Shown: in pieces, positions 1-44,335 of the stretch
Position numbering within the stretch: the first letter of the stretch is position 1
How the letters are laid out: the number at the start of each line of letters is the position of its first letter
Origin: Candidatus Tenderia sp.
GTDB lineage: Bacteria > Pseudomonadota > Gammaproteobacteria > Tenderiales > Tenderiaceae
Assembly (NCBI GenBank): GCA_031416075.1
Contig: JANOSY010000033.1
Location: 1-44,335, forward strand
DNA length: 44,335 nt
Reading direction: 5' to 3'
The notes under the pieces: generated by a model
What the model saw: only the letters and a program-made list of their open reading frames with translations
Told to the model about the DNA's origin: nothing
The model's database searches: none
Translations under genes and position numbers: made by a program

Positions 1-67
1 TACGACAACAGCGATGAAATTCTTGGCGTTCTTCTTCTGTGAGTGAGATAGCAACGGGGACAGGCAT
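1..67 (-). CDS. IS630-family transposase, N-terminal fragment
   Basis: Manual translation MPVPVAISLTEEERQEFHRCCR; 'L(T/S)xEERxxL/F' pattern; only 22 codons visible. Confidence 0.5.
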   Translation of the reverse strand, partial: MPVPVAISLTEEERQEFHRCCR

Positions 68-122
68 AGTCAGCGCACCAGAAAATAAGGAAGGAGTAGC
101 GCTATTATATATGATCACATTA
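1..122 (-). mobile_element. Left end of an IS630-family-like insertion sequence (truncated by window edge)
   Basis: Minus-strand ATG at 67 opens MPVPVAISLTEEERQEFHRCCR, running off the window and resembling IS630 transposase N-termini. TA at 121-122 is a candidate target junction. The upstream frame of the adjacent acyltransferase is closed (TGA 112-114). Confidence 0.55.
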
Positions 123-123
123 T

Positions 124-1473
124 TTGTTACAGTACACTAGCATATTGTACGTTGGGGTTATAACTCTTGTAATTGGATTTTTTTATGCTGATGAAAATTT
201 TTTTCCATTTCCTTGGGCGCTTCTCCCCGTGCTTGGCACACTGTTGATGATCGTCGGTACATCAAGAGTTACAGAGGCTCCGCAAGGAGTGCGATATTTT
301 CTTGAGTCTCGCGCTATGACTTATATTGGGCGTATCTCATACTCCCTGTATCTTTGGCATTGGGCTGTATTTTCATTGTTTAGGTGGACTGTAGGGCTAG
401 CTACACCAGTAACGGCTATAACAGCACTTTTACTTACCTTGAGTTTGTCGGTGCTTTCGTACCACTTGTTAGAAAATATTTTTCGTCGGAGCTCATATTT
501 AAAGAAGCAATTTAGTTGGAAAGTTGTAACAGGAGGGCTTGGCGTGGCAACGATGTCGTCTTTTTTAACCGGTTTATTGTTCCTGTACAGTACACCACTC
601 GGACTCAATCTTAGTGTCACTAGCAATAGTTATGATTGGAGTCCATATGAAGTAATAAATAGTAAAACAATTGATTCTACTCCTGTTAATGTAGCTCACT
701 CTGCGGATAAAGAAAAAACAATATTTGTAATAGGAGATTCTCATGCTGGAGCTTATACCCGTATGGTGGAGTCCGCGGCAGCTAGTCTTGAAGCTAAAAC
801 AGAGTTCCTTTCTCGCTCTGGATGTCCAATTGTAAATCTTAATGTTGTATCGAGCGATAGTCAGGCATGCCGTAATTTTGAACAAGATATTCTTGCTTTA
901 ATAAAAAAAGATTCGCGTCCTGGAGATATCGTATTTTTGGCATCACTTCGTATGCATCGGCTCGGAAACCAATGGGGGGTATTTGATGAGAAGGAAGTAT
1001 TATTACGTAGCACAACCCTAGTAGCTATTGAAGAGCACAGGCTTGCATTAACTCAAGCGATTATATTTATTGAAAAATTAAAATCAATGGGACTTATTGT
1101 GTTGATTGATGCACCAAAACCTATTTTTAGAGCACCACCTTTCCGGTGTTCAGATTGGTTTAATAAGTCCAATCCGGTTTGTGCGCCTGGGTTTACGATT
1201 GATAAGGCGGTGCTATTGAAGCATCGAGAGCCAATAATGTCCTCTTTGAGGGAGTTACAGAAATTGCATGATGTGTATATATGGGATCCGTTTCCAATAC
1301 TTTGTGGTGGAGCAGTGTGTTCAGCTTTTGAAGGGGACAAGCCAATATTTTCAGATGGCGACCACCTAAGCGGTTATGGTAATCGTTTGCTTACCCCATC
1401 TTTTACGACCCTATTAGAGGATATATGGAAAGTTAATAGCCCCATGCCTGCTACTTTTGACAAGAAAAAATAG
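124..1473 (+). pseudogene. Acyltransferase family 3 + SGNH domain O-acetyltransferase (OafA/OatA-like), lacking its N-terminal membrane part
   Basis: YIGRISYSLYLWHW and SYHLLE AT3 motifs; SGNH motifs IGDSHA, SGCP and DGDHLS. The ORF starts mid-membrane domain at a TTG with an in-frame stop just upstream. Confidence 0.75.
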
Positions 1474-1549
1474 TTAATGGATTGCCATTACCGTTGGGAA
1501 TACTGTATGTGTATCTGGCTATTAAAAAATGTATATCCTGCTGTAGTGG

Positions 1550-2737
1550 TCATATCTTTTTCCAGCTACGACTTCTGAAAATAACCATAATCAATAATGT
1601 AATTCTTGTTGGTAGATTTTGCACTCCGGGAGCATAACAAACATTGTTCCATACCCAACTTAGCAGCCTAAGGTAGTAGTATCTATTCTGGAATATTTTT
1701 TTTAGGCTGAAGGTACGGTCGTTATTTTTTTTGTGAGTGCTATTTAGAATTCGTTGGTAATTATCTTGCGCCACTTTTGGTATGGGTAACTCGAATGGCC
1801 AAGTAGAATGCATGAGCGTATGACTCATTAGCAGATATGTTATGAATGGTACTTCTAGTCGGTTTATCTTTGCTGTGTTTCCCCAATTTTTCCAGCTGAT
1901 TTGATTTGATCGTTGAGAAACTAATGTGGAGAAGTCAGCTAGTTGTAATAGTGAAATCTCACCTTGAAGAAATTCCCGTTTTGGCAGTAATGCGTGTGCA
2001 GTATTTAATAAGACTCTATCTTGCACAGATAATATTGACGTATTAAAACCATCAAGAGTAGCTTTTATTCTATTTTTCCATGCCTGTTTTGTTGGAATAA
2101 CTCTTCCTGCTTGACCATACGAAACATTAAAATGTATTTCAATAATGATCTTGGTAGTAGGGTGACGATACGCGGGTATCTGATGGTGACGTACATCTGT
2201 GGCTAGTCCATCCAAGGTCATTCCAGGGTCAGGTACCTCCACATAGTTCTGCGCTGTTAATATGGTTCTGCATCTGTTGATCTTGTCGGGGTGGACCAGG
2301 ATATCGAGATCCCCCATGACTCTTGCACCGGGATCCTCATAATAATTATCACAAAAAGTAGCTGCGCCTTTTAACAGTAAGCTGTCTATATTATGTTTTT
2401 TAAACTCTGTCAGCAGTTTAATTAGGCCATCTTTAAGGGTATTGTTACGTTGAAGGTTGTTTTGATAAGAGTTTACAATGATTCTCTGTATTGGCTTGGG
2501 TAGCAGAGTGAATAGACCATGCTGTCGTAATCTTACATGCAATAGAGGTGTGCAGCGTTCGGAGCCTGACAACCTTAGCAGGTTTATCCATATAATTTTT
2601 TCTTTGCTGATAATGTCACGTACTAGATCTATTTTTTCAGCTTTAAGATGAGGTGATAACAATAGAGCTAATAGTTTATAGGTGTCTATTGTTGCCAGTT
2701 GACCGGTCTCTGGGTTTTTCAGTGATTTATTAGGCAT
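1550..2737 (-). CDS. Nucleotidyltransferase family protein (NTP_transf_5-like)
   Basis: LLLKGAA...Y..PGARVMGDLDILV and IEIHF motifs; start ATG 2737 (alternative GTG 2749) overlaps the stop of the upstream ligase gene. Confidence 0.85.
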   Translation of the reverse strand: MPNKSLKNPETGQLATIDTYKLLALLLSPHLKAEKIDLVRDIISKEKIIWINLLRLSGSERCTPLLHVRLRQHGLFTLLPKPIQRIIVNSYQNNLQRNNTLKDGLIKLLTEFKKHNIDSLLLKGAATFCDNYYEDPGARVMGDLDILVHPDKINRCRTILTAQNYVEVPDPGMTLDGLATDVRHHQIPAYRHPTTKIIIEIHFNVSYGQAGRVIPTKQAWKNRIKATLDGFNTSILSVQDRVLLNTAHALLPKREFLQGEISLLQLADFSTLVSQRSNQISWKNWGNTAKINRLEVPFITYLLMSHTLMHSTWPFELPIPKVAQDNYQRILNSTHKKNNDRTFSLKKIFQNRYYYLRLLSWVWNNVCYAPGVQNLPTRITLLIMVIFRSRSWKKI

Positions 2738-4172
2738 GTTCAGAATCACTGACTTTACCTGATGAGGCTATTAAACCAATCGCTAGTAGGATATAAAAAT
2801 ATACAGCATTGGTTGGTATGTAAAAGTTTAACTCTACATTGGCGTGTATTAGCATGGCCATTACTCCAATGAGAACTCCAAATAGAATGCCTGTTATTAA
2901 TGGGGGTTGCTTTCTTCGTATTGCGCTTACAATTTTTATAATAATTAGTAAGAGGCTGGCGCCCAGTATGGAAAATCCTATAATGCCTTGATCAGAGATA
3001 AGTTCGAGATAGTCCATGTGTACATGTGAATACATTGGGCTGGATCCAATTCCAGAATCAGTATAGGTAGTGCGTACATTTTTATAACTCCCAGCGCCTG
3101 AACCGAACAGCGGGTAATCCGAGATTATTTTGTAGGCTGTGACCCTGCTAAGGTCCCTGCCATTTTCTTGTAGCCCCAGATCATTCAGTCTGTTGGATAC
3201 ACTACCCATGCCTGTCCATATTGAAATTACCATAATTAAAAAAGATATCGTTAGCAGGATAATTGTCTCTCTTGATTTTATGCCGCGAAATATAATTACG
3301 CCTAATGATGCGATGATAAAGGAGATATAAAATGCTCCATTGCCGCCCCGCGATCCTGTAAAAAAAAGCGCGGTGAGTGATACAAGTAATATTGCCGCAG
3401 TAAATGCCCTTGGCGACATTAAAAATTCTATTATTGTAACGAGAGAACGGTTTGTTTTACTTTTATGCGATTGTGGTGATGGTCTTGCGAATAATAGCCC
3501 CATGCCCAAGGGGATGGTCATTTCTAGTAGGCCTGCAAAATGGTTGTAATGTGAATATGTTCCCCTAACCGTTTTTCCCCAATTATTGACTATATCCCAT
3601 GGCGGTTGCGAGTCAATAAGACTATAAGCCCCTAGTGTTGAGTAGTTGAGGAGAGAATAGAGAGATTGCAGTGCGCCAACAGAAAACAGGACGATGACTA
3701 ACTGTTTTAGTCTTCTTTGACTGTGAGTAAGTATAAGCACGAGCAAGAAAATCGCGATGTAGCTACAGTTTTTTATAAATTCGGCCAATGTGCGATCTGG
3801 AGTTATTGTCAGTGTGAAAGAGCTCTGGTTTCCACCTACGCTCGTATAGTCGTGAACTGTTTTTGCTGAAGGGCTGATCACTTCAAGCAGTTGCTCGGGA
3901 AATCCTACTGTTTGTATAAATTGAAGAATCAACCCGGTAATTAATAGGCAGATGGGGAGTTTGTTTAGGGATATTACTTTTGGTAATGCTCTGTTGCTAT
4001 TCCAGTGCATTAGCAAACTGATAGAAAGCAACATAAATGCCAGTGTGCCAAATAGGCTGTACGCCCAGGGAGACTCGCTCGCGTGGGGGATTGGTATCCA
4101 GACAATCAACATAAGCAGGGCTATAAAAAGGTAGTGATCATTTACGCGTGTTGAGTTGGTGCTGATCATCAT
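2730..4172 (-). CDS. O-antigen ligase / Wzy_C family membrane protein
   Basis: Many TM segments; GTYSHYNHFAG, TGSRGG, YPLFGSGAGSY and HVHMDYLE motifs. Confidence 0.85.
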   Translation of the reverse strand: MMISTNSTRVNDHYLFIALLMLIVWIPIPHASESPWAYSLFGTLAFMLLSISLLMHWNSNRALPKVISLNKLPICLLITGLILQFIQTVGFPEQLLEVISPSAKTVHDYTSVGGNQSSFTLTITPDRTLAEFIKNCSYIAIFLLVLILTHSQRRLKQLVIVLFSVGALQSLYSLLNYSTLGAYSLIDSQPPWDIVNNWGKTVRGTYSHYNHFAGLLEMTIPLGMGLLFARPSPQSHKSKTNRSLVTIIEFLMSPRAFTAAILLVSLTALFFTGSRGGNGAFYISFIIASLGVIIFRGIKSRETIILLTISFLIMVISIWTGMGSVSNRLNDLGLQENGRDLSRVTAYKIISDYPLFGSGAGSYKNVRTTYTDSGIGSSPMYSHVHMDYLELISDQGIIGFSILGASLLLIIIKIVSAIRRKQPPLITGILFGVLIGVMAMLIHANVELNFYIPTNAVYFYILLAIGLIASSGKVSDSEHA

Positions 4173-4918
4173 AGTTGATTCTTGTTTGTGATTGCTTTGT
4201 TGAGATGGTTTTTTTGTTGTTCATTTTCGATAAGTGGCACCAGCTCTGCTGTCCAACCATACTCTACAGCGGTTTTGATTGTTGAGGGCGCAAGCCGTGA
4301 GTGATAGCCGAGCGCTTGTTTGACTACGTTCTTGAAATCTACTTTTACCGACTCAGGAAGTATCTCCCAGTGGGATATTCCTAAAGGAATGACCTGCTGT
4401 TGGTTTAGAACTTCATAGGGTTCAAAGTGAATGGCCCTTTCTAAAGCTTGTACAAATAAATCGTTGTTTTGATTCGAATCCGCATAGTTTTGTGCCAATT
4501 TGGCCCAGGCGAGTCCCCATGTTGGCCGTTTTTTTATAGTGATTAATAAGTTTCTCAATGCCTGATCTTGGTATTGTTTTTGATCGAGACTGGAAATTTG
4601 AGGGGCGTTTGCTTGCAGTGTGGCTAGGCGGGCGAGGTCCATATAGAACTCGGCATTATTGCTGTTAAGTATGGTCGCTTTTTGTAAGCGGCCCCATGCT
4701 TCTTTGGCTGCATGCTGATCAATAGTAATTCCTGTTGTTTCCCAGTGGGTAATGTTATGTCTAGGTGTGATGACAAGTATTTCTGCATATCCCCACAGGG
4801 CTGACCACACCATAAAGATAGCACTAAGGATCCCCGCTACAAGATAGGACCATCGATTGACTGATGCAAGATAGGACCATCGATTGACTGATGATAGTTT
4901 GGGAATGTTGTTACGCAT
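4169..4918 (-). CDS. VpsP-like polysaccharide biosynthesis protein (TM + TPR-like)
   Basis: N-terminal TM, helical repeats, RPTWGLAWAKLA motif, position between the phosphatase and ligase genes. Confidence 0.6.
   Translation of the reverse strand: MRNNIPKLSSVNRWSYLASVNRWSYLVAGILSAIFMVWSALWGYAEILVITPRHNITHWETTGITIDQHAAKEAWGRLQKATILNSNNAEFYMDLARLATLQANAPQISSLDQKQYQDQALRNLLITIKKRPTWGLAWAKLAQNYADSNQNNDLFVQALERAIHFEPYEVLNQQQVIPLGISHWEILPESVKVDFKNVVKQALGYHSRLAPSTIKTAVEYGWTAELVPLIENEQQKNHLNKAITNKNQL
4840..4893. repeat. Perfect 27-bp tandem duplication (CAAGATAGGACCATCGATTGACTGATG x2)
   Basis: Read directly; gives the repeated peptide SVNRWSYL. Confidence 0.95.
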
Positions 4919-5629
4919 TTATTGTAGTTTTAAGGCAGGTGCATTGGCCAGGATTTCTGCCTGTGATTGCCCGATGATTTTACTAGCCGCGTGTATGCCT
5001 TCGCTCAGGTTGGGTGGTCGGTATTTGAGGTTATGACAATCAGAAGCTATTAACTCTACCTTGCCATCCATCAATAAATCTGTGGCTAGTTGTTTTGCTT
5101 GTTTGCCAAAACTGCCAGTGATGCTAGAGCTGGTGATCTGTAGGGGGCAACCCGCATCCAAAAACGGTTTTAGTTTGGTTGGGGCTTTTTGGAATGCGCG
5201 ATTCCTTTCGGGATGAACGAGAATGGGCATGATCTGTTTTGTGCGTAACCAGTGAATCAGGTTAGTTGTGCCTGCGGGAATATCGTTGGGTGGCAGCTCT
5301 AGCAGAAAACATTTTTGTCCGTTCCAGGTGCCGAGCCACGGTAGAGTATCTGTTTCAATCATCTGCATGATCTGTGGGCCAATATGTACTTCAGCGGCCA
5401 GGTGAAGTTTAATGGGAATCTCTTCAGCCTCTACGACCATACGAAACATCTCAAACAACCCGGTGAGCTGTTTGAGATTGTTTTCAAAACGGTTGGTTTG
5501 TATGTGTGGTGTAAGGACCTGAGTTAGAACTCCGTCTTGAACGGCGATGCGCAACATTGCAATGGCATCGTTAATACTTTGCACACCATCATCCACGCTG
5601 GGAAGTATGTGGCTGTGTATGTCGATCAT
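4919..5629 (-). CDS. PHP-family tyrosine-protein phosphatase (CpsB/CapC-like)
   Basis: MIDIHSHILPSVDDG, TPH, HPERN and ASDCH motifs. Confidence 0.92.
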   Translation of the reverse strand: MIDIHSHILPSVDDGVQSINDAIAMLRIAVQDGVLTQVLTPHIQTNRFENNLKQLTGLFEMFRMVVEAEEIPIKLHLAAEVHIGPQIMQMIETDTLPWLGTWNGQKCFLLELPPNDIPAGTTNLIHWLRTKQIMPILVHPERNRAFQKAPTKLKPFLDAGCPLQITSSSITGSFGKQAKQLATDLLMDGKVELIASDCHNLKYRPPNLSEGIHAASKIIGQSQAEILANAPALKLQ

Positions 5630-5753
5630 TGTAGTATGAGCTGCATGTTTTGGACTTTATATGGAATACAGTTAGCAATCAACTCTCAACCTCCCGTATA
5701 AGAAATAAAACACCCTCATCATGAGGTTGTCGGGGGATGGGTGAGCAGTAAAT

Positions 5754-5780
5754 CCGTCCATCCTTCGATAGGCTCAGGAC
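5754..5780. repeat. Fragment of a dispersed REP/MITE-like repeat (CCGTCCATCCTTCGATAGGCTCAGGAC)
   Basis: Near-copy at 20361-20385 (CTTTCGACAGGTTCAGGACGAACGG); short inverted piece at 10253-10262. Confidence 0.6.
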
Positions 5781-5812
5781 AAAAATAAATTGTTCTACAG
5801 ACTCTAGAACAA
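5781..5812 (-). terminator. Putative intrinsic terminator after wzc
   Basis: Minus strand TTGTTCTA-gagtctg-TAGAACAA followed by TTTATTTTT. Confidence 0.5.
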
Positions 5813-5833
5813 CCGGAACTAATCAGAGCCGCC

Positions 5834-8107
5834 TCAGACCGGTTTTTTAGTGGCTTCTGGTCTGCGATCACCATAATAACTGCCATCGTAATAGTAATGA
5901 CTGCCGTAGGCTTCCATCCGTTTTACATCTACTTGAGTTAATACGGTGCCTGTAATTTGAACGCTACCCTTGCGCAATCTGTTGATGGACTCTTGTGTCA
6001 TTTGAGTCTTTGTGGATTCTGCCTTGACGGCAAGAATCACGCTGTCAACCATATGCCCCACTACGATTGCATCACTGACGGCTAGCAGCGGTGGGCTATC
6101 CAGGACGATGTAGGTATACATTGTCTTTAGTTTTTCCAACAGTTGCTTGAAAGCATCTGATGATAAAAATTCGATTGGGTTAGGCGTAAAGCTTCCTGCT
6201 GGTATGACATAGAGCTTGCTATTCTCGCCGCCAATTTGGGTGATGGCATCTTCTAGTATCGATTTTTTATTCAATGCTTGATCAGAGAGACCGGGGATGG
6301 GGTTCATGCCCAGATATTTGGCGATAGAGGGTTTGCGTAAGTCTACTTCTAACAGCAGGGTGCGATCCAGATGACTCAGTGACGCGGCCAGATTTGTGGC
6401 CAGTGTTGATTTGCCCTCCATTGCAGTGGCGGAGGTGACTAGAATGGTTTTTGGAGGATTATCGATGTTGGAGAAGAGTAATCCTGTACGAATATTGTTT
6501 ACGCTTTCGGCAAAAGGGGAGCGGGTATCAAATATTACCTGTTGCTCTGGTTTGATCGATTTTCTGCTATGTTCTACTAGAGGAATCACTCCCAATGATG
6601 GCAGTTGCAGCTTCTCTTCAAGATCCTCGATGCTCTTGAAGGTATTGTTTAGGTGCTCGCGCAGGAAAGCAAACAGTACTCCTATAAACAGTCCAAGCAC
6701 TACTGCAGCCATAATAAAACGTGGTTTGTTAGGTTTGAAAGGAGTTTTTGGTACAAGGGCTATGTCAATTATCTGTATATTGGAGGCGTCATATTTTTCG
6801 GAGATATTGGCCTCTTGATAACGGATGAGGAATGATTCGTATGATTTTTGATTATTGAGTACTTCACGTTCCAGACTGGCAAGTTCAAAACTACTGCCTC
6901 TTATGCCGCCTAAGTCGCTTTTTTCTTTGTTGATAAGTGCGTTGATCTCTTTCTCTTGGGTAAGTGCGGCCTGGTACTCTTTGCGTATGCTGTCGACAAC
7001 CTTGTCTACTTCAATTTCAAAGTTCTGTTTGGCTTGGTTGAGGTCTGCCCGTGCGGCGACCATTTTCGGATGTATCTCACCATAACGTTCAGAAAGTTCT
7101 TTCACACTGCGTGAAAGCTTGGTCATCTCCTGTTCTAGTGCCTGAACTGAGGGTTTGTTGAGTATTGGGCTTAGGGTGGTGTAGTCACCGTTTTCATATT
7201 TTAAACGGATTTGCTCGTAGCGGATTTCGGCTTCGCTGCGTTTGGTTTGTGCGCGAATCAGTTCGGTTGACAGTGTGGACAGACGTGTCCCCGCGAGTTG
7301 CTGCTGTTGGGTGGTGTCGACCATAGAGTGGCTCTTCTGGAATGCTTGTAGTGCTGCTTCTGAAGCTTTGAGTTTGCTCTTTAAGTCGCTCAATTGATCA
7401 TTCAGCCAGATGGATGTCTCTTTAGCACCACTGCTGCGTGATTCGAGTCCGTATTCCATATACGAATCTGCAATTGCATTAACGATGTCCGCGGCGAGCT
7501 GCGGATCAGAGTCCTCATAACCGATATTGATTATTTGACTCTGTTTGCCACCATCAACCTTGAGACCGGCCTGAATTTTACGGGCCAGTGTTATACGTAG
7601 GACATCATCACTTGGTTCAGGTATTGGCTCGGCTGTTTCGCTGATGGGTAACCAACCTTTAATCTGTTTAACAAGGGCGATATCTTTTATCTGTTGAATA
7701 AATGCGGTTGACTGCTCTTTGTTGGCGTTGGTTAATTGCCCCGCCTTGTACCGTGCCACCAGATTTAATCTTTCGACGGCCTTTTGGGCGATGCGTTGTG
7801 AGCTGATTATTTCGTATTGTGTTTCATAAAAGAGAAATACTAGCGCTGTGTTAACGTATTGATCTCGAGTATTAATGTTGGGTTGTGTTGGATCTGCAAC
7901 CAATTTGGTCTCTGCTTTATATACCGGGGTACTATTCAACGCGGCCAATATACCAATGATCAGGCAGACTAGTGTGATATTGAAAATACCAAACTTGTGG
8001 CGTTTGATGACTCGCCAGTACTGGCCAATATCAATGTTCACTTCTTTAGTTGAAAGGGAGTAATTGAGTGGCTGAATAGAGTTGGGGGTATTGGCTGTGG
8101 TTTTCAT
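5834..8107 (-). CDS. wzc: Polysaccharide co-polymerase / BY-kinase (Wzc/GumC/VpsO-like)
   Basis: Two TMs, coiled-coil periplasmic domain, PxxPFKP, Walker A SATAMEGKST, EVDLRKP, LDSPP and C-terminal Tyr cluster YGSHYYYDGSYYG. Confidence 0.93.
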   Translation of the reverse strand: MKTTANTPNSIQPLNYSLSTKEVNIDIGQYWRVIKRHKFGIFNITLVCLIIGILAALNSTPVYKAETKLVADPTQPNINTRDQYVNTALVFLFYETQYEIISSQRIAQKAVERLNLVARYKAGQLTNANKEQSTAFIQQIKDIALVKQIKGWLPISETAEPIPEPSDDVLRITLARKIQAGLKVDGGKQSQIINIGYEDSDPQLAADIVNAIADSYMEYGLESRSSGAKETSIWLNDQLSDLKSKLKASEAALQAFQKSHSMVDTTQQQQLAGTRLSTLSTELIRAQTKRSEAEIRYEQIRLKYENGDYTTLSPILNKPSVQALEQEMTKLSRSVKELSERYGEIHPKMVAARADLNQAKQNFEIEVDKVVDSIRKEYQAALTQEKEINALINKEKSDLGGIRGSSFELASLEREVLNNQKSYESFLIRYQEANISEKYDASNIQIIDIALVPKTPFKPNKPRFIMAAVVLGLFIGVLFAFLREHLNNTFKSIEDLEEKLQLPSLGVIPLVEHSRKSIKPEQQVIFDTRSPFAESVNNIRTGLLFSNIDNPPKTILVTSATAMEGKSTLATNLAASLSHLDRTLLLEVDLRKPSIAKYLGMNPIPGLSDQALNKKSILEDAITQIGGENSKLYVIPAGSFTPNPIEFLSSDAFKQLLEKLKTMYTYIVLDSPPLLAVSDAIVVGHMVDSVILAVKAESTKTQMTQESINRLRKGSVQITGTVLTQVDVKRMEAYGSHYYYDGSYYGDRRPEATKKPV

Positions 8108-8109
8108 TT

Positions 8110-8715
8110 TTAGAAAAAGCTCTCTTCTACCGTGATGATATCACCGGGCCGAATGGGTGTGGCAAGTTCAACACGTTTGGCATTGCCTTTGTCTTCTTCA
8201 TGGGCGAGGGTGATTTTGTTTTTTGATGCACGTTCAGAAAATCCGCCGGCCAGAGTGATAGCGATTTCCACGGTTAACCCCTCACGGTAGTTATAACCAC
8301 CGGGTTTTTTGACCTCACCGTTTACATAAAACTGCCGGTATTCGATGATGGAGACTGTGACGGCTGGTTTTATTAGATAACCGGCAGCAAACGATTGGGC
8401 TATTTTTTCTTCGGTTTGTGCAGTTGTTAGACCCTGTATCTGCACTTGACCAAGCAGTGGAACGGAGATGGTGCCGTTAGTTGCGATGCGTGTTTTTACC
8501 AGACTCAGGTCAGGTTCCCCAAAGATGGTGACGGAGATTTCATCGTCTGCTGAGAGAGTGTAGCTGTTTTTGCTATCGGCGCTGGCACTGTTGATAAAGA
8601 GGAATATGAGTGCGATGGCAAATAGCAGCTGTATTGCGTTGAGATATGCAGGCTGGCGTGACTCTAGCAACGGCGGTTTAAAATGAGTCTGAAAACAATG
8701 CAAGGTATTTTTCAT
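8110..8715 (-). CDS. Short periplasmic polysaccharide export protein (OPX, Poly_export + SLBB; VpsN-like)
   Basis: YTLSADDEISVTIFGEPDLS, GTISVPLLG, VNGEVKKPGGY, AGGFSERA and PGDIITVEESFF; true start may be downstream. Confidence 0.9.
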   Translation of the reverse strand: MKNTLHCFQTHFKPPLLESRQPAYLNAIQLLFAIALIFLFINSASADSKNSYTLSADDEISVTIFGEPDLSLVKTRIATNGTISVPLLGQVQIQGLTTAQTEEKIAQSFAAGYLIKPAVTVSIIEYRQFYVNGEVKKPGGYNYREGLTVEIAITLAGGFSERASKNKITLAHEEDKGNAKRVELATPIRPGDIITVEESFF

Positions 8716-9060
8716 CTCTGGTTAATCCGAGTTCTAATAAAAAACTATTTCAATAGTAGTGGAGCCTTTGGTTAGATCAGATCCGTCCATCTGTCAAAGG
8801 GGTGAAGAGTAGCCAGCTGTTGTGTCAAACAATTTTTGATGTCAATGAACGGAGCAGGGCCATAAATATCAACTCTTGCTATTTATAAACACTTTATTGC
8901 CAGGTGGCTGTCGTCTTATAGCAACAAAAAGCCGCAAAATCAGACGATTTTTCTCTGTTGGCGATTTTACTATATAAATGGTTAAAGATAAACAGATAGG
9001 CTGGCTTTTGATGGCTGGTCATATTATTTGCTGGTCGATGCCGGTGAGGTTGGTTTTTGT

Positions 9061-10245
9061 TTAATTGCCAAATTGTGCTTGTGCCCCAAACATAATCGCG
9101 TTTGAGGTGAAGTCAAAGATGTTGAGGTCGGAATCCCTCGCGGTATGGTTATAAGTGGCGCTGAGGTGCAGCCAGGGGAGTAGGCTGTATTGGGTCTGAA
9201 GCCTTAAGTTTAGGCGGTTCTCGCTAATCACGTTGAGGTCGTCGGTTTTTGCGCTGGTATAAAATGCGCCGACAATAAAGGCCATGCGTGGTGTTGTCAT
9301 GTGTGTTATTTCGGTGTGGATGTGGTTTTGGATGTAGGCCTTGGAGTTGGCTTGCAGTGACTCCTGGATATCACGAATGGCACCAATGGTGATATTTGTA
9401 TAGCTGTTTGGCTTCCAGGTACCATCCAGCCGCAACATGAGGATGGAGGTGTCTTTGTATAGGCTGTTGTTATAGTTCCTGTTGAGCGCACCAATCTGGA
9501 ACAGGGCCGTGCTGATGGTGCTGATGTCCCAAGTGATACCGGTTAGGAGGTTCTGCTCATTGCTGCTTGGATCGACGGTGGGATTGGTATTTTGATAGTC
9601 GATGTTTGTGGTGCTGAGCTCAAAAGGTATACGGGTTTTAGGGGCCACACGGTAGTAAAACATGCCGGTGATGGTTGTGGAGTTCAGATCAAGAAACTGC
9701 TGGTTGTTATTGGTGTAGCGGAGCTGTTTATGGTTGAGCTTGGTAATGAGCTGGCCCCGGCTTGAGGGGTTACCATAGGAGAGAGTGATTTTTGCATAGT
9801 TTTCCCGCCAGCGGTTGGTGGTAGTGGTGAGATTGGCGGTGACGTTGTTGTCGTCCGGGGTGTTGTGGTCGCGAATCTGGCCCATCTCATATTCACTGTT
9901 TAGACGAATGCTGTGGTCAAGCAGCAGTTTGGTCGTCAGGCGGTGGTCGTTGTAGTTGAGTATATTTTGATCCTGATACTGCCCATAGGCACCCTTGTAG
10001 GTCAGGTCGAGTGAGTGTTTTCCAAAGCCCCATAATAAGGGGAGAGTGGGTTTTATGAGTAATAGCAGGTCACTCTGTTCGTTCTGTGCTGGGGCGCGCC
10101 TGACATTATCTTCATATTGCAGCTGTGTGGCGAGCTGTGGCTGAAAACCGGTGCTGCCGGTGATTGCCAGTGTGGGGTGTATGACAAACAAGGGTAGCAG
10201 GCCGATGAGTTTGATGAGGTGGCCATTTGTCTGTCTGTGTATCAT
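9061..10245 (-). CDS. Outer-membrane beta-barrel protein of EPS locus (VpsM/EpsX-like)
   Basis: Signal peptide, YEDNV motif, alternating beta strands, near-terminal Phe; upstream of short OPX and wzc. Confidence 0.8.
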   Translation of the reverse strand: MIHRQTNGHLIKLIGLLPLFVIHPTLAITGSTGFQPQLATQLQYEDNVRRAPAQNEQSDLLLLIKPTLPLLWGFGKHSLDLTYKGAYGQYQDQNILNYNDHRLTTKLLLDHSIRLNSEYEMGQIRDHNTPDDNNVTANLTTTTNRWRENYAKITLSYGNPSSRGQLITKLNHKQLRYTNNNQQFLDLNSTTITGMFYYRVAPKTRIPFELSTTNIDYQNTNPTVDPSSNEQNLLTGITWDISTISTALFQIGALNRNYNNSLYKDTSILMLRLDGTWKPNSYTNITIGAIRDIQESLQANSKAYIQNHIHTEITHMTTPRMAFIVGAFYTSAKTDDLNVISENRLNLRLQTQYSLLPWLHLSATYNHTARDSDLNIFDFTSNAIMFGAQAQFGN

Positions 10246-10398
10246 GCTTGCTGTCCTGAGCCGTATACAACCTGCTGGTAACTTTGGCGTGGTTGCTGTT
10301 TAGCTGGTGTTGAGAGTGATTAGGGCGTCATTTTAGCATGCAAGTTTTAGCATGGAGCGCTGTTTTTATGGGTTATTTTTTCTCACAAGATGTTATGA

Positions 10399-12078
10399 AT
10401 GAAGTTTAAATATTTCTTAACGTATCTCACGCCTCACCGATCAGTCCTATTTCTGGCGGCGTTGTTTATGCTGGGTGAGAGTGCGGTGGCGCTGTTGATC
10501 CCCTGGGTTGCAGGCCAGTTTGCCATGGGAGTTGTGGGTGATAGCAGTGTATGGGGGCTGGAGAGTGGCCAGATTCTATTGCTGCTGTTGCTGGTATTTC
10601 TGTGCCAGGCGCTGTTCCGGTTTTTGAATAGCTATTTGATCACTCGGAGTGGTGCAGAGGTCCTGGCGCAGCTGAGCTTGCGTCTATACGAACATCTGCA
10701 GTCGCTACCCATGGGGTACTTTCATGCAACCAAGCGCGGTCAGGTGTTGGCGCTGTTGAGTAATGATGTGGCGATGCTGAGCCATTTTGTTACAGGCACC
10801 TTGATTGGTCTTGTGCCCATGGTGATGACGCTGGTGGGGGCGATTGTCTTGATTGCACTGATTGATTGGCAGATTGCGTTGCTGATCCTGCTGCTGACCC
10901 CGCTCTTTTATATCACCCTGAAGTTGATGAGCAGAAAGATTCGTCCGGTCTCGTCGGCCTTGATGCAGCGGCAGGCGGACCATCTGTCCGTATTTGAGCA
11001 GAGTCTGAGCCTGTTGTCGCTGATCAAGGCGTTTGTGCGCGAGCCACTGGAGCTGCAACGGTTTGCATCATCCACCCAGGCGGTACTGCAACTGCGGTTG
11101 CAGCAGTTGCAAATGCAGTCGGTTCTGGCCCCGGTTGTACAGCTGCTGGCGTCACTGGGGATTTTGGCGGTGCTCTGGCTGAGCAGTCAGCATCTCACAT
11201 CAGGCACACTCACCGCCGCTGAGCTGGTGGCTATTCTATTATATGGACTGCTGTTTGCCCGGCCGATGAGTGGTTTGGCAAACCTATACGGTGATATTCA
11301 ACAGGCCAGGGGTGGTGCGGAGCGGCTGCTGGATATTTTTTCTGTTGCCCCGGAACCGATGCAGAGTGGTGCGCTTGAATTTGGGATTGGGATTGGCCCC
11401 GCCCGTGGCGAGATTGAGTTTCACGATATCCATTTCCACTACCCCGGTGCTGAGCCACTCTTGAGCGGGCTGAATTTTCAGATTCGCGCTGGTGAAACCG
11501 TGGCGCTGACTGGCGTGAACGGTGCCGGAAAGAGCACTTTGATACAGCTGTTAATGCGCTTTTTTGATCCGCAGGGCGGAGTGATCCGGCTCGACGGTAC
11601 CGACATCCGTACCGTGACGCTGGCAAGTTTGCGGCGGCAGTTTGGTCTGGTGGCCCAGCATGTGCTGCTATCGGATGTGAGCATTGCCGATAATATCGCC
11701 TACGGCAAGCCGGGGGCCAGCCAGGCAGAGATTGAGGCGGCGGCCCGCACCGCCAATGCCCACGGTTTTATTGCTGCGCTGCCGCTGGGGTATCAGACGA
11801 TGGTGGGAGAGCAGGGCGTGCGGCTATCGGGCGGGCAGCGGCAGCGGCTGGCACTGGCCCGTGCACTGTTGATCCAACCGGCCATTTTAATCTTTGATGA
11901 GGCAACCTCGATGTTCGACCCGGAGGGCGAGGCGCTGTTTCTGCAAGAGTGCCACGAGCAGTTGCGGAGCCGTACCGTTATAATCATCACCCATCGCCCT
12001 GCCACGTTGGCGCTGGCAGATCGGGTGATGCAGCTTAAAGATGGGCAGTTAATAGAGGTGGAAAATGACAAACTATAA
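10399..12078 (+). CDS. ABC exporter, fused permease/ATPase (lasso 'D'-type, no C39 peptidase domain)
   Basis: TM domain + Walker A GVNGAGKST, LSGGQRQR, IFDEATS and THR. Confidence 0.93.
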   Translation: MKFKYFLTYLTPHRSVLFLAALFMLGESAVALLIPWVAGQFAMGVVGDSSVWGLESGQILLLLLLVFLCQALFRFLNSYLITRSGAEVLAQLSLRLYEHLQSLPMGYFHATKRGQVLALLSNDVAMLSHFVTGTLIGLVPMVMTLVGAIVLIALIDWQIALLILLLTPLFYITLKLMSRKIRPVSSALMQRQADHLSVFEQSLSLLSLIKAFVREPLELQRFASSTQAVLQLRLQQLQMQSVLAPVVQLLASLGILAVLWLSSQHLTSGTLTAAELVAILLYGLLFARPMSGLANLYGDIQQARGGAERLLDIFSVAPEPMQSGALEFGIGIGPARGEIEFHDIHFHYPGAEPLLSGLNFQIRAGETVALTGVNGAGKSTLIQLLMRFFDPQGGVIRLDGTDIRTVTLASLRRQFGLVAQHVLLSDVSIADNIAYGKPGASQAEIEAAARTANAHGFIAALPLGYQTMVGEQGVRLSGGQRQRLALARALLIQPAILIFDEATSMFDPEGEALFLQECHEQLRSRTVIIITHRPATLALADRVMQLKDGQLIEVENDKL

Positions 12079-12334
12079 GATCCAGGACGATGTCTTCCTG
12101 CAAAAAGTGGTGAACGAGACAGTGATTCTGGCCCCGGAAACCGGCAATTACTTCTCCCTTGATGAGGTGGGTAGCCGCATGATTGAGCTGTTCAGACAGA
12201 CCGGTTCGATAGAACAGACCGTTGCCGCCCTGGTGCGAGAGTACGATGCGCCACAGGCGGATATCGAACGTGATCTGCTGGCGCTGCTGGAGGATATGGC
12301 CCAACAGGGTGTTGTTGAGAAAATTGAATCTTAA
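12065..12334 (+). CDS. PqqD-family RiPP recognition element (lasso B1)
   Basis: 89 aa; ETVIL...GNYFSLDEVGSRMIEL...LVREYDA...DLLALLEDM..QGVV pattern. Confidence 0.9.
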   Translation: MTNYKIQDDVFLQKVVNETVILAPETGNYFSLDEVGSRMIELFRQTGSIEQTVAALVREYDAPQADIERDLLALLEDMAQQGVVEKIES

Positions 12335-12779
12335 GCTTGATCGCCTGTTTAGCCTGCCAGCCAAAAGCTACCCACTGCTGCTGGAGGCGTGGCTAACCCT
12401 GGCCTGGATCGATCTGACTATCCGTTTTGTTCCCTATGCCCACTGGCGTCACTGGCTAGAGAGCAGCGCGTCGCTTCGGCGCATCGATCAGCCAACAGCG
12501 GATATTGAGGGGTTAATCCACACCTCAGAGCGGGTTGCCAGACACCACTACGCTGCCATGAACTGTCTGCGGCGCACTGTGGCACAGAAGATGATGCTGG
12601 CGCGGCGTGGTATATCGAGTCAGGTCCACATCGGGGTGAAAAAAGAGCAGGCCGGTTTTGCCGCCCACGCCTGGTTGAGCTATCAGGGAGAGGTATTAAA
12701 CGATTCGGCAGATGTAACTGAGCGCTACGTAGAGCTGGAGCGGGCGCTCTGGCGTAGCGTGAAATTTTTTACGGATTAG
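12324..12779 (+). CDS. Lasso peptide biosynthesis B2 protein (transglutaminase-like leader peptidase)
   Basis: NCLRR...LARRGI....IGV.....FAAHAWL Cys-His motif; probable TTG start at 12324 overlapping B1. Confidence 0.88.
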   Translation: MNLKLDRLFSLPAKSYPLLLEAWLTLAWIDLTIRFVPYAHWRHWLESSASLRRIDQPTADIEGLIHTSERVARHHYAAMNCLRRTVAQKMMLARRGISSQVHIGVKKEQAGFAAHAWLSYQGEVLNDSADVTERYVELERALWRSVKFFTD

Positions 12780-12788
12780 ATTTTTTAA

Positions 12789-12812
12789 GTGTAGTAGTCG
12801 CGACTACTACAC
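12789..12812. repeat. Perfect 24-bp palindrome GTGTAGTAGTCGCGACTACTACAC
   Basis: Read directly; lies between convergent B2 and fic. Confidence 0.9.
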
Positions 12813-12847
12813 ATCAATGACGACTAATATTCGCTTTTCAGCCTCCC

Positions 12848-12883
12848 TCATGACATCGATATGGAAGGGATGATCCTTGTCAT
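12848..12883 (-). pseudogene. Possible 5' stub of a YeeB-like DEAD/DEAH helicase (MTRIIPSISMS*)
   Basis: ATG overlaps fic stop (ATGA); peptide resembles recalled 'IPSVSV' N-termini of YeeB-like helicases; very short. Confidence 0.3.
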
Positions 12884-14022
12884 ATCTGTTGCCTGAAAAT
12901 ATCCAGATAATCCCGGAACACGAACAGCCGGTTGCGGCGTTGCCCGGTGACTTCCTCCAGCACGCCAAACGTTACCATGTCGCCGATCAGTGCCGCCGCT
13001 GTGTTGGTGGAGGCGCGGGTAATCTCAATCGCCCCTTTCACATCGATGACCGGCCTTGCATAAAGCTGCCGCATCAACGTCTGCGCATTGTCCTGGCGGC
13101 GTGCGCTGAAGCGGGGCAGCACCTCCCGTTCGATGCGCTGCTTCAAACCCAGCACGGCGCGGAACACCGAGGCCGACGCGCGCGCCGTCTCCTCCACGCC
13201 AAACACAAAGAACACCAACCACTCGCGAAGATGGTTGCCCTGTCGCACCGCCATCAAGCTATCAATATAAGCGGTCTTGTAGCGTTCGAAATAGTCCGAC
13301 AGGTACAGCGCCGGCTGGTGCAGCAAACCTTCGGACGCCAGATACAGCGAAATCATCAGCCGCCCCAGACGCCCGTTGCCGTCCAGAAACGGGTGAATCG
13401 TCTCGAACTGATAATGGGCGATGGCGATGCGAACCAGCGGATGCACGAACATGTCGTCCGCGTGAAGGAATCGCTCCAGGTCGCTCATCAACCCAGGCAC
13501 ATGTTCGTGATGCGGCGGCACAAACACCGCGTTCTTCAGGCTCACGCCGATCCAGTTCTGGCTGACGCGAAACTCGCCCGGCTGCTTGCGCTCGCCGCGT
13601 ACGCCCGCCATCAACACCGCGTGGGTCTCGCGCAGTAGCCGCGACGACAAGGGTAACGTTTGCAGCGCCGCAATTGCGGTGTTGATCGCACGAATGTAGT
13701 TTTGCACCTCCGCCCAGTCGTCACGCTGCTCCGGATTCAAGTCGGCGGCGTCCTTGAAGGCGTCCTCAATATTGGTTTGTGTCCCCTCGATCCGGCTGGA
13801 CTGGGTGGCTTCCTTCGCCACATGCATGCGAATGAAAAAGTTGATATCGGGAATCAGTTGGCTGAAGGCATTCAGTTCTCCCAGGGCGCGGTCGGCACGC
13901 CCCAGCAAATCGCTCAATTCCGGATCGGCAACCACCCATTCTTGGCAGATCGGTTCGGGCAGAAAGGCTTGGTATTCGTAGCGGCTCTCATAGTGACCCG
14001 CCCGAAAATCAGCAATATTCAT
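12880..14022 (-). CDS. Fic family protein (class II; N-terminal domain + Fic + C-terminal HTH-like)
   Basis: Canonical HPFLDGNGRLGR; N-terminal inhibitory motif SSRIEG; C-terminal EEVTGQRRNRLF. Confidence 0.95.
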   Translation of the reverse strand: MNIADFRAGHYESRYEYQAFLPEPICQEWVVADPELSDLLGRADRALGELNAFSQLIPDINFFIRMHVAKEATQSSRIEGTQTNIEDAFKDAADLNPEQRDDWAEVQNYIRAINTAIAALQTLPLSSRLLRETHAVLMAGVRGERKQPGEFRVSQNWIGVSLKNAVFVPPHHEHVPGLMSDLERFLHADDMFVHPLVRIAIAHYQFETIHPFLDGNGRLGRLMISLYLASEGLLHQPALYLSDYFERYKTAYIDSLMAVRQGNHLREWLVFFVFGVEETARASASVFRAVLGLKQRIEREVLPRFSARRQDNAQTLMRQLYARPVIDVKGAIEITRASTNTAAALIGDMVTFGVLEEVTGQRRNRLFVFRDYLDIFRQQI

Positions 14023-14144
14023 ATGTCAGAAACCCCATGGCTTTCTATAATAACCGGTACTTTATGTCAGATCATGCCCGCCATGCAATCCTTATGTCAG
14101 AAATAGGGGTAGTTAGTGACATTAGATGCGACCTAATGTGAGAA
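14022..14144. promoter_or_regulatory. Repeated TATGTCAG(A) motifs upstream of fic, putative operator sites
   Basis: Copies at 14022, 14063 and 14093, plus inverted TGACATTA (~14117) and degenerate TAATGTGAGA (~14134). Confidence 0.4.
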
Positions 14145-14168
14145 GAGGTCTCCCACGATAGAACCCGA

Positions 14169-14252
14169 TCAAGGTTTTCTACGTATTCTCGCAGCACTTT
14201 TACCACCGCGCCCGGCGGTCATCTTGGTATAAAACTCAAACAGTTTTTCCAG
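14169..14252 (-). pseudogene. 3' stub of an MmeI/YeeA-like DNA methyltransferase (LEKLFEFYTKMTAGRGGKSAARIRRKP*)
   Basis: Manual translation matches recalled C-terminal motif RLEKLFELYTKMT plus basic tail of MmeI/YeeA-type enzymes; no start codon before the motif. Confidence 0.5.
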
Positions 14253-14265
14253 TGCAAACCATCTG

Positions 14266-16137
14266 TTACTGGCCAAAAACAGCGGCGTATTTCTGAAACC
14301 AGATCTGGGCCATCAGGGCGTAGAGCAGGTTGACGTTGAGTGAGCTGGCGGGATTTTTAACCACCGACTCAAAGACGCCAAGCAGCTGCTGATTGTTGAC
14401 CAGCCCCATCTCCTGGAGCCGGGTGTCGGAGAGGATGGCGCGCACGGTGTTGTGCTGGTCGCGAATAATCTGGCCAAAAAAACCATCAAATATAATTTTC
14501 TTTTTGTTCCAGCAGACGCTGTCGGGCAGCCGTCCGTTCATGCTGCGGCGTAGTAGCCACTTGGGGTAGTTGTGGCGCAGCCAGAGGTCATCGGGGATGG
14601 CAAAGCTGAATTCGAGCAGACGCCGGTCAAAAAATGGGTGGCGTACCTCGATGCCAAACCCAGTGGCGGTTTGATGGTAGGAGCGTACTGAATTGATGGT
14701 GGATGTATTTGTCCACGCCTGATAACGGGCCTGCAGGGCGGGGTTGGTGAAGCGCGGGGCGTTTTCATTTGGGGTGTCGTTGCTGTTTTGCAGCAACATC
14801 TGTCGAGCGGGTTCCGCCATCCAGGACGGGAGGGTGGCGCTGGCGGGGCGGCCCAGTGCGGTGCGCAGGCCTCGTTTGATCGGGGTGGGGATCAGCGGCG
14901 TTACAAACAGGTGTAACAGCGTATTCAGCAGCGGTAGCTGCATCTCTCTGCAGCCACTGACTGCCTCTTGAATGGCCCGCAGGTCACCACGCCGCAGGCG
15001 CTGTGAGTAGGTTAGGCTGTGGCCCCAGGTCATCTCATCACCACCGCTGCCTGTGAGCAGAACATCGGCACCTATCTCTTTGAGTAGTTTCATCTCGTCC
15101 AGATAGCGTGGGGAGCAGACGGTGCCAGGGTTGTCGAGTGTGGGGGCGTATAGCTCCCGGAAGTCGAGTGCCAGATGCTGTTCTGCCGCCATGTAGTGGA
15201 TGTGCGGGAGGCCGAGGTGCTGTTGCATCTCTTTGATGCGGTCGCTCTCGTCACAACTGGCGGTTTTCTGGTAGGTGTGGGAGATGACGGCGAGCTGTTG
15301 CGGGGTTGATTCCGTGAGCTGTTTGGCCAGGGCTGTGACGGAGGTGGAGTCCATGCCGCCGCTCATCTGTGTAGCGATGGTGGTGGCGGTTGAGCCCATG
15401 CGGTCGCTGACGTTGCGGGTGAGTATGGCGGTGAGCTGCTCTTCATAATCACCAATGGAGGGGTGGCGGATTGTGAAGGTGGGGTCCAGCTGCCAGTAGC
15501 GCTGGATGTGAATGCCGTTGGCATCGGCCTGCAGTGAGTGCCCGGCGGGCAGCAGTTCGACACCTTCAAACATCGAACGGTGTGGGTCGGGCCAGCCACT
15601 CAGCCAGCAGGCCAAGGCGTATCGGTTGAGCTGTGCGGTGATGGCACGCTGTTGCAGCAGTTGGCTCCCGTCGGTGGCTATATATGTAGAGTCACCCACA
15701 CGGGTATAGCTGAGGGTTCGCATATTCATCACATCCCGTGCGGCAAACAGGGTGCGCTTTTCTCTGTCCCAGAGGGCAAAGGCAAAATCGCCGATCAGGT
15801 GCGTCGGGCACTGCTGGCCCCACTGGCGGTAGGCGGCGAGGATGAGTTCGGCGTCCGTGGGCTGGGCGGAGAGGGGTGTAGTGTGTAGCTGTTGTAACAG
15901 CTCTGGCCGGTTATCGATGCGGGCATCGCAGATCAGCAGATATTGGCCACAGGCGGAGAGCAGCGGGGCGGCGGCCAGGGGTGAGAGCGGTGCGCTGTGG
16001 TTGAGCTGTTGTGAAAAGGCCAGCGGCCCCTGGATGTGGGTGGTGCTGTTATCTGGCAGTGAGCGGGTGAAGGTATCAATAACATCGGCACTTAAGGGTG
16101 CATCACGCCAGTCAATGATCGCCGCAATGCCCGACAC
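14266..16137 (-). CDS. Asparagine-synthetase-like lasso cyclase (C protein)
   Basis: DARIDNR, GDFAFALWD, SGGMDST ATP motif, LTGSGGDE and RHPFFDRRLLEF. The N-terminus MSGIAA lacks the Ntn catalytic Cys of true AsnB. B1/B2 are nearby. Confidence 0.85.
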   Translation of the reverse strand: MSGIAAIIDWRDAPLSADVIDTFTRSLPDNSTTHIQGPLAFSQQLNHSAPLSPLAAAPLLSACGQYLLICDARIDNRPELLQQLHTTPLSAQPTDAELILAAYRQWGQQCPTHLIGDFAFALWDREKRTLFAARDVMNMRTLSYTRVGDSTYIATDGSQLLQQRAITAQLNRYALACWLSGWPDPHRSMFEGVELLPAGHSLQADANGIHIQRYWQLDPTFTIRHPSIGDYEEQLTAILTRNVSDRMGSTATTIATQMSGGMDSTSVTALAKQLTESTPQQLAVISHTYQKTASCDESDRIKEMQQHLGLPHIHYMAAEQHLALDFRELYAPTLDNPGTVCSPRYLDEMKLLKEIGADVLLTGSGGDEMTWGHSLTYSQRLRRGDLRAIQEAVSGCREMQLPLLNTLLHLFVTPLIPTPIKRGLRTALGRPASATLPSWMAEPARQMLLQNSNDTPNENAPRFTNPALQARYQAWTNTSTINSVRSYHQTATGFGIEVRHPFFDRRLLEFSFAIPDDLWLRHNYPKWLLRRSMNGRLPDSVCWNKKKIIFDGFFGQIIRDQHNTVRAILSDTRLQEMGLVNNQQLLGVFESVVKNPASSLNVNLLYALMAQIWFQKYAAVFGQ

Positions 16138-16141
16138 GGCG

Positions 16142-17206
16142 CTATTCGCCCAGCTCTGGATTGAAGGCGATGAGGTGGTCGGTGATCAGACAGATACCGA
16201 TGGCCTGGCCGATGGCGTGGTTGTGGTGGCTGGGGACCAGCGAGAGTATCTGCACACCGCTTTTGAGTTGCAGGGTGTAGAGGATGTCAGCTCCCTGAAA
16301 CGCCTTGTCGATGACAACGGCGGTTAAGGGGCTGGCGTCGTCATGCACGATATCGTCGGGGCGCAGCAGCAGATCCACCACACAGCCACGGGCGCAGGGG
16401 GAGTGCAGCTCCCCTTCCAGAATACCCAGCTCGGTCTCAACCCGGCTGCCCTTCAGCACCACCCCCTGCAGGAATACCCCTTTGCCAATAAAATCAGCGA
16501 CAAAGCGATTAACGGGACGGTGGTATAGGTTGTAGGCGCTATCCCACTGCTGGATATGGCCCTGATGCATGATGGCGATGTCATCGGCCACGGCAAAGGC
16601 CTCATGCTGGTCATGGGTCACCATCAACGCCGTTGTGCCTTCACGTTTAATGATCTCCCGGACGTCGTGGCAGAGCCGTTCGCGCAGCTCCACATCGAGG
16701 TTTGAAAAGGGTTCATCCAGCAGCAGCAGTTGTGGCCGGGGGGCCAGCGCACGGGCCAGGGCGATGCGCTGCTGCTGGCCGCCGGAGAGCTGGTGGGGAT
16801 AGAGCTTGGCCGCTTCGTTGAGGCCGATCAGGGTCAACAACTCATCCTGGCGTATTTTACGTTCGGCACGGCTGAGTTTATGTAGACCAAAGCCGATGTT
16901 TTGCTCCGCCGTCAGGTGTGGAAAGAGGGCGTAATCCTGGAAGACCATGCCGATACGGCGCTGCTCGGCAGGTAGGTGGTGTTGTGGGGTGCTGACCGGC
17001 TCGCCATTGATCACAATCTCGCCGCCGCTAATCTCCTCAAACCCGGCAATGCAGCGCAGCACCGTGGTTTTGCCGCAGCCACTGGGGCCGAGCAGGCAGC
17101 CGATACGGCCACGGGCCAAGCTGAGTGATAGACCATCGACGATGAGGCTATCGCCATAACGTTGGCTGATGGTATGGAGGGTAAGAAGTGGATTATCGTT
17201 CTGCAT
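16142..17206 (-). CDS. fbpC: Fe3+ ABC transporter ATP-binding subunit
   Basis: GPSGCGKTT, LSGGQQQR, LLDEPFSNLD and TOBE-like C-terminus; operon context. Confidence 0.88.
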   Translation of the reverse strand: MQNDNPLLTLHTISQRYGDSLIVDGLSLSLARGRIGCLLGPSGCGKTTVLRCIAGFEEISGGEIVINGEPVSTPQHHLPAEQRRIGMVFQDYALFPHLTAEQNIGFGLHKLSRAERKIRQDELLTLIGLNEAAKLYPHQLSGGQQQRIALARALAPRPQLLLLDEPFSNLDVELRERLCHDVREIIKREGTTALMVTHDQHEAFAVADDIAIMHQGHIQQWDSAYNLYHRPVNRFVADFIGKGVFLQGVVLKGSRVETELGILEGELHSPCARGCVVDLLLRPDDIVHDDASPLTAVVIDKAFQGADILYTLQLKSGVQILSLVPSHHNHAIGQAIGICLITDHLIAFNPELGE

Positions 17207-18875
17207 GGCGTGTCAACAGTAGTGTCGGGAGGAGTCCGGCGATGATAATGGCGATGGCGGGCAGGGCGGCGCGCTGCCACTCACCCTCGGAGGTCAGTTC
17301 AAAGATACGTACCGCCAGGGTGTCCCAGCCAAAGGGGCGGGTCATCAGGGTGATAGGCATCTCTTTCATTACATCCACAAAAACCAGCATCATGCCGGTT
17401 AAGATACCACCGCTGAGGATGGGCAGGTGAATGCGTCTGAGTAGGGTCAGGCCACTGCAGCCGAGACTGCGCGCCGCGTCATCGACACTGAGGGTGATGC
17501 GCTGCATGTGGCCATCCACGGCGCTAAAACCCACCGCCTGAAACCGGATGATCAGTGCCAGCAGCATGGTGATGAGTGTGCCTTGCAGAATCTGGCCGAT
17601 CTCGATCTGAAACCACTGCTGTGCTGAATCGATAATCAGATTGTCGAGCCAGGCGACAGGAATAAAAATACCCACCGCCAGTACTGGGCCGGGCAGTGCG
17701 TAACCCAGGGTGGATATCCGGATCAGCGCACGGGTGGGTAGGTCGCGGTGGCGACGCCCGGCGTAGGCCAGCAGCAGTGCGGTGGTCCCGACCGCCAGGG
17801 ATGCCAGTGTGGCTAGCAGCAGCGAGTGCCAGAGGAACCCAAAGTAGCGGCTATCCAGATCGGTCAGGGCAGACTCCGCCGTCCACAATAGCAGTTGGGT
17901 CACGGGCACAATAAAGGCAATCAACAGTATCAGGGTGGCAAAAACGGTGACTGCCCAGCCATGCCAGCCGCGCAGTTTGATCGGTTGCTGTTGTGCCGCG
18001 CCGCGCCCAATTTGGGTGTAGCTCATCTTGGCCCGTGCCTGTTGCTCTATTAATAGAATAATAAAGACCACAATCACCAGGAGTGATGCCAGTTGAGCGG
18101 CGGCGGGCAGGGAGAAGAGGCTGTACCACGCTTTATATATGCCACTGGTAAAGGTGTCGTAGTTAAACACCGCCACTGTCCCAAAGTCGGCTAGACACTC
18201 CATCACCACCAACATCACGCCCCCCACAATCCAGGGGCGTGCCACGGGCAGAGAGACCCGCCAGAAACCCTGCCAGCGGTTCAGCCCCAGTGATTGTGCC
18301 GCCTCCAGTGCCCGTTGCCCCTGAGTATGAAAGGCGTTGCGGGCAATCAGATAGACATAGGGGTAAAAGGCAAGAATCATCACCGCAATCACCCCACCAC
18401 GGGAACGGATGGCGGGAAACTGGGTGGGGCCAAGGGCCTCGCGCCACCAGCTCTGTAGCGGCCCGGTAAAGTCGAGCAGCCCAACGGCAACAAAGGCGGT
18501 GACATAGGCGGGCATCGCCAGTGGCAACAGCAGTGCCCAGGAAAAAAAGCGCCGCCCGGGAAAGTGGCACACCGCAGTAAACCACGCCAGTGATACCCCC
18601 AATAGCAGTGTGCCCGCCGCCACCCCCAATACTAACCAGAGGGTATTGATGGCAATATCCGCCAATACATTTTCGACCAGATGGTTCCAGATCTCCGGCT
18701 CAGGGTTGAACAGGGAAGAGAATATCACCAGCAGCGGCGCCAGCATCAACAGCGTAATCAGCAGCGCTACCAGCCGCCACGGACCGAGTTTGTGTAAAGC
18801 AAAAAGCCGCCCGACTCCAGAGGAGGGGGCGGTATTGGGTGGGGTTACAGGGGCGGCGTTATGGCCTGCCGACAT
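17193..18875 (-). CDS. fbpB: Fe3+ ABC transporter permease
   Basis: Duplicated permease domains, LPLAMPAYV, EAAQSLG and MKEMPITL. Confidence 0.9.
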   Translation of the reverse strand: MSAGHNAAPVTPPNTAPSSGVGRLFALHKLGPWRLVALLITLLMLAPLLVIFSSLFNPEPEIWNHLVENVLADIAINTLWLVLGVAAGTLLLGVSLAWFTAVCHFPGRRFFSWALLLPLAMPAYVTAFVAVGLLDFTGPLQSWWREALGPTQFPAIRSRGGVIAVMILAFYPYVYLIARNAFHTQGQRALEAAQSLGLNRWQGFWRVSLPVARPWIVGGVMLVVMECLADFGTVAVFNYDTFTSGIYKAWYSLFSLPAAAQLASLLVIVVFIILLIEQQARAKMSYTQIGRGAAQQQPIKLRGWHGWAVTVFATLILLIAFIVPVTQLLLWTAESALTDLDSRYFGFLWHSLLLATLASLAVGTTALLLAYAGRRHRDLPTRALIRISTLGYALPGPVLAVGIFIPVAWLDNLIIDSAQQWFQIEIGQILQGTLITMLLALIIRFQAVGFSAVDGHMQRITLSVDDAARSLGCSGLTLLRRIHLPILSGGILTGMMLVFVDVMKEMPITLMTRPFGWDTLAVRIFELTSEGEWQRAALPAIAIIIAGLLPTLLLTRHAER

Positions 18876-18891
18876 CGACTATCAACTCCAA

Positions 18892-19902
18892 CTATTTATA
18901 TCCAGCACGATCCATCAGCTTCACCGCTTCAACCTGTAGTTCGCCAGCCTTGGCGATATTCATGTTGTTGCTCTTGAAACTGCCCCAAGCCGCTACAGTA
19001 GCGTCGGGTTTAGTCTGGGGATTGGCCGGGAACTCCATGTTGACATCGGCAAACAGGTTTTGCGCCTTGTCGGATGAGAGCCACTCCAGCAGCTTGACCG
19101 CCTCTTTTTCATGTTTGGCATATTTGGTAATGCCCGCGCCGGAGACGTTCACATGAACACCGTTGCTCTTCTGGTTGGCCCAGAAGATAGCCAGCGGCAG
19201 CTCAGGGTTCTTCTCCATCAGACGACCATAGTAGTAAGTATTGGCGATACCCACATCACACTGGCCTGCCGCCACAGCTTCCAACATCTTGGTATCGTCG
19301 GGGAACGGTTCAGTGGCCAGATTGGCAATCCAGCCGCGTACAATCTGCTCGGCCTTTTCTACGCCATGTTCAGCAATCAGGGTGGCTACCAGTGATTGGT
19401 TGTAGACCTTTTTGGAGGTCCGCAGGCAGAGACGCCCCTTCCATTTAGGGTTTGCCAGATCTTCGTAACTATCGAGATCGACCGCTTTAATCTTCTGTGT
19501 ATTGTAGAAGAGGGTGCGCGCCCGGACCGACAGGCCAAACCACTGGTTTTTAGGGTCGCTCAGATGTGCTGGGATGTTTTTCTTCAGCACCTCAGAGTTG
19601 ACCGGTTTAAGCAGCCCCTCTTGCGCCGCCTGCCAGAGGTTGCCGGCATCCACGGTAATCAACATATCCGCCGGGGTATTTTTCCCCTCAGCCTTCAGGC
19701 GCTGCATCAATGGACCCTCTTTATCAGTGATAAAGCTGATCTTGACCCCGGTCTCTTTAGTGTAGGCATCAAAAAGCGGCTTGATCAGCTGCTCGTTACG
19801 GGCGGAATAGACCACCACTTCAGCGGCTTGCAGGGGGGCAGCAGTGAGTGCAGTCCAGGTTAGGGTGGTGCAGAGCAGGGTGGTGAGACCTATCTTCTTC
19901 AT
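18892..19902 (-). CDS. fbpA: Fe3+ ABC transporter substrate-binding protein (FbpA/FutA-like)
   Basis: Signal peptide from MKKIGL (ATG 19902, AGGAG RBS); VYSAR, TVDAGNL, NTYYYG and HVNVSGAG. Confidence 0.92.
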
Positions 19903-19939
19903 GATAATGGCACTCCTTGATGTGTGTGAGTCTAAATAC

Positions 19940-19979
19940 CAATGAGAACGATTATCATTATAAAGGACGGAGAGGTCAA
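19940..19979 (-). promoter_or_regulatory. Fur box overlapping a sigma70-like promoter of fbpABC
   Basis: Minus strand TATAATGATAATCGTTCTCATT resembles GATAATGATAATCATTATC; TTGACC-N17-GATAAT promoter. Confidence 0.85.
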
Positions 19980-20244
19980 CCCCTTTTTTGAATAATTTAA
20001 TCAATTTTACTTAACGCCAGACGGGGGCCTTGGGTTAACGCGTCGATCCAACCATACAACCAGAGTAGGTCAAGGGTGCCACTGTCCCTCCAAATGTCGT
20101 TTGCGCTGTGTGGCGCAAACGAAGCGCCATGTTATGTAAGGCCCAATTCTGCCTGGAGGTGCGCCGACGCATACGGTGGAACTCTTCAGCTGCATTTTTC
20201 TTCTGTGGCGGTATCGTCATTTCAATCGATGAAAATTAACGTAG

Positions 20245-20402
20245 GGAACCTCTGAATAGCTATTCCGTGCCCAAAGCACTTCGTGGGGCTGGCTCTTCGT
20301 GGTGAGATTGTCAAACCATTAATGGAGGACTCTTAATAATCAATACGTTACGTCAGCAGTCTTTCGACAGGTTCAGGACGAACGGGGCTGTTCAGAGGTT
20401 CC
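20245..20402. mobile_element. 158-bp MITE with IS5-like terminal inverted repeats
   Basis: GGAACCTCTGAATAGC (20245-20260) vs GCTGTTCAGAGGTTCC (20387-20402), 15/16 match; no transposase; internal IHF consensus AATCAATACGTTA. Confidence 0.75.
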
Positions 20403-20447
20403 TGAGTACACATAACAGTTATATATGCCAGGGGGTGATAACACCGG

Positions 20448-21365
20448 CTATTCATGCGCCACGCTGTTCTCACCACCAAACACCTCCAGCAGCCGTGGGA
20501 TAAAGCGCGATAGCTCTAACGTCATGATGGCAAAGTCATTATCAAAAGCCGCCGCGGCATCATCGCTATCCGCCTCATGGCTCTGTTCCAGAATCTCATC
20601 GCCAAAGCGGAGCCTCTTAATGGTCAGATCGTCCTGAATCACACAGCTGAGATGCTCCTGCCAGTCGATGGCAAGTTTGACCGCCCGTTTGCCCGCATCC
20701 AGATGGACCTGGATCTCTTCTGTAGTCAAATCCTGACGTTTACAACGGATAATGCCGCCATCCTCAACCGTATCGCGCAGCTCACACTCATCACCCAAGG
20801 TGAAGTCGTATGGCACATCATCACCGTTTAACCAGCGCGTCATCACCGCCGATGGGGCCACGGCCAAGCTCGGGGCCACCGCCGGCAATGAGCCGATAGA
20901 GCCTCGCAGGCAGCTCAATAGCTCCTCCGCCCGTTTGGCACTGGCGGCGTTCACCACAATCAGATTCTCTTTGGGGGCGATATAGGCAAAGGTCAGGGTC
21001 GAACGTGGAAAGGCGTGTGGCAGCAGGGTATGGATCACCTCTTCCTTAATAGTGTCGCGCTCCTTGCGGCGCACCGGCCGCCCCTGTGCCGCCTCAATCG
21101 CCTCGGCCTTCTCCTGCACCCGCTCACGCACTACCGTGGCCGGCACCACCTTCTGCTCTTTGCGGGCACAGATCATAATGTAACCGCCTACCGCGTGTAC
21201 CAGCTCCGCACCGTCACGCCCCAGCGGTGCCACCCAGCCATAACTTGATAGATCCAGCGTGCCACACGGCTTAAACGTATGTTGCTCCAACTGCTGCGCC
21301 AGCAACTCAGCAGATAGGGTGAACGGCTTGGTAAGACGGTAAAGCTGAAGGTTTGAAAACCACAT
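20448..21365 (-). CDS. rdgC: Recombination-associated protein RdgC
   Basis: MWFSNLQLYRL, GWVAPLG, LLPHAF and LLEVFGGE. Confidence 0.95.
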   Translation of the reverse strand: MWFSNLQLYRLTKPFTLSAELLAQQLEQHTFKPCGTLDLSSYGWVAPLGRDGAELVHAVGGYIMICARKEQKVVPATVVRERVQEKAEAIEAAQGRPVRRKERDTIKEEVIHTLLPHAFPRSTLTFAYIAPKENLIVVNAASAKRAEELLSCLRGSIGSLPAVAPSLAVAPSAVMTRWLNGDDVPYDFTLGDECELRDTVEDGGIIRCKRQDLTTEEIQVHLDAGKRAVKLAIDWQEHLSCVIQDDLTIKRLRFGDEILEQSHEADSDDAAAAFDNDFAIMTLELSRFIPRLLEVFGGENSVAHE

Positions 21366-21778
21366 GCACTGAATCCTTAACTACTCAAGAGAGGGCAGCA
21401 TTATCCCCAATTCACCGTTGCAGTGCTAGCGGTTGGGGTGGGGGGAGCAGGGTAATCGCATTTAACTCATAATAACCTGAAAATAACTGTAACCTGTACA
21501 GTAACTCGCGTGTTTTAAAATAAAAAAATTCTTTAAAAAAACAAAGCAAAGATACCTGTGCATCATGGGGGTGTGTTGAGAATTGGTTTTATTGGCGCCG
21601 TTACCCATTAAATTGCCAGACTATTGCTCCCTGAGAGCGGCATTTTAACTCAGCCAGAAAATGGATGCCGCAGCCAACTTTGCCTGTAGGTGAAATTTTG
21701 GGCGAAGTTGATGTGCAACTGCGAAAAAACAGGTGTTCTGCAGAGGATTGGTTCATTGCAACATGGCTGAAGGCGGTG

Positions 21779-22054
21779 TTATGCAGAGAGCTGAAGGTGT
21801 CGCTCTTTGTATTTCTGATAAGAGATCACGTTGCCACTCTCTTTGAGTGAGGCGGTCACCGCTGATCGGACCACGGTCTTCTCCTTGATTGTGGTCTCCT
21901 CCCATTCATGAGGATAGATGGCAATAATCTCAAAATCACCCGGCCATGGGTCGTAGGTGAGCATGGTCGCCACCTCTTCCAGCTCCTCAAGGACCTCTCT
22001 CATTAGTAACTCTTGTTCGGCGGTACCGGAGATGCTTCTCTGATGCAGCTTCAT
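21779..22054 (-). CDS. Hypothetical protein (91 aa)
   Basis: ATG with GAGG RBS; protein-like acidic composition; no recognised family. Confidence 0.55.
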   Translation of the reverse strand: MKLHQRSISGTAEQELLMREVLEELEEVATMLTYDPWPGDFEIIAIYPHEWEETTIKEKTVVRSAVTASLKESGNVISYQKYKERHLQLSA

Positions 22055-22222
22055 GACATAAACCTCAATCTCGTTCTACCCCTTTATCGGCGTTTGCCGG
22101 GGTGAACTTGAACCCGTTGAGGGTAAAAAAAGGTGGGTAAATGGTCGGTTTAAAACAGACGAGTGACAGTTCCTCACCAGCCGCCGCTGATAGCGGTGCC
22201 AGCGGGAAATGGGTTGGGTGGG

Positions 22223-23023
22223 CTATAGCGCCCGGAGCTCGCTGGCGTAAGGGTGCAGTGCCTGCACCATCGCCTTGAAAACCTTAGGATTGGCGGCAAT
22301 GACATGGCCGGTTTCGAAGATCTCGTGACCACCATATATATCAGAGACCATGCCCCCGGCCTCTTGAATCAACAGAATCCCGGCGGCCATATCCCAAGGC
22401 TTGAGGTCGAGTTCCCAAAAACCATCCAGCCGGCCAGAGGCGACATAGGCAAGGTCTAACGCTGCGGAGCCAGCGCGGCGAATGCCAGCAGTAGGGATCA
22501 CCATCTCTTTCAGCATCTGCAGGTAGATATCCAGAAAACGCTGGTTTTTGAACGGGATGCCCGTTCCAAGCAGTGCCCCATCGAGGCTGTTGGCCTTGCT
22601 GACCCGCAGGCGGCGGCCGTTGAGCTGGGCACCCATGCCACGACTGGCGCTGAAGATCTCATCTTTGAGTGGGTCAAAAACAACCGCATGCTCCAGCCGT
22701 CCGCGCTGCTTTACGGCAATGGAGACCGAGTATTGTGGGAACTGGTGGAGAAAATTGGTGGTACCGTCAAGGGGGTCAATAATCCACTGGAACTCATCCC
22801 CGGTGGTGTGTTCACCACTCTCCTCAGCCAAAATTCCATGATCAGGGAAGGACTTGCGAATGATCTGGATAATCTCATCTTCGGCTTGCCTGTCAACTTC
22901 AGTGACGTAATCGTGTTGTGATTTGGTCTGGATGTTGATGCTGTCCATGCGGTTGCTGGCGCGGGTAATCACAGTACCGGCCTGACGGGCGGCGCGGATG
23001 GCAATGTTAACGATAGGATGCAT
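22223..23023 (-). CDS. suhB: Inositol monophosphatase SuhB
   Basis: MHPIVNIAIRAAR, WIIDPLDGTTNF, RRAGSAALDLAYVA and WDMAAG. Confidence 0.96.
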   Translation of the reverse strand: MHPIVNIAIRAARQAGTVITRASNRMDSINIQTKSQHDYVTEVDRQAEDEIIQIIRKSFPDHGILAEESGEHTTGDEFQWIIDPLDGTTNFLHQFPQYSVSIAVKQRGRLEHAVVFDPLKDEIFSASRGMGAQLNGRRLRVSKANSLDGALLGTGIPFKNQRFLDIYLQMLKEMVIPTAGIRRAGSAALDLAYVASGRLDGFWELDLKPWDMAAGILLIQEAGGMVSDIYGGHEIFETGHVIAANPKVFKAMVQALHPYASELRAL

Positions 23024-23141
23024 GCGGAGGCTTCAATGATGTCAAAAATGGGGCGCTAAGAATACCAGAGAACGGCCTCTGAATGTGAAGGGCTTAACCT
23101 TTTTTATAGGGCCGACCAAGAATCGGCTAGAATGTCGCTCC

Positions 23142-23876
23142 ATGAAAACGAACATCAGAATTGTACTTATCAATACCAGCCATCCTGGCAATATCGGCGC
23201 AGTCGCTCGGGCGATGAAAAATATGTGCCTGGAACGGCTCTATCTTGTTGAGCCGAATGACTTTCCGAGTGCTGAGGCCACTTCCCGGTCGTCGGGCGCT
23301 GATGATCTGCTGGCACGAGCAGTCGTCTGTTCCACCCTGGAAGAGGCGCTGGCAGGGTGCCACTTTGTGGTGGGGACCAGCGCCCGCAATCGCAGTATCA
23401 GCTGGCCGGTCATGGCGCCGCGTGAATGCGCCGCGCGGTTGGTGGAGGAGAGCGTAGTGGGCGAGGTGGCGCTGGTATTTGGGCGCGAGGATTCGGGCAT
23501 GACCAATGAGGAGCTGGAGCGTTGCCACTATCTGGTGAGCATTCCCAGCAATCCCGATTTCTCATCACTCAATCTTGGAGCGGCCGTTCAGGTGCTCACT
23601 TATGAGCTGATGGTGGCTACACCGCTGGCAAAACCGGTGTTGGCAGAGGAGAGCCGTGACTTGGCAACAGCGGATGAGATGGAGTCCTTCTTCCTTCACC
23701 TGGAGCAGACTTTGGTGGATCTGGAGTTTCTTGATAACAGTCAGCCCCGTAGGCTAATGAGGCGGTTACGTCGATTTTTTAACCGGGCACGCCCTGATCA
23801 GACCGAGGTGAATATTCTACGTGGTGTACTTGCGGCAGCGCAGGGGCGTAAGCTTAGCCGCGCCAAGGGTGTATAG
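23142..23876 (+). CDS. trmJ: tRNA (cytidine/uridine-32 2'-O)-methyltransferase TrmJ
   Basis: [24 protein letters not shown] and SSLNL SPOUT motifs; start ATG 23142. Confidence 0.93.
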
Positions 23877-23950
23877 CTGATTGGTTTTATTTTCAGTATG
23901 GCGTTAATATGGGTTTTTTAACCAGTTCGTTGTCAAGGATGGGGGCATTA

Positions 23951-24760
23951 ATGGTGTTTCAACGCATCCGCGAAGATGTTCGGTGTGTGTTTGATCGTGA
24001 CCCTGCGGCACGCAACGTGTTTGAAGTGCTGACAACATATCCCGGGGTTCATGCGGTGATAGGCCATAGGGTCAGTCATGCGCTTTGGAACGTGGGGCTG
24101 AAATGGCTGGCGCGGATGAACTCCACACTATGTCGCTGGTTAACGGGCATTGAGATTCACCCTGCCGCCACCATTGGCAGGCGTTTTTTTATAGACCATG
24201 GTATGGGGGTGGTGATCGGTGAGACGGCCGAGATTGGTGATGATTGCACCCTCTACCACGGCGTGACACTGGGGGGCACCTCGTGGAATAAGGGGAAGCG
24301 CCACCCCACGTTGATGAATAACGTGGTGGTGGGGGCGGGTGCCAAGGTACTGGGACCCATTACACTCGGTGAGGGCGCGCGGGTGGGTTCCAATGCAGTT
24401 GTTATAAAGGACGTTGCGCCGGGCAATACGGTAGTGGGTGTGCCGGGGCGCATTGTTAATGACGTGGATAGTGAAAAAGATGCGCGGCGTCAAGCCGTTG
24501 CCAAAATGATCGGTTTTGATGCCTACGGCATGCATCAGGGCACAACTGATCCGGTTGTTCAGGCGATTAACCACATGCTGGACCATATTCATGCAATGGA
24601 TTCGAAGATGGGCGATATGTGCAAAGCGATTGAGCAGCTGGGGGGTGAGGTAGATGGTACCCCATTGCCAGTATTGAATTCGTACGAAATTAAAGAGGGG
24701 AGTGGACAGCGGGCTGAGCCGAGAGAGGAGGCAGCAAAGCACGGGATAATACCTGATTAA
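23951..24760 (+). CDS. cysE: Serine O-acetyltransferase
   Basis: [29 protein letters not shown] and KRHPTL; start ATG 23951 preferred. Confidence 0.95.
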
Positions 24761-24798
24761 AATAGTCAGGAAAATACTTGACCATTTTAGTTGGATAA
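24749..24798 (+). promoter_or_regulatory. Two tandem type-1 IscR binding sites
   Basis: ATACCTGATTAAAATAGTCAGGAAA and ATACTTGACCATTTTAGTTGGATAA resemble ATASYYGACTRWWWYAGTCRRSTAT upstream of iscR. Confidence 0.85.
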
Positions 24799-24875
24799 AG
24801 TACTGTTCATATCAATGATGAAGCATATATATGGTGTATTTGATTGCCGCCATATGAACATCAAGAGGGTTAATC

Positions 24876-25370
24876 ATGAGACTTACAACCAAAGGTCGTT
24901 ACGCGGTTACCGCAATGTTGGATCTGGCAATACATGCTAACGATGCTCCGGTACCTCTGGCAGAAATTTCACAGCGCCAGGGGATTTCACTGTCTTATCT
25001 CGAGCAGCTCTTTTCGCGTTTGAGACGCCAAGGTCTGGTAGATAGCGCGCGCGGTCCAGGTGGAGGCTACCGTTTGGCCCGCCCAGCGAGTGAAATTGCA
25101 GTAGTTCATGTTATCAACGCGATTGATGAGAACGTAAACGTGACGCGTTGTGGCGGTCAGGCGGATTGTCAGGATGGAGACCCTTGTCTGACACATGACC
25201 TGTGGTGTGATCTGAGCAACCAGATCCATGAATTTCTCTCCAGTATTAGCCTGCAGCAGCTGGTGGAGCGGCGCACGGTGCGTGAAGTGGCTGCGCGTCA
25301 GGATAGCAGGCAGCAGACTATTAAGTACAAAGCGGCCGGGACTGAGAGGGATTTTGCTGTCTCCAGTTAG
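24876..25370 (+). CDS. iscR: Fe-S cluster assembly transcription factor IscR
   Basis: [25 protein letters not shown] and C-x5-C-x5-C-x2-H ligands. Confidence 0.97.
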
Positions 25371-25400
25371 GGTTTTTCAGCAAGTTATGCAGGTGGGTCT

Positions 25401-26543
25401 ATGAGCGTATATCTCGATCATAATGCCACCACGCCGGTTGATAGGCGGGTGTTTGAGGCAATGTTACCTTATCTGCAGCAGCATTATGGGAACCCCTCGG
25501 CACTCTACCGCCGTGGCAGATATGCGCGACAGGCGGTTGAAGCCGCCCGGGAGCAGGTGGCCCAGCTGGTCAATGCCCACCCCTCTCAGGTTGTGTTTAC
25601 CAGCGGTGGTAGTGAAGCCAATGGTTTGGCAATCAGGGGGGCAATCCCCAATATGCACTCTTTGGCTGTCAGTGCTGTGGAACACGCCTCTGTGCTGGAG
25701 AGTGCTCAAGCGGTTGCTCGTCAAGGGGTAAAGTTGGGGATTGTCGCCGTTGATGTTGATGGCCGGGTGACTGAGTCCGCGCTGGCCTCCGCGTTGGCGC
25801 ACCAGCCGCAGCTGGTCTCGGTGATGGTGGCCAACAATGAGACTGGGGTGGTTCAGGATATTGCTCAGTTAGCGCCGTTGTCCCATGCCCATGGCGCTCT
25901 GTTCCATACGGATGCCGTGCAGGCTGCTGGAAAGATGGTTCTGGACTTTAAGTCGCTGGGCGTAGATTTGATGACTTTGTCGGCCCATAAGCTCTATGGG
26001 CCAAAAGGGGTGGGGGCTTTGATCTGCGATAGTCGGGTTGAGTTGACGCCCCAGATCCTGGGCGGTGGCCAAGAGCGTGGTATGCGTTCTGGTACTGAAA
26101 ATGTGGCCGCCATTGTGGGTTTTGGCAAGGCTGCTGAGTTGGCTGGTTGTGAGTTGGATATTCGCCAATCGCATTTGAGTGGTTTGCGAAGCAGTCTGGA
26201 GCAGCAGCTGGCCCAGATGGGTGAGGTGGTGGTGTTTGCCCAACAGGTACAGCGCCTACCCAATACAGTGTTTTTGGCAATTCCGGGTATTGACGGTGAA
26301 ACGTTGTTGATGGAACTTGATAGGATGAACATCGAGGTCTCCAGCGGTTCAGCGTGTGATAGTCGTAAGATTGGCCCCAGTCATGTGTTGTTGGCAATGG
26401 GCATTGATGAGTTGATAGCGCGCTGTTCGATACGAATCAGTTTTGGCCGTGATAGCAGTGAGTCTGACGTCACAGCGCTGGTGTCCGCGCTAAAACAACA
26501 GGTAGAGACCCTGCAATCAGCATCGTTGCTGGCATGGGTTTAA
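25401..26543 (+). CDS. Cysteine desulfurase (IscS/NifS-like paralog)
   Basis: YLDHNATTP, HTDAVQ, SAHK (PLP Lys) and SSGSAC (catalytic Cys). Confidence 0.92.
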   Translation: MSVYLDHNATTPVDRRVFEAMLPYLQQHYGNPSALYRRGRYARQAVEAAREQVAQLVNAHPSQVVFTSGGSEANGLAIRGAIPNMHSLAVSAVEHASVLESAQAVARQGVKLGIVAVDVDGRVTESALASALAHQPQLVSVMVANNETGVVQDIAQLAPLSHAHGALFHTDAVQAAGKMVLDFKSLGVDLMTLSAHKLYGPKGVGALICDSRVELTPQILGGGQERGMRSGTENVAAIVGFGKAAELAGCELDIRQSHLSGLRSSLEQQLAQMGEVVVFAQQVQRLPNTVFLAIPGIDGETLLMELDRMNIEVSSGSACDSRKIGPSHVLLAMGIDELIARCSIRISFGRDSSESDVTALVSALKQQVETLQSASLLAWV

Positions 26544-26576
26544 AGCAATGAACAACAGATGTTGTGGAGATAAAAG

Positions 26577-27791
26577 ATGAGATTACCTATCTATTTAGAC
26601 TATTCGGCGACTACGCCAGTGGATCCTCGGGTTGCTGAGAAGATGATGGCAAGCCTGACAATGGACGGTAATTTTGGTAATCCCGCTTCACGTTCCCACG
26701 TTTTTGGCTGGAATGCGGATGAGGCTGTGGCTGTGGCGCGCCAGCAGGTGGCGGCGTTAATCAATGCCGACCCTAAAGAGATTGTTTGGACCTCTGGTGC
26801 CACTGAGTCTGATAACCTTGCTATTAAAGGTGCGGCTCATTTTTACCAGCGTAAAGGTAAACACATTATCACCAGTAAGACCGAACATAAGGCAGTGCTG
26901 GACAGCTGCCGTCAACTCGAGCGCGAAGGCTTTGAGGTGACCTACCTTGATCCGGAGTCTAACGGCATGATTGATCTTGCTAAACTTGAATCCGCGATGC
27001 GTGAAGATACTATTCTTGTCTCCATCATGCATGTCAATAATGAGATTGGTGTGATTCAGGACATTGCCGCGATTGGTGAAATAACCCGCGCACGTGGAAT
27101 TATTTTTCATGTGGATGCTGCTCAGAGCGCCGGCAAGGTCGCTATTGATCTTGATAAGCTAAAGGTTGATTTGATGTCTTTTTCGGCCCATAAAATCTAC
27201 GGACCTAAAGGGATTGGTGCTTTGTATGTACGGCGCAATCCGCGTATCCGCATTGAGGCACAGATGCACGGTGGTGGCCATGAACGTGGCATGCGTTCTG
27301 GTACTTTGCCAGTGCATCAGATCGTGGGTATGGGAGAGGCCTTCCGTATTGCTAAGGATGAGATGACGCTGGAGAACAAGCGCATCCGCCTGCTTCGTGA
27401 CCGTCTTTGGAGTGGATTGATCGGGATGGAGGAGGTCTATCTGAATGGTGATGCGCAGCATGGTGTTGATGGTAATCTGAACGTGAGCTTCAACTTTGTT
27501 GAAGGAGAGTCGTTGATTATGGCCGTGAAAGATGTGGCGGTCTCATCCGGGTCGGCGTGTACTTCAGCCAGTCTTGAGCCCTCCTATGTATTGCGTGCGA
27601 TTGGTCGTAACGATGAGCTGGCCCACAGCTCGATCCGTTTCAGTATCGGCCGGTTCACTACGGCGGATGATGTGGATTACACCATTCAGTTGATGAAGGA
27701 TAAGGTTGCCAAGCTTCGTGAAATGTCGCCCCTGTGGGAGATGTACCAGGATGGTATAGATTTGAATAGCGTGCAGTGGGCCGCCCATTAA
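26577..27791 (+). CDS. iscS: Cysteine desulfurase IscS
   Basis: [30 protein letters not shown] and C-terminal SPLWEM...WAAH. Confidence 0.97.
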
Positions 27792-27824
27792 GTGAACGTC
27801 TAGTTAATTTGAGAGGAACAGATC

Positions 27825-28208
27825 ATGGCCTATAGCGATAAATTAATGGATCATTACGAGAACCCCCGTAATGTGGGTTCGTTTGAAAAGACAGATACAG
27901 CGGTTGGCACGGGCATGGTGGGTGCCCCCGCTTGTGGCGATGTCATGAAGTTACAGATTAAGGTGAATGAGCAGGGCATAATTGAAGATGCCCGCTTTAA
28001 AACCTACGGTTGTGGCTCAGCGATTGCCTCCAGTTCCCTGCTGACAGAGTGGGTGAAGGGTAAAACCTTGGATGAAGCGTCGCAAATTAAGAATGTTCAG
28101 ATTGCTGAAGAGTTGGCTCTGCCACCGGTGAAAATTCACTGCTCAGTGCTGGCTGAAGATGCCATCAAGGCAGCGATTGAAGATTATCAAAAGAAACAGC
28201 AGAAATAG
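27825..28208 (+). CDS. iscU: Fe-S scaffold IscU
   Basis: GAPACGDVM, YGCGSA and LPPVKIHC. Confidence 0.97.
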   Translation: MAYSDKLMDHYENPRNVGSFEKTDTAVGTGMVGAPACGDVMKLQIKVNEQGIIEDARFKTYGCGSAIASSSLLTEWVKGKTLDEASQIKNVQIAEELALPPVKIHCSVLAEDAIKAAIEDYQKKQQK

Positions 28209-28217
28209 GACATTGCC

Positions 28218-28541
28218 ATGGCAGTAACTCTGACAGAACGGGCGGCAACACATGTGAGCAACTTTTTCGCCAAGCGCGGCAAAGGGGCGGGTTTGCGACT
28301 GGGCGTCAGGACAAGTGGATGTTCTGGTATGGCGTATGTATTGGAGTTTGTAGACGTCGTTGCGCCGGAGGACCAAGTGTTTGAGGCGCATGGCGTTAAG
28401 GTGGTGATTGACCCCAAAAGCATGCTGTATCTTGATGGCACTGAGCTCGACTTTGTTAAAGAGGGGCTAAACGAAGGGTTTAAGTTTAATAATCCTAACG
28501 TCAAAGATTCATGTGGCTGTGGCGAAAGTTTTACTGTTTGA
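28218..28541 (+). CDS. iscA: Fe-S assembly protein IscA
   Basis: SGCSG and CGCGESF. Confidence 0.96.
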
Positions 28542-28550
28542 TCGGCCACC

Positions 28551-29084
28551 GTGGATTTTCATCAAAACTATTTTGAGCTGTTTGGTCTGCCGGTCAGCTT
28601 TGGCCTGGATGGTGGTTCGCTGACAGAACGTTATCGTGATTTGCAGAAGGTATTGCACCCTGACCGTTTTGCCAATGCCTCAGATCAGGAACGGCGGTTG
28701 TCGTTGCAGCAGGCGGCTCAGGTGAACAGTGCCTATGATACGTTGCGAGATCCGCTTTCACGGGCACGTTATCTGCTGCAGTTGCGGGGGTTTGAATATA
28801 ACGATGAGAGCAGCACTATCAGTGATCTGGAGTTTCTGGAGGAGCAGATGGGGTTGCGTGAACAGCTGGCTGATATCCGCCATGATAAAAATCCGACCGC
28901 CCTTTTGGATGACTTTATGGCAAAGCTCGATGCCAGGAGTCGGGAATATATTGAGGGGTTGAGTGGGTTGTTTGCGTCGCCTGAAGATGTGGACATGGAA
29001 AAGGCAAAAAATCTGGTGCAGCGTATGCAGTTTATTCGTCGCCTGCAGGCAGAAGGGGAGGCGTTGGAGGAGGCGTTGATGTAG
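28551..29084 (+). CDS. hscB: Co-chaperone HscB
   Basis: NYFELFGL, J-domain HPD, operon position. Confidence 0.95.
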   Translation: MDFHQNYFELFGLPVSFGLDGGSLTERYRDLQKVLHPDRFANASDQERRLSLQQAAQVNSAYDTLRDPLSRARYLLQLRGFEYNDESSTISDLEFLEEQMGLREQLADIRHDKNPTALLDDFMAKLDARSREYIEGLSGLFASPEDVDMEKAKNLVQRMQFIRRLQAEGEALEEALM

Positions 29085-29260
29085 TCTTTCCGTTGAGCAA
29101 CCCAGACTAAGGCAGCGGTTGTGCAGACTATTTTTCCATTCTAAATCTCCATATCTTTTATTGCTCAGATTAACTGCCTGGCACCTCTGTTTTTTATGCA
29201 TCCAAGATGAATATATACTCTTTGATGGATCTATTTCTTAGACAAAGATGACAATCGATT

Positions 29261-31141
29261 ATGGCATTACTACAGATTAGTGAACCCGGCGAATCTACCG
29301 CCCCGCACCAGCATCGCTTGGCCGTCGGTATTGACCTGGGCACTACTAACTCCTTGGTGGCTACTGTGCGTAGCGGCGTGGCGGTTACCTTGCCTGGCCT
29401 GAATGGTGATTCCATGGTGCCGTCTGTGGTGCGTTACCATTCTGATGGTGGTATTGAAGTGGGTGAGTCCGCTCGTGCTGCTGCACCACAAGATCCAGAG
29501 AATACAATCATCTCTGTTAAACGGCTGATGGGGCGTAGTCTGGTTGATCTGAACCAGCAGGCGCAACGTTTTCCTTATACGTTTGCAAAGACCGATTCCA
29601 GCGTGCCTCGTATTGTTACGGCGGCGGGAGATGTGAGCGCTGTGGAGATCTCGGCGGAAATTTTGAAGGTGTTGCGTCTGCGTGCCGAGGAGAGTCTGGC
29701 TGGTGAGTTGAGTGGTGCAGTGATTACGGTGCCCGCCTATTTTGATGACGCCCAACGTCAAGCGACCAAGGATGCGGCCCGTCTTGCCGGAATAAATGTG
29801 TTACGTCTGTTGAATGAACCGACCGCAGCGGCGGTTGCCTATGGGCTGGATCGTGGTTCGGAAGGTGTGCATGTTGTCTATGACCTGGGGGGGGGGACAT
29901 TTGACGTCTCGATTTTGCGCTTTACCCGTGGGGTATTTGAGGTCCTGGCGACAGCGGGAGACTCGGCACTGGGGGGGGACGATTTTGACCATCTGCTGGC
30001 TCAATGGCTGATGGAGCAAGCGGGTATTGTTGATGACCTGGGTCATAGACAGTTGCGTGCGCTCCTGCATCAGGCCCGCGCCGTTAAAGAGCAGCTGAGC
30101 AGTGAGCTGGTGGTTGAGGTTGAGGTTGTCCGTGCTGACGGTTCGATATGGGTGGGCGACATTGACCGGTCTACCTTTAATGAGATTATAACCCCGCTTG
30201 TCAAAAAAACCCTGTTACCTTGTCGCCGTACGTTGCGTGACTCGGGTGTGTCGTTGGAAGAGATTGCCGATGTGGTGATGGTGGGTGGCTCTACACGTGT
30301 GCCGTTGGTGCGCGAACAGGTCGGCCAGTTTTTTCAGTGCCAGCCACTGGTTGATATTGACCCCGATAAAGTCGTGGCCATAGGTGCGGCCATTCAGGCC
30401 GACATTCTGGTGGGTAATAAACCCGATAACGAGATGCTGCTGCTGGATGTCATTCCGCTCTCCCTGGGGCTTGAGACCATGGGGGCACTGGTGGAAAAGG
30501 TGGTGCCACGGAACACAACCATTCCAACGACACGTGCCCAGGAGTTTACAACCTTTAAAGATGGTCAGACGGCAATGAGTATCCATGTATTGCAGGGCGA
30601 GCGTGAAATGGTGGACGATTGCCGTTCACTGGCGCGTTTTGAGCTGCGTGGTATTCCCGCCATGGTTGCCGGCGCAGCCCGCATTCTGGTGACGTTTCAG
30701 GTTGATGCGGATGGTTTGTTGAGTGTCAGTGCGGAAGAGACGGTGAGCGGTGTTCGTAGCAGCATCGAAGTGAAACCATCGTACGGCTTGCAGGAGAGCG
30801 AGATTGAAACGATGTTGCGCGACTCGTTCACCCATGCAAAGGAAGACATGAGTGTGCGTGCATTGCGCGAGCATCAGGTGGATGCTGACCGTGTGCTGGT
30901 ATCGCTGGCGGCGGCACTGGCGGCTGATGGTGATGTGCTGTTATCAGCCACAGAGCGTGGTGTGATTGATGTTAATATCAGCCAGTTGCAGCAGGCGCGT
31001 ATGGGAAGTGACATCCAGGCTATTAAACAGGCCATTGAAAACCTTGATCAGGTGACCGATAGCTACGCCCAGCGACGCATGGATGCCAGTGTTAAAAAGG
31101 TGCTCACAGGGCACCGGCTCGAAGACTTTAATAAGGCCTGA
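29261..31141 (+). CDS. hscA: Fe-S chaperone HscA
   Basis: [19 protein letters not shown] and DLGGGTFD. Confidence 0.97.
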
Positions 31142-31220
31142 TACGAACCCCGTCGGGTGACAGGTATTGATGGGTTCCTTGCTTTTGCGGTGAATGGTTT
31201 AGAAAAACGGAACAGTGATT

Positions 31221-31559
31221 ATGACAAAGATAGTCTTTTTACCCCATGCCGAACTCTGCCCAGCAGGTTTGGTGGTGGACGTAGCCCCAGGTACCACTAT
31301 TCTGGATGCGGCACTTGATAATGGAATTGAGCTGGAGCATGCCTGCGACAAGTCCTGCGCTTGCACTACCTGCCACGTTATTGTGCGTGAAGGTTTTGAT
31401 TCGCTTAACGAAACAGATGAGCTCGAGGATGACCTGCTCGACAAAGCTTGGGGATTGGAGCCTGAATCACGGCTCGGCTGTCAGGCGGCTGTCCATAGTA
31501 AGGATCTGGTGGTAGAGATACCTAAATACACCATTAACATGGTCTCTGAAGGCCACTAA
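31221..31559 (+). CDS. fdx: ISC [2Fe-2S] ferredoxin
   Basis: HACDKSCACTTCH and SRLGCQ. Confidence 0.96.
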   Translation: MTKIVFLPHAELCPAGLVVDVAPGTTILDAALDNGIELEHACDKSCACTTCHVIVREGFDSLNETDELEDDLLDKAWGLEPESRLGCQAAVHSKDLVVEIPKYTINMVSEGH

Positions 31560-31586
31560 CGTAAACGTGGGCGTGGGGAGCTGAAC

Positions 31587-31787
31587 ATGGGACTGAAATG
31601 GACTGATTCATTGGATGTGGCGATAGCCCTGGATGAGGCCCATCCTGACGTTGACCCCAAAGGGATCCGTTTTACCGACCTTTTGCAGTGGGTGCTGGCG
31701 CTGGAGGAATTTGATGATACTGAAGAGCGTTGTGGCGAAAAAATTCTTGAGGCGATCCAGATGGCATGGATTGAAGAGCGAGAGTAG
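31587..31787 (+). CDS. iscX: Fe-S assembly protein IscX
   Basis: LKWTDS, IRFTDL and EKILEAIQMAWIEE. Confidence 0.95.
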   Translation: MGLKWTDSLDVAIALDEAHPDVDPKGIRFTDLLQWVLALEEFDDTEERCGEKILEAIQMAWIEERE

Positions 31788-31857
31788 TGTCAACGCCGTT
31801 AACGGTGGCGGATAGCGCCTGAAACAGGTAAAATGCGCCAAGTTTTTAGGTAAGTAT

Positions 31858-31880
31858 AGGCCTGCGTTAAACGCGGGCCT
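31858..31880. other. Stem-loop between iscX and ndk
   Basis: AGGCCTGCGTT-A-AACGCGGGCCT imperfect inverted repeat; terminator or 5'-UTR structure. Confidence 0.4.
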
Positions 31881-31919
31881 GTTGCTATTTATGAGTTAGA
31901 AAACTAAGGAGACTCTCCC

Positions 31920-32345
31920 ATGGCTGTTGAACGTACATTGTCTATTATTAAACCTGACGCAGTTGCCAAAAATGTGATTGGCAAAATCTACAGTCGTTTT
32001 GAAAGTGCCGGCCTGAAGGTTGTTGCTGCTAAAATGGCACAGCTGAGTCGTGCAGAGGCTGAAGGCTTCTATGCGGTACACAAGGCGCGCCCTTTCTTTA
32101 ACGATCTGGTGAGTTTCATGATCTCTGGCCCGGTGATGATTCAGGCCCTTGAAGGTGAAGGCGCTATTGCCATGAACCGTCAGTTAATGGGTGCCACCAA
32201 CCCAAAAGAGGCCGAGGCAGGTACTATTCGCGCTGATTTTGCTGACTCAATCGATGCCAATGCAGTACACGGTTCTGACAGTGCTGAAAATGCAGCGATC
32301 GAAATTGCGTACTTCTTCAGCACTACCGAAGTCTGTTCACGTTAA
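31920..32345 (+). CDS. ndk: Nucleoside diphosphate kinase
   Basis: [12 protein letters not shown] and NAVHGSDS. Confidence 0.97.
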
Positions 32346-32358
32346 GAGGTGGATCAAC

Positions 32359-33465
32359 TTGAGTGATACCAAGGTCAATCTACTTGGCCTAGATCGCAAA
32401 GGTCTTGAGGCCTTCTTCACCAACATGGGGGAGAAGGCCTTTCGTGCTTCACAAGTAATGAAGTGGATTCATCAATTTGGAGTCAACGACTTTGATGAGA
32501 TGAACAACATTGCTAAAGGGTTAAGAGAGCAGCTTAAAGAGGTGGCGGAACTACGCGCCCCTGAGTTGGTTCTGGATCAGGCCTCCAGCGACGGTACTCA
32601 TAAATGGGTATTGCGACTTGATAGTGGTAACTGTATTGAAACGGTATTAATCCCTGAAGTGGAGCGTGGCACTCTGTGTGTTTCATCCCAGGTTGGGTGT
32701 GCACTCGACTGCTCGTTCTGTGCGACGGGTAAGCAGGGTTTTAACCGCAATCTCACCACGGCAGAAATTGTCGGTCAGCTGCGTGCGGCCTATCAATATT
32801 ATGGTGCCACCCACCGTGATAAACGGATCATTACCAATGTGGTCATGATGGGCATGGGTGAGCCACTGCTGAATTTTGATAATGTTGTTGCGGCCATGAA
32901 TATCATGACTGACGACGACTGTTACGGCCTGTCAAAACGGCGGGTCACATTGAGTACGGCCGGTGTTGTTCCGGCGATGCGGCGGCTGGCGGAGGAGAGC
33001 GACGTGAGTCTGGCAGTATCGTTGCACGCCCCTAATGACGAACTGCGTAATGTTTTAGTGCCGCTTAACTGTAAATATCCGCTTAAAGAGTTGATGGCGG
33101 CGTGCAGACATTACGTTGAGGTAGGTAATAAACGTAAAATCACCTTTGAGTATGTGATGCTTGATGGTGTGAATGATAAACCCGAACATGCACGGCAGAT
33201 GATTCAGCTGTTGAAGGGGATTCCCTCTAAAATAAATCTGATTCCATTTAACCCGTTCCCGCAGTCACAATATCGTCGCTCTTCTGATGACACCATCAGA
33301 CATTTTCGGGATATATTGGCAGCCGGTGGTTTGACCACCGTGACACGTCGAACCCGTGGTGACGATATCGATGCAGCGTGTGGCCAACTGGTAGGTAAGG
33401 TGATGGATCGTACCAAGCGTAATCTTCCCAAAGCAGGTGATGCATTACAGGAGCTGGGGGGATGA
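32359..33465 (+). CDS. rlmN: 23S rRNA/tRNA m2A methyltransferase RlmN
   Basis: [21 protein letters not shown] and AACGQL; probable TTG start at 32359. Confidence 0.95.
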
Positions 33466-34193
33466 GGTTGCCCACTCTGCTGGTAATGATCACGGCTGTT
33501 CTACTGTTGCAGGGATGTATTCAGACGGGTGGTCCCAAGGGATCGGCGGAAACGGCTGAAGCGGTACGTATTTATAGTGATCTTGGGCTGGAGTATCTAC
33601 GTCAGGGTAAACTTGACCAGGCGCTGCAGAAGCTGCAGCGCGCCTTAGAGCTAAACAGCAGAGACCCTGCCTCTAATCACTATATCGCCGAAGTATACAA
33701 ACAGATGGAGGAGACCAAGCTGGCAGATCTCTATTTTGAGAAGGCAGCAGAACTGGATCCTAAAAACCCCATGTTGCTGAATAACTATGGGGCGTTTCTG
33801 TGTGAGCAATCGCGTTTTGCCGATGCAGAAAAATATTTCTTGCGTGCCGCAGAGTTGCCCCGTTATCAAACGCCAGAATTGGCCTATGAAAATCTTGCAC
33901 TTTGTGTGCTGAGGATGAATAACCCGGTTCAGGCAGAAGTCTATTTCCGCAAGGCATTGGCGATCAACCCAAAGTTGCAAAAGTCACTCTACCAGATGGC
34001 GCAGATCAGTTACGACAATAAAGAGTATTTGACGGCGCGGGCGTTTGTGCAGCGGTTTCACAGCGTTATCGATCCGTCAGAGCTGGGGCTGAAACTGGCC
34101 ATTAAAATTGAGCAGGCACTGGGTGATGAATCGGCGGTGCAAGAGTACCAGCGGGCGTTAAAAAAACGCTTCCCTGATGCAGCGATAGAGTAG
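33462..34193 (+). CDS. pilW: Type IV pilus biogenesis/stability lipoprotein PilW/PilF
   Basis: Lipobox LQGC, TPR repeats, NNYGAFLC; conserved position. Confidence 0.88.
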
Positions 34194-34210
34194 TGACGGG
34201 TGAATAAAGG

Positions 34211-35110
34211 ATGAACAGGCCGGTGGAACAAGAGAGCGACATGGAACAATCCGCGCAGAGTGGTGCTTGGGGTAAACGTCTGGCGGCTATTCGTGAGAAA
34301 AACGGTGTTACTGTCAGCGCAGTGGCTGCAGAGTTGCGGCTTGAGCCAAAAATGGTGGAGTTGATTGAAGCTGAAGATCTGGATCAGCTCCCGACTGCAC
34401 CCTTTGTGAAGGGGTATCTGCGTCACTATGCCCGCATGATGGACGTTGATGTGACCCCAATCCTTGAAGCTTATGGCAGGGTGTGTGGTGTGGATGCGCC
34501 GGGGCTGACCAAGATCAACCGTCTATATGAATCGACCTCTAAAGATGCGGCACCACGTTCTACGACCTGGATCATTGTGGCGGTGATTGTGGTCTCGCTG
34601 GCGGCTTGGTGGTGGACGCAGCTGATTACCTTTAAAAACGCGCCAGAAGAAGAGGCGGTTGTGGAGTTGTCAGAGGCAGTGCCAGCTACTGCGATGGATA
34701 CTGTTCCGGTTGATAACGGCGCTACTGTTAGCGGTGAAGAGGGAGGGGAGCTGTTATTGCCACAGTTGCAGGGTTCGGTCGAAACACCCGCAGCAGTATC
34801 CCCTACGCCTGAATCTGTTGCTGTGATCAAGACAGAGGTTGCCACACCCCTCGCAGCCGCAGGAACGTCGACCATTACGTTAAAGTTTACACAAGAGTCG
34901 TGGGTCGACATTACCGATGCCACAGGTGCGCGTCTGTTTGTTGATCTGGCAAAATCCAACAGTTCGCAGACAGTGACAGGCAAGCCCCCCTTTAATGTAC
35001 TGTTAGGTAATTCGGAAGGTGTGGCCATTGAGTATAACAGCAAGCCTTATGATCAGCGTCCCCACAATAGCAAGGGTGTTTCCCGCTTTACCCTGGGCGC
35101 TGCGGATTAG
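34211..35110 (+). CDS. rodZ: Cytoskeletal protein RodZ
   Basis: N-terminal HTH ([10 protein letters not shown]), TM, C-terminal SWVDITDA...LGN domain. Confidence 0.9.
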
Positions 35111-35124
35111 ACAGGAGATTTTTT

Positions 35125-36249
35125 ATGGAACATAAAAGCTTAATCGTCCGTCGTAAATCACGCCAGATCATGGTGGGTAATGTACCTGTTGGTGGTGATG
35201 CGCCTATCACCGTACAAAGCATGACCAACACTGAGACCTGTGATGTTGCTGCAACCGTGGCGCAGATCAAGGCGCTTGAGGCTGTGGGTGCCGATATTGT
35301 CCGTGTCTCTGTGCCGAGCATGGAGGCGGCAGAGGCCTTTGGTAAAATTAAAAAGCTGGTCAATGTGCCGCTGGTAGCGGATATACATTTTGATTATAAA
35401 ATTGCCTTGCGTGTTGCCGAGTTGGGCGTGGATTGCCTGCGTATCAACCCCGGTAATATTGGTAGCGATGAACGTGTACGTGCGGTGGTGAGTGCGGCCC
35501 GTGATAATAATATTCCCATTCGTATCGGTGTGAATGCTGGCTCTTTGGAAAAAGATCTACAGAAAAAGTATGGTGAACCCACACCGGCGGCGCTGGTGGA
35601 GTCAGCACTGCGTCATATCGACATTCTCGACAAGCTCGACTTCCAGGAGTTTAAGGTCAGCCTTAAAGCGTCGGAAATTTTTATGACAGTAGCTGCCTAC
35701 CGGTTACTCGCCAGCCAGATTGAGCAGCCGCTCCACCTGGGGATTACGGAGGCGGGTGGCCTGCGTTCAGGTACAGTGAAATCCTCCATTGGTCTGGGCA
35801 TGTTACTGGCCGATGGCATTGGCGATACCATTCGTATCTCTCTGGCCGCAGATCCAGTGGAGGAGATTAAAGTGGGTTTTGATATTCTTAAAAGCCTGCA
35901 TCTGCGTAGTAAGGGAATCAATTTGATTGCCTGCCCCTCCTGTTCACGCCAGCGTTTCAACGTCATCTCCGTCGTCAATGAACTGGAGCAGCGCCTCGAA
36001 GATGTGACCGAACCACTCAATGTTGCCGTCATCGGTTGTGTCGTTAACGGCCCAGGGGAAGCGCGTGAAGTTGATGTGGGGTTAGCAGGTGGTGAACCCA
36101 ATCTGCTCTACATTGATGGAAAGCCAGATCACAAAATTGGCAATGAAGGCATGGTGGATGAGCTTGAACGGGTGATTCGTCACCGCATCAAAATCAAGCA
36201 AGAGAGCAGTGGTGCCAGCTGTGTCGCCTGTCCGTCTGCTGGAAAATAG
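35125..36249 (+). CDS. ispG: HMBPP synthase IspG
   Basis: [21 protein letters not shown] and GCVVNGPGE. Confidence 0.97.
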
Positions 36250-36260
36250 AATAGAAATTT

Positions 36261-37532
36261 ATGTCTAAACACATCCAGGCCGTTCGCGGCATGAACGATA
36301 TCCTGCCACAGCAAACACCTTATTGGCAGCGGTTGGAACAGACGGCACAACGGGTTTTTGAAGCGTACAGCTTTGAAGAGATCCGTATGCCGATTGTTGA
36401 GAGTACCGATCTTTTTAAACGCACCATCGGTGAAGTCACCGATATTGTTGAAAAAGAGATGTACACCTTTGAGGACCGTAATGGCGATAGCCTGACGTTA
36501 CGCCCGGAAGGTACGGCGGGGTGCGTGCGTGCGGGCATTGAGAATGGTCTTCTTTATAACCAGATTCAACGCCTCTGGTACAAGGGACCGATGTTTCGTC
36601 ATGAACGCCCCCAGAAAGGGCGCTATCGCCAGTTTCAACAAATTGGTGTGGAGTGTTTTGGAATGGCCGGCCCGGATGTTGATGCCGAGATGATCATGAT
36701 GACCGCCCGGTTGTGGCGTGAGCTGGGGTTGACCGGGCTGGAGTTACACATCAATACCCTTGGTTCAGCAGAGGCCAGGGCACGTTATCGTGACATCCTG
36801 GTTGAGTACATGAACGCACACCACGATCAGCTGGATGAAGATAGCCAGCGCCGTTTACTGAGTAATCCATTGCGGATTCTGGACAGTAAAAATCCGGCGA
36901 TGCAGCTGATTAACAACAATGCGCCCAAATTAATTGATGCCCTGGATGATGAATCGCGTCAGCACTTTGAACAGCTCTGTGGTTATCTTGACGATGCCGG
37001 TATTCCATATGTGATCAATCCGCGCCTGGTGCGTGGCCTTGATTACTACAACCGTACCGTGTTTGAGTGGGTGACAGACCAGTTAGGTGCACAGGGCACC
37101 GTTTGTGCCGGTGGCCGTTTTGATGGACTGGTAGAACAGTTGGGAGGACACAGCACGCCAGCGCTCGGTTTTGCTATGGGTATAGAGCGGCTGGTATTGT
37201 TGCTGGAAGCCACAGCCAAGGTGGAAAACACCCCCCACGCCTATCTGCTGATGATTGGTGATGATGCAGTACGCAGAGGTTTACGTCTGGCTGAGGCGTT
37301 GCGCGATACACTGCCGGGACTGCGTCTGCGTAGCCATTGCGGCGGTGGCAGTTTTAAGGCCCAGTTTAAAAAGGCGGATAAGAGCGGCGCAGCAGTGGCG
37401 TTGATTCTTGGCGAAGATGAGGTACAGCAAGCAGTTGTGGGGATAAAAAACCTGCGTGAACAGAACCCGCAACAGAGTGTGCCGCAGAGCGGGTTGGCAA
37501 ACTATTTAAAGTCAGCACTGGCGTTGTTATAA
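36261..37532 (+). CDS. hisS: Histidine--tRNA ligase
   Basis: [28 protein letters not shown] and LVRGLDYY. Confidence 0.98.
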
Positions 37533-37675
37533 AACAGGGCCTTGTCGTGACCAGTATGAATTGCGGAATAGCGCTGCTATAACAGCAGTGGGTAGATAGA
37601 GAGGATCTATATCTGCCTGACAGCATTAATGTTGTGGCGGTATGTAATATTTGGATAACAGCGCGGGAGTTAAAA

Positions 37676-38317
37676 GTGGAAGTCTACGATTCGGAACGTG
37701 AACAATTTGATGTCCTGAAAACATGGTGGCAACAGAATGGTAAAGCCATTGTCATCGGCTCGATTCTGGGGATAGGGACGTTAGTGGGTTGGCAGCAGTG
37801 GCAGTCAGGTAAGCAGGAGTCAAGTGAGGCCGCGTCACAAGAGTATGGTGTGCTGCTTGATAATATGGAAAAGCAGAACCTGCAAGGTGTGAAGGAGCGT
37901 GGTGCCACCATCATGAATAACTTTGCCAAAACACCTTACGCGGCACTGGCAGCGTTAGCGGTGGCCAAGGTGAATGTGGAGGAGGGTGATATCGCTTCCG
38001 CCCGTACCCATCTGCAAAAGGTGGTCGATCAAAAAGATCAGCCGCAGTTTCAGCATGTTGCCCGCCTGCGTCTGGCACGGTTGATATTGGACGAGGGTGA
38101 GGCCAAACAGGCATTGGATCTGGTCAAGAGTGTTGATGTTGCCGGATTTGCCAGCGCCTATGATGAACTTAAGGGTGACATCCACGCCGCACTGGGTAAT
38201 ACAGCAGAGGCGCGCAGCGCTTACGAACGTGCCATTGCGGCTATGGATGCAGCGCTTGATCAGAGCATTATTAAAATGAAGCTCGATGATCTGGGCGAGA
38301 CAGAGGTAACGTTGTAA
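37676..38317 (+). CDS. yfgM: Ancillary SecYEG subunit YfgM (TPR)
   Basis: WWQQNG + TM, ARLRLAR, ELKGDI and KLDDL; GTG start at 37676. Confidence 0.9.
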   Translation: MEVYDSEREQFDVLKTWWQQNGKAIVIGSILGIGTLVGWQQWQSGKQESSEAASQEYGVLLDNMEKQNLQGVKERGATIMNNFAKTPYAALAALAVAKVNVEEGDIASARTHLQKVVDQKDQPQFQHVARLRLARLILDEGEAKQALDLVKSVDVAGFASAYDELKGDIHAALGNTAEARSAYERAIAAMDAALDQSIIKMKLDDLGETEVTL

Positions 38318-39454
38318 ATGCGTTCAATTGTGTTGCCACTGCTGCTGCTGGCACTGGCGGGATGTAGTTCCACCGGACCGATCCGTGAACCGGCGGCGCT
38401 GGAGGATATTAGCGCCGCCCGTCATGTGAAGGTGCTGTGGAGCAGCTCCACCTCATCGGATCGACTCAACCGGGTGTACGACCGTTTAGCCCCCGTGATT
38501 GCGGATGGCACACTGTATACCGCCAGTGCCAACGGCATGGTATACGCCTTTGATATCGCCAAGGGCAAAAAACAGTGGCAGCAACGGTTGGAGCTGGTGA
38601 TTACCGGTGGTGTGGGTCTTAACCAGGAGCAGCTGTTTGTGGGCAGTGCCAAGGCCGAGATACTGGCGCTGAGTCGTAACAGTGGTGCAGTGCAATGGCG
38701 CACCACACTCTCCAGCGAAATATTGGCCCCACCCGTTGCTGTCGCAAATCAGCTGATTGTGCGTTGTGTGGATGGCAATGTGTATGCATTGAATGCAGAA
38801 AATGGCCAACAGCTCTGGCACTATCAAGGCAGCGTTCCGGCGCTGAGTCTGCGTGGTGACAGCACCCCAGTGATTGCTGGTGATAACGTACTGTTAGGAT
38901 TGGCCAACGGCCGGATTGCAGCGCTGTCGCTCGATGATGGTTCAGTGATCTGGGAGAGTAATGTAGCGGTGGCCCAGGGGCGTACCGATCTTGAACGTAT
39001 GGTCGATGTTGATGCCGCACCGCTGGTGGCGGACGAGACCATCTACGCTGTTGCCTATCAAGGTAAGGTGGTTGCACTCTCGCGCCAGACCGGCAGCACA
39101 ATCTGGAGTCGTGATATCGGTTCATCAGCCGGTCTGGGGCTGGATGAACACCATCTCTACGTAGTGGATGATCAGGATCAGATATGGACGCTGGACCGCA
39201 ACAGCGGTGCATCGTTATGGAAATCGGATAAACTGAAATACCGCGACTTAAGTGCCCCCGTGCCCATGAAAGATAGCGTTGTTGTGGGTGACTTTGAAGG
39301 CTACCTGCACTGGCTGTCACTGGAGGATGGCCACATTATTGCCCGTCACCAAGTGAGTGATGACGGCATACGCATGGCCCCTATAGTGATTAACGAAGTG
39401 CTTTATGTACGCACCAAAAACGGCAATCTTGAAGCACTTACCCTTACCCCATAA
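38318..39454 (+). CDS. bamB: Outer membrane assembly lipoprotein BamB
   Basis: Lipobox LAGC, PQQ-like beta-propeller repeats, GDFEGYLHW. Confidence 0.95.
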
Positions 39455-39468
39455 GTTGGCCATACAAA

Positions 39469-40890
39469 ATGAAACCTGTCATCGCGCTTGTCGGCCGTCC
39501 CAATGTTGGTAAATCAACACTCTTTAACTGCCTCACCAAAACCCGTGATGCGTTGGTGGCCGACTATCCGGGGTTAACACGTGACCGTAAATATGGCACC
39601 GGTCGGGTGGGATACAAACCCTACATCGTTGTTGATACCGGCGGTCTGAGTGGTGCGAAGGAGGGCATTGATGAACTCATGGCCGGCCAAGTGCAGCAGG
39701 CCATTGGTGAGGCAAACGCAGTACTCTTCATGGTCGATGCCCGCGCAGGGCTCACCGGGGGGGATGAGATCATTGCCCGCCATCTGCGCCGCATCGACAA
39801 ACCGATCTACCTCATCGTTAATAAAGTGGATGGCTCTGACGAGAACATTGTCACGGCTGACTTTCAGCGGCTGGGTCTGGGCCAGGTGATTGGTATCTCC
39901 TCATCCCATGGGCGCGGTGTCAGCCACATGATGGATGTAGTGCTGGCCATCATGCCGGAGATGGAGATTGAAGAAGAGGAGACCTATGACGATACACTTA
40001 AAGTGGCCATCATCGGTCGTCCCAATGTAGGTAAATCAACACTGGTCAACCGACTGTTGGGTGAAGAGCGTGTGGTTGCGTTTGACATGCCCGGCACCAC
40101 CCGTGACAGCATCTTTATCCCATTCGAACAGGATGGACAGAAATATACATTGATCGATACCGCCGGGGTACGTCGGCGTGGCAAAGTGAAAGAGACTGTA
40201 GAAAAATTCAGTGTCATTAAAGCACTACAAGCAATCGAAGTGGCCAACGTGGTCATCATGGTACTGGATGCCCAGGACGGTATTTCCGATCAGGATGCAA
40301 CCCTGGCCGGTTTTGCCCTGGAGGCCGGGCGTGCCATGGTCATTGCAGTGAATAAATGGGATGGGCTGGAGAAAGATGCCCGTAACAAAATGAAAGAAGA
40401 GTTGGAACGACGCCTGCCTTTTCTCGACTTTGCCGAGATGCACTTCATCTCAGCACTGCAGGGGAGTGGTGTGGGGCTGCTGTTTAAATCAGTCAACGCC
40501 GCCTACAAAGCGGCCATGGCTGATCTGGCTACCCCCGCACTCACGCGCATACTCGAAGATGCCGTTAGCCAACATCAGCCGCCGATTGTGGGTGGGCACC
40601 GCATCAAACTGCGCTATGCCCACCAGGGGGGGAAAAACCCCCCGATCATTGTGATACATGGCAATCAAACCGACTCAGTGCCCGGCACCTACAAACGGTA
40701 TCTGATGAATGTATATAGAAAGGTATTCAAGCTGCATGGCACCCCCGTGCGTATTGAGTTCCGTTCAGGTGACAACCCGTTTGCCAACAAGCGCCGTGAA
40801 AACCTGACCGTGCGCCAGGCATACAAAAAAAAGATGGAACAGAAATTTACCAGCAAGAGTAAGGGGCGGAATAAACCCGATAAGCAGTAA
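39469..40890 (+). CDS. der: Ribosome biogenesis GTPase Der
   Basis: Two [10 protein letters not shown]-domains and KH-like C-terminus. Confidence 0.98.
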
Positions 40891-40991
40891 TCGCCGTATC
40901 CGGTTTTAGACGAGTGTAAAAGCGAGCGTAAACATATTGCGGTACAGACGTGCCCCATATCCTGACAACAGAGTAGACAACCTTAGGCACT

Positions 40992-43900
40992 ATGCAAGAA
41001 CCTACACCAGACGCTACACCAGAGATTACAGTCGAACCACCCGTCAGCGAAACCGACGTTGTTACCCCGGTTGCAGAACCGGCAGTGGCAGAGGTTAAAC
41101 CCGTGCCAGTACGGCGCAGGCGCAGGCGCTGGCGTGGCTGGTTGTTGGGGTTTACCGTGGTGGGGGCGATTATTGCCGGTGCTGTCTATTATGAGATGGA
41201 GCACTCAACACTACAGGCCCGTTTTATTGCCGGCATGGCGCAAGAGATGCGCTATACCGTTGAGTCAGGAGCGGCACCGGAAGATGAGATCCATTACCCC
41301 GGTAGCGGCCCCTTCGATTTACGCATGGGGTATACCGCACTGCCCGATTTTTTAACCGCACTGCAAGAGCGTGGTTACACCATTGACGCCCAGGCGCGCT
41401 GGTCAGAAAAACTACAGCTGAGCTGGGCGTGGGGACTCTTTCCCCCTTATCACGAAAAAGCACGTGCAGGATTAACCATCCACGATAAAAATGGCGCAGA
41501 GCTTTATGACTCACGCTATCCACGGGATACCTACACCACGTTTGAAGAGATAGCCCCACTCATTGTGAATACACTGCTCTTCATCGAAAACCGCGAACTG
41601 CTTGAGACCACCCACCCCCACCGTAACCCCGCCATTGAGTGGGACCGTATGGCGCGGGTCACCAGTGGACTCGCCCTCAACATGATCAGAACTGAAGATG
41701 AAAAACTGGCGGGTGGCAGCACACTGGCAACACAGATTGAAAAATATCGCCACTCACCCGACGGCCTCACCAGCTCACCGATAGAAAAATTACGACAGAT
41801 GGGTTCCGCCACACTGCGTGCCTATCTCGATGGTGAAGATACCGCCATTGCACGCCGCAATATCGTACGAGACTATATCAACACAGTACCGCTGGCAGCA
41901 CGGAGCGGCTTTGGCGAAGTGAACGGCATTGGTGATGGACTGAAGGTCTGGTACGACATGGATGTCAACCAGGTCAATGCCACCCTTCAACGTAACGACA
42001 TTGATAGCGAAGGCACATTGGCCGCCCAGGCCATGGCCTACAAACAGGTGCTGAGCCTGTTTCTGGCGCAACGCCGCCCCTCATACTATTTAAGCAGTGC
42101 TGGTCCGCAACGGTTAAACGACCTTGCCAATGTCCACCTTGAGCTGTTAGCCCGTGAAAATGTAATCACGCCCGCGCTGCGTGATGCCGCCGCTGCCGTA
42201 TCACTACGGTATGGGCCGCCCAAGTCACAACGTAATGCAACACCCTATGCAAGTGACAAGGCGATTAACGTCACACGCACACGACTCACCGGCATGTTGG
42301 GACTTAAAAGTCTTTACGAACTCGACCGTACCGACCTGGCAGTCAACACCACCTTTGATAAATCAATGCAAAAAATTGTCAGCCAGACCCTAAGAAAAAT
42401 GCAGAACCCTGAAGCAGCACGTGCCGCTGGACTGTTTGGTGAACGGCTACTGAATGAAGACAATGACCTCAGCAAAGTAATCTACAGCTTCACCTTGATG
42501 GAGCGGACCCCCACCGCCAATGTCGTGCGCGTACAGGCAGACAACTACGATCAACCCTTTGACATCAATGAAGGTGTCAAACTGGATCTTGGCTCAAGCG
42601 CCAAACTTCGTACACTGGTCAGCTACCTCAACATCATCGCCGCGCTGCATAAAGAGTACGCAGTGCTAGAACCTGCCGAACTGGCAAAGATTGCCGTTGC
42701 CAACAACAACGTTCTGGCACGTTGGGCGATTGACTACCTGCGTACCCAGCCCAAACGCGAATTAAACGACATGCTCGCCGCTGCCATGGAGCGTACCTAC
42801 TCAGCCAATCCCGGCGAGCAGTTTTTTACCGGTGGTGGGCTACACACATTTGCAAACTTCGACAAACTGGATAACGGAAAAATTGTCACCGTCCGTGAAG
42901 CCATGCGTAGCTCCATCAACCTACCCTTCGTACGCATGATGCGCGACATCGTTCGTTACCACATGCTGCAAATACCTGGCTCCACAGCCAAACTGCTCGA
43001 AGATGTTAATGACAAACGCCGCAGCAGCTATCTGGAACGGTTTGCCGACAAAGAGGGCAGCACCTTCATTCAGCACTTCTACCGTAAATACAAAGGTAAA
43101 GGGGCAGACGAAATCCTCGAACTGCTACTCAAAAGCACACGCCTGACACCACCACGGCTCGCGCTCATCTACAACCGCACAGTGATAGAGCCGAGTGATG
43201 AAGCGTTCATAAAATTTTTCCACCAATGGTTACCCGATAATAAAATGAGTGATGGGGATATCCAGTCCCTGTCACAACGTTACGGCATTGGCAGTTACAA
43301 CCTTGCCGATCAAGGCTACATCGCCAGCATACATCCGCTGGAACTCTGGACCGCTTCCTACATGGTGCGGAATCCCAGTGTTAAATCAGCCGAACTACTG
43401 GCAGCCAGCGCCGCAGAGCGACAGGAAGTCTACAGCTGGTTACGCAAAACCCGGCACAAAAATGCCCAAGACATACGGATACGCCAACTCCTGGAGACAG
43501 AAGCATTTATTGAAATCCACAAAGAATGGAAACAGCTCGGCTACCCCTTTGACAGCCTGGTCCCTTCATATGCCACTTCCATCGGCAGCTCAGCAGATCG
43601 CCCAGCGGCGTTGGCAGAGTTGATGGGGATACTTGTTAATGGAGGCAAACACCTGCCCACCGTACGCATCGACAATATGCATTTTGCCGCCGACACCCCC
43701 TACGAAACAAGCGTCAAGTACCAACCGCCAGCGGGTCAGCAACTGATTGACCCAAGCGTTGCCGCAGAAGTCCGCAAAGCGTTGAAAGACGTCGTTGAAA
43801 ACGGCACCGCACGACGACTCAAACAACCCTTCACCGACGCCGAAGGCAACATCATGGCCGTTGGCGGAAAAACAGGTACAGGGGATCATCGTTACGAAGT

Positions 43901-44111
43901 ATTTGGCAGCGGCGGCCAACTCATAAAATCAACGGTAATGAACCGCACAGCCACCTTTGTCTTCTACATTGGGGACCGCTACTACGGCATACTCACCGCC
44001 TTTGTCCCCGGCGTAGAAGCAGGAAACTACCACTTCACCAGCGGCCTGCCAGTACAGCTACTCAAAACATTGGCACCAGACCTCGCCCCCTACATACGTG
44101 GCGAAAAATAG
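40992..44111 (+). CDS. Large bifunctional transglycosylase/transpeptidase (class A PBP-like)
   Basis: TM anchor; GT51-like ENR, GGSTLATQIEK and EKLRQM; transpeptidase SSAK, SIN and KTGTG motifs. Confidence 0.8.
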   Translation: MQEPTPDATPEITVEPPVSETDVVTPVAEPAVAEVKPVPVRRRRRRWRGWLLGFTVVGAIIAGAVYYEMEHSTLQARFIAGMAQEMRYTVESGAAPEDEIHYPGSGPFDLRMGYTALPDFLTALQERGYTIDAQARWSEKLQLSWAWGLFPPYHEKARAGLTIHDKNGAELYDSRYPRDTYTTFEEIAPLIVNTLLFIENRELLETTHPHRNPAIEWDRMARVTSGLALNMIRTEDEKLAGGSTLATQIEKYRHSPDGLTSSPIEKLRQMGSATLRAYLDGEDTAIARRNIVRDYINTVPLAARSGFGEVNGIGDGLKVWYDMDVNQVNATLQRNDIDSEGTLAAQAMAYKQVLSLFLAQRRPSYYLSSAGPQRLNDLANVHLELLARENVITPALRDAAAAVSLRYGPPKSQRNATPYASDKAINVTRTRLTGMLGLKSLYELDRTDLAVNTTFDKSMQKIVSQTLRKMQNPEAARAAGLFGERLLNEDNDLSKVIYSFTLMERTPTANVVRVQADNYDQPFDINEGVKLDLGSSAKLRTLVSYLNIIAALHKEYAVLEPAELAKIAVANNNVLARWAIDYLRTQPKRELNDMLAAAMERTYSANPGEQFFTGGGLHTFANFDKLDNGKIVTVREAMRSSINLPFVRMMRDIVRYHMLQIPGSTAKLLEDVNDKRRSSYLERFADKEGSTFIQHFYRKYKGKGADEILELLLKSTRLTPPRLALIYNRTVIEPSDEAFIKFFHQWLPDNKMSDGDIQSLSQRYGIGSYNLADQGYIASIHPLELWTASYMVRNPSVKSAELLAASAAERQEVYSWLRKTRHKNAQDIRIRQLLETEAFIEIHKEWKQLGYPFDSLVPSYATSIGSSADRPAALAELMGILVNGGKHLPTVRIDNMHFAADTPYETSVKYQPPAGQQLIDPSVAAEVRKALKDVVENGTARRLKQPFTDAEGNIMAVGGKTGTGDHRYEVFGSGGQLIKSTVMNRTATFVFYIGDRYYGILTAFVPGVEAGNYHFTSGLPVQLLKTLAPDLAPYIRGEK

Positions 44112-44126
44112 GGCCGGTTAAATATT

Positions 44127-44335
44127 TGTAGTGGTCAAGTCTTTTTGGCCACAGTTTTATAGTCAATCCAATACTGCTTCTCAGCCTCATTCGGCGCCAG
44201 CCCGTCATTGTGGGTATGGGGTCTGAATTGACTGTAATAGCCAATGACATAATCCGTGATGCCATGCTTTGCCTCTTCAAAGGAAGCATAGCCAGTCCCG
44301 GGGATCCATTCAGTTTTCAAGCTTCTGAAAAAACG
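44127..44335 (-). mobile_element. Right end of an IS3-family element (truncated by window edge)
   Basis: Terminal IR TGTAGTGGTCAAGTCTTTTTGGCCACAG at 44127; transposase C-terminus. Confidence 0.9.
44135..44335 (-). CDS. IS3-family transposase OrfB, C-terminal fragment
   Basis: RFFRSLKTEW...YYSQFRPHTHNDGLAP motif. Confidence 0.9.
   Translation of the reverse strand, partial: RFFRSLKTEWIPGTGYASFEEAKHGITDYVIGYYSQFRPHTHNDGLAPNEAEKQYWIDYKTVAKKT

Follow-up and report, generated by a model that had tools for sequence, protein, structure and literature searches.

Does a lasso peptide pathway that lies in blocks around and inside a surface-polysaccharide gene cluster belong with that cluster? The question is raised by a freshwater-sediment gammaproteobacterium, Candidatus Tenderia sp., of which we analyzed a stretch of 44,335 nucleotides (the window, contig C33). 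In it, a gap of 153 bp separates an ABC exporter gene and two peptide maturation genes (D-B1-B2) from a divergently oriented exopolysaccharide (EPS) export block of beta-barrel, OPX, Wzc, PHP phosphatase, VpsP-like, Wzy_C, and NTP_transf_5 genes. The original prediction read this as lasso-type maturation machinery interlocked with an export locus and proposed a hybrid of peptide and glycan. Gene calls followed an ORF list and domains were assigned by Pfam and NCBIfam profile searches; every gene that had been named was found in its place. The locus holds a genuine lasso cluster of the kinase (paeninodin-like) type, whose genes are interspersed, and inherited together, with those of a Wzx/Wzy EPS island.

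The lasso peptide genes

The maturation genes and their neighbors are as follows.
10399..12078, + strand: lasso exporter D, an MsbA-like ABC permease/ATPase (ABC_membrane and ABC_tran), its 3' end overlapping the start of B1
12065..12334, + strand: B1, a PqqD-type RRE (PF05402, 65.9 bits)
12312..12779, + strand: B2, a transglutaminase-fold leader peptidase (Transglut_core3; NF033537, 69 bits against a cut-off of 33)
12880..14022, - strand: Fic gene between B2 and C (Fic_N and Fic domains)
14266..16137, - strand: C, an AsnB-like lasso cyclase (Asn_synthase and GATase; NF033535, 313 bits, the best match but below the cut-off of 525)
16142..20004, - strand: ABC importer genes (binding protein, permease, ATPase), immediately preceding C

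The claim that B1, B2, C, and D make up a lasso set holds: the set is genuine and complete, with a precursor gene (A) and an HprK-like kinase gene (K) at the far end of the EPS locus, on contig C31. Homologues of D (51–60% identity) also precede B1-B2 in loci L069, L070, and L071, and the best NCBIfam matches of B1 are lasso PqqD chaperones, every one of them below cut-off. B2 is present as a single copy in the genome and has Cys85, His119, and Asp131/134 invariant across four orthologues; its start is more likely a TTG at 12312-12324, inside the 3' end of B1, than the ORF-list start at 12222.

The cyclase had been described as Cys-less and about 1.5 kb from B2. Its protein begins MSGIAA, hence the N-terminal Cys is absent, and the stops of B2 and C are 1,486 bp apart, whereas in relatives the two genes lie tail to tail at 6–27 bp. 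The Fic gene in this gap is an insertion and stands outside the lasso/EPS system; it is absent from the junction in genomes G001 and G014, and G003 has a 7.5-kb MmeI/RhuM/helicase insert there. C starts 4 nt past the importer ATPase gene on the same strand, an adjacency shared with G003 and G001. The best matches of the importer permease are 33–34% identical (G010 and G008), with none at threshold in G004 or G007.

It is very improbable that these genes serve something other than a peptide, with B1, B2, and C acting on polysaccharide or protein (e.g., amidating uronic acids in the manner of XrtA/PEP-CTERM amidotransferases) and the ABC protein flipping lipid-linked sugars. Such roles would fit the five other AsnB-like genes of the genome, three of which share contigs C45 and C14 with two exosortase genes, the resemblance of the ABC protein also to MsbA, PglK, and HepA, and the PEP-CTERM features in the locus. 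However, C lacks the glutaminase Cys and scores 313 bits as a lasso cyclase versus 158 bits as an XrtA/PEP-CTERM amidotransferase, about twice as high. Along its full length (624 aa), C shares 38% identity with the cyclase of the compact cluster L070, compared with 25–31%, in partial alignments, for the AsnB paralogues of the same genome. Grouping of C with ordinary AsnB proteins would have spoken against the prediction, and these comparisons show the opposite. Furthermore, B2 exceeds the lasso-B2 cut-off, L070 groups D-B1-B2-C-A-K with no EPS genes in its 11.4 kb, and there is a conserved precursor, under selection, with the exact leader and core architecture of a lasso peptide.

Precursor, kinase, and extent of the locus

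Toward the start of the window, the order of genes on C31 is two tRNA genes, a PEP-CTERM protein gene, A, K, a priming sugar transferase gene (336 nt from K), and then genes for a GDP-mannose dehydratase, an epimerase, a hexapeptide acyltransferase, FdtA, DegT, and two Wzx-like flippases. Comparison of the ends of C31 and C33 found no overlapping sequence, and the join in this genome is thus drawn from relatives. In G003, a single contig carries K, ∼24 kb of EPS genes, D-B1-B2, and C; one G001 contig carries the same series with ∼20 kb of EPS genes and with K truncated where the contig ends. Promoter and terminator scans gave scores no better than those of shuffles and, with 336 nt between K and the priming transferase gene, do not support co-transcription.

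Precursor A is 58 aa long and has a canonical YxxP...T-x/G leader (sequence ...KKSYRKPEFKKVGSLAELTQ/GFAGSVPDEQGGQTKRNPFLG, the slash marking the predicted cut). Both YxxP and a Thr in the penultimate position are known features of leader recognition (PMC13381572, PMC10368454). The gene is single copy, begins 4 nt past the PEP-CTERM gene, and lies 36 nt upstream of K; the order PEP-CTERM-A-K is found in all four genomes with the precursor. Over the last 41 codons, synonymous/nonsynonymous codon differences to G000 are 10/0, 21/4, and 19/3, and at this codon level the peptide is shown to be under purifying selection. The 21-aa core has 13 invariant positions in 119 of the 120 precursor homologues listed (149 were found); those with names include Paraglaciecola, Catenovulum, Alteromonas, Ningiella, Aestuariibacter, Parahaliea, and Ca. 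Thiodiazotropha. HPr(Ser) kinases head the PDB matches to the K profile (E 4e-6).

From the families involved, a pathway can be proposed. The YxxP leader would be bound by B1 and cut after Thr-Gln by B2, and C would link Gly1 to Asp8 (or Glu9) to yield a 21-residue lasso with a calculated mass, in this genome, of 2143.04 Da. D would export it. Tailoring by K, and possibly by the NTP_transf_5 protein, would take place elsewhere than on a C-terminal Ser, the usual site. The genes of this pathway would occupy three places: A and K at the upstream edge between the PEP-CTERM protein gene and the priming transferase gene, the NTP_transf_5 gene at the end of the export operon, and D-B1-B2 with the convergent C at the downstream edge.

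Polysaccharide genes and the NTP_transf_5 protein

The remainder of the block comprises the following features.
1..123, no strand: start of the contig; synteny places the continuation of the locus on C31, another contig of this genome
124..1473, + strand: SGNH/AT3 acyltransferase (Pfam SGNH, 108.7 bits; Acyl_transf_3, 29 bits, over profile positions 210-325 only)
1550..2749, - strand: NTP_transf_5 protein, candidate N (PF14907, 129 bits)
2730..4172, - strand: Wzy_C-family membrane protein (PF04932, 46.7 bits)
4169..4918, - strand: VpsP-like protein (NF038257, 61.7 bits, below the cut-off of 125; no Pfam match)
4919..5629, - strand: CpsB/CapC PHP-type protein-tyrosine phosphatase (PF19567, 159.7 bits)
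5834..8107, - strand: Wzc-type PCP/tyrosine autokinase, a BY-kinase (Wzz, GNVR, AAA_31; TIGR01007, 135 bits against a cut-off of 108)
8110..8715, - strand: short OPX (Wza-family) outer-membrane export protein (Poly_export, 77 bits; SLBB, 47 bits)
9061..10245, - strand: EpsL-like beta-barrel of the outer membrane, whose gene heads the export operon (BBP2_2, 104.7 bits; TIGR03014 EpsL, 97 bits, below the cut-off of 275)
10246..10398, no strand: divergent control region of 153 bp with TTTTAGCATG twice in tandem

The acyltransferase gene likely serves EPS O-acylation, has only the C-terminal part of the AT3 domain, and is possibly truncated. In the divergent region, no conserved small ORF was found; a 23-codon ORF shared by the window and G003 is not conserved in G001 or G014. 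The VpsP label stands as a likeness, with a sub-threshold match. The protein labeled O-antigen ligase in the prediction belongs to the Wzy_C family and is most likely the EPS polymerase, although it may act as a ligase. Its identity is 41–42% between genomes of the same genus beside flanking genes at 69–98%, as expected of a serotype-specific gene. In G003, it is the sole Wzy_C protein among annotated ORFs (16 of 17 in L055:1-18666 and L017:1-8649, with 11 ORFs of L055:1-11700 left out) and is therefore probably needed as Wzy.

The NTP_transf_5 gene is the last of the export operon and convergent with the biosynthesis genes. At 72–76% identity in G003 and G001, its divergence is like that of the variable EPS genes. 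The prediction correctly stated that such enzymes occur in pseudomycoidin-type clusters (PMC6993621), and it envisaged a modified peptide as a carrier, anchor, decoration, or signal for the polysaccharide. A covalent hybrid, in which K would phosphorylate the lasso, NTP_transf_5 would add a sugar or nucleotide, and the peptide would carry, prime, cap, or anchor the polysaccharide, possibly via the Wzy_C-family protein as ligase, appears improbable. In the case of pseudomycoidin, PsmK and PsmN add a phosphate first and one or two hexoses afterward (PMC6993621), and here K, NTP_transf_5, and Wzy_C genes are all within the island. The NTP_transf_5 gene belongs to the portion that varies with serotype and the peptide does not vary, which would suit a constant peptide with a variable sugar. 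All 119 homologues retain Ser5 of the core. Of four NTP_transf_5 homologues examined in the class sample, three are beside PqqD or AsnB-like and ABC genes and none is in a Wzx/Wzy locus. But the precursor ends in Gly rather than Ser, the window NTP_transf_5 is not close to any lasso-linked one (20–28% identity to the N proteins of sampled lasso clusters), the Wzy_C protein evolves like a polymerase, and the pathway's own exporter D suggests a free, secreted peptide.

Conservation of the linkage

We consider it probable, well short of certain, that a complete class II kinase-type lasso pathway is laid out across one tRNA-adjacent EPS island and that peptide and polysaccharide serve one process. 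With the barrel gene as the EPS marker, A, K, B2, and the barrel co-occur in the same 4 of 17 family genomes (3 of 7 of high quality). This joint presence may reflect one event of inheritance or transfer, so the four related genomes are not four independent observations. The layout of EPS genes and D-B1-B2 pointing apart, with C convergent on B2, is retained in three other genomes at protein identities down to 57–72%, and, judged by gene order, is more than chance given that retention.

Linkage of B2 and C homologues to EPS genes, which the prediction proposed as its test, is seen in the interleaving within the family and becomes sparse beyond it. Within the flanks retrieved, Wzc/Wza-type genes accompany B2 at only 1 of 14 Pfam-annotated distant gammaproteobacterial loci. 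Conversely, 21 other genomes among 400 scored have a VpsP-like gene, and none has a B2 match on that contig. The closest compact relative, L070, has D-B1-B2-C-A-K-x-NTP5 between plsY and tsaD and no EPS genes in its 11.4 kb of sequence, indicating that the pathway does not need them. Independent, rearranged linkages also occur: in the metagenome locus L071, D-B1-B2 is tail to tail with a Wzy_C homologue (32% identity) adjoined by a VpsP-like homologue (28% identity), and in G125, NTP5-B2-B1 is beside AT3-Wzc-Wza-PTP. Metagenome loci L072-L085 look like the capsule-embedded paeninodin-like type of Bacilli: their leaders carry WxxP, their precursors end in Ser, and BY-kinase-like, CapD, and glycosyltransferase genes are among their neighbors.

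These patterns bear on the possibility that the peptide genes are only hitch-hiking. An EPS island would have inserted into or beside an ordinary lasso cluster in an ancestor, its variable middle would have been swapped by recombination, and the peptide would stand alone as a signal, an antimicrobial, or otherwise. We regard this as unlikely, but it is the alternative to be taken most seriously. L070 and the 13 of 14 distant loci without Wzc/Wza genes are consistent with it. The island is flanked by two tRNA genes, and in G004, the same tRNA site is followed by different DNA. G+C is 0.38–0.50 in EPS genes, 0.45–0.47 in A and K, and 0.52–0.59 in D, B1, B2, and C, a difference that fits an island landing in or beside an older lasso cluster. 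Identity to G003 follows a gradient like that of capsule recombination, from Wzy_C (41%) through the VpsP-like (56%) and NTP5 (72%) proteins to D, B1, B2, and C (91–97%), and the B2/C junction is an insertion hot spot. Against hitch-hiking, the split layout persists over two genera with the lasso genes neither re-clustered nor lost. Lasso cores usually vary, and one that hardly differs among 119 homologues is unusual for a peptide of competition. Linkage also recurs in rearranged form in L071 and G125, and in Bacilli (PMC13381572).

Relation to known systems

The closest systems are the paeninodin (pade, Paenibacillus) and pseudomycoidin (psm, Bacillus) clusters, with A, C, an HprK-like K, split B1/B2, D, and in some an NTP-transferase N. 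The present locus shares with them split B1/B2, an AsnB-like cyclase, an ABC exporter, an HprK-like kinase beside the precursor, and NTP_transf_5 in the neighborhood. It differs in its gammaproteobacterial host, in its distant NTP_transf_5, and in having three blocks separated by ∼20–24 kb of EPS genes in place of a compact cluster. The leader has YxxP rather than the WxxP of paeninodin-like precursors (PMC13381572), and the core ends in Gly rather than the phosphorylated C-terminal Ser of characterized kinase-type precursors (PMC8498205).

In Bacilli, paeninodin-like lasso and LPP clusters lie within capsular polysaccharide loci and are up-regulated synchronously with an EPS gene, their role being left open (PMC13381572, Nat Commun 2026). 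A peptide pathway with RRE, HprK, and NTP-transferase within a polysaccharide locus is common to those and the present case. However, theirs are compact inserts, whereas the present lasso genes lie at both edges of, and within, a Gram-negative Wzx/Wzy/Wzc/OPX locus that includes a PEP-CTERM protein gene; the text of PMC13381572 makes no mention of Proteobacteria, Pseudomonadota, or Gammaproteobacteria. Clusters of the Sphingobium yanoikuyae ATCC 51230 type are similar in their proteobacterial host, HprK-type kinase, and organization unlike that of Firmicutes, but their precursors share a polyphosphorylated C-terminal Ser that is absent from the present family (PMC8498205). EPS linkage of proteobacterial kinase-bearing lasso clusters goes unmentioned in the portions of PMC8498205 available.

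The HPr-rel-A system combines the same three tailoring families (TIGR04353 PqqD_rel_X, TIGR04352 HprK_rel_A, and NTP_transf_5) but, unlike the lasso set, has no B2, cyclase, or exporter. A bona fide copy is on contig C13 of the same genome (HprK_rel_A 373 bits against a cut-off of 200). Membership of the lasso-set kinase in this system was rejected because the G003 orthologue of K scores just 29 bits on TIGR04352.

The EPS part resembles PEP-CTERM/Eps and Vibrio VPS loci in its priming Bac_transf, Wzx, Wzy_C, Wzc, OPX, phosphatase, EpsL-like barrel, PEP-CTERM, and VpsP-like genes. In contrast to those loci, the EpsL, EpsE, EpsF, VpsP, and PEP_O_lig_1 equivalog scores here are all below cut-off, the phosphatase is of the CpsB PHP type, and exosortase is absent from the locus, with two on other contigs.

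Implications

Because the two gene sets come and go as a single island, A-K is in line with the EPS biosynthesis genes, and the core is almost invariant across many genera, we infer that the peptide and the polysaccharide are made together for one surface or biofilm process, not for antibiosis. The pairing of peptide with capsule, so far described in Bacilli only, would thereby be extended to Gram-negative bacteria.

Gene Content of the Lasso and EPS Region

On balance, we think it likely that Candidatus Tenderia sp. carries a complete kinase-type lasso pathway whose genes are physically interleaved with a Wzx/Wzy-type exopolysaccharide (EPS) island, inherited together with it, and probably expressed together with it. 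The contig that makes up the window (C33; 44,335 bp) belongs to a 3.49 Mb genome assembled in 95 contigs. ORF listing and scans with Pfam and NCBIfam models found every gene named in the original prediction, which had placed lasso-type maturation machinery next to a VPS-like EPS export locus.

Features of the window, with identity to island-bearing relative G003 where compared
1550-2749, minus strand: NTP_transf_5 protein (NTP5; PF14907); 72% identity
2730-4172, minus strand: Wzy_C protein (Pfam); 41% identity
4169-4918, minus strand: VpsP-like protein (sub-threshold match to NF038257); 56% identity
4919-5629, minus strand: CpsB-type PHP phosphatase (PTP; Pfam); 83% identity
5834-8107, minus strand: Wzc (Wzz/GNVR/AAA_31); 80% identity
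8110-8715, minus strand: short outer-membrane export protein (OPX; Poly_export/SLBB); 89% identity
9061-10245, minus strand: BBP2_2/EpsL-like barrel (Pfam/NCBIfam); 95% identity
10399-12078, plus strand: MsbA-like ABC exporter D, 3' end overlapping B1; 97.5% identity
12065-12334, plus strand: PqqD/RRE protein B1, overlapping B2
12312-12324 (likely start) to 12779, plus strand: transglutaminase-fold leader peptidase B2 (NF033537)
14266-16137, minus strand: AsnB-like probable cyclase C (sub-threshold best match to NF033535); 96% identity
20-44 kb: housekeeping genes rdgC, suhB, isc operon, ndk, rlmN, ispG, hisS, bamB, der, PBP

The rest of the locus is on a second contig, C31. In order to the contig end, C31 has uvrC, pgsA, two tRNA genes, and genes encoding a PEP-CTERM protein, a lasso precursor (A), an HprK-like kinase (K), and a Bac_transf priming transferase, the last 336 nt past K. 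These are followed by genes for a GDP-mannose dehydratase, an epimerase, a hexapeptide acyltransferase, FdtA, DegT, and two Wzx-like flippases. By synteny, the next gene is the partial AT3/SGNH gene with which the window opens. This acyltransferase ORF (124-1473) has the final third of the AT3 domain only, lies 123 bp from the contig end, has an in-frame stop upstream, and is a truncated gene or an assembly break. The ends of C31 and C33 do not overlap in sequence, and we infer from relatives that the two contigs join.

Together, the two contigs hold all components of a Wzx/Wzy-dependent EPS locus: a priming transferase, Wzx, Wzy, a PCP/BY-kinase, an OPX, and a phosphatase. Pfam places Bac_transf and two Polysacc_synt genes on C31, and Wzy_C, Wzz/GNVR/AAA_31, Poly_export/SLBB, and CpsB in the window. 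The designation VPS-like amounts to resemblance, because the VpsP-like protein scores 61.7 bits against a cut-off of 125 for NF038257 and no other vps-specific model was matched. The locus also does not qualify as a PEP-CTERM/exosortase EPS locus, as matches to EpsL, EpsE, EpsF, and PEP_O_lig_1 are all under their cut-offs. A gene for a PEP-CTERM protein is directly upstream of A, and two exosortase genes are outside the locus, on contigs C45 and C14. The genome has five more AsnB-like genes on contigs C45, C14, C66, and C88; the two exosortase-bearing contigs carry three of these as well as Wzc-like genes. These sets imply that the genome holds at least three polysaccharide systems.

Maturation Enzymes and the B2/C Junction

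Models support the assignment of the maturation enzymes to differing degrees. B1 scores 65.9 bits on PF05402 (cut-off of 23.4) and 41-43 bits on lasso-specific NCBIfam models, for which the cut-offs are higher, at 70-80. B2 scores above the cut-off of the NCBIfam lasso-B2 model NF033537 (69.3 bits; cut-off of 33), and its Cys85, His119, and Asp131/134, which are predicted to be catalytic, are invariant across four orthologs. The best NCBIfam match of C is the lasso cyclase model NF033535, at 313 bits and below the cut-off of 525; the XrtA/PEP-CTERM amidotransferase model scores 158 bits. Cyclases of eight other B1/B2-linked loci score 155-486 bits on NF033535, likewise all below the cut-off. 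The N-terminus of C (MSGIAA) is without the glutaminase Cys, and its sequence matches in PDB are asparagine synthetases and one hydroxyamidotransferase only.

C is separated from B2 by 1,486 bp, an interval filled by a Fic gene (12880-14022, minus strand; Pfam). In relatives G001 and G014, B2 and C are tail to tail and 27 and 6 bp apart, respectively, indicating that C belongs with D-B1-B2. In G003, the junction has a 7.5-kb insert with an MmeI-type restriction-modification gene and genes for RhuM, a helicase, and a T5orf172 protein. The lack of an insert in two relatives and the presence of a different one in the third suggest that the Fic gene is a local insertion at a hot spot. On its other side, C begins 4 nt after, and on the same strand as, an ABC-importer ATPase gene, as it does in G003 and G001. 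The importer (16142-20004) is PhnS/T/U-like by sub-threshold NCBIfam matches, and the best matches to its permease in G010 and G008, family genomes without the island, are only 33-34% identical. The importer may belong to the island.

D and the barrel gene are divergent across 153 bp. Upstream of D, this region has a tandem direct repeat (TTTTAGCATG x2, 14-bp period, 10331-10354) that G003 retains and G001 retains in part; the window has no other exact copy. The tandem may be a regulator site, and a search upstream of PEP-CTERM-A-K did not detect the motif. In both control regions, the numbers of promoter and terminator matches fell in the range obtained with shuffled sequences. A 23-codon ORF in the 153-bp gap (MQVLAWSAVFMGYFFSQDVMNEV) was rejected as a precursor, as it is kept in neither G001 nor G014 and lacks a Thr at -2. 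The OPX/barrel gap, the PTP/Wzc gap, and the interval between B2 and C yielded no conserved small ORF.

The Precursor and Its Kinase

The precursor is instead encoded on C31, where A is a 58-codon gene (MIMATNDVVYNGDEAVSKKSYRKPEFKKVGSLAELTQ/GFAGSVPDEQGGQTKRNPFLG; slashes mark the leader-core junction) directly upstream of K. Judged by its sequence, A is a textbook lasso precursor, with a YxxP leader, Thr at -2, Gly1, and predicted ring acceptors Asp8/Glu9. The residues are found around the junction ...SYRKPEFKKVGSLAELTQ/GFAGSVPDE..., with the Tyr and Pro in YRKP, and the motifs are as described in the text of PMC13381572 and PMC10368454. A starts 4 nt past the stop of the PEP-CTERM gene and ends 36 nt before K, and the triplet is kept in four of four genomes (own genome G000, G001, G003, and G014). 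Among these, the core varies at position 20 only (L or Q) and the N-terminus of the leader is variable. For the predicted dehydrated 21-mer, the calculated mass is 2143.04 Da with L20 and 2158.02 Da with Q20. Relative to the own genome, the last 41 codons of A have 10 synonymous and 0 nonsynonymous differences in G003, 21 and 4 in G001, and 19 and 3 in G014. A, B1, B2, and K are each single copy in the genome.

The gene beside A encodes an HprK-family kinase, as in paeninodin-type clusters. In G003, it encodes a 323-aa protein with weak HprK_rel_A similarity that adjoins the PEP-CTERM protein and is upstream of the priming transferase; K on C31 is its 94%-identical ortholog. The best PDB matches of a K profile are HPr(Ser) kinases (E of 4e-6 to 1e-4). 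The kinase scores 29 bits on TIGR04352, below the cut-off of 200, and K of the own genome has no Pfam match at E<=1e-4. The precursor departs from the paeninodin type at its end. According to PMC8498205, kinase-type clusters also occur in Proteobacteria, and a C-terminal Ser, the phosphorylation site, is common to their precursors; in contrast, the core of A ends in Gly (...NPF[L/Q]G).

Homologs of A form 149 sequence clusters at E<=1e-3, of which 120 were listed. Among those listed, all 120 have a 21-residue core and 119 have a T-x/G junction, the remaining one having Ala at -2. Thirteen core positions are invariant (119 of 119 among those listed): G1, F2, G4, S5, D8, E9, G11, T14, K15, R16, N17, P18, and G21. 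The family consensus is GF[A/S]GS[V/I]PDE.GG.TKRNPF.G. Listed carriers include Paraglaciecola, Catenovulum, Aestuariibacter, Parahaliea, Ca. Thiodiazotropha, Alteromonas, and Ningiella, and the NCBI names of listed homologs are only "lasso RiPP family leader peptide-containing protein" or "putative RiPP precursor". Carriers with complete or large-contig genomes include Paraglaciecola sp. L3A3, P. hydrolytica, P. arctica, Catenovulum agarivorans, Ningiella sp. W23, Alteromonas alba, and Aestuariibacter sp. GS-14. Neither plasmids nor the other 398 scored genomes of the class sample gave a match to A, and searches with its core and leader strings found no paper. The frozen core argues for a conserved cellular partner.

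Lasso and EPS Genes Behave as One Accessory Island

Relatives link the two halves of the locus. In G003, a single contig carries the complete array, which runs from PEP-CTERM-A-K to C and spans ∼37 kb with the insert counted. One contig of G001 likewise has K through C, with K itself cut by the contig end. The distance between K and D is ∼24 kb in G003 and ∼20 kb in G001, with EPS genes between. The lasso genes therefore do not form the single unit that is typical of lasso clusters, because A-K are ∼20-24 kb from D-B1-B2/C.

The genes between are variable. The middle of the EPS locus has pyruvyl transferase and heptose-nucleotide genes in G003 and DegT and FdtA in the own genome. Identity to G003 falls from 97.5% in D and 95% in the barrel to 41% in Wzy_C, a gradient that reads as the pattern of serotype-type replacement in the center of a capsule locus. 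A sharp step in G+C is also present, from 0.38-0.50 in the EPS export genes (1-10245) to 0.52-0.59 in D, B1, B2, C, and the importer (10399-19000).

Across the 17 family genomes, which are also the whole order sampled, B2, K, the barrel, and A share one distribution, each being found in G000, G001, G003, and G014 only. Joint carriers make up three of the seven genomes that are at least 90% complete. The four carriers are related and thus do not represent four independent events. NTP5 is in three of the four; in G014, which is 77% complete, the contig runs out within the export block. In the same-genus genome G004, unrelated DNA follows the same pgsA-tRNA site, including an ORF that, based on an NPPF motif, probably encodes a putative DNA methyltransferase. 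This difference marks the site as an island integration spot. Rfam matches on C31 were limited to the two tRNAs (locus L060, 11819-12083), directly upstream of PEP-CTERM-A-K, and included no riboswitch. The right-hand border was sought by comparison to G010, G004, and G008; synteny with G010 breaks off past pgsA and is not regained over 38 kb. The joint presence/absence and the G004 site indicate that EPS and lasso genes behave as one accessory island.

EPS Linkage in Other B2 Loci

Pure hitch-hiking, in which the lasso and EPS genes merely share a location, is a serious rival to a joint system, if an unlikely one, and other B2 loci bear on it. A B2 profile matched 14 more genomes, all distant, among 400 Gammaproteobacteria. 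Fourteen places in 13 genomes were annotated with Pfam (207 ORFs), and a fifteenth, on a 4.3-kb contig of G038, was searched with tblastn only. An AsnB-like gene is near B2 in 7 of the 14 places, NTP_transf_5 in 6, and HprK-like proteins in several. Wzc/Wza-type genes are near B2 in one, that of the distant gammaproteobacterium G125. Here (L047, G125:C37, 7850-15329), NTP_transf_5-B2-PqqD and a possible P-loop kinase are beside AT3-Wzc-Wza-LMW phosphatase. No cyclase is within 10 kb, and this EPS locus may contain a peptide system that does without one. VpsP-like genes are in 21 other genomes of the class sample, none on a contig with a B2 match. YxxP-type leaders are in loci L041, L044, and L045 (tblastn).

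A profile search of genome contigs with the B2 alignment found only the three relatives (G001, G003, and G014), and a metagenome scan yielded 17 loci. L070 (B2 41% identical) has a compact D-B1-B2-C-A-K-x-NTP5 set between plsY and tsaD, a related precursor leader (...KKTYNSPVLKKVGTLQELTR/GLGLSGID...), and no EPS gene. In L069 (52%), D-B1-B2 and a convergent C are found again. In L071 (47%), a Wzy_C gene (32% identity to the one in the window) and a VpsP-like gene face D-B1-B2 tail to tail, showing that the same lasso/EPS pairing occurs in a different arrangement. The others, L072-L085 (∼34%), are one group; by tblastn, most have a cyclase, B1, B2, an ABC exporter, and an upstream BY-kinase-like ATPase gene, and about half have an HprK-like match. 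L078, the one annotated with Pfam, matches the published Bacilli type: its precursor has a WxxP leader and ends in Ser, and C-A-K-B1-B2-ABC has BY-kinase-like, CapD, and glycosyltransferase genes on its flanks. EPS linkage is thus recurrent and obligatory for neither partner. DNA nearly identical to 9000-16200 of the window is in freshwater-sediment, sediment, and drinking-water metagenomes; no RNA dataset is among the listed matches.

NTP5 and a Possible Peptide-Glycan Hybrid

NTP5 (PF14907, 129 bits) is separated from D by 7.6 kb, with six EPS export genes in between. Its identity to sampled lasso-linked homologs is only 20-28%, as is that to the second copy in the genome, on C13, and it has no sequence relative in PDB. 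Four class-sample homologs from among the best scoring were examined. Three are with an AsnB-like gene and ABC exporter (L092) or with PqqD genes (L093 and L095), the fourth (L094) adjoins barrel and UDP-glycosyltransferase genes, and none is in a Wzx/Wzy locus. Association points NTP5 toward the peptide side, and position and divergence point it toward the variable EPS genes. The copy on C13 (L057, 2021-4400) is part of an HPr-rel-A system with PqqD_rel_X (TIGR04353) and HprK_rel_A (TIGR04352; 373 bits, cut-off of 200). No cyclase, B2, or exporter is on this 6.9-kb contig, and the system resembles linear phosphorylated peptide systems described for Bacillota.

Precedents exist for tailoring of lasso peptides and for their pairing with capsules. 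In the account given in PMC6993621, pseudomycoidin is phosphorylated on its C-terminal Ser by PsmK, and the phosphate then receives one or two hexoses in a step that requires the NTP-transferase PsmN. A mature lasso peptide is iteratively glycosylated by a glycosyltransferase, as outlined in PMC11912497. The text of PMC13381572 (2026) describes capsular polysaccharide loci of Bacilli that harbor paeninodin-like lasso and "LPP" clusters, which are up-regulated with an EPS gene, and states that their role is unknown and a biofilm role untested. Proteobacteria do not occur in that text, and its supplementary co-occurrence tables may list non-Bacillota cases. A literature search on NTP_transf_5/PF14907 listed work on phosphonates, and we found no paper tying lasso peptides to PEP-CTERM.

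The original prediction had raised a hybrid RiPP-glycan system. A covalent peptide-glycan hybrid is improbable, given that the core does not end in Ser and that the behavior of the Wzy_C protein is that of a polymerase. Equally a long shot is a reading in which the near-invariant 21-residue lasso is no antibiotic and instead a dedicated part of Gram-negative polysaccharide assembly. Tailored by the HprK-like kinase and NTP_transf_5 protein, it would form a phospho-glycosylated knot with a role in priming, capping, anchoring, or cross-linking the exported polymer, or with one as a matrix-bound signal gating Wzc-dependent export. Such a role, if true, would explain why lasso genes bracket the EPS locus and share presence/absence with the barrel marker.

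Implications

Two elements are new: lasso genes that are split and bracket the EPS locus in a Gram-negative bacterium, and a frozen core that is widely distributed. The split layout is a practical warning for genome mining: because A and K are 20-24 kb away from the maturation genes, the half in the window would probably come out of cluster-based tools as a precursor-less orphan. The pairing of lasso and polysaccharide genes also occurs in Gammaproteobacteria, with Gram-negative Wzx/Wzy/Wzc/OPX machinery, and can reach the point where lasso genes bracket polysaccharide genes and share presence/absence with an EPS barrel marker. At least 149 sequence clusters, with a nearly frozen 21-residue core, make up the peptide family; its culturable carriers include Paraglaciecola, Catenovulum, Alteromonas, and Ningiella, and these open the question of the role of the peptide to direct testing.
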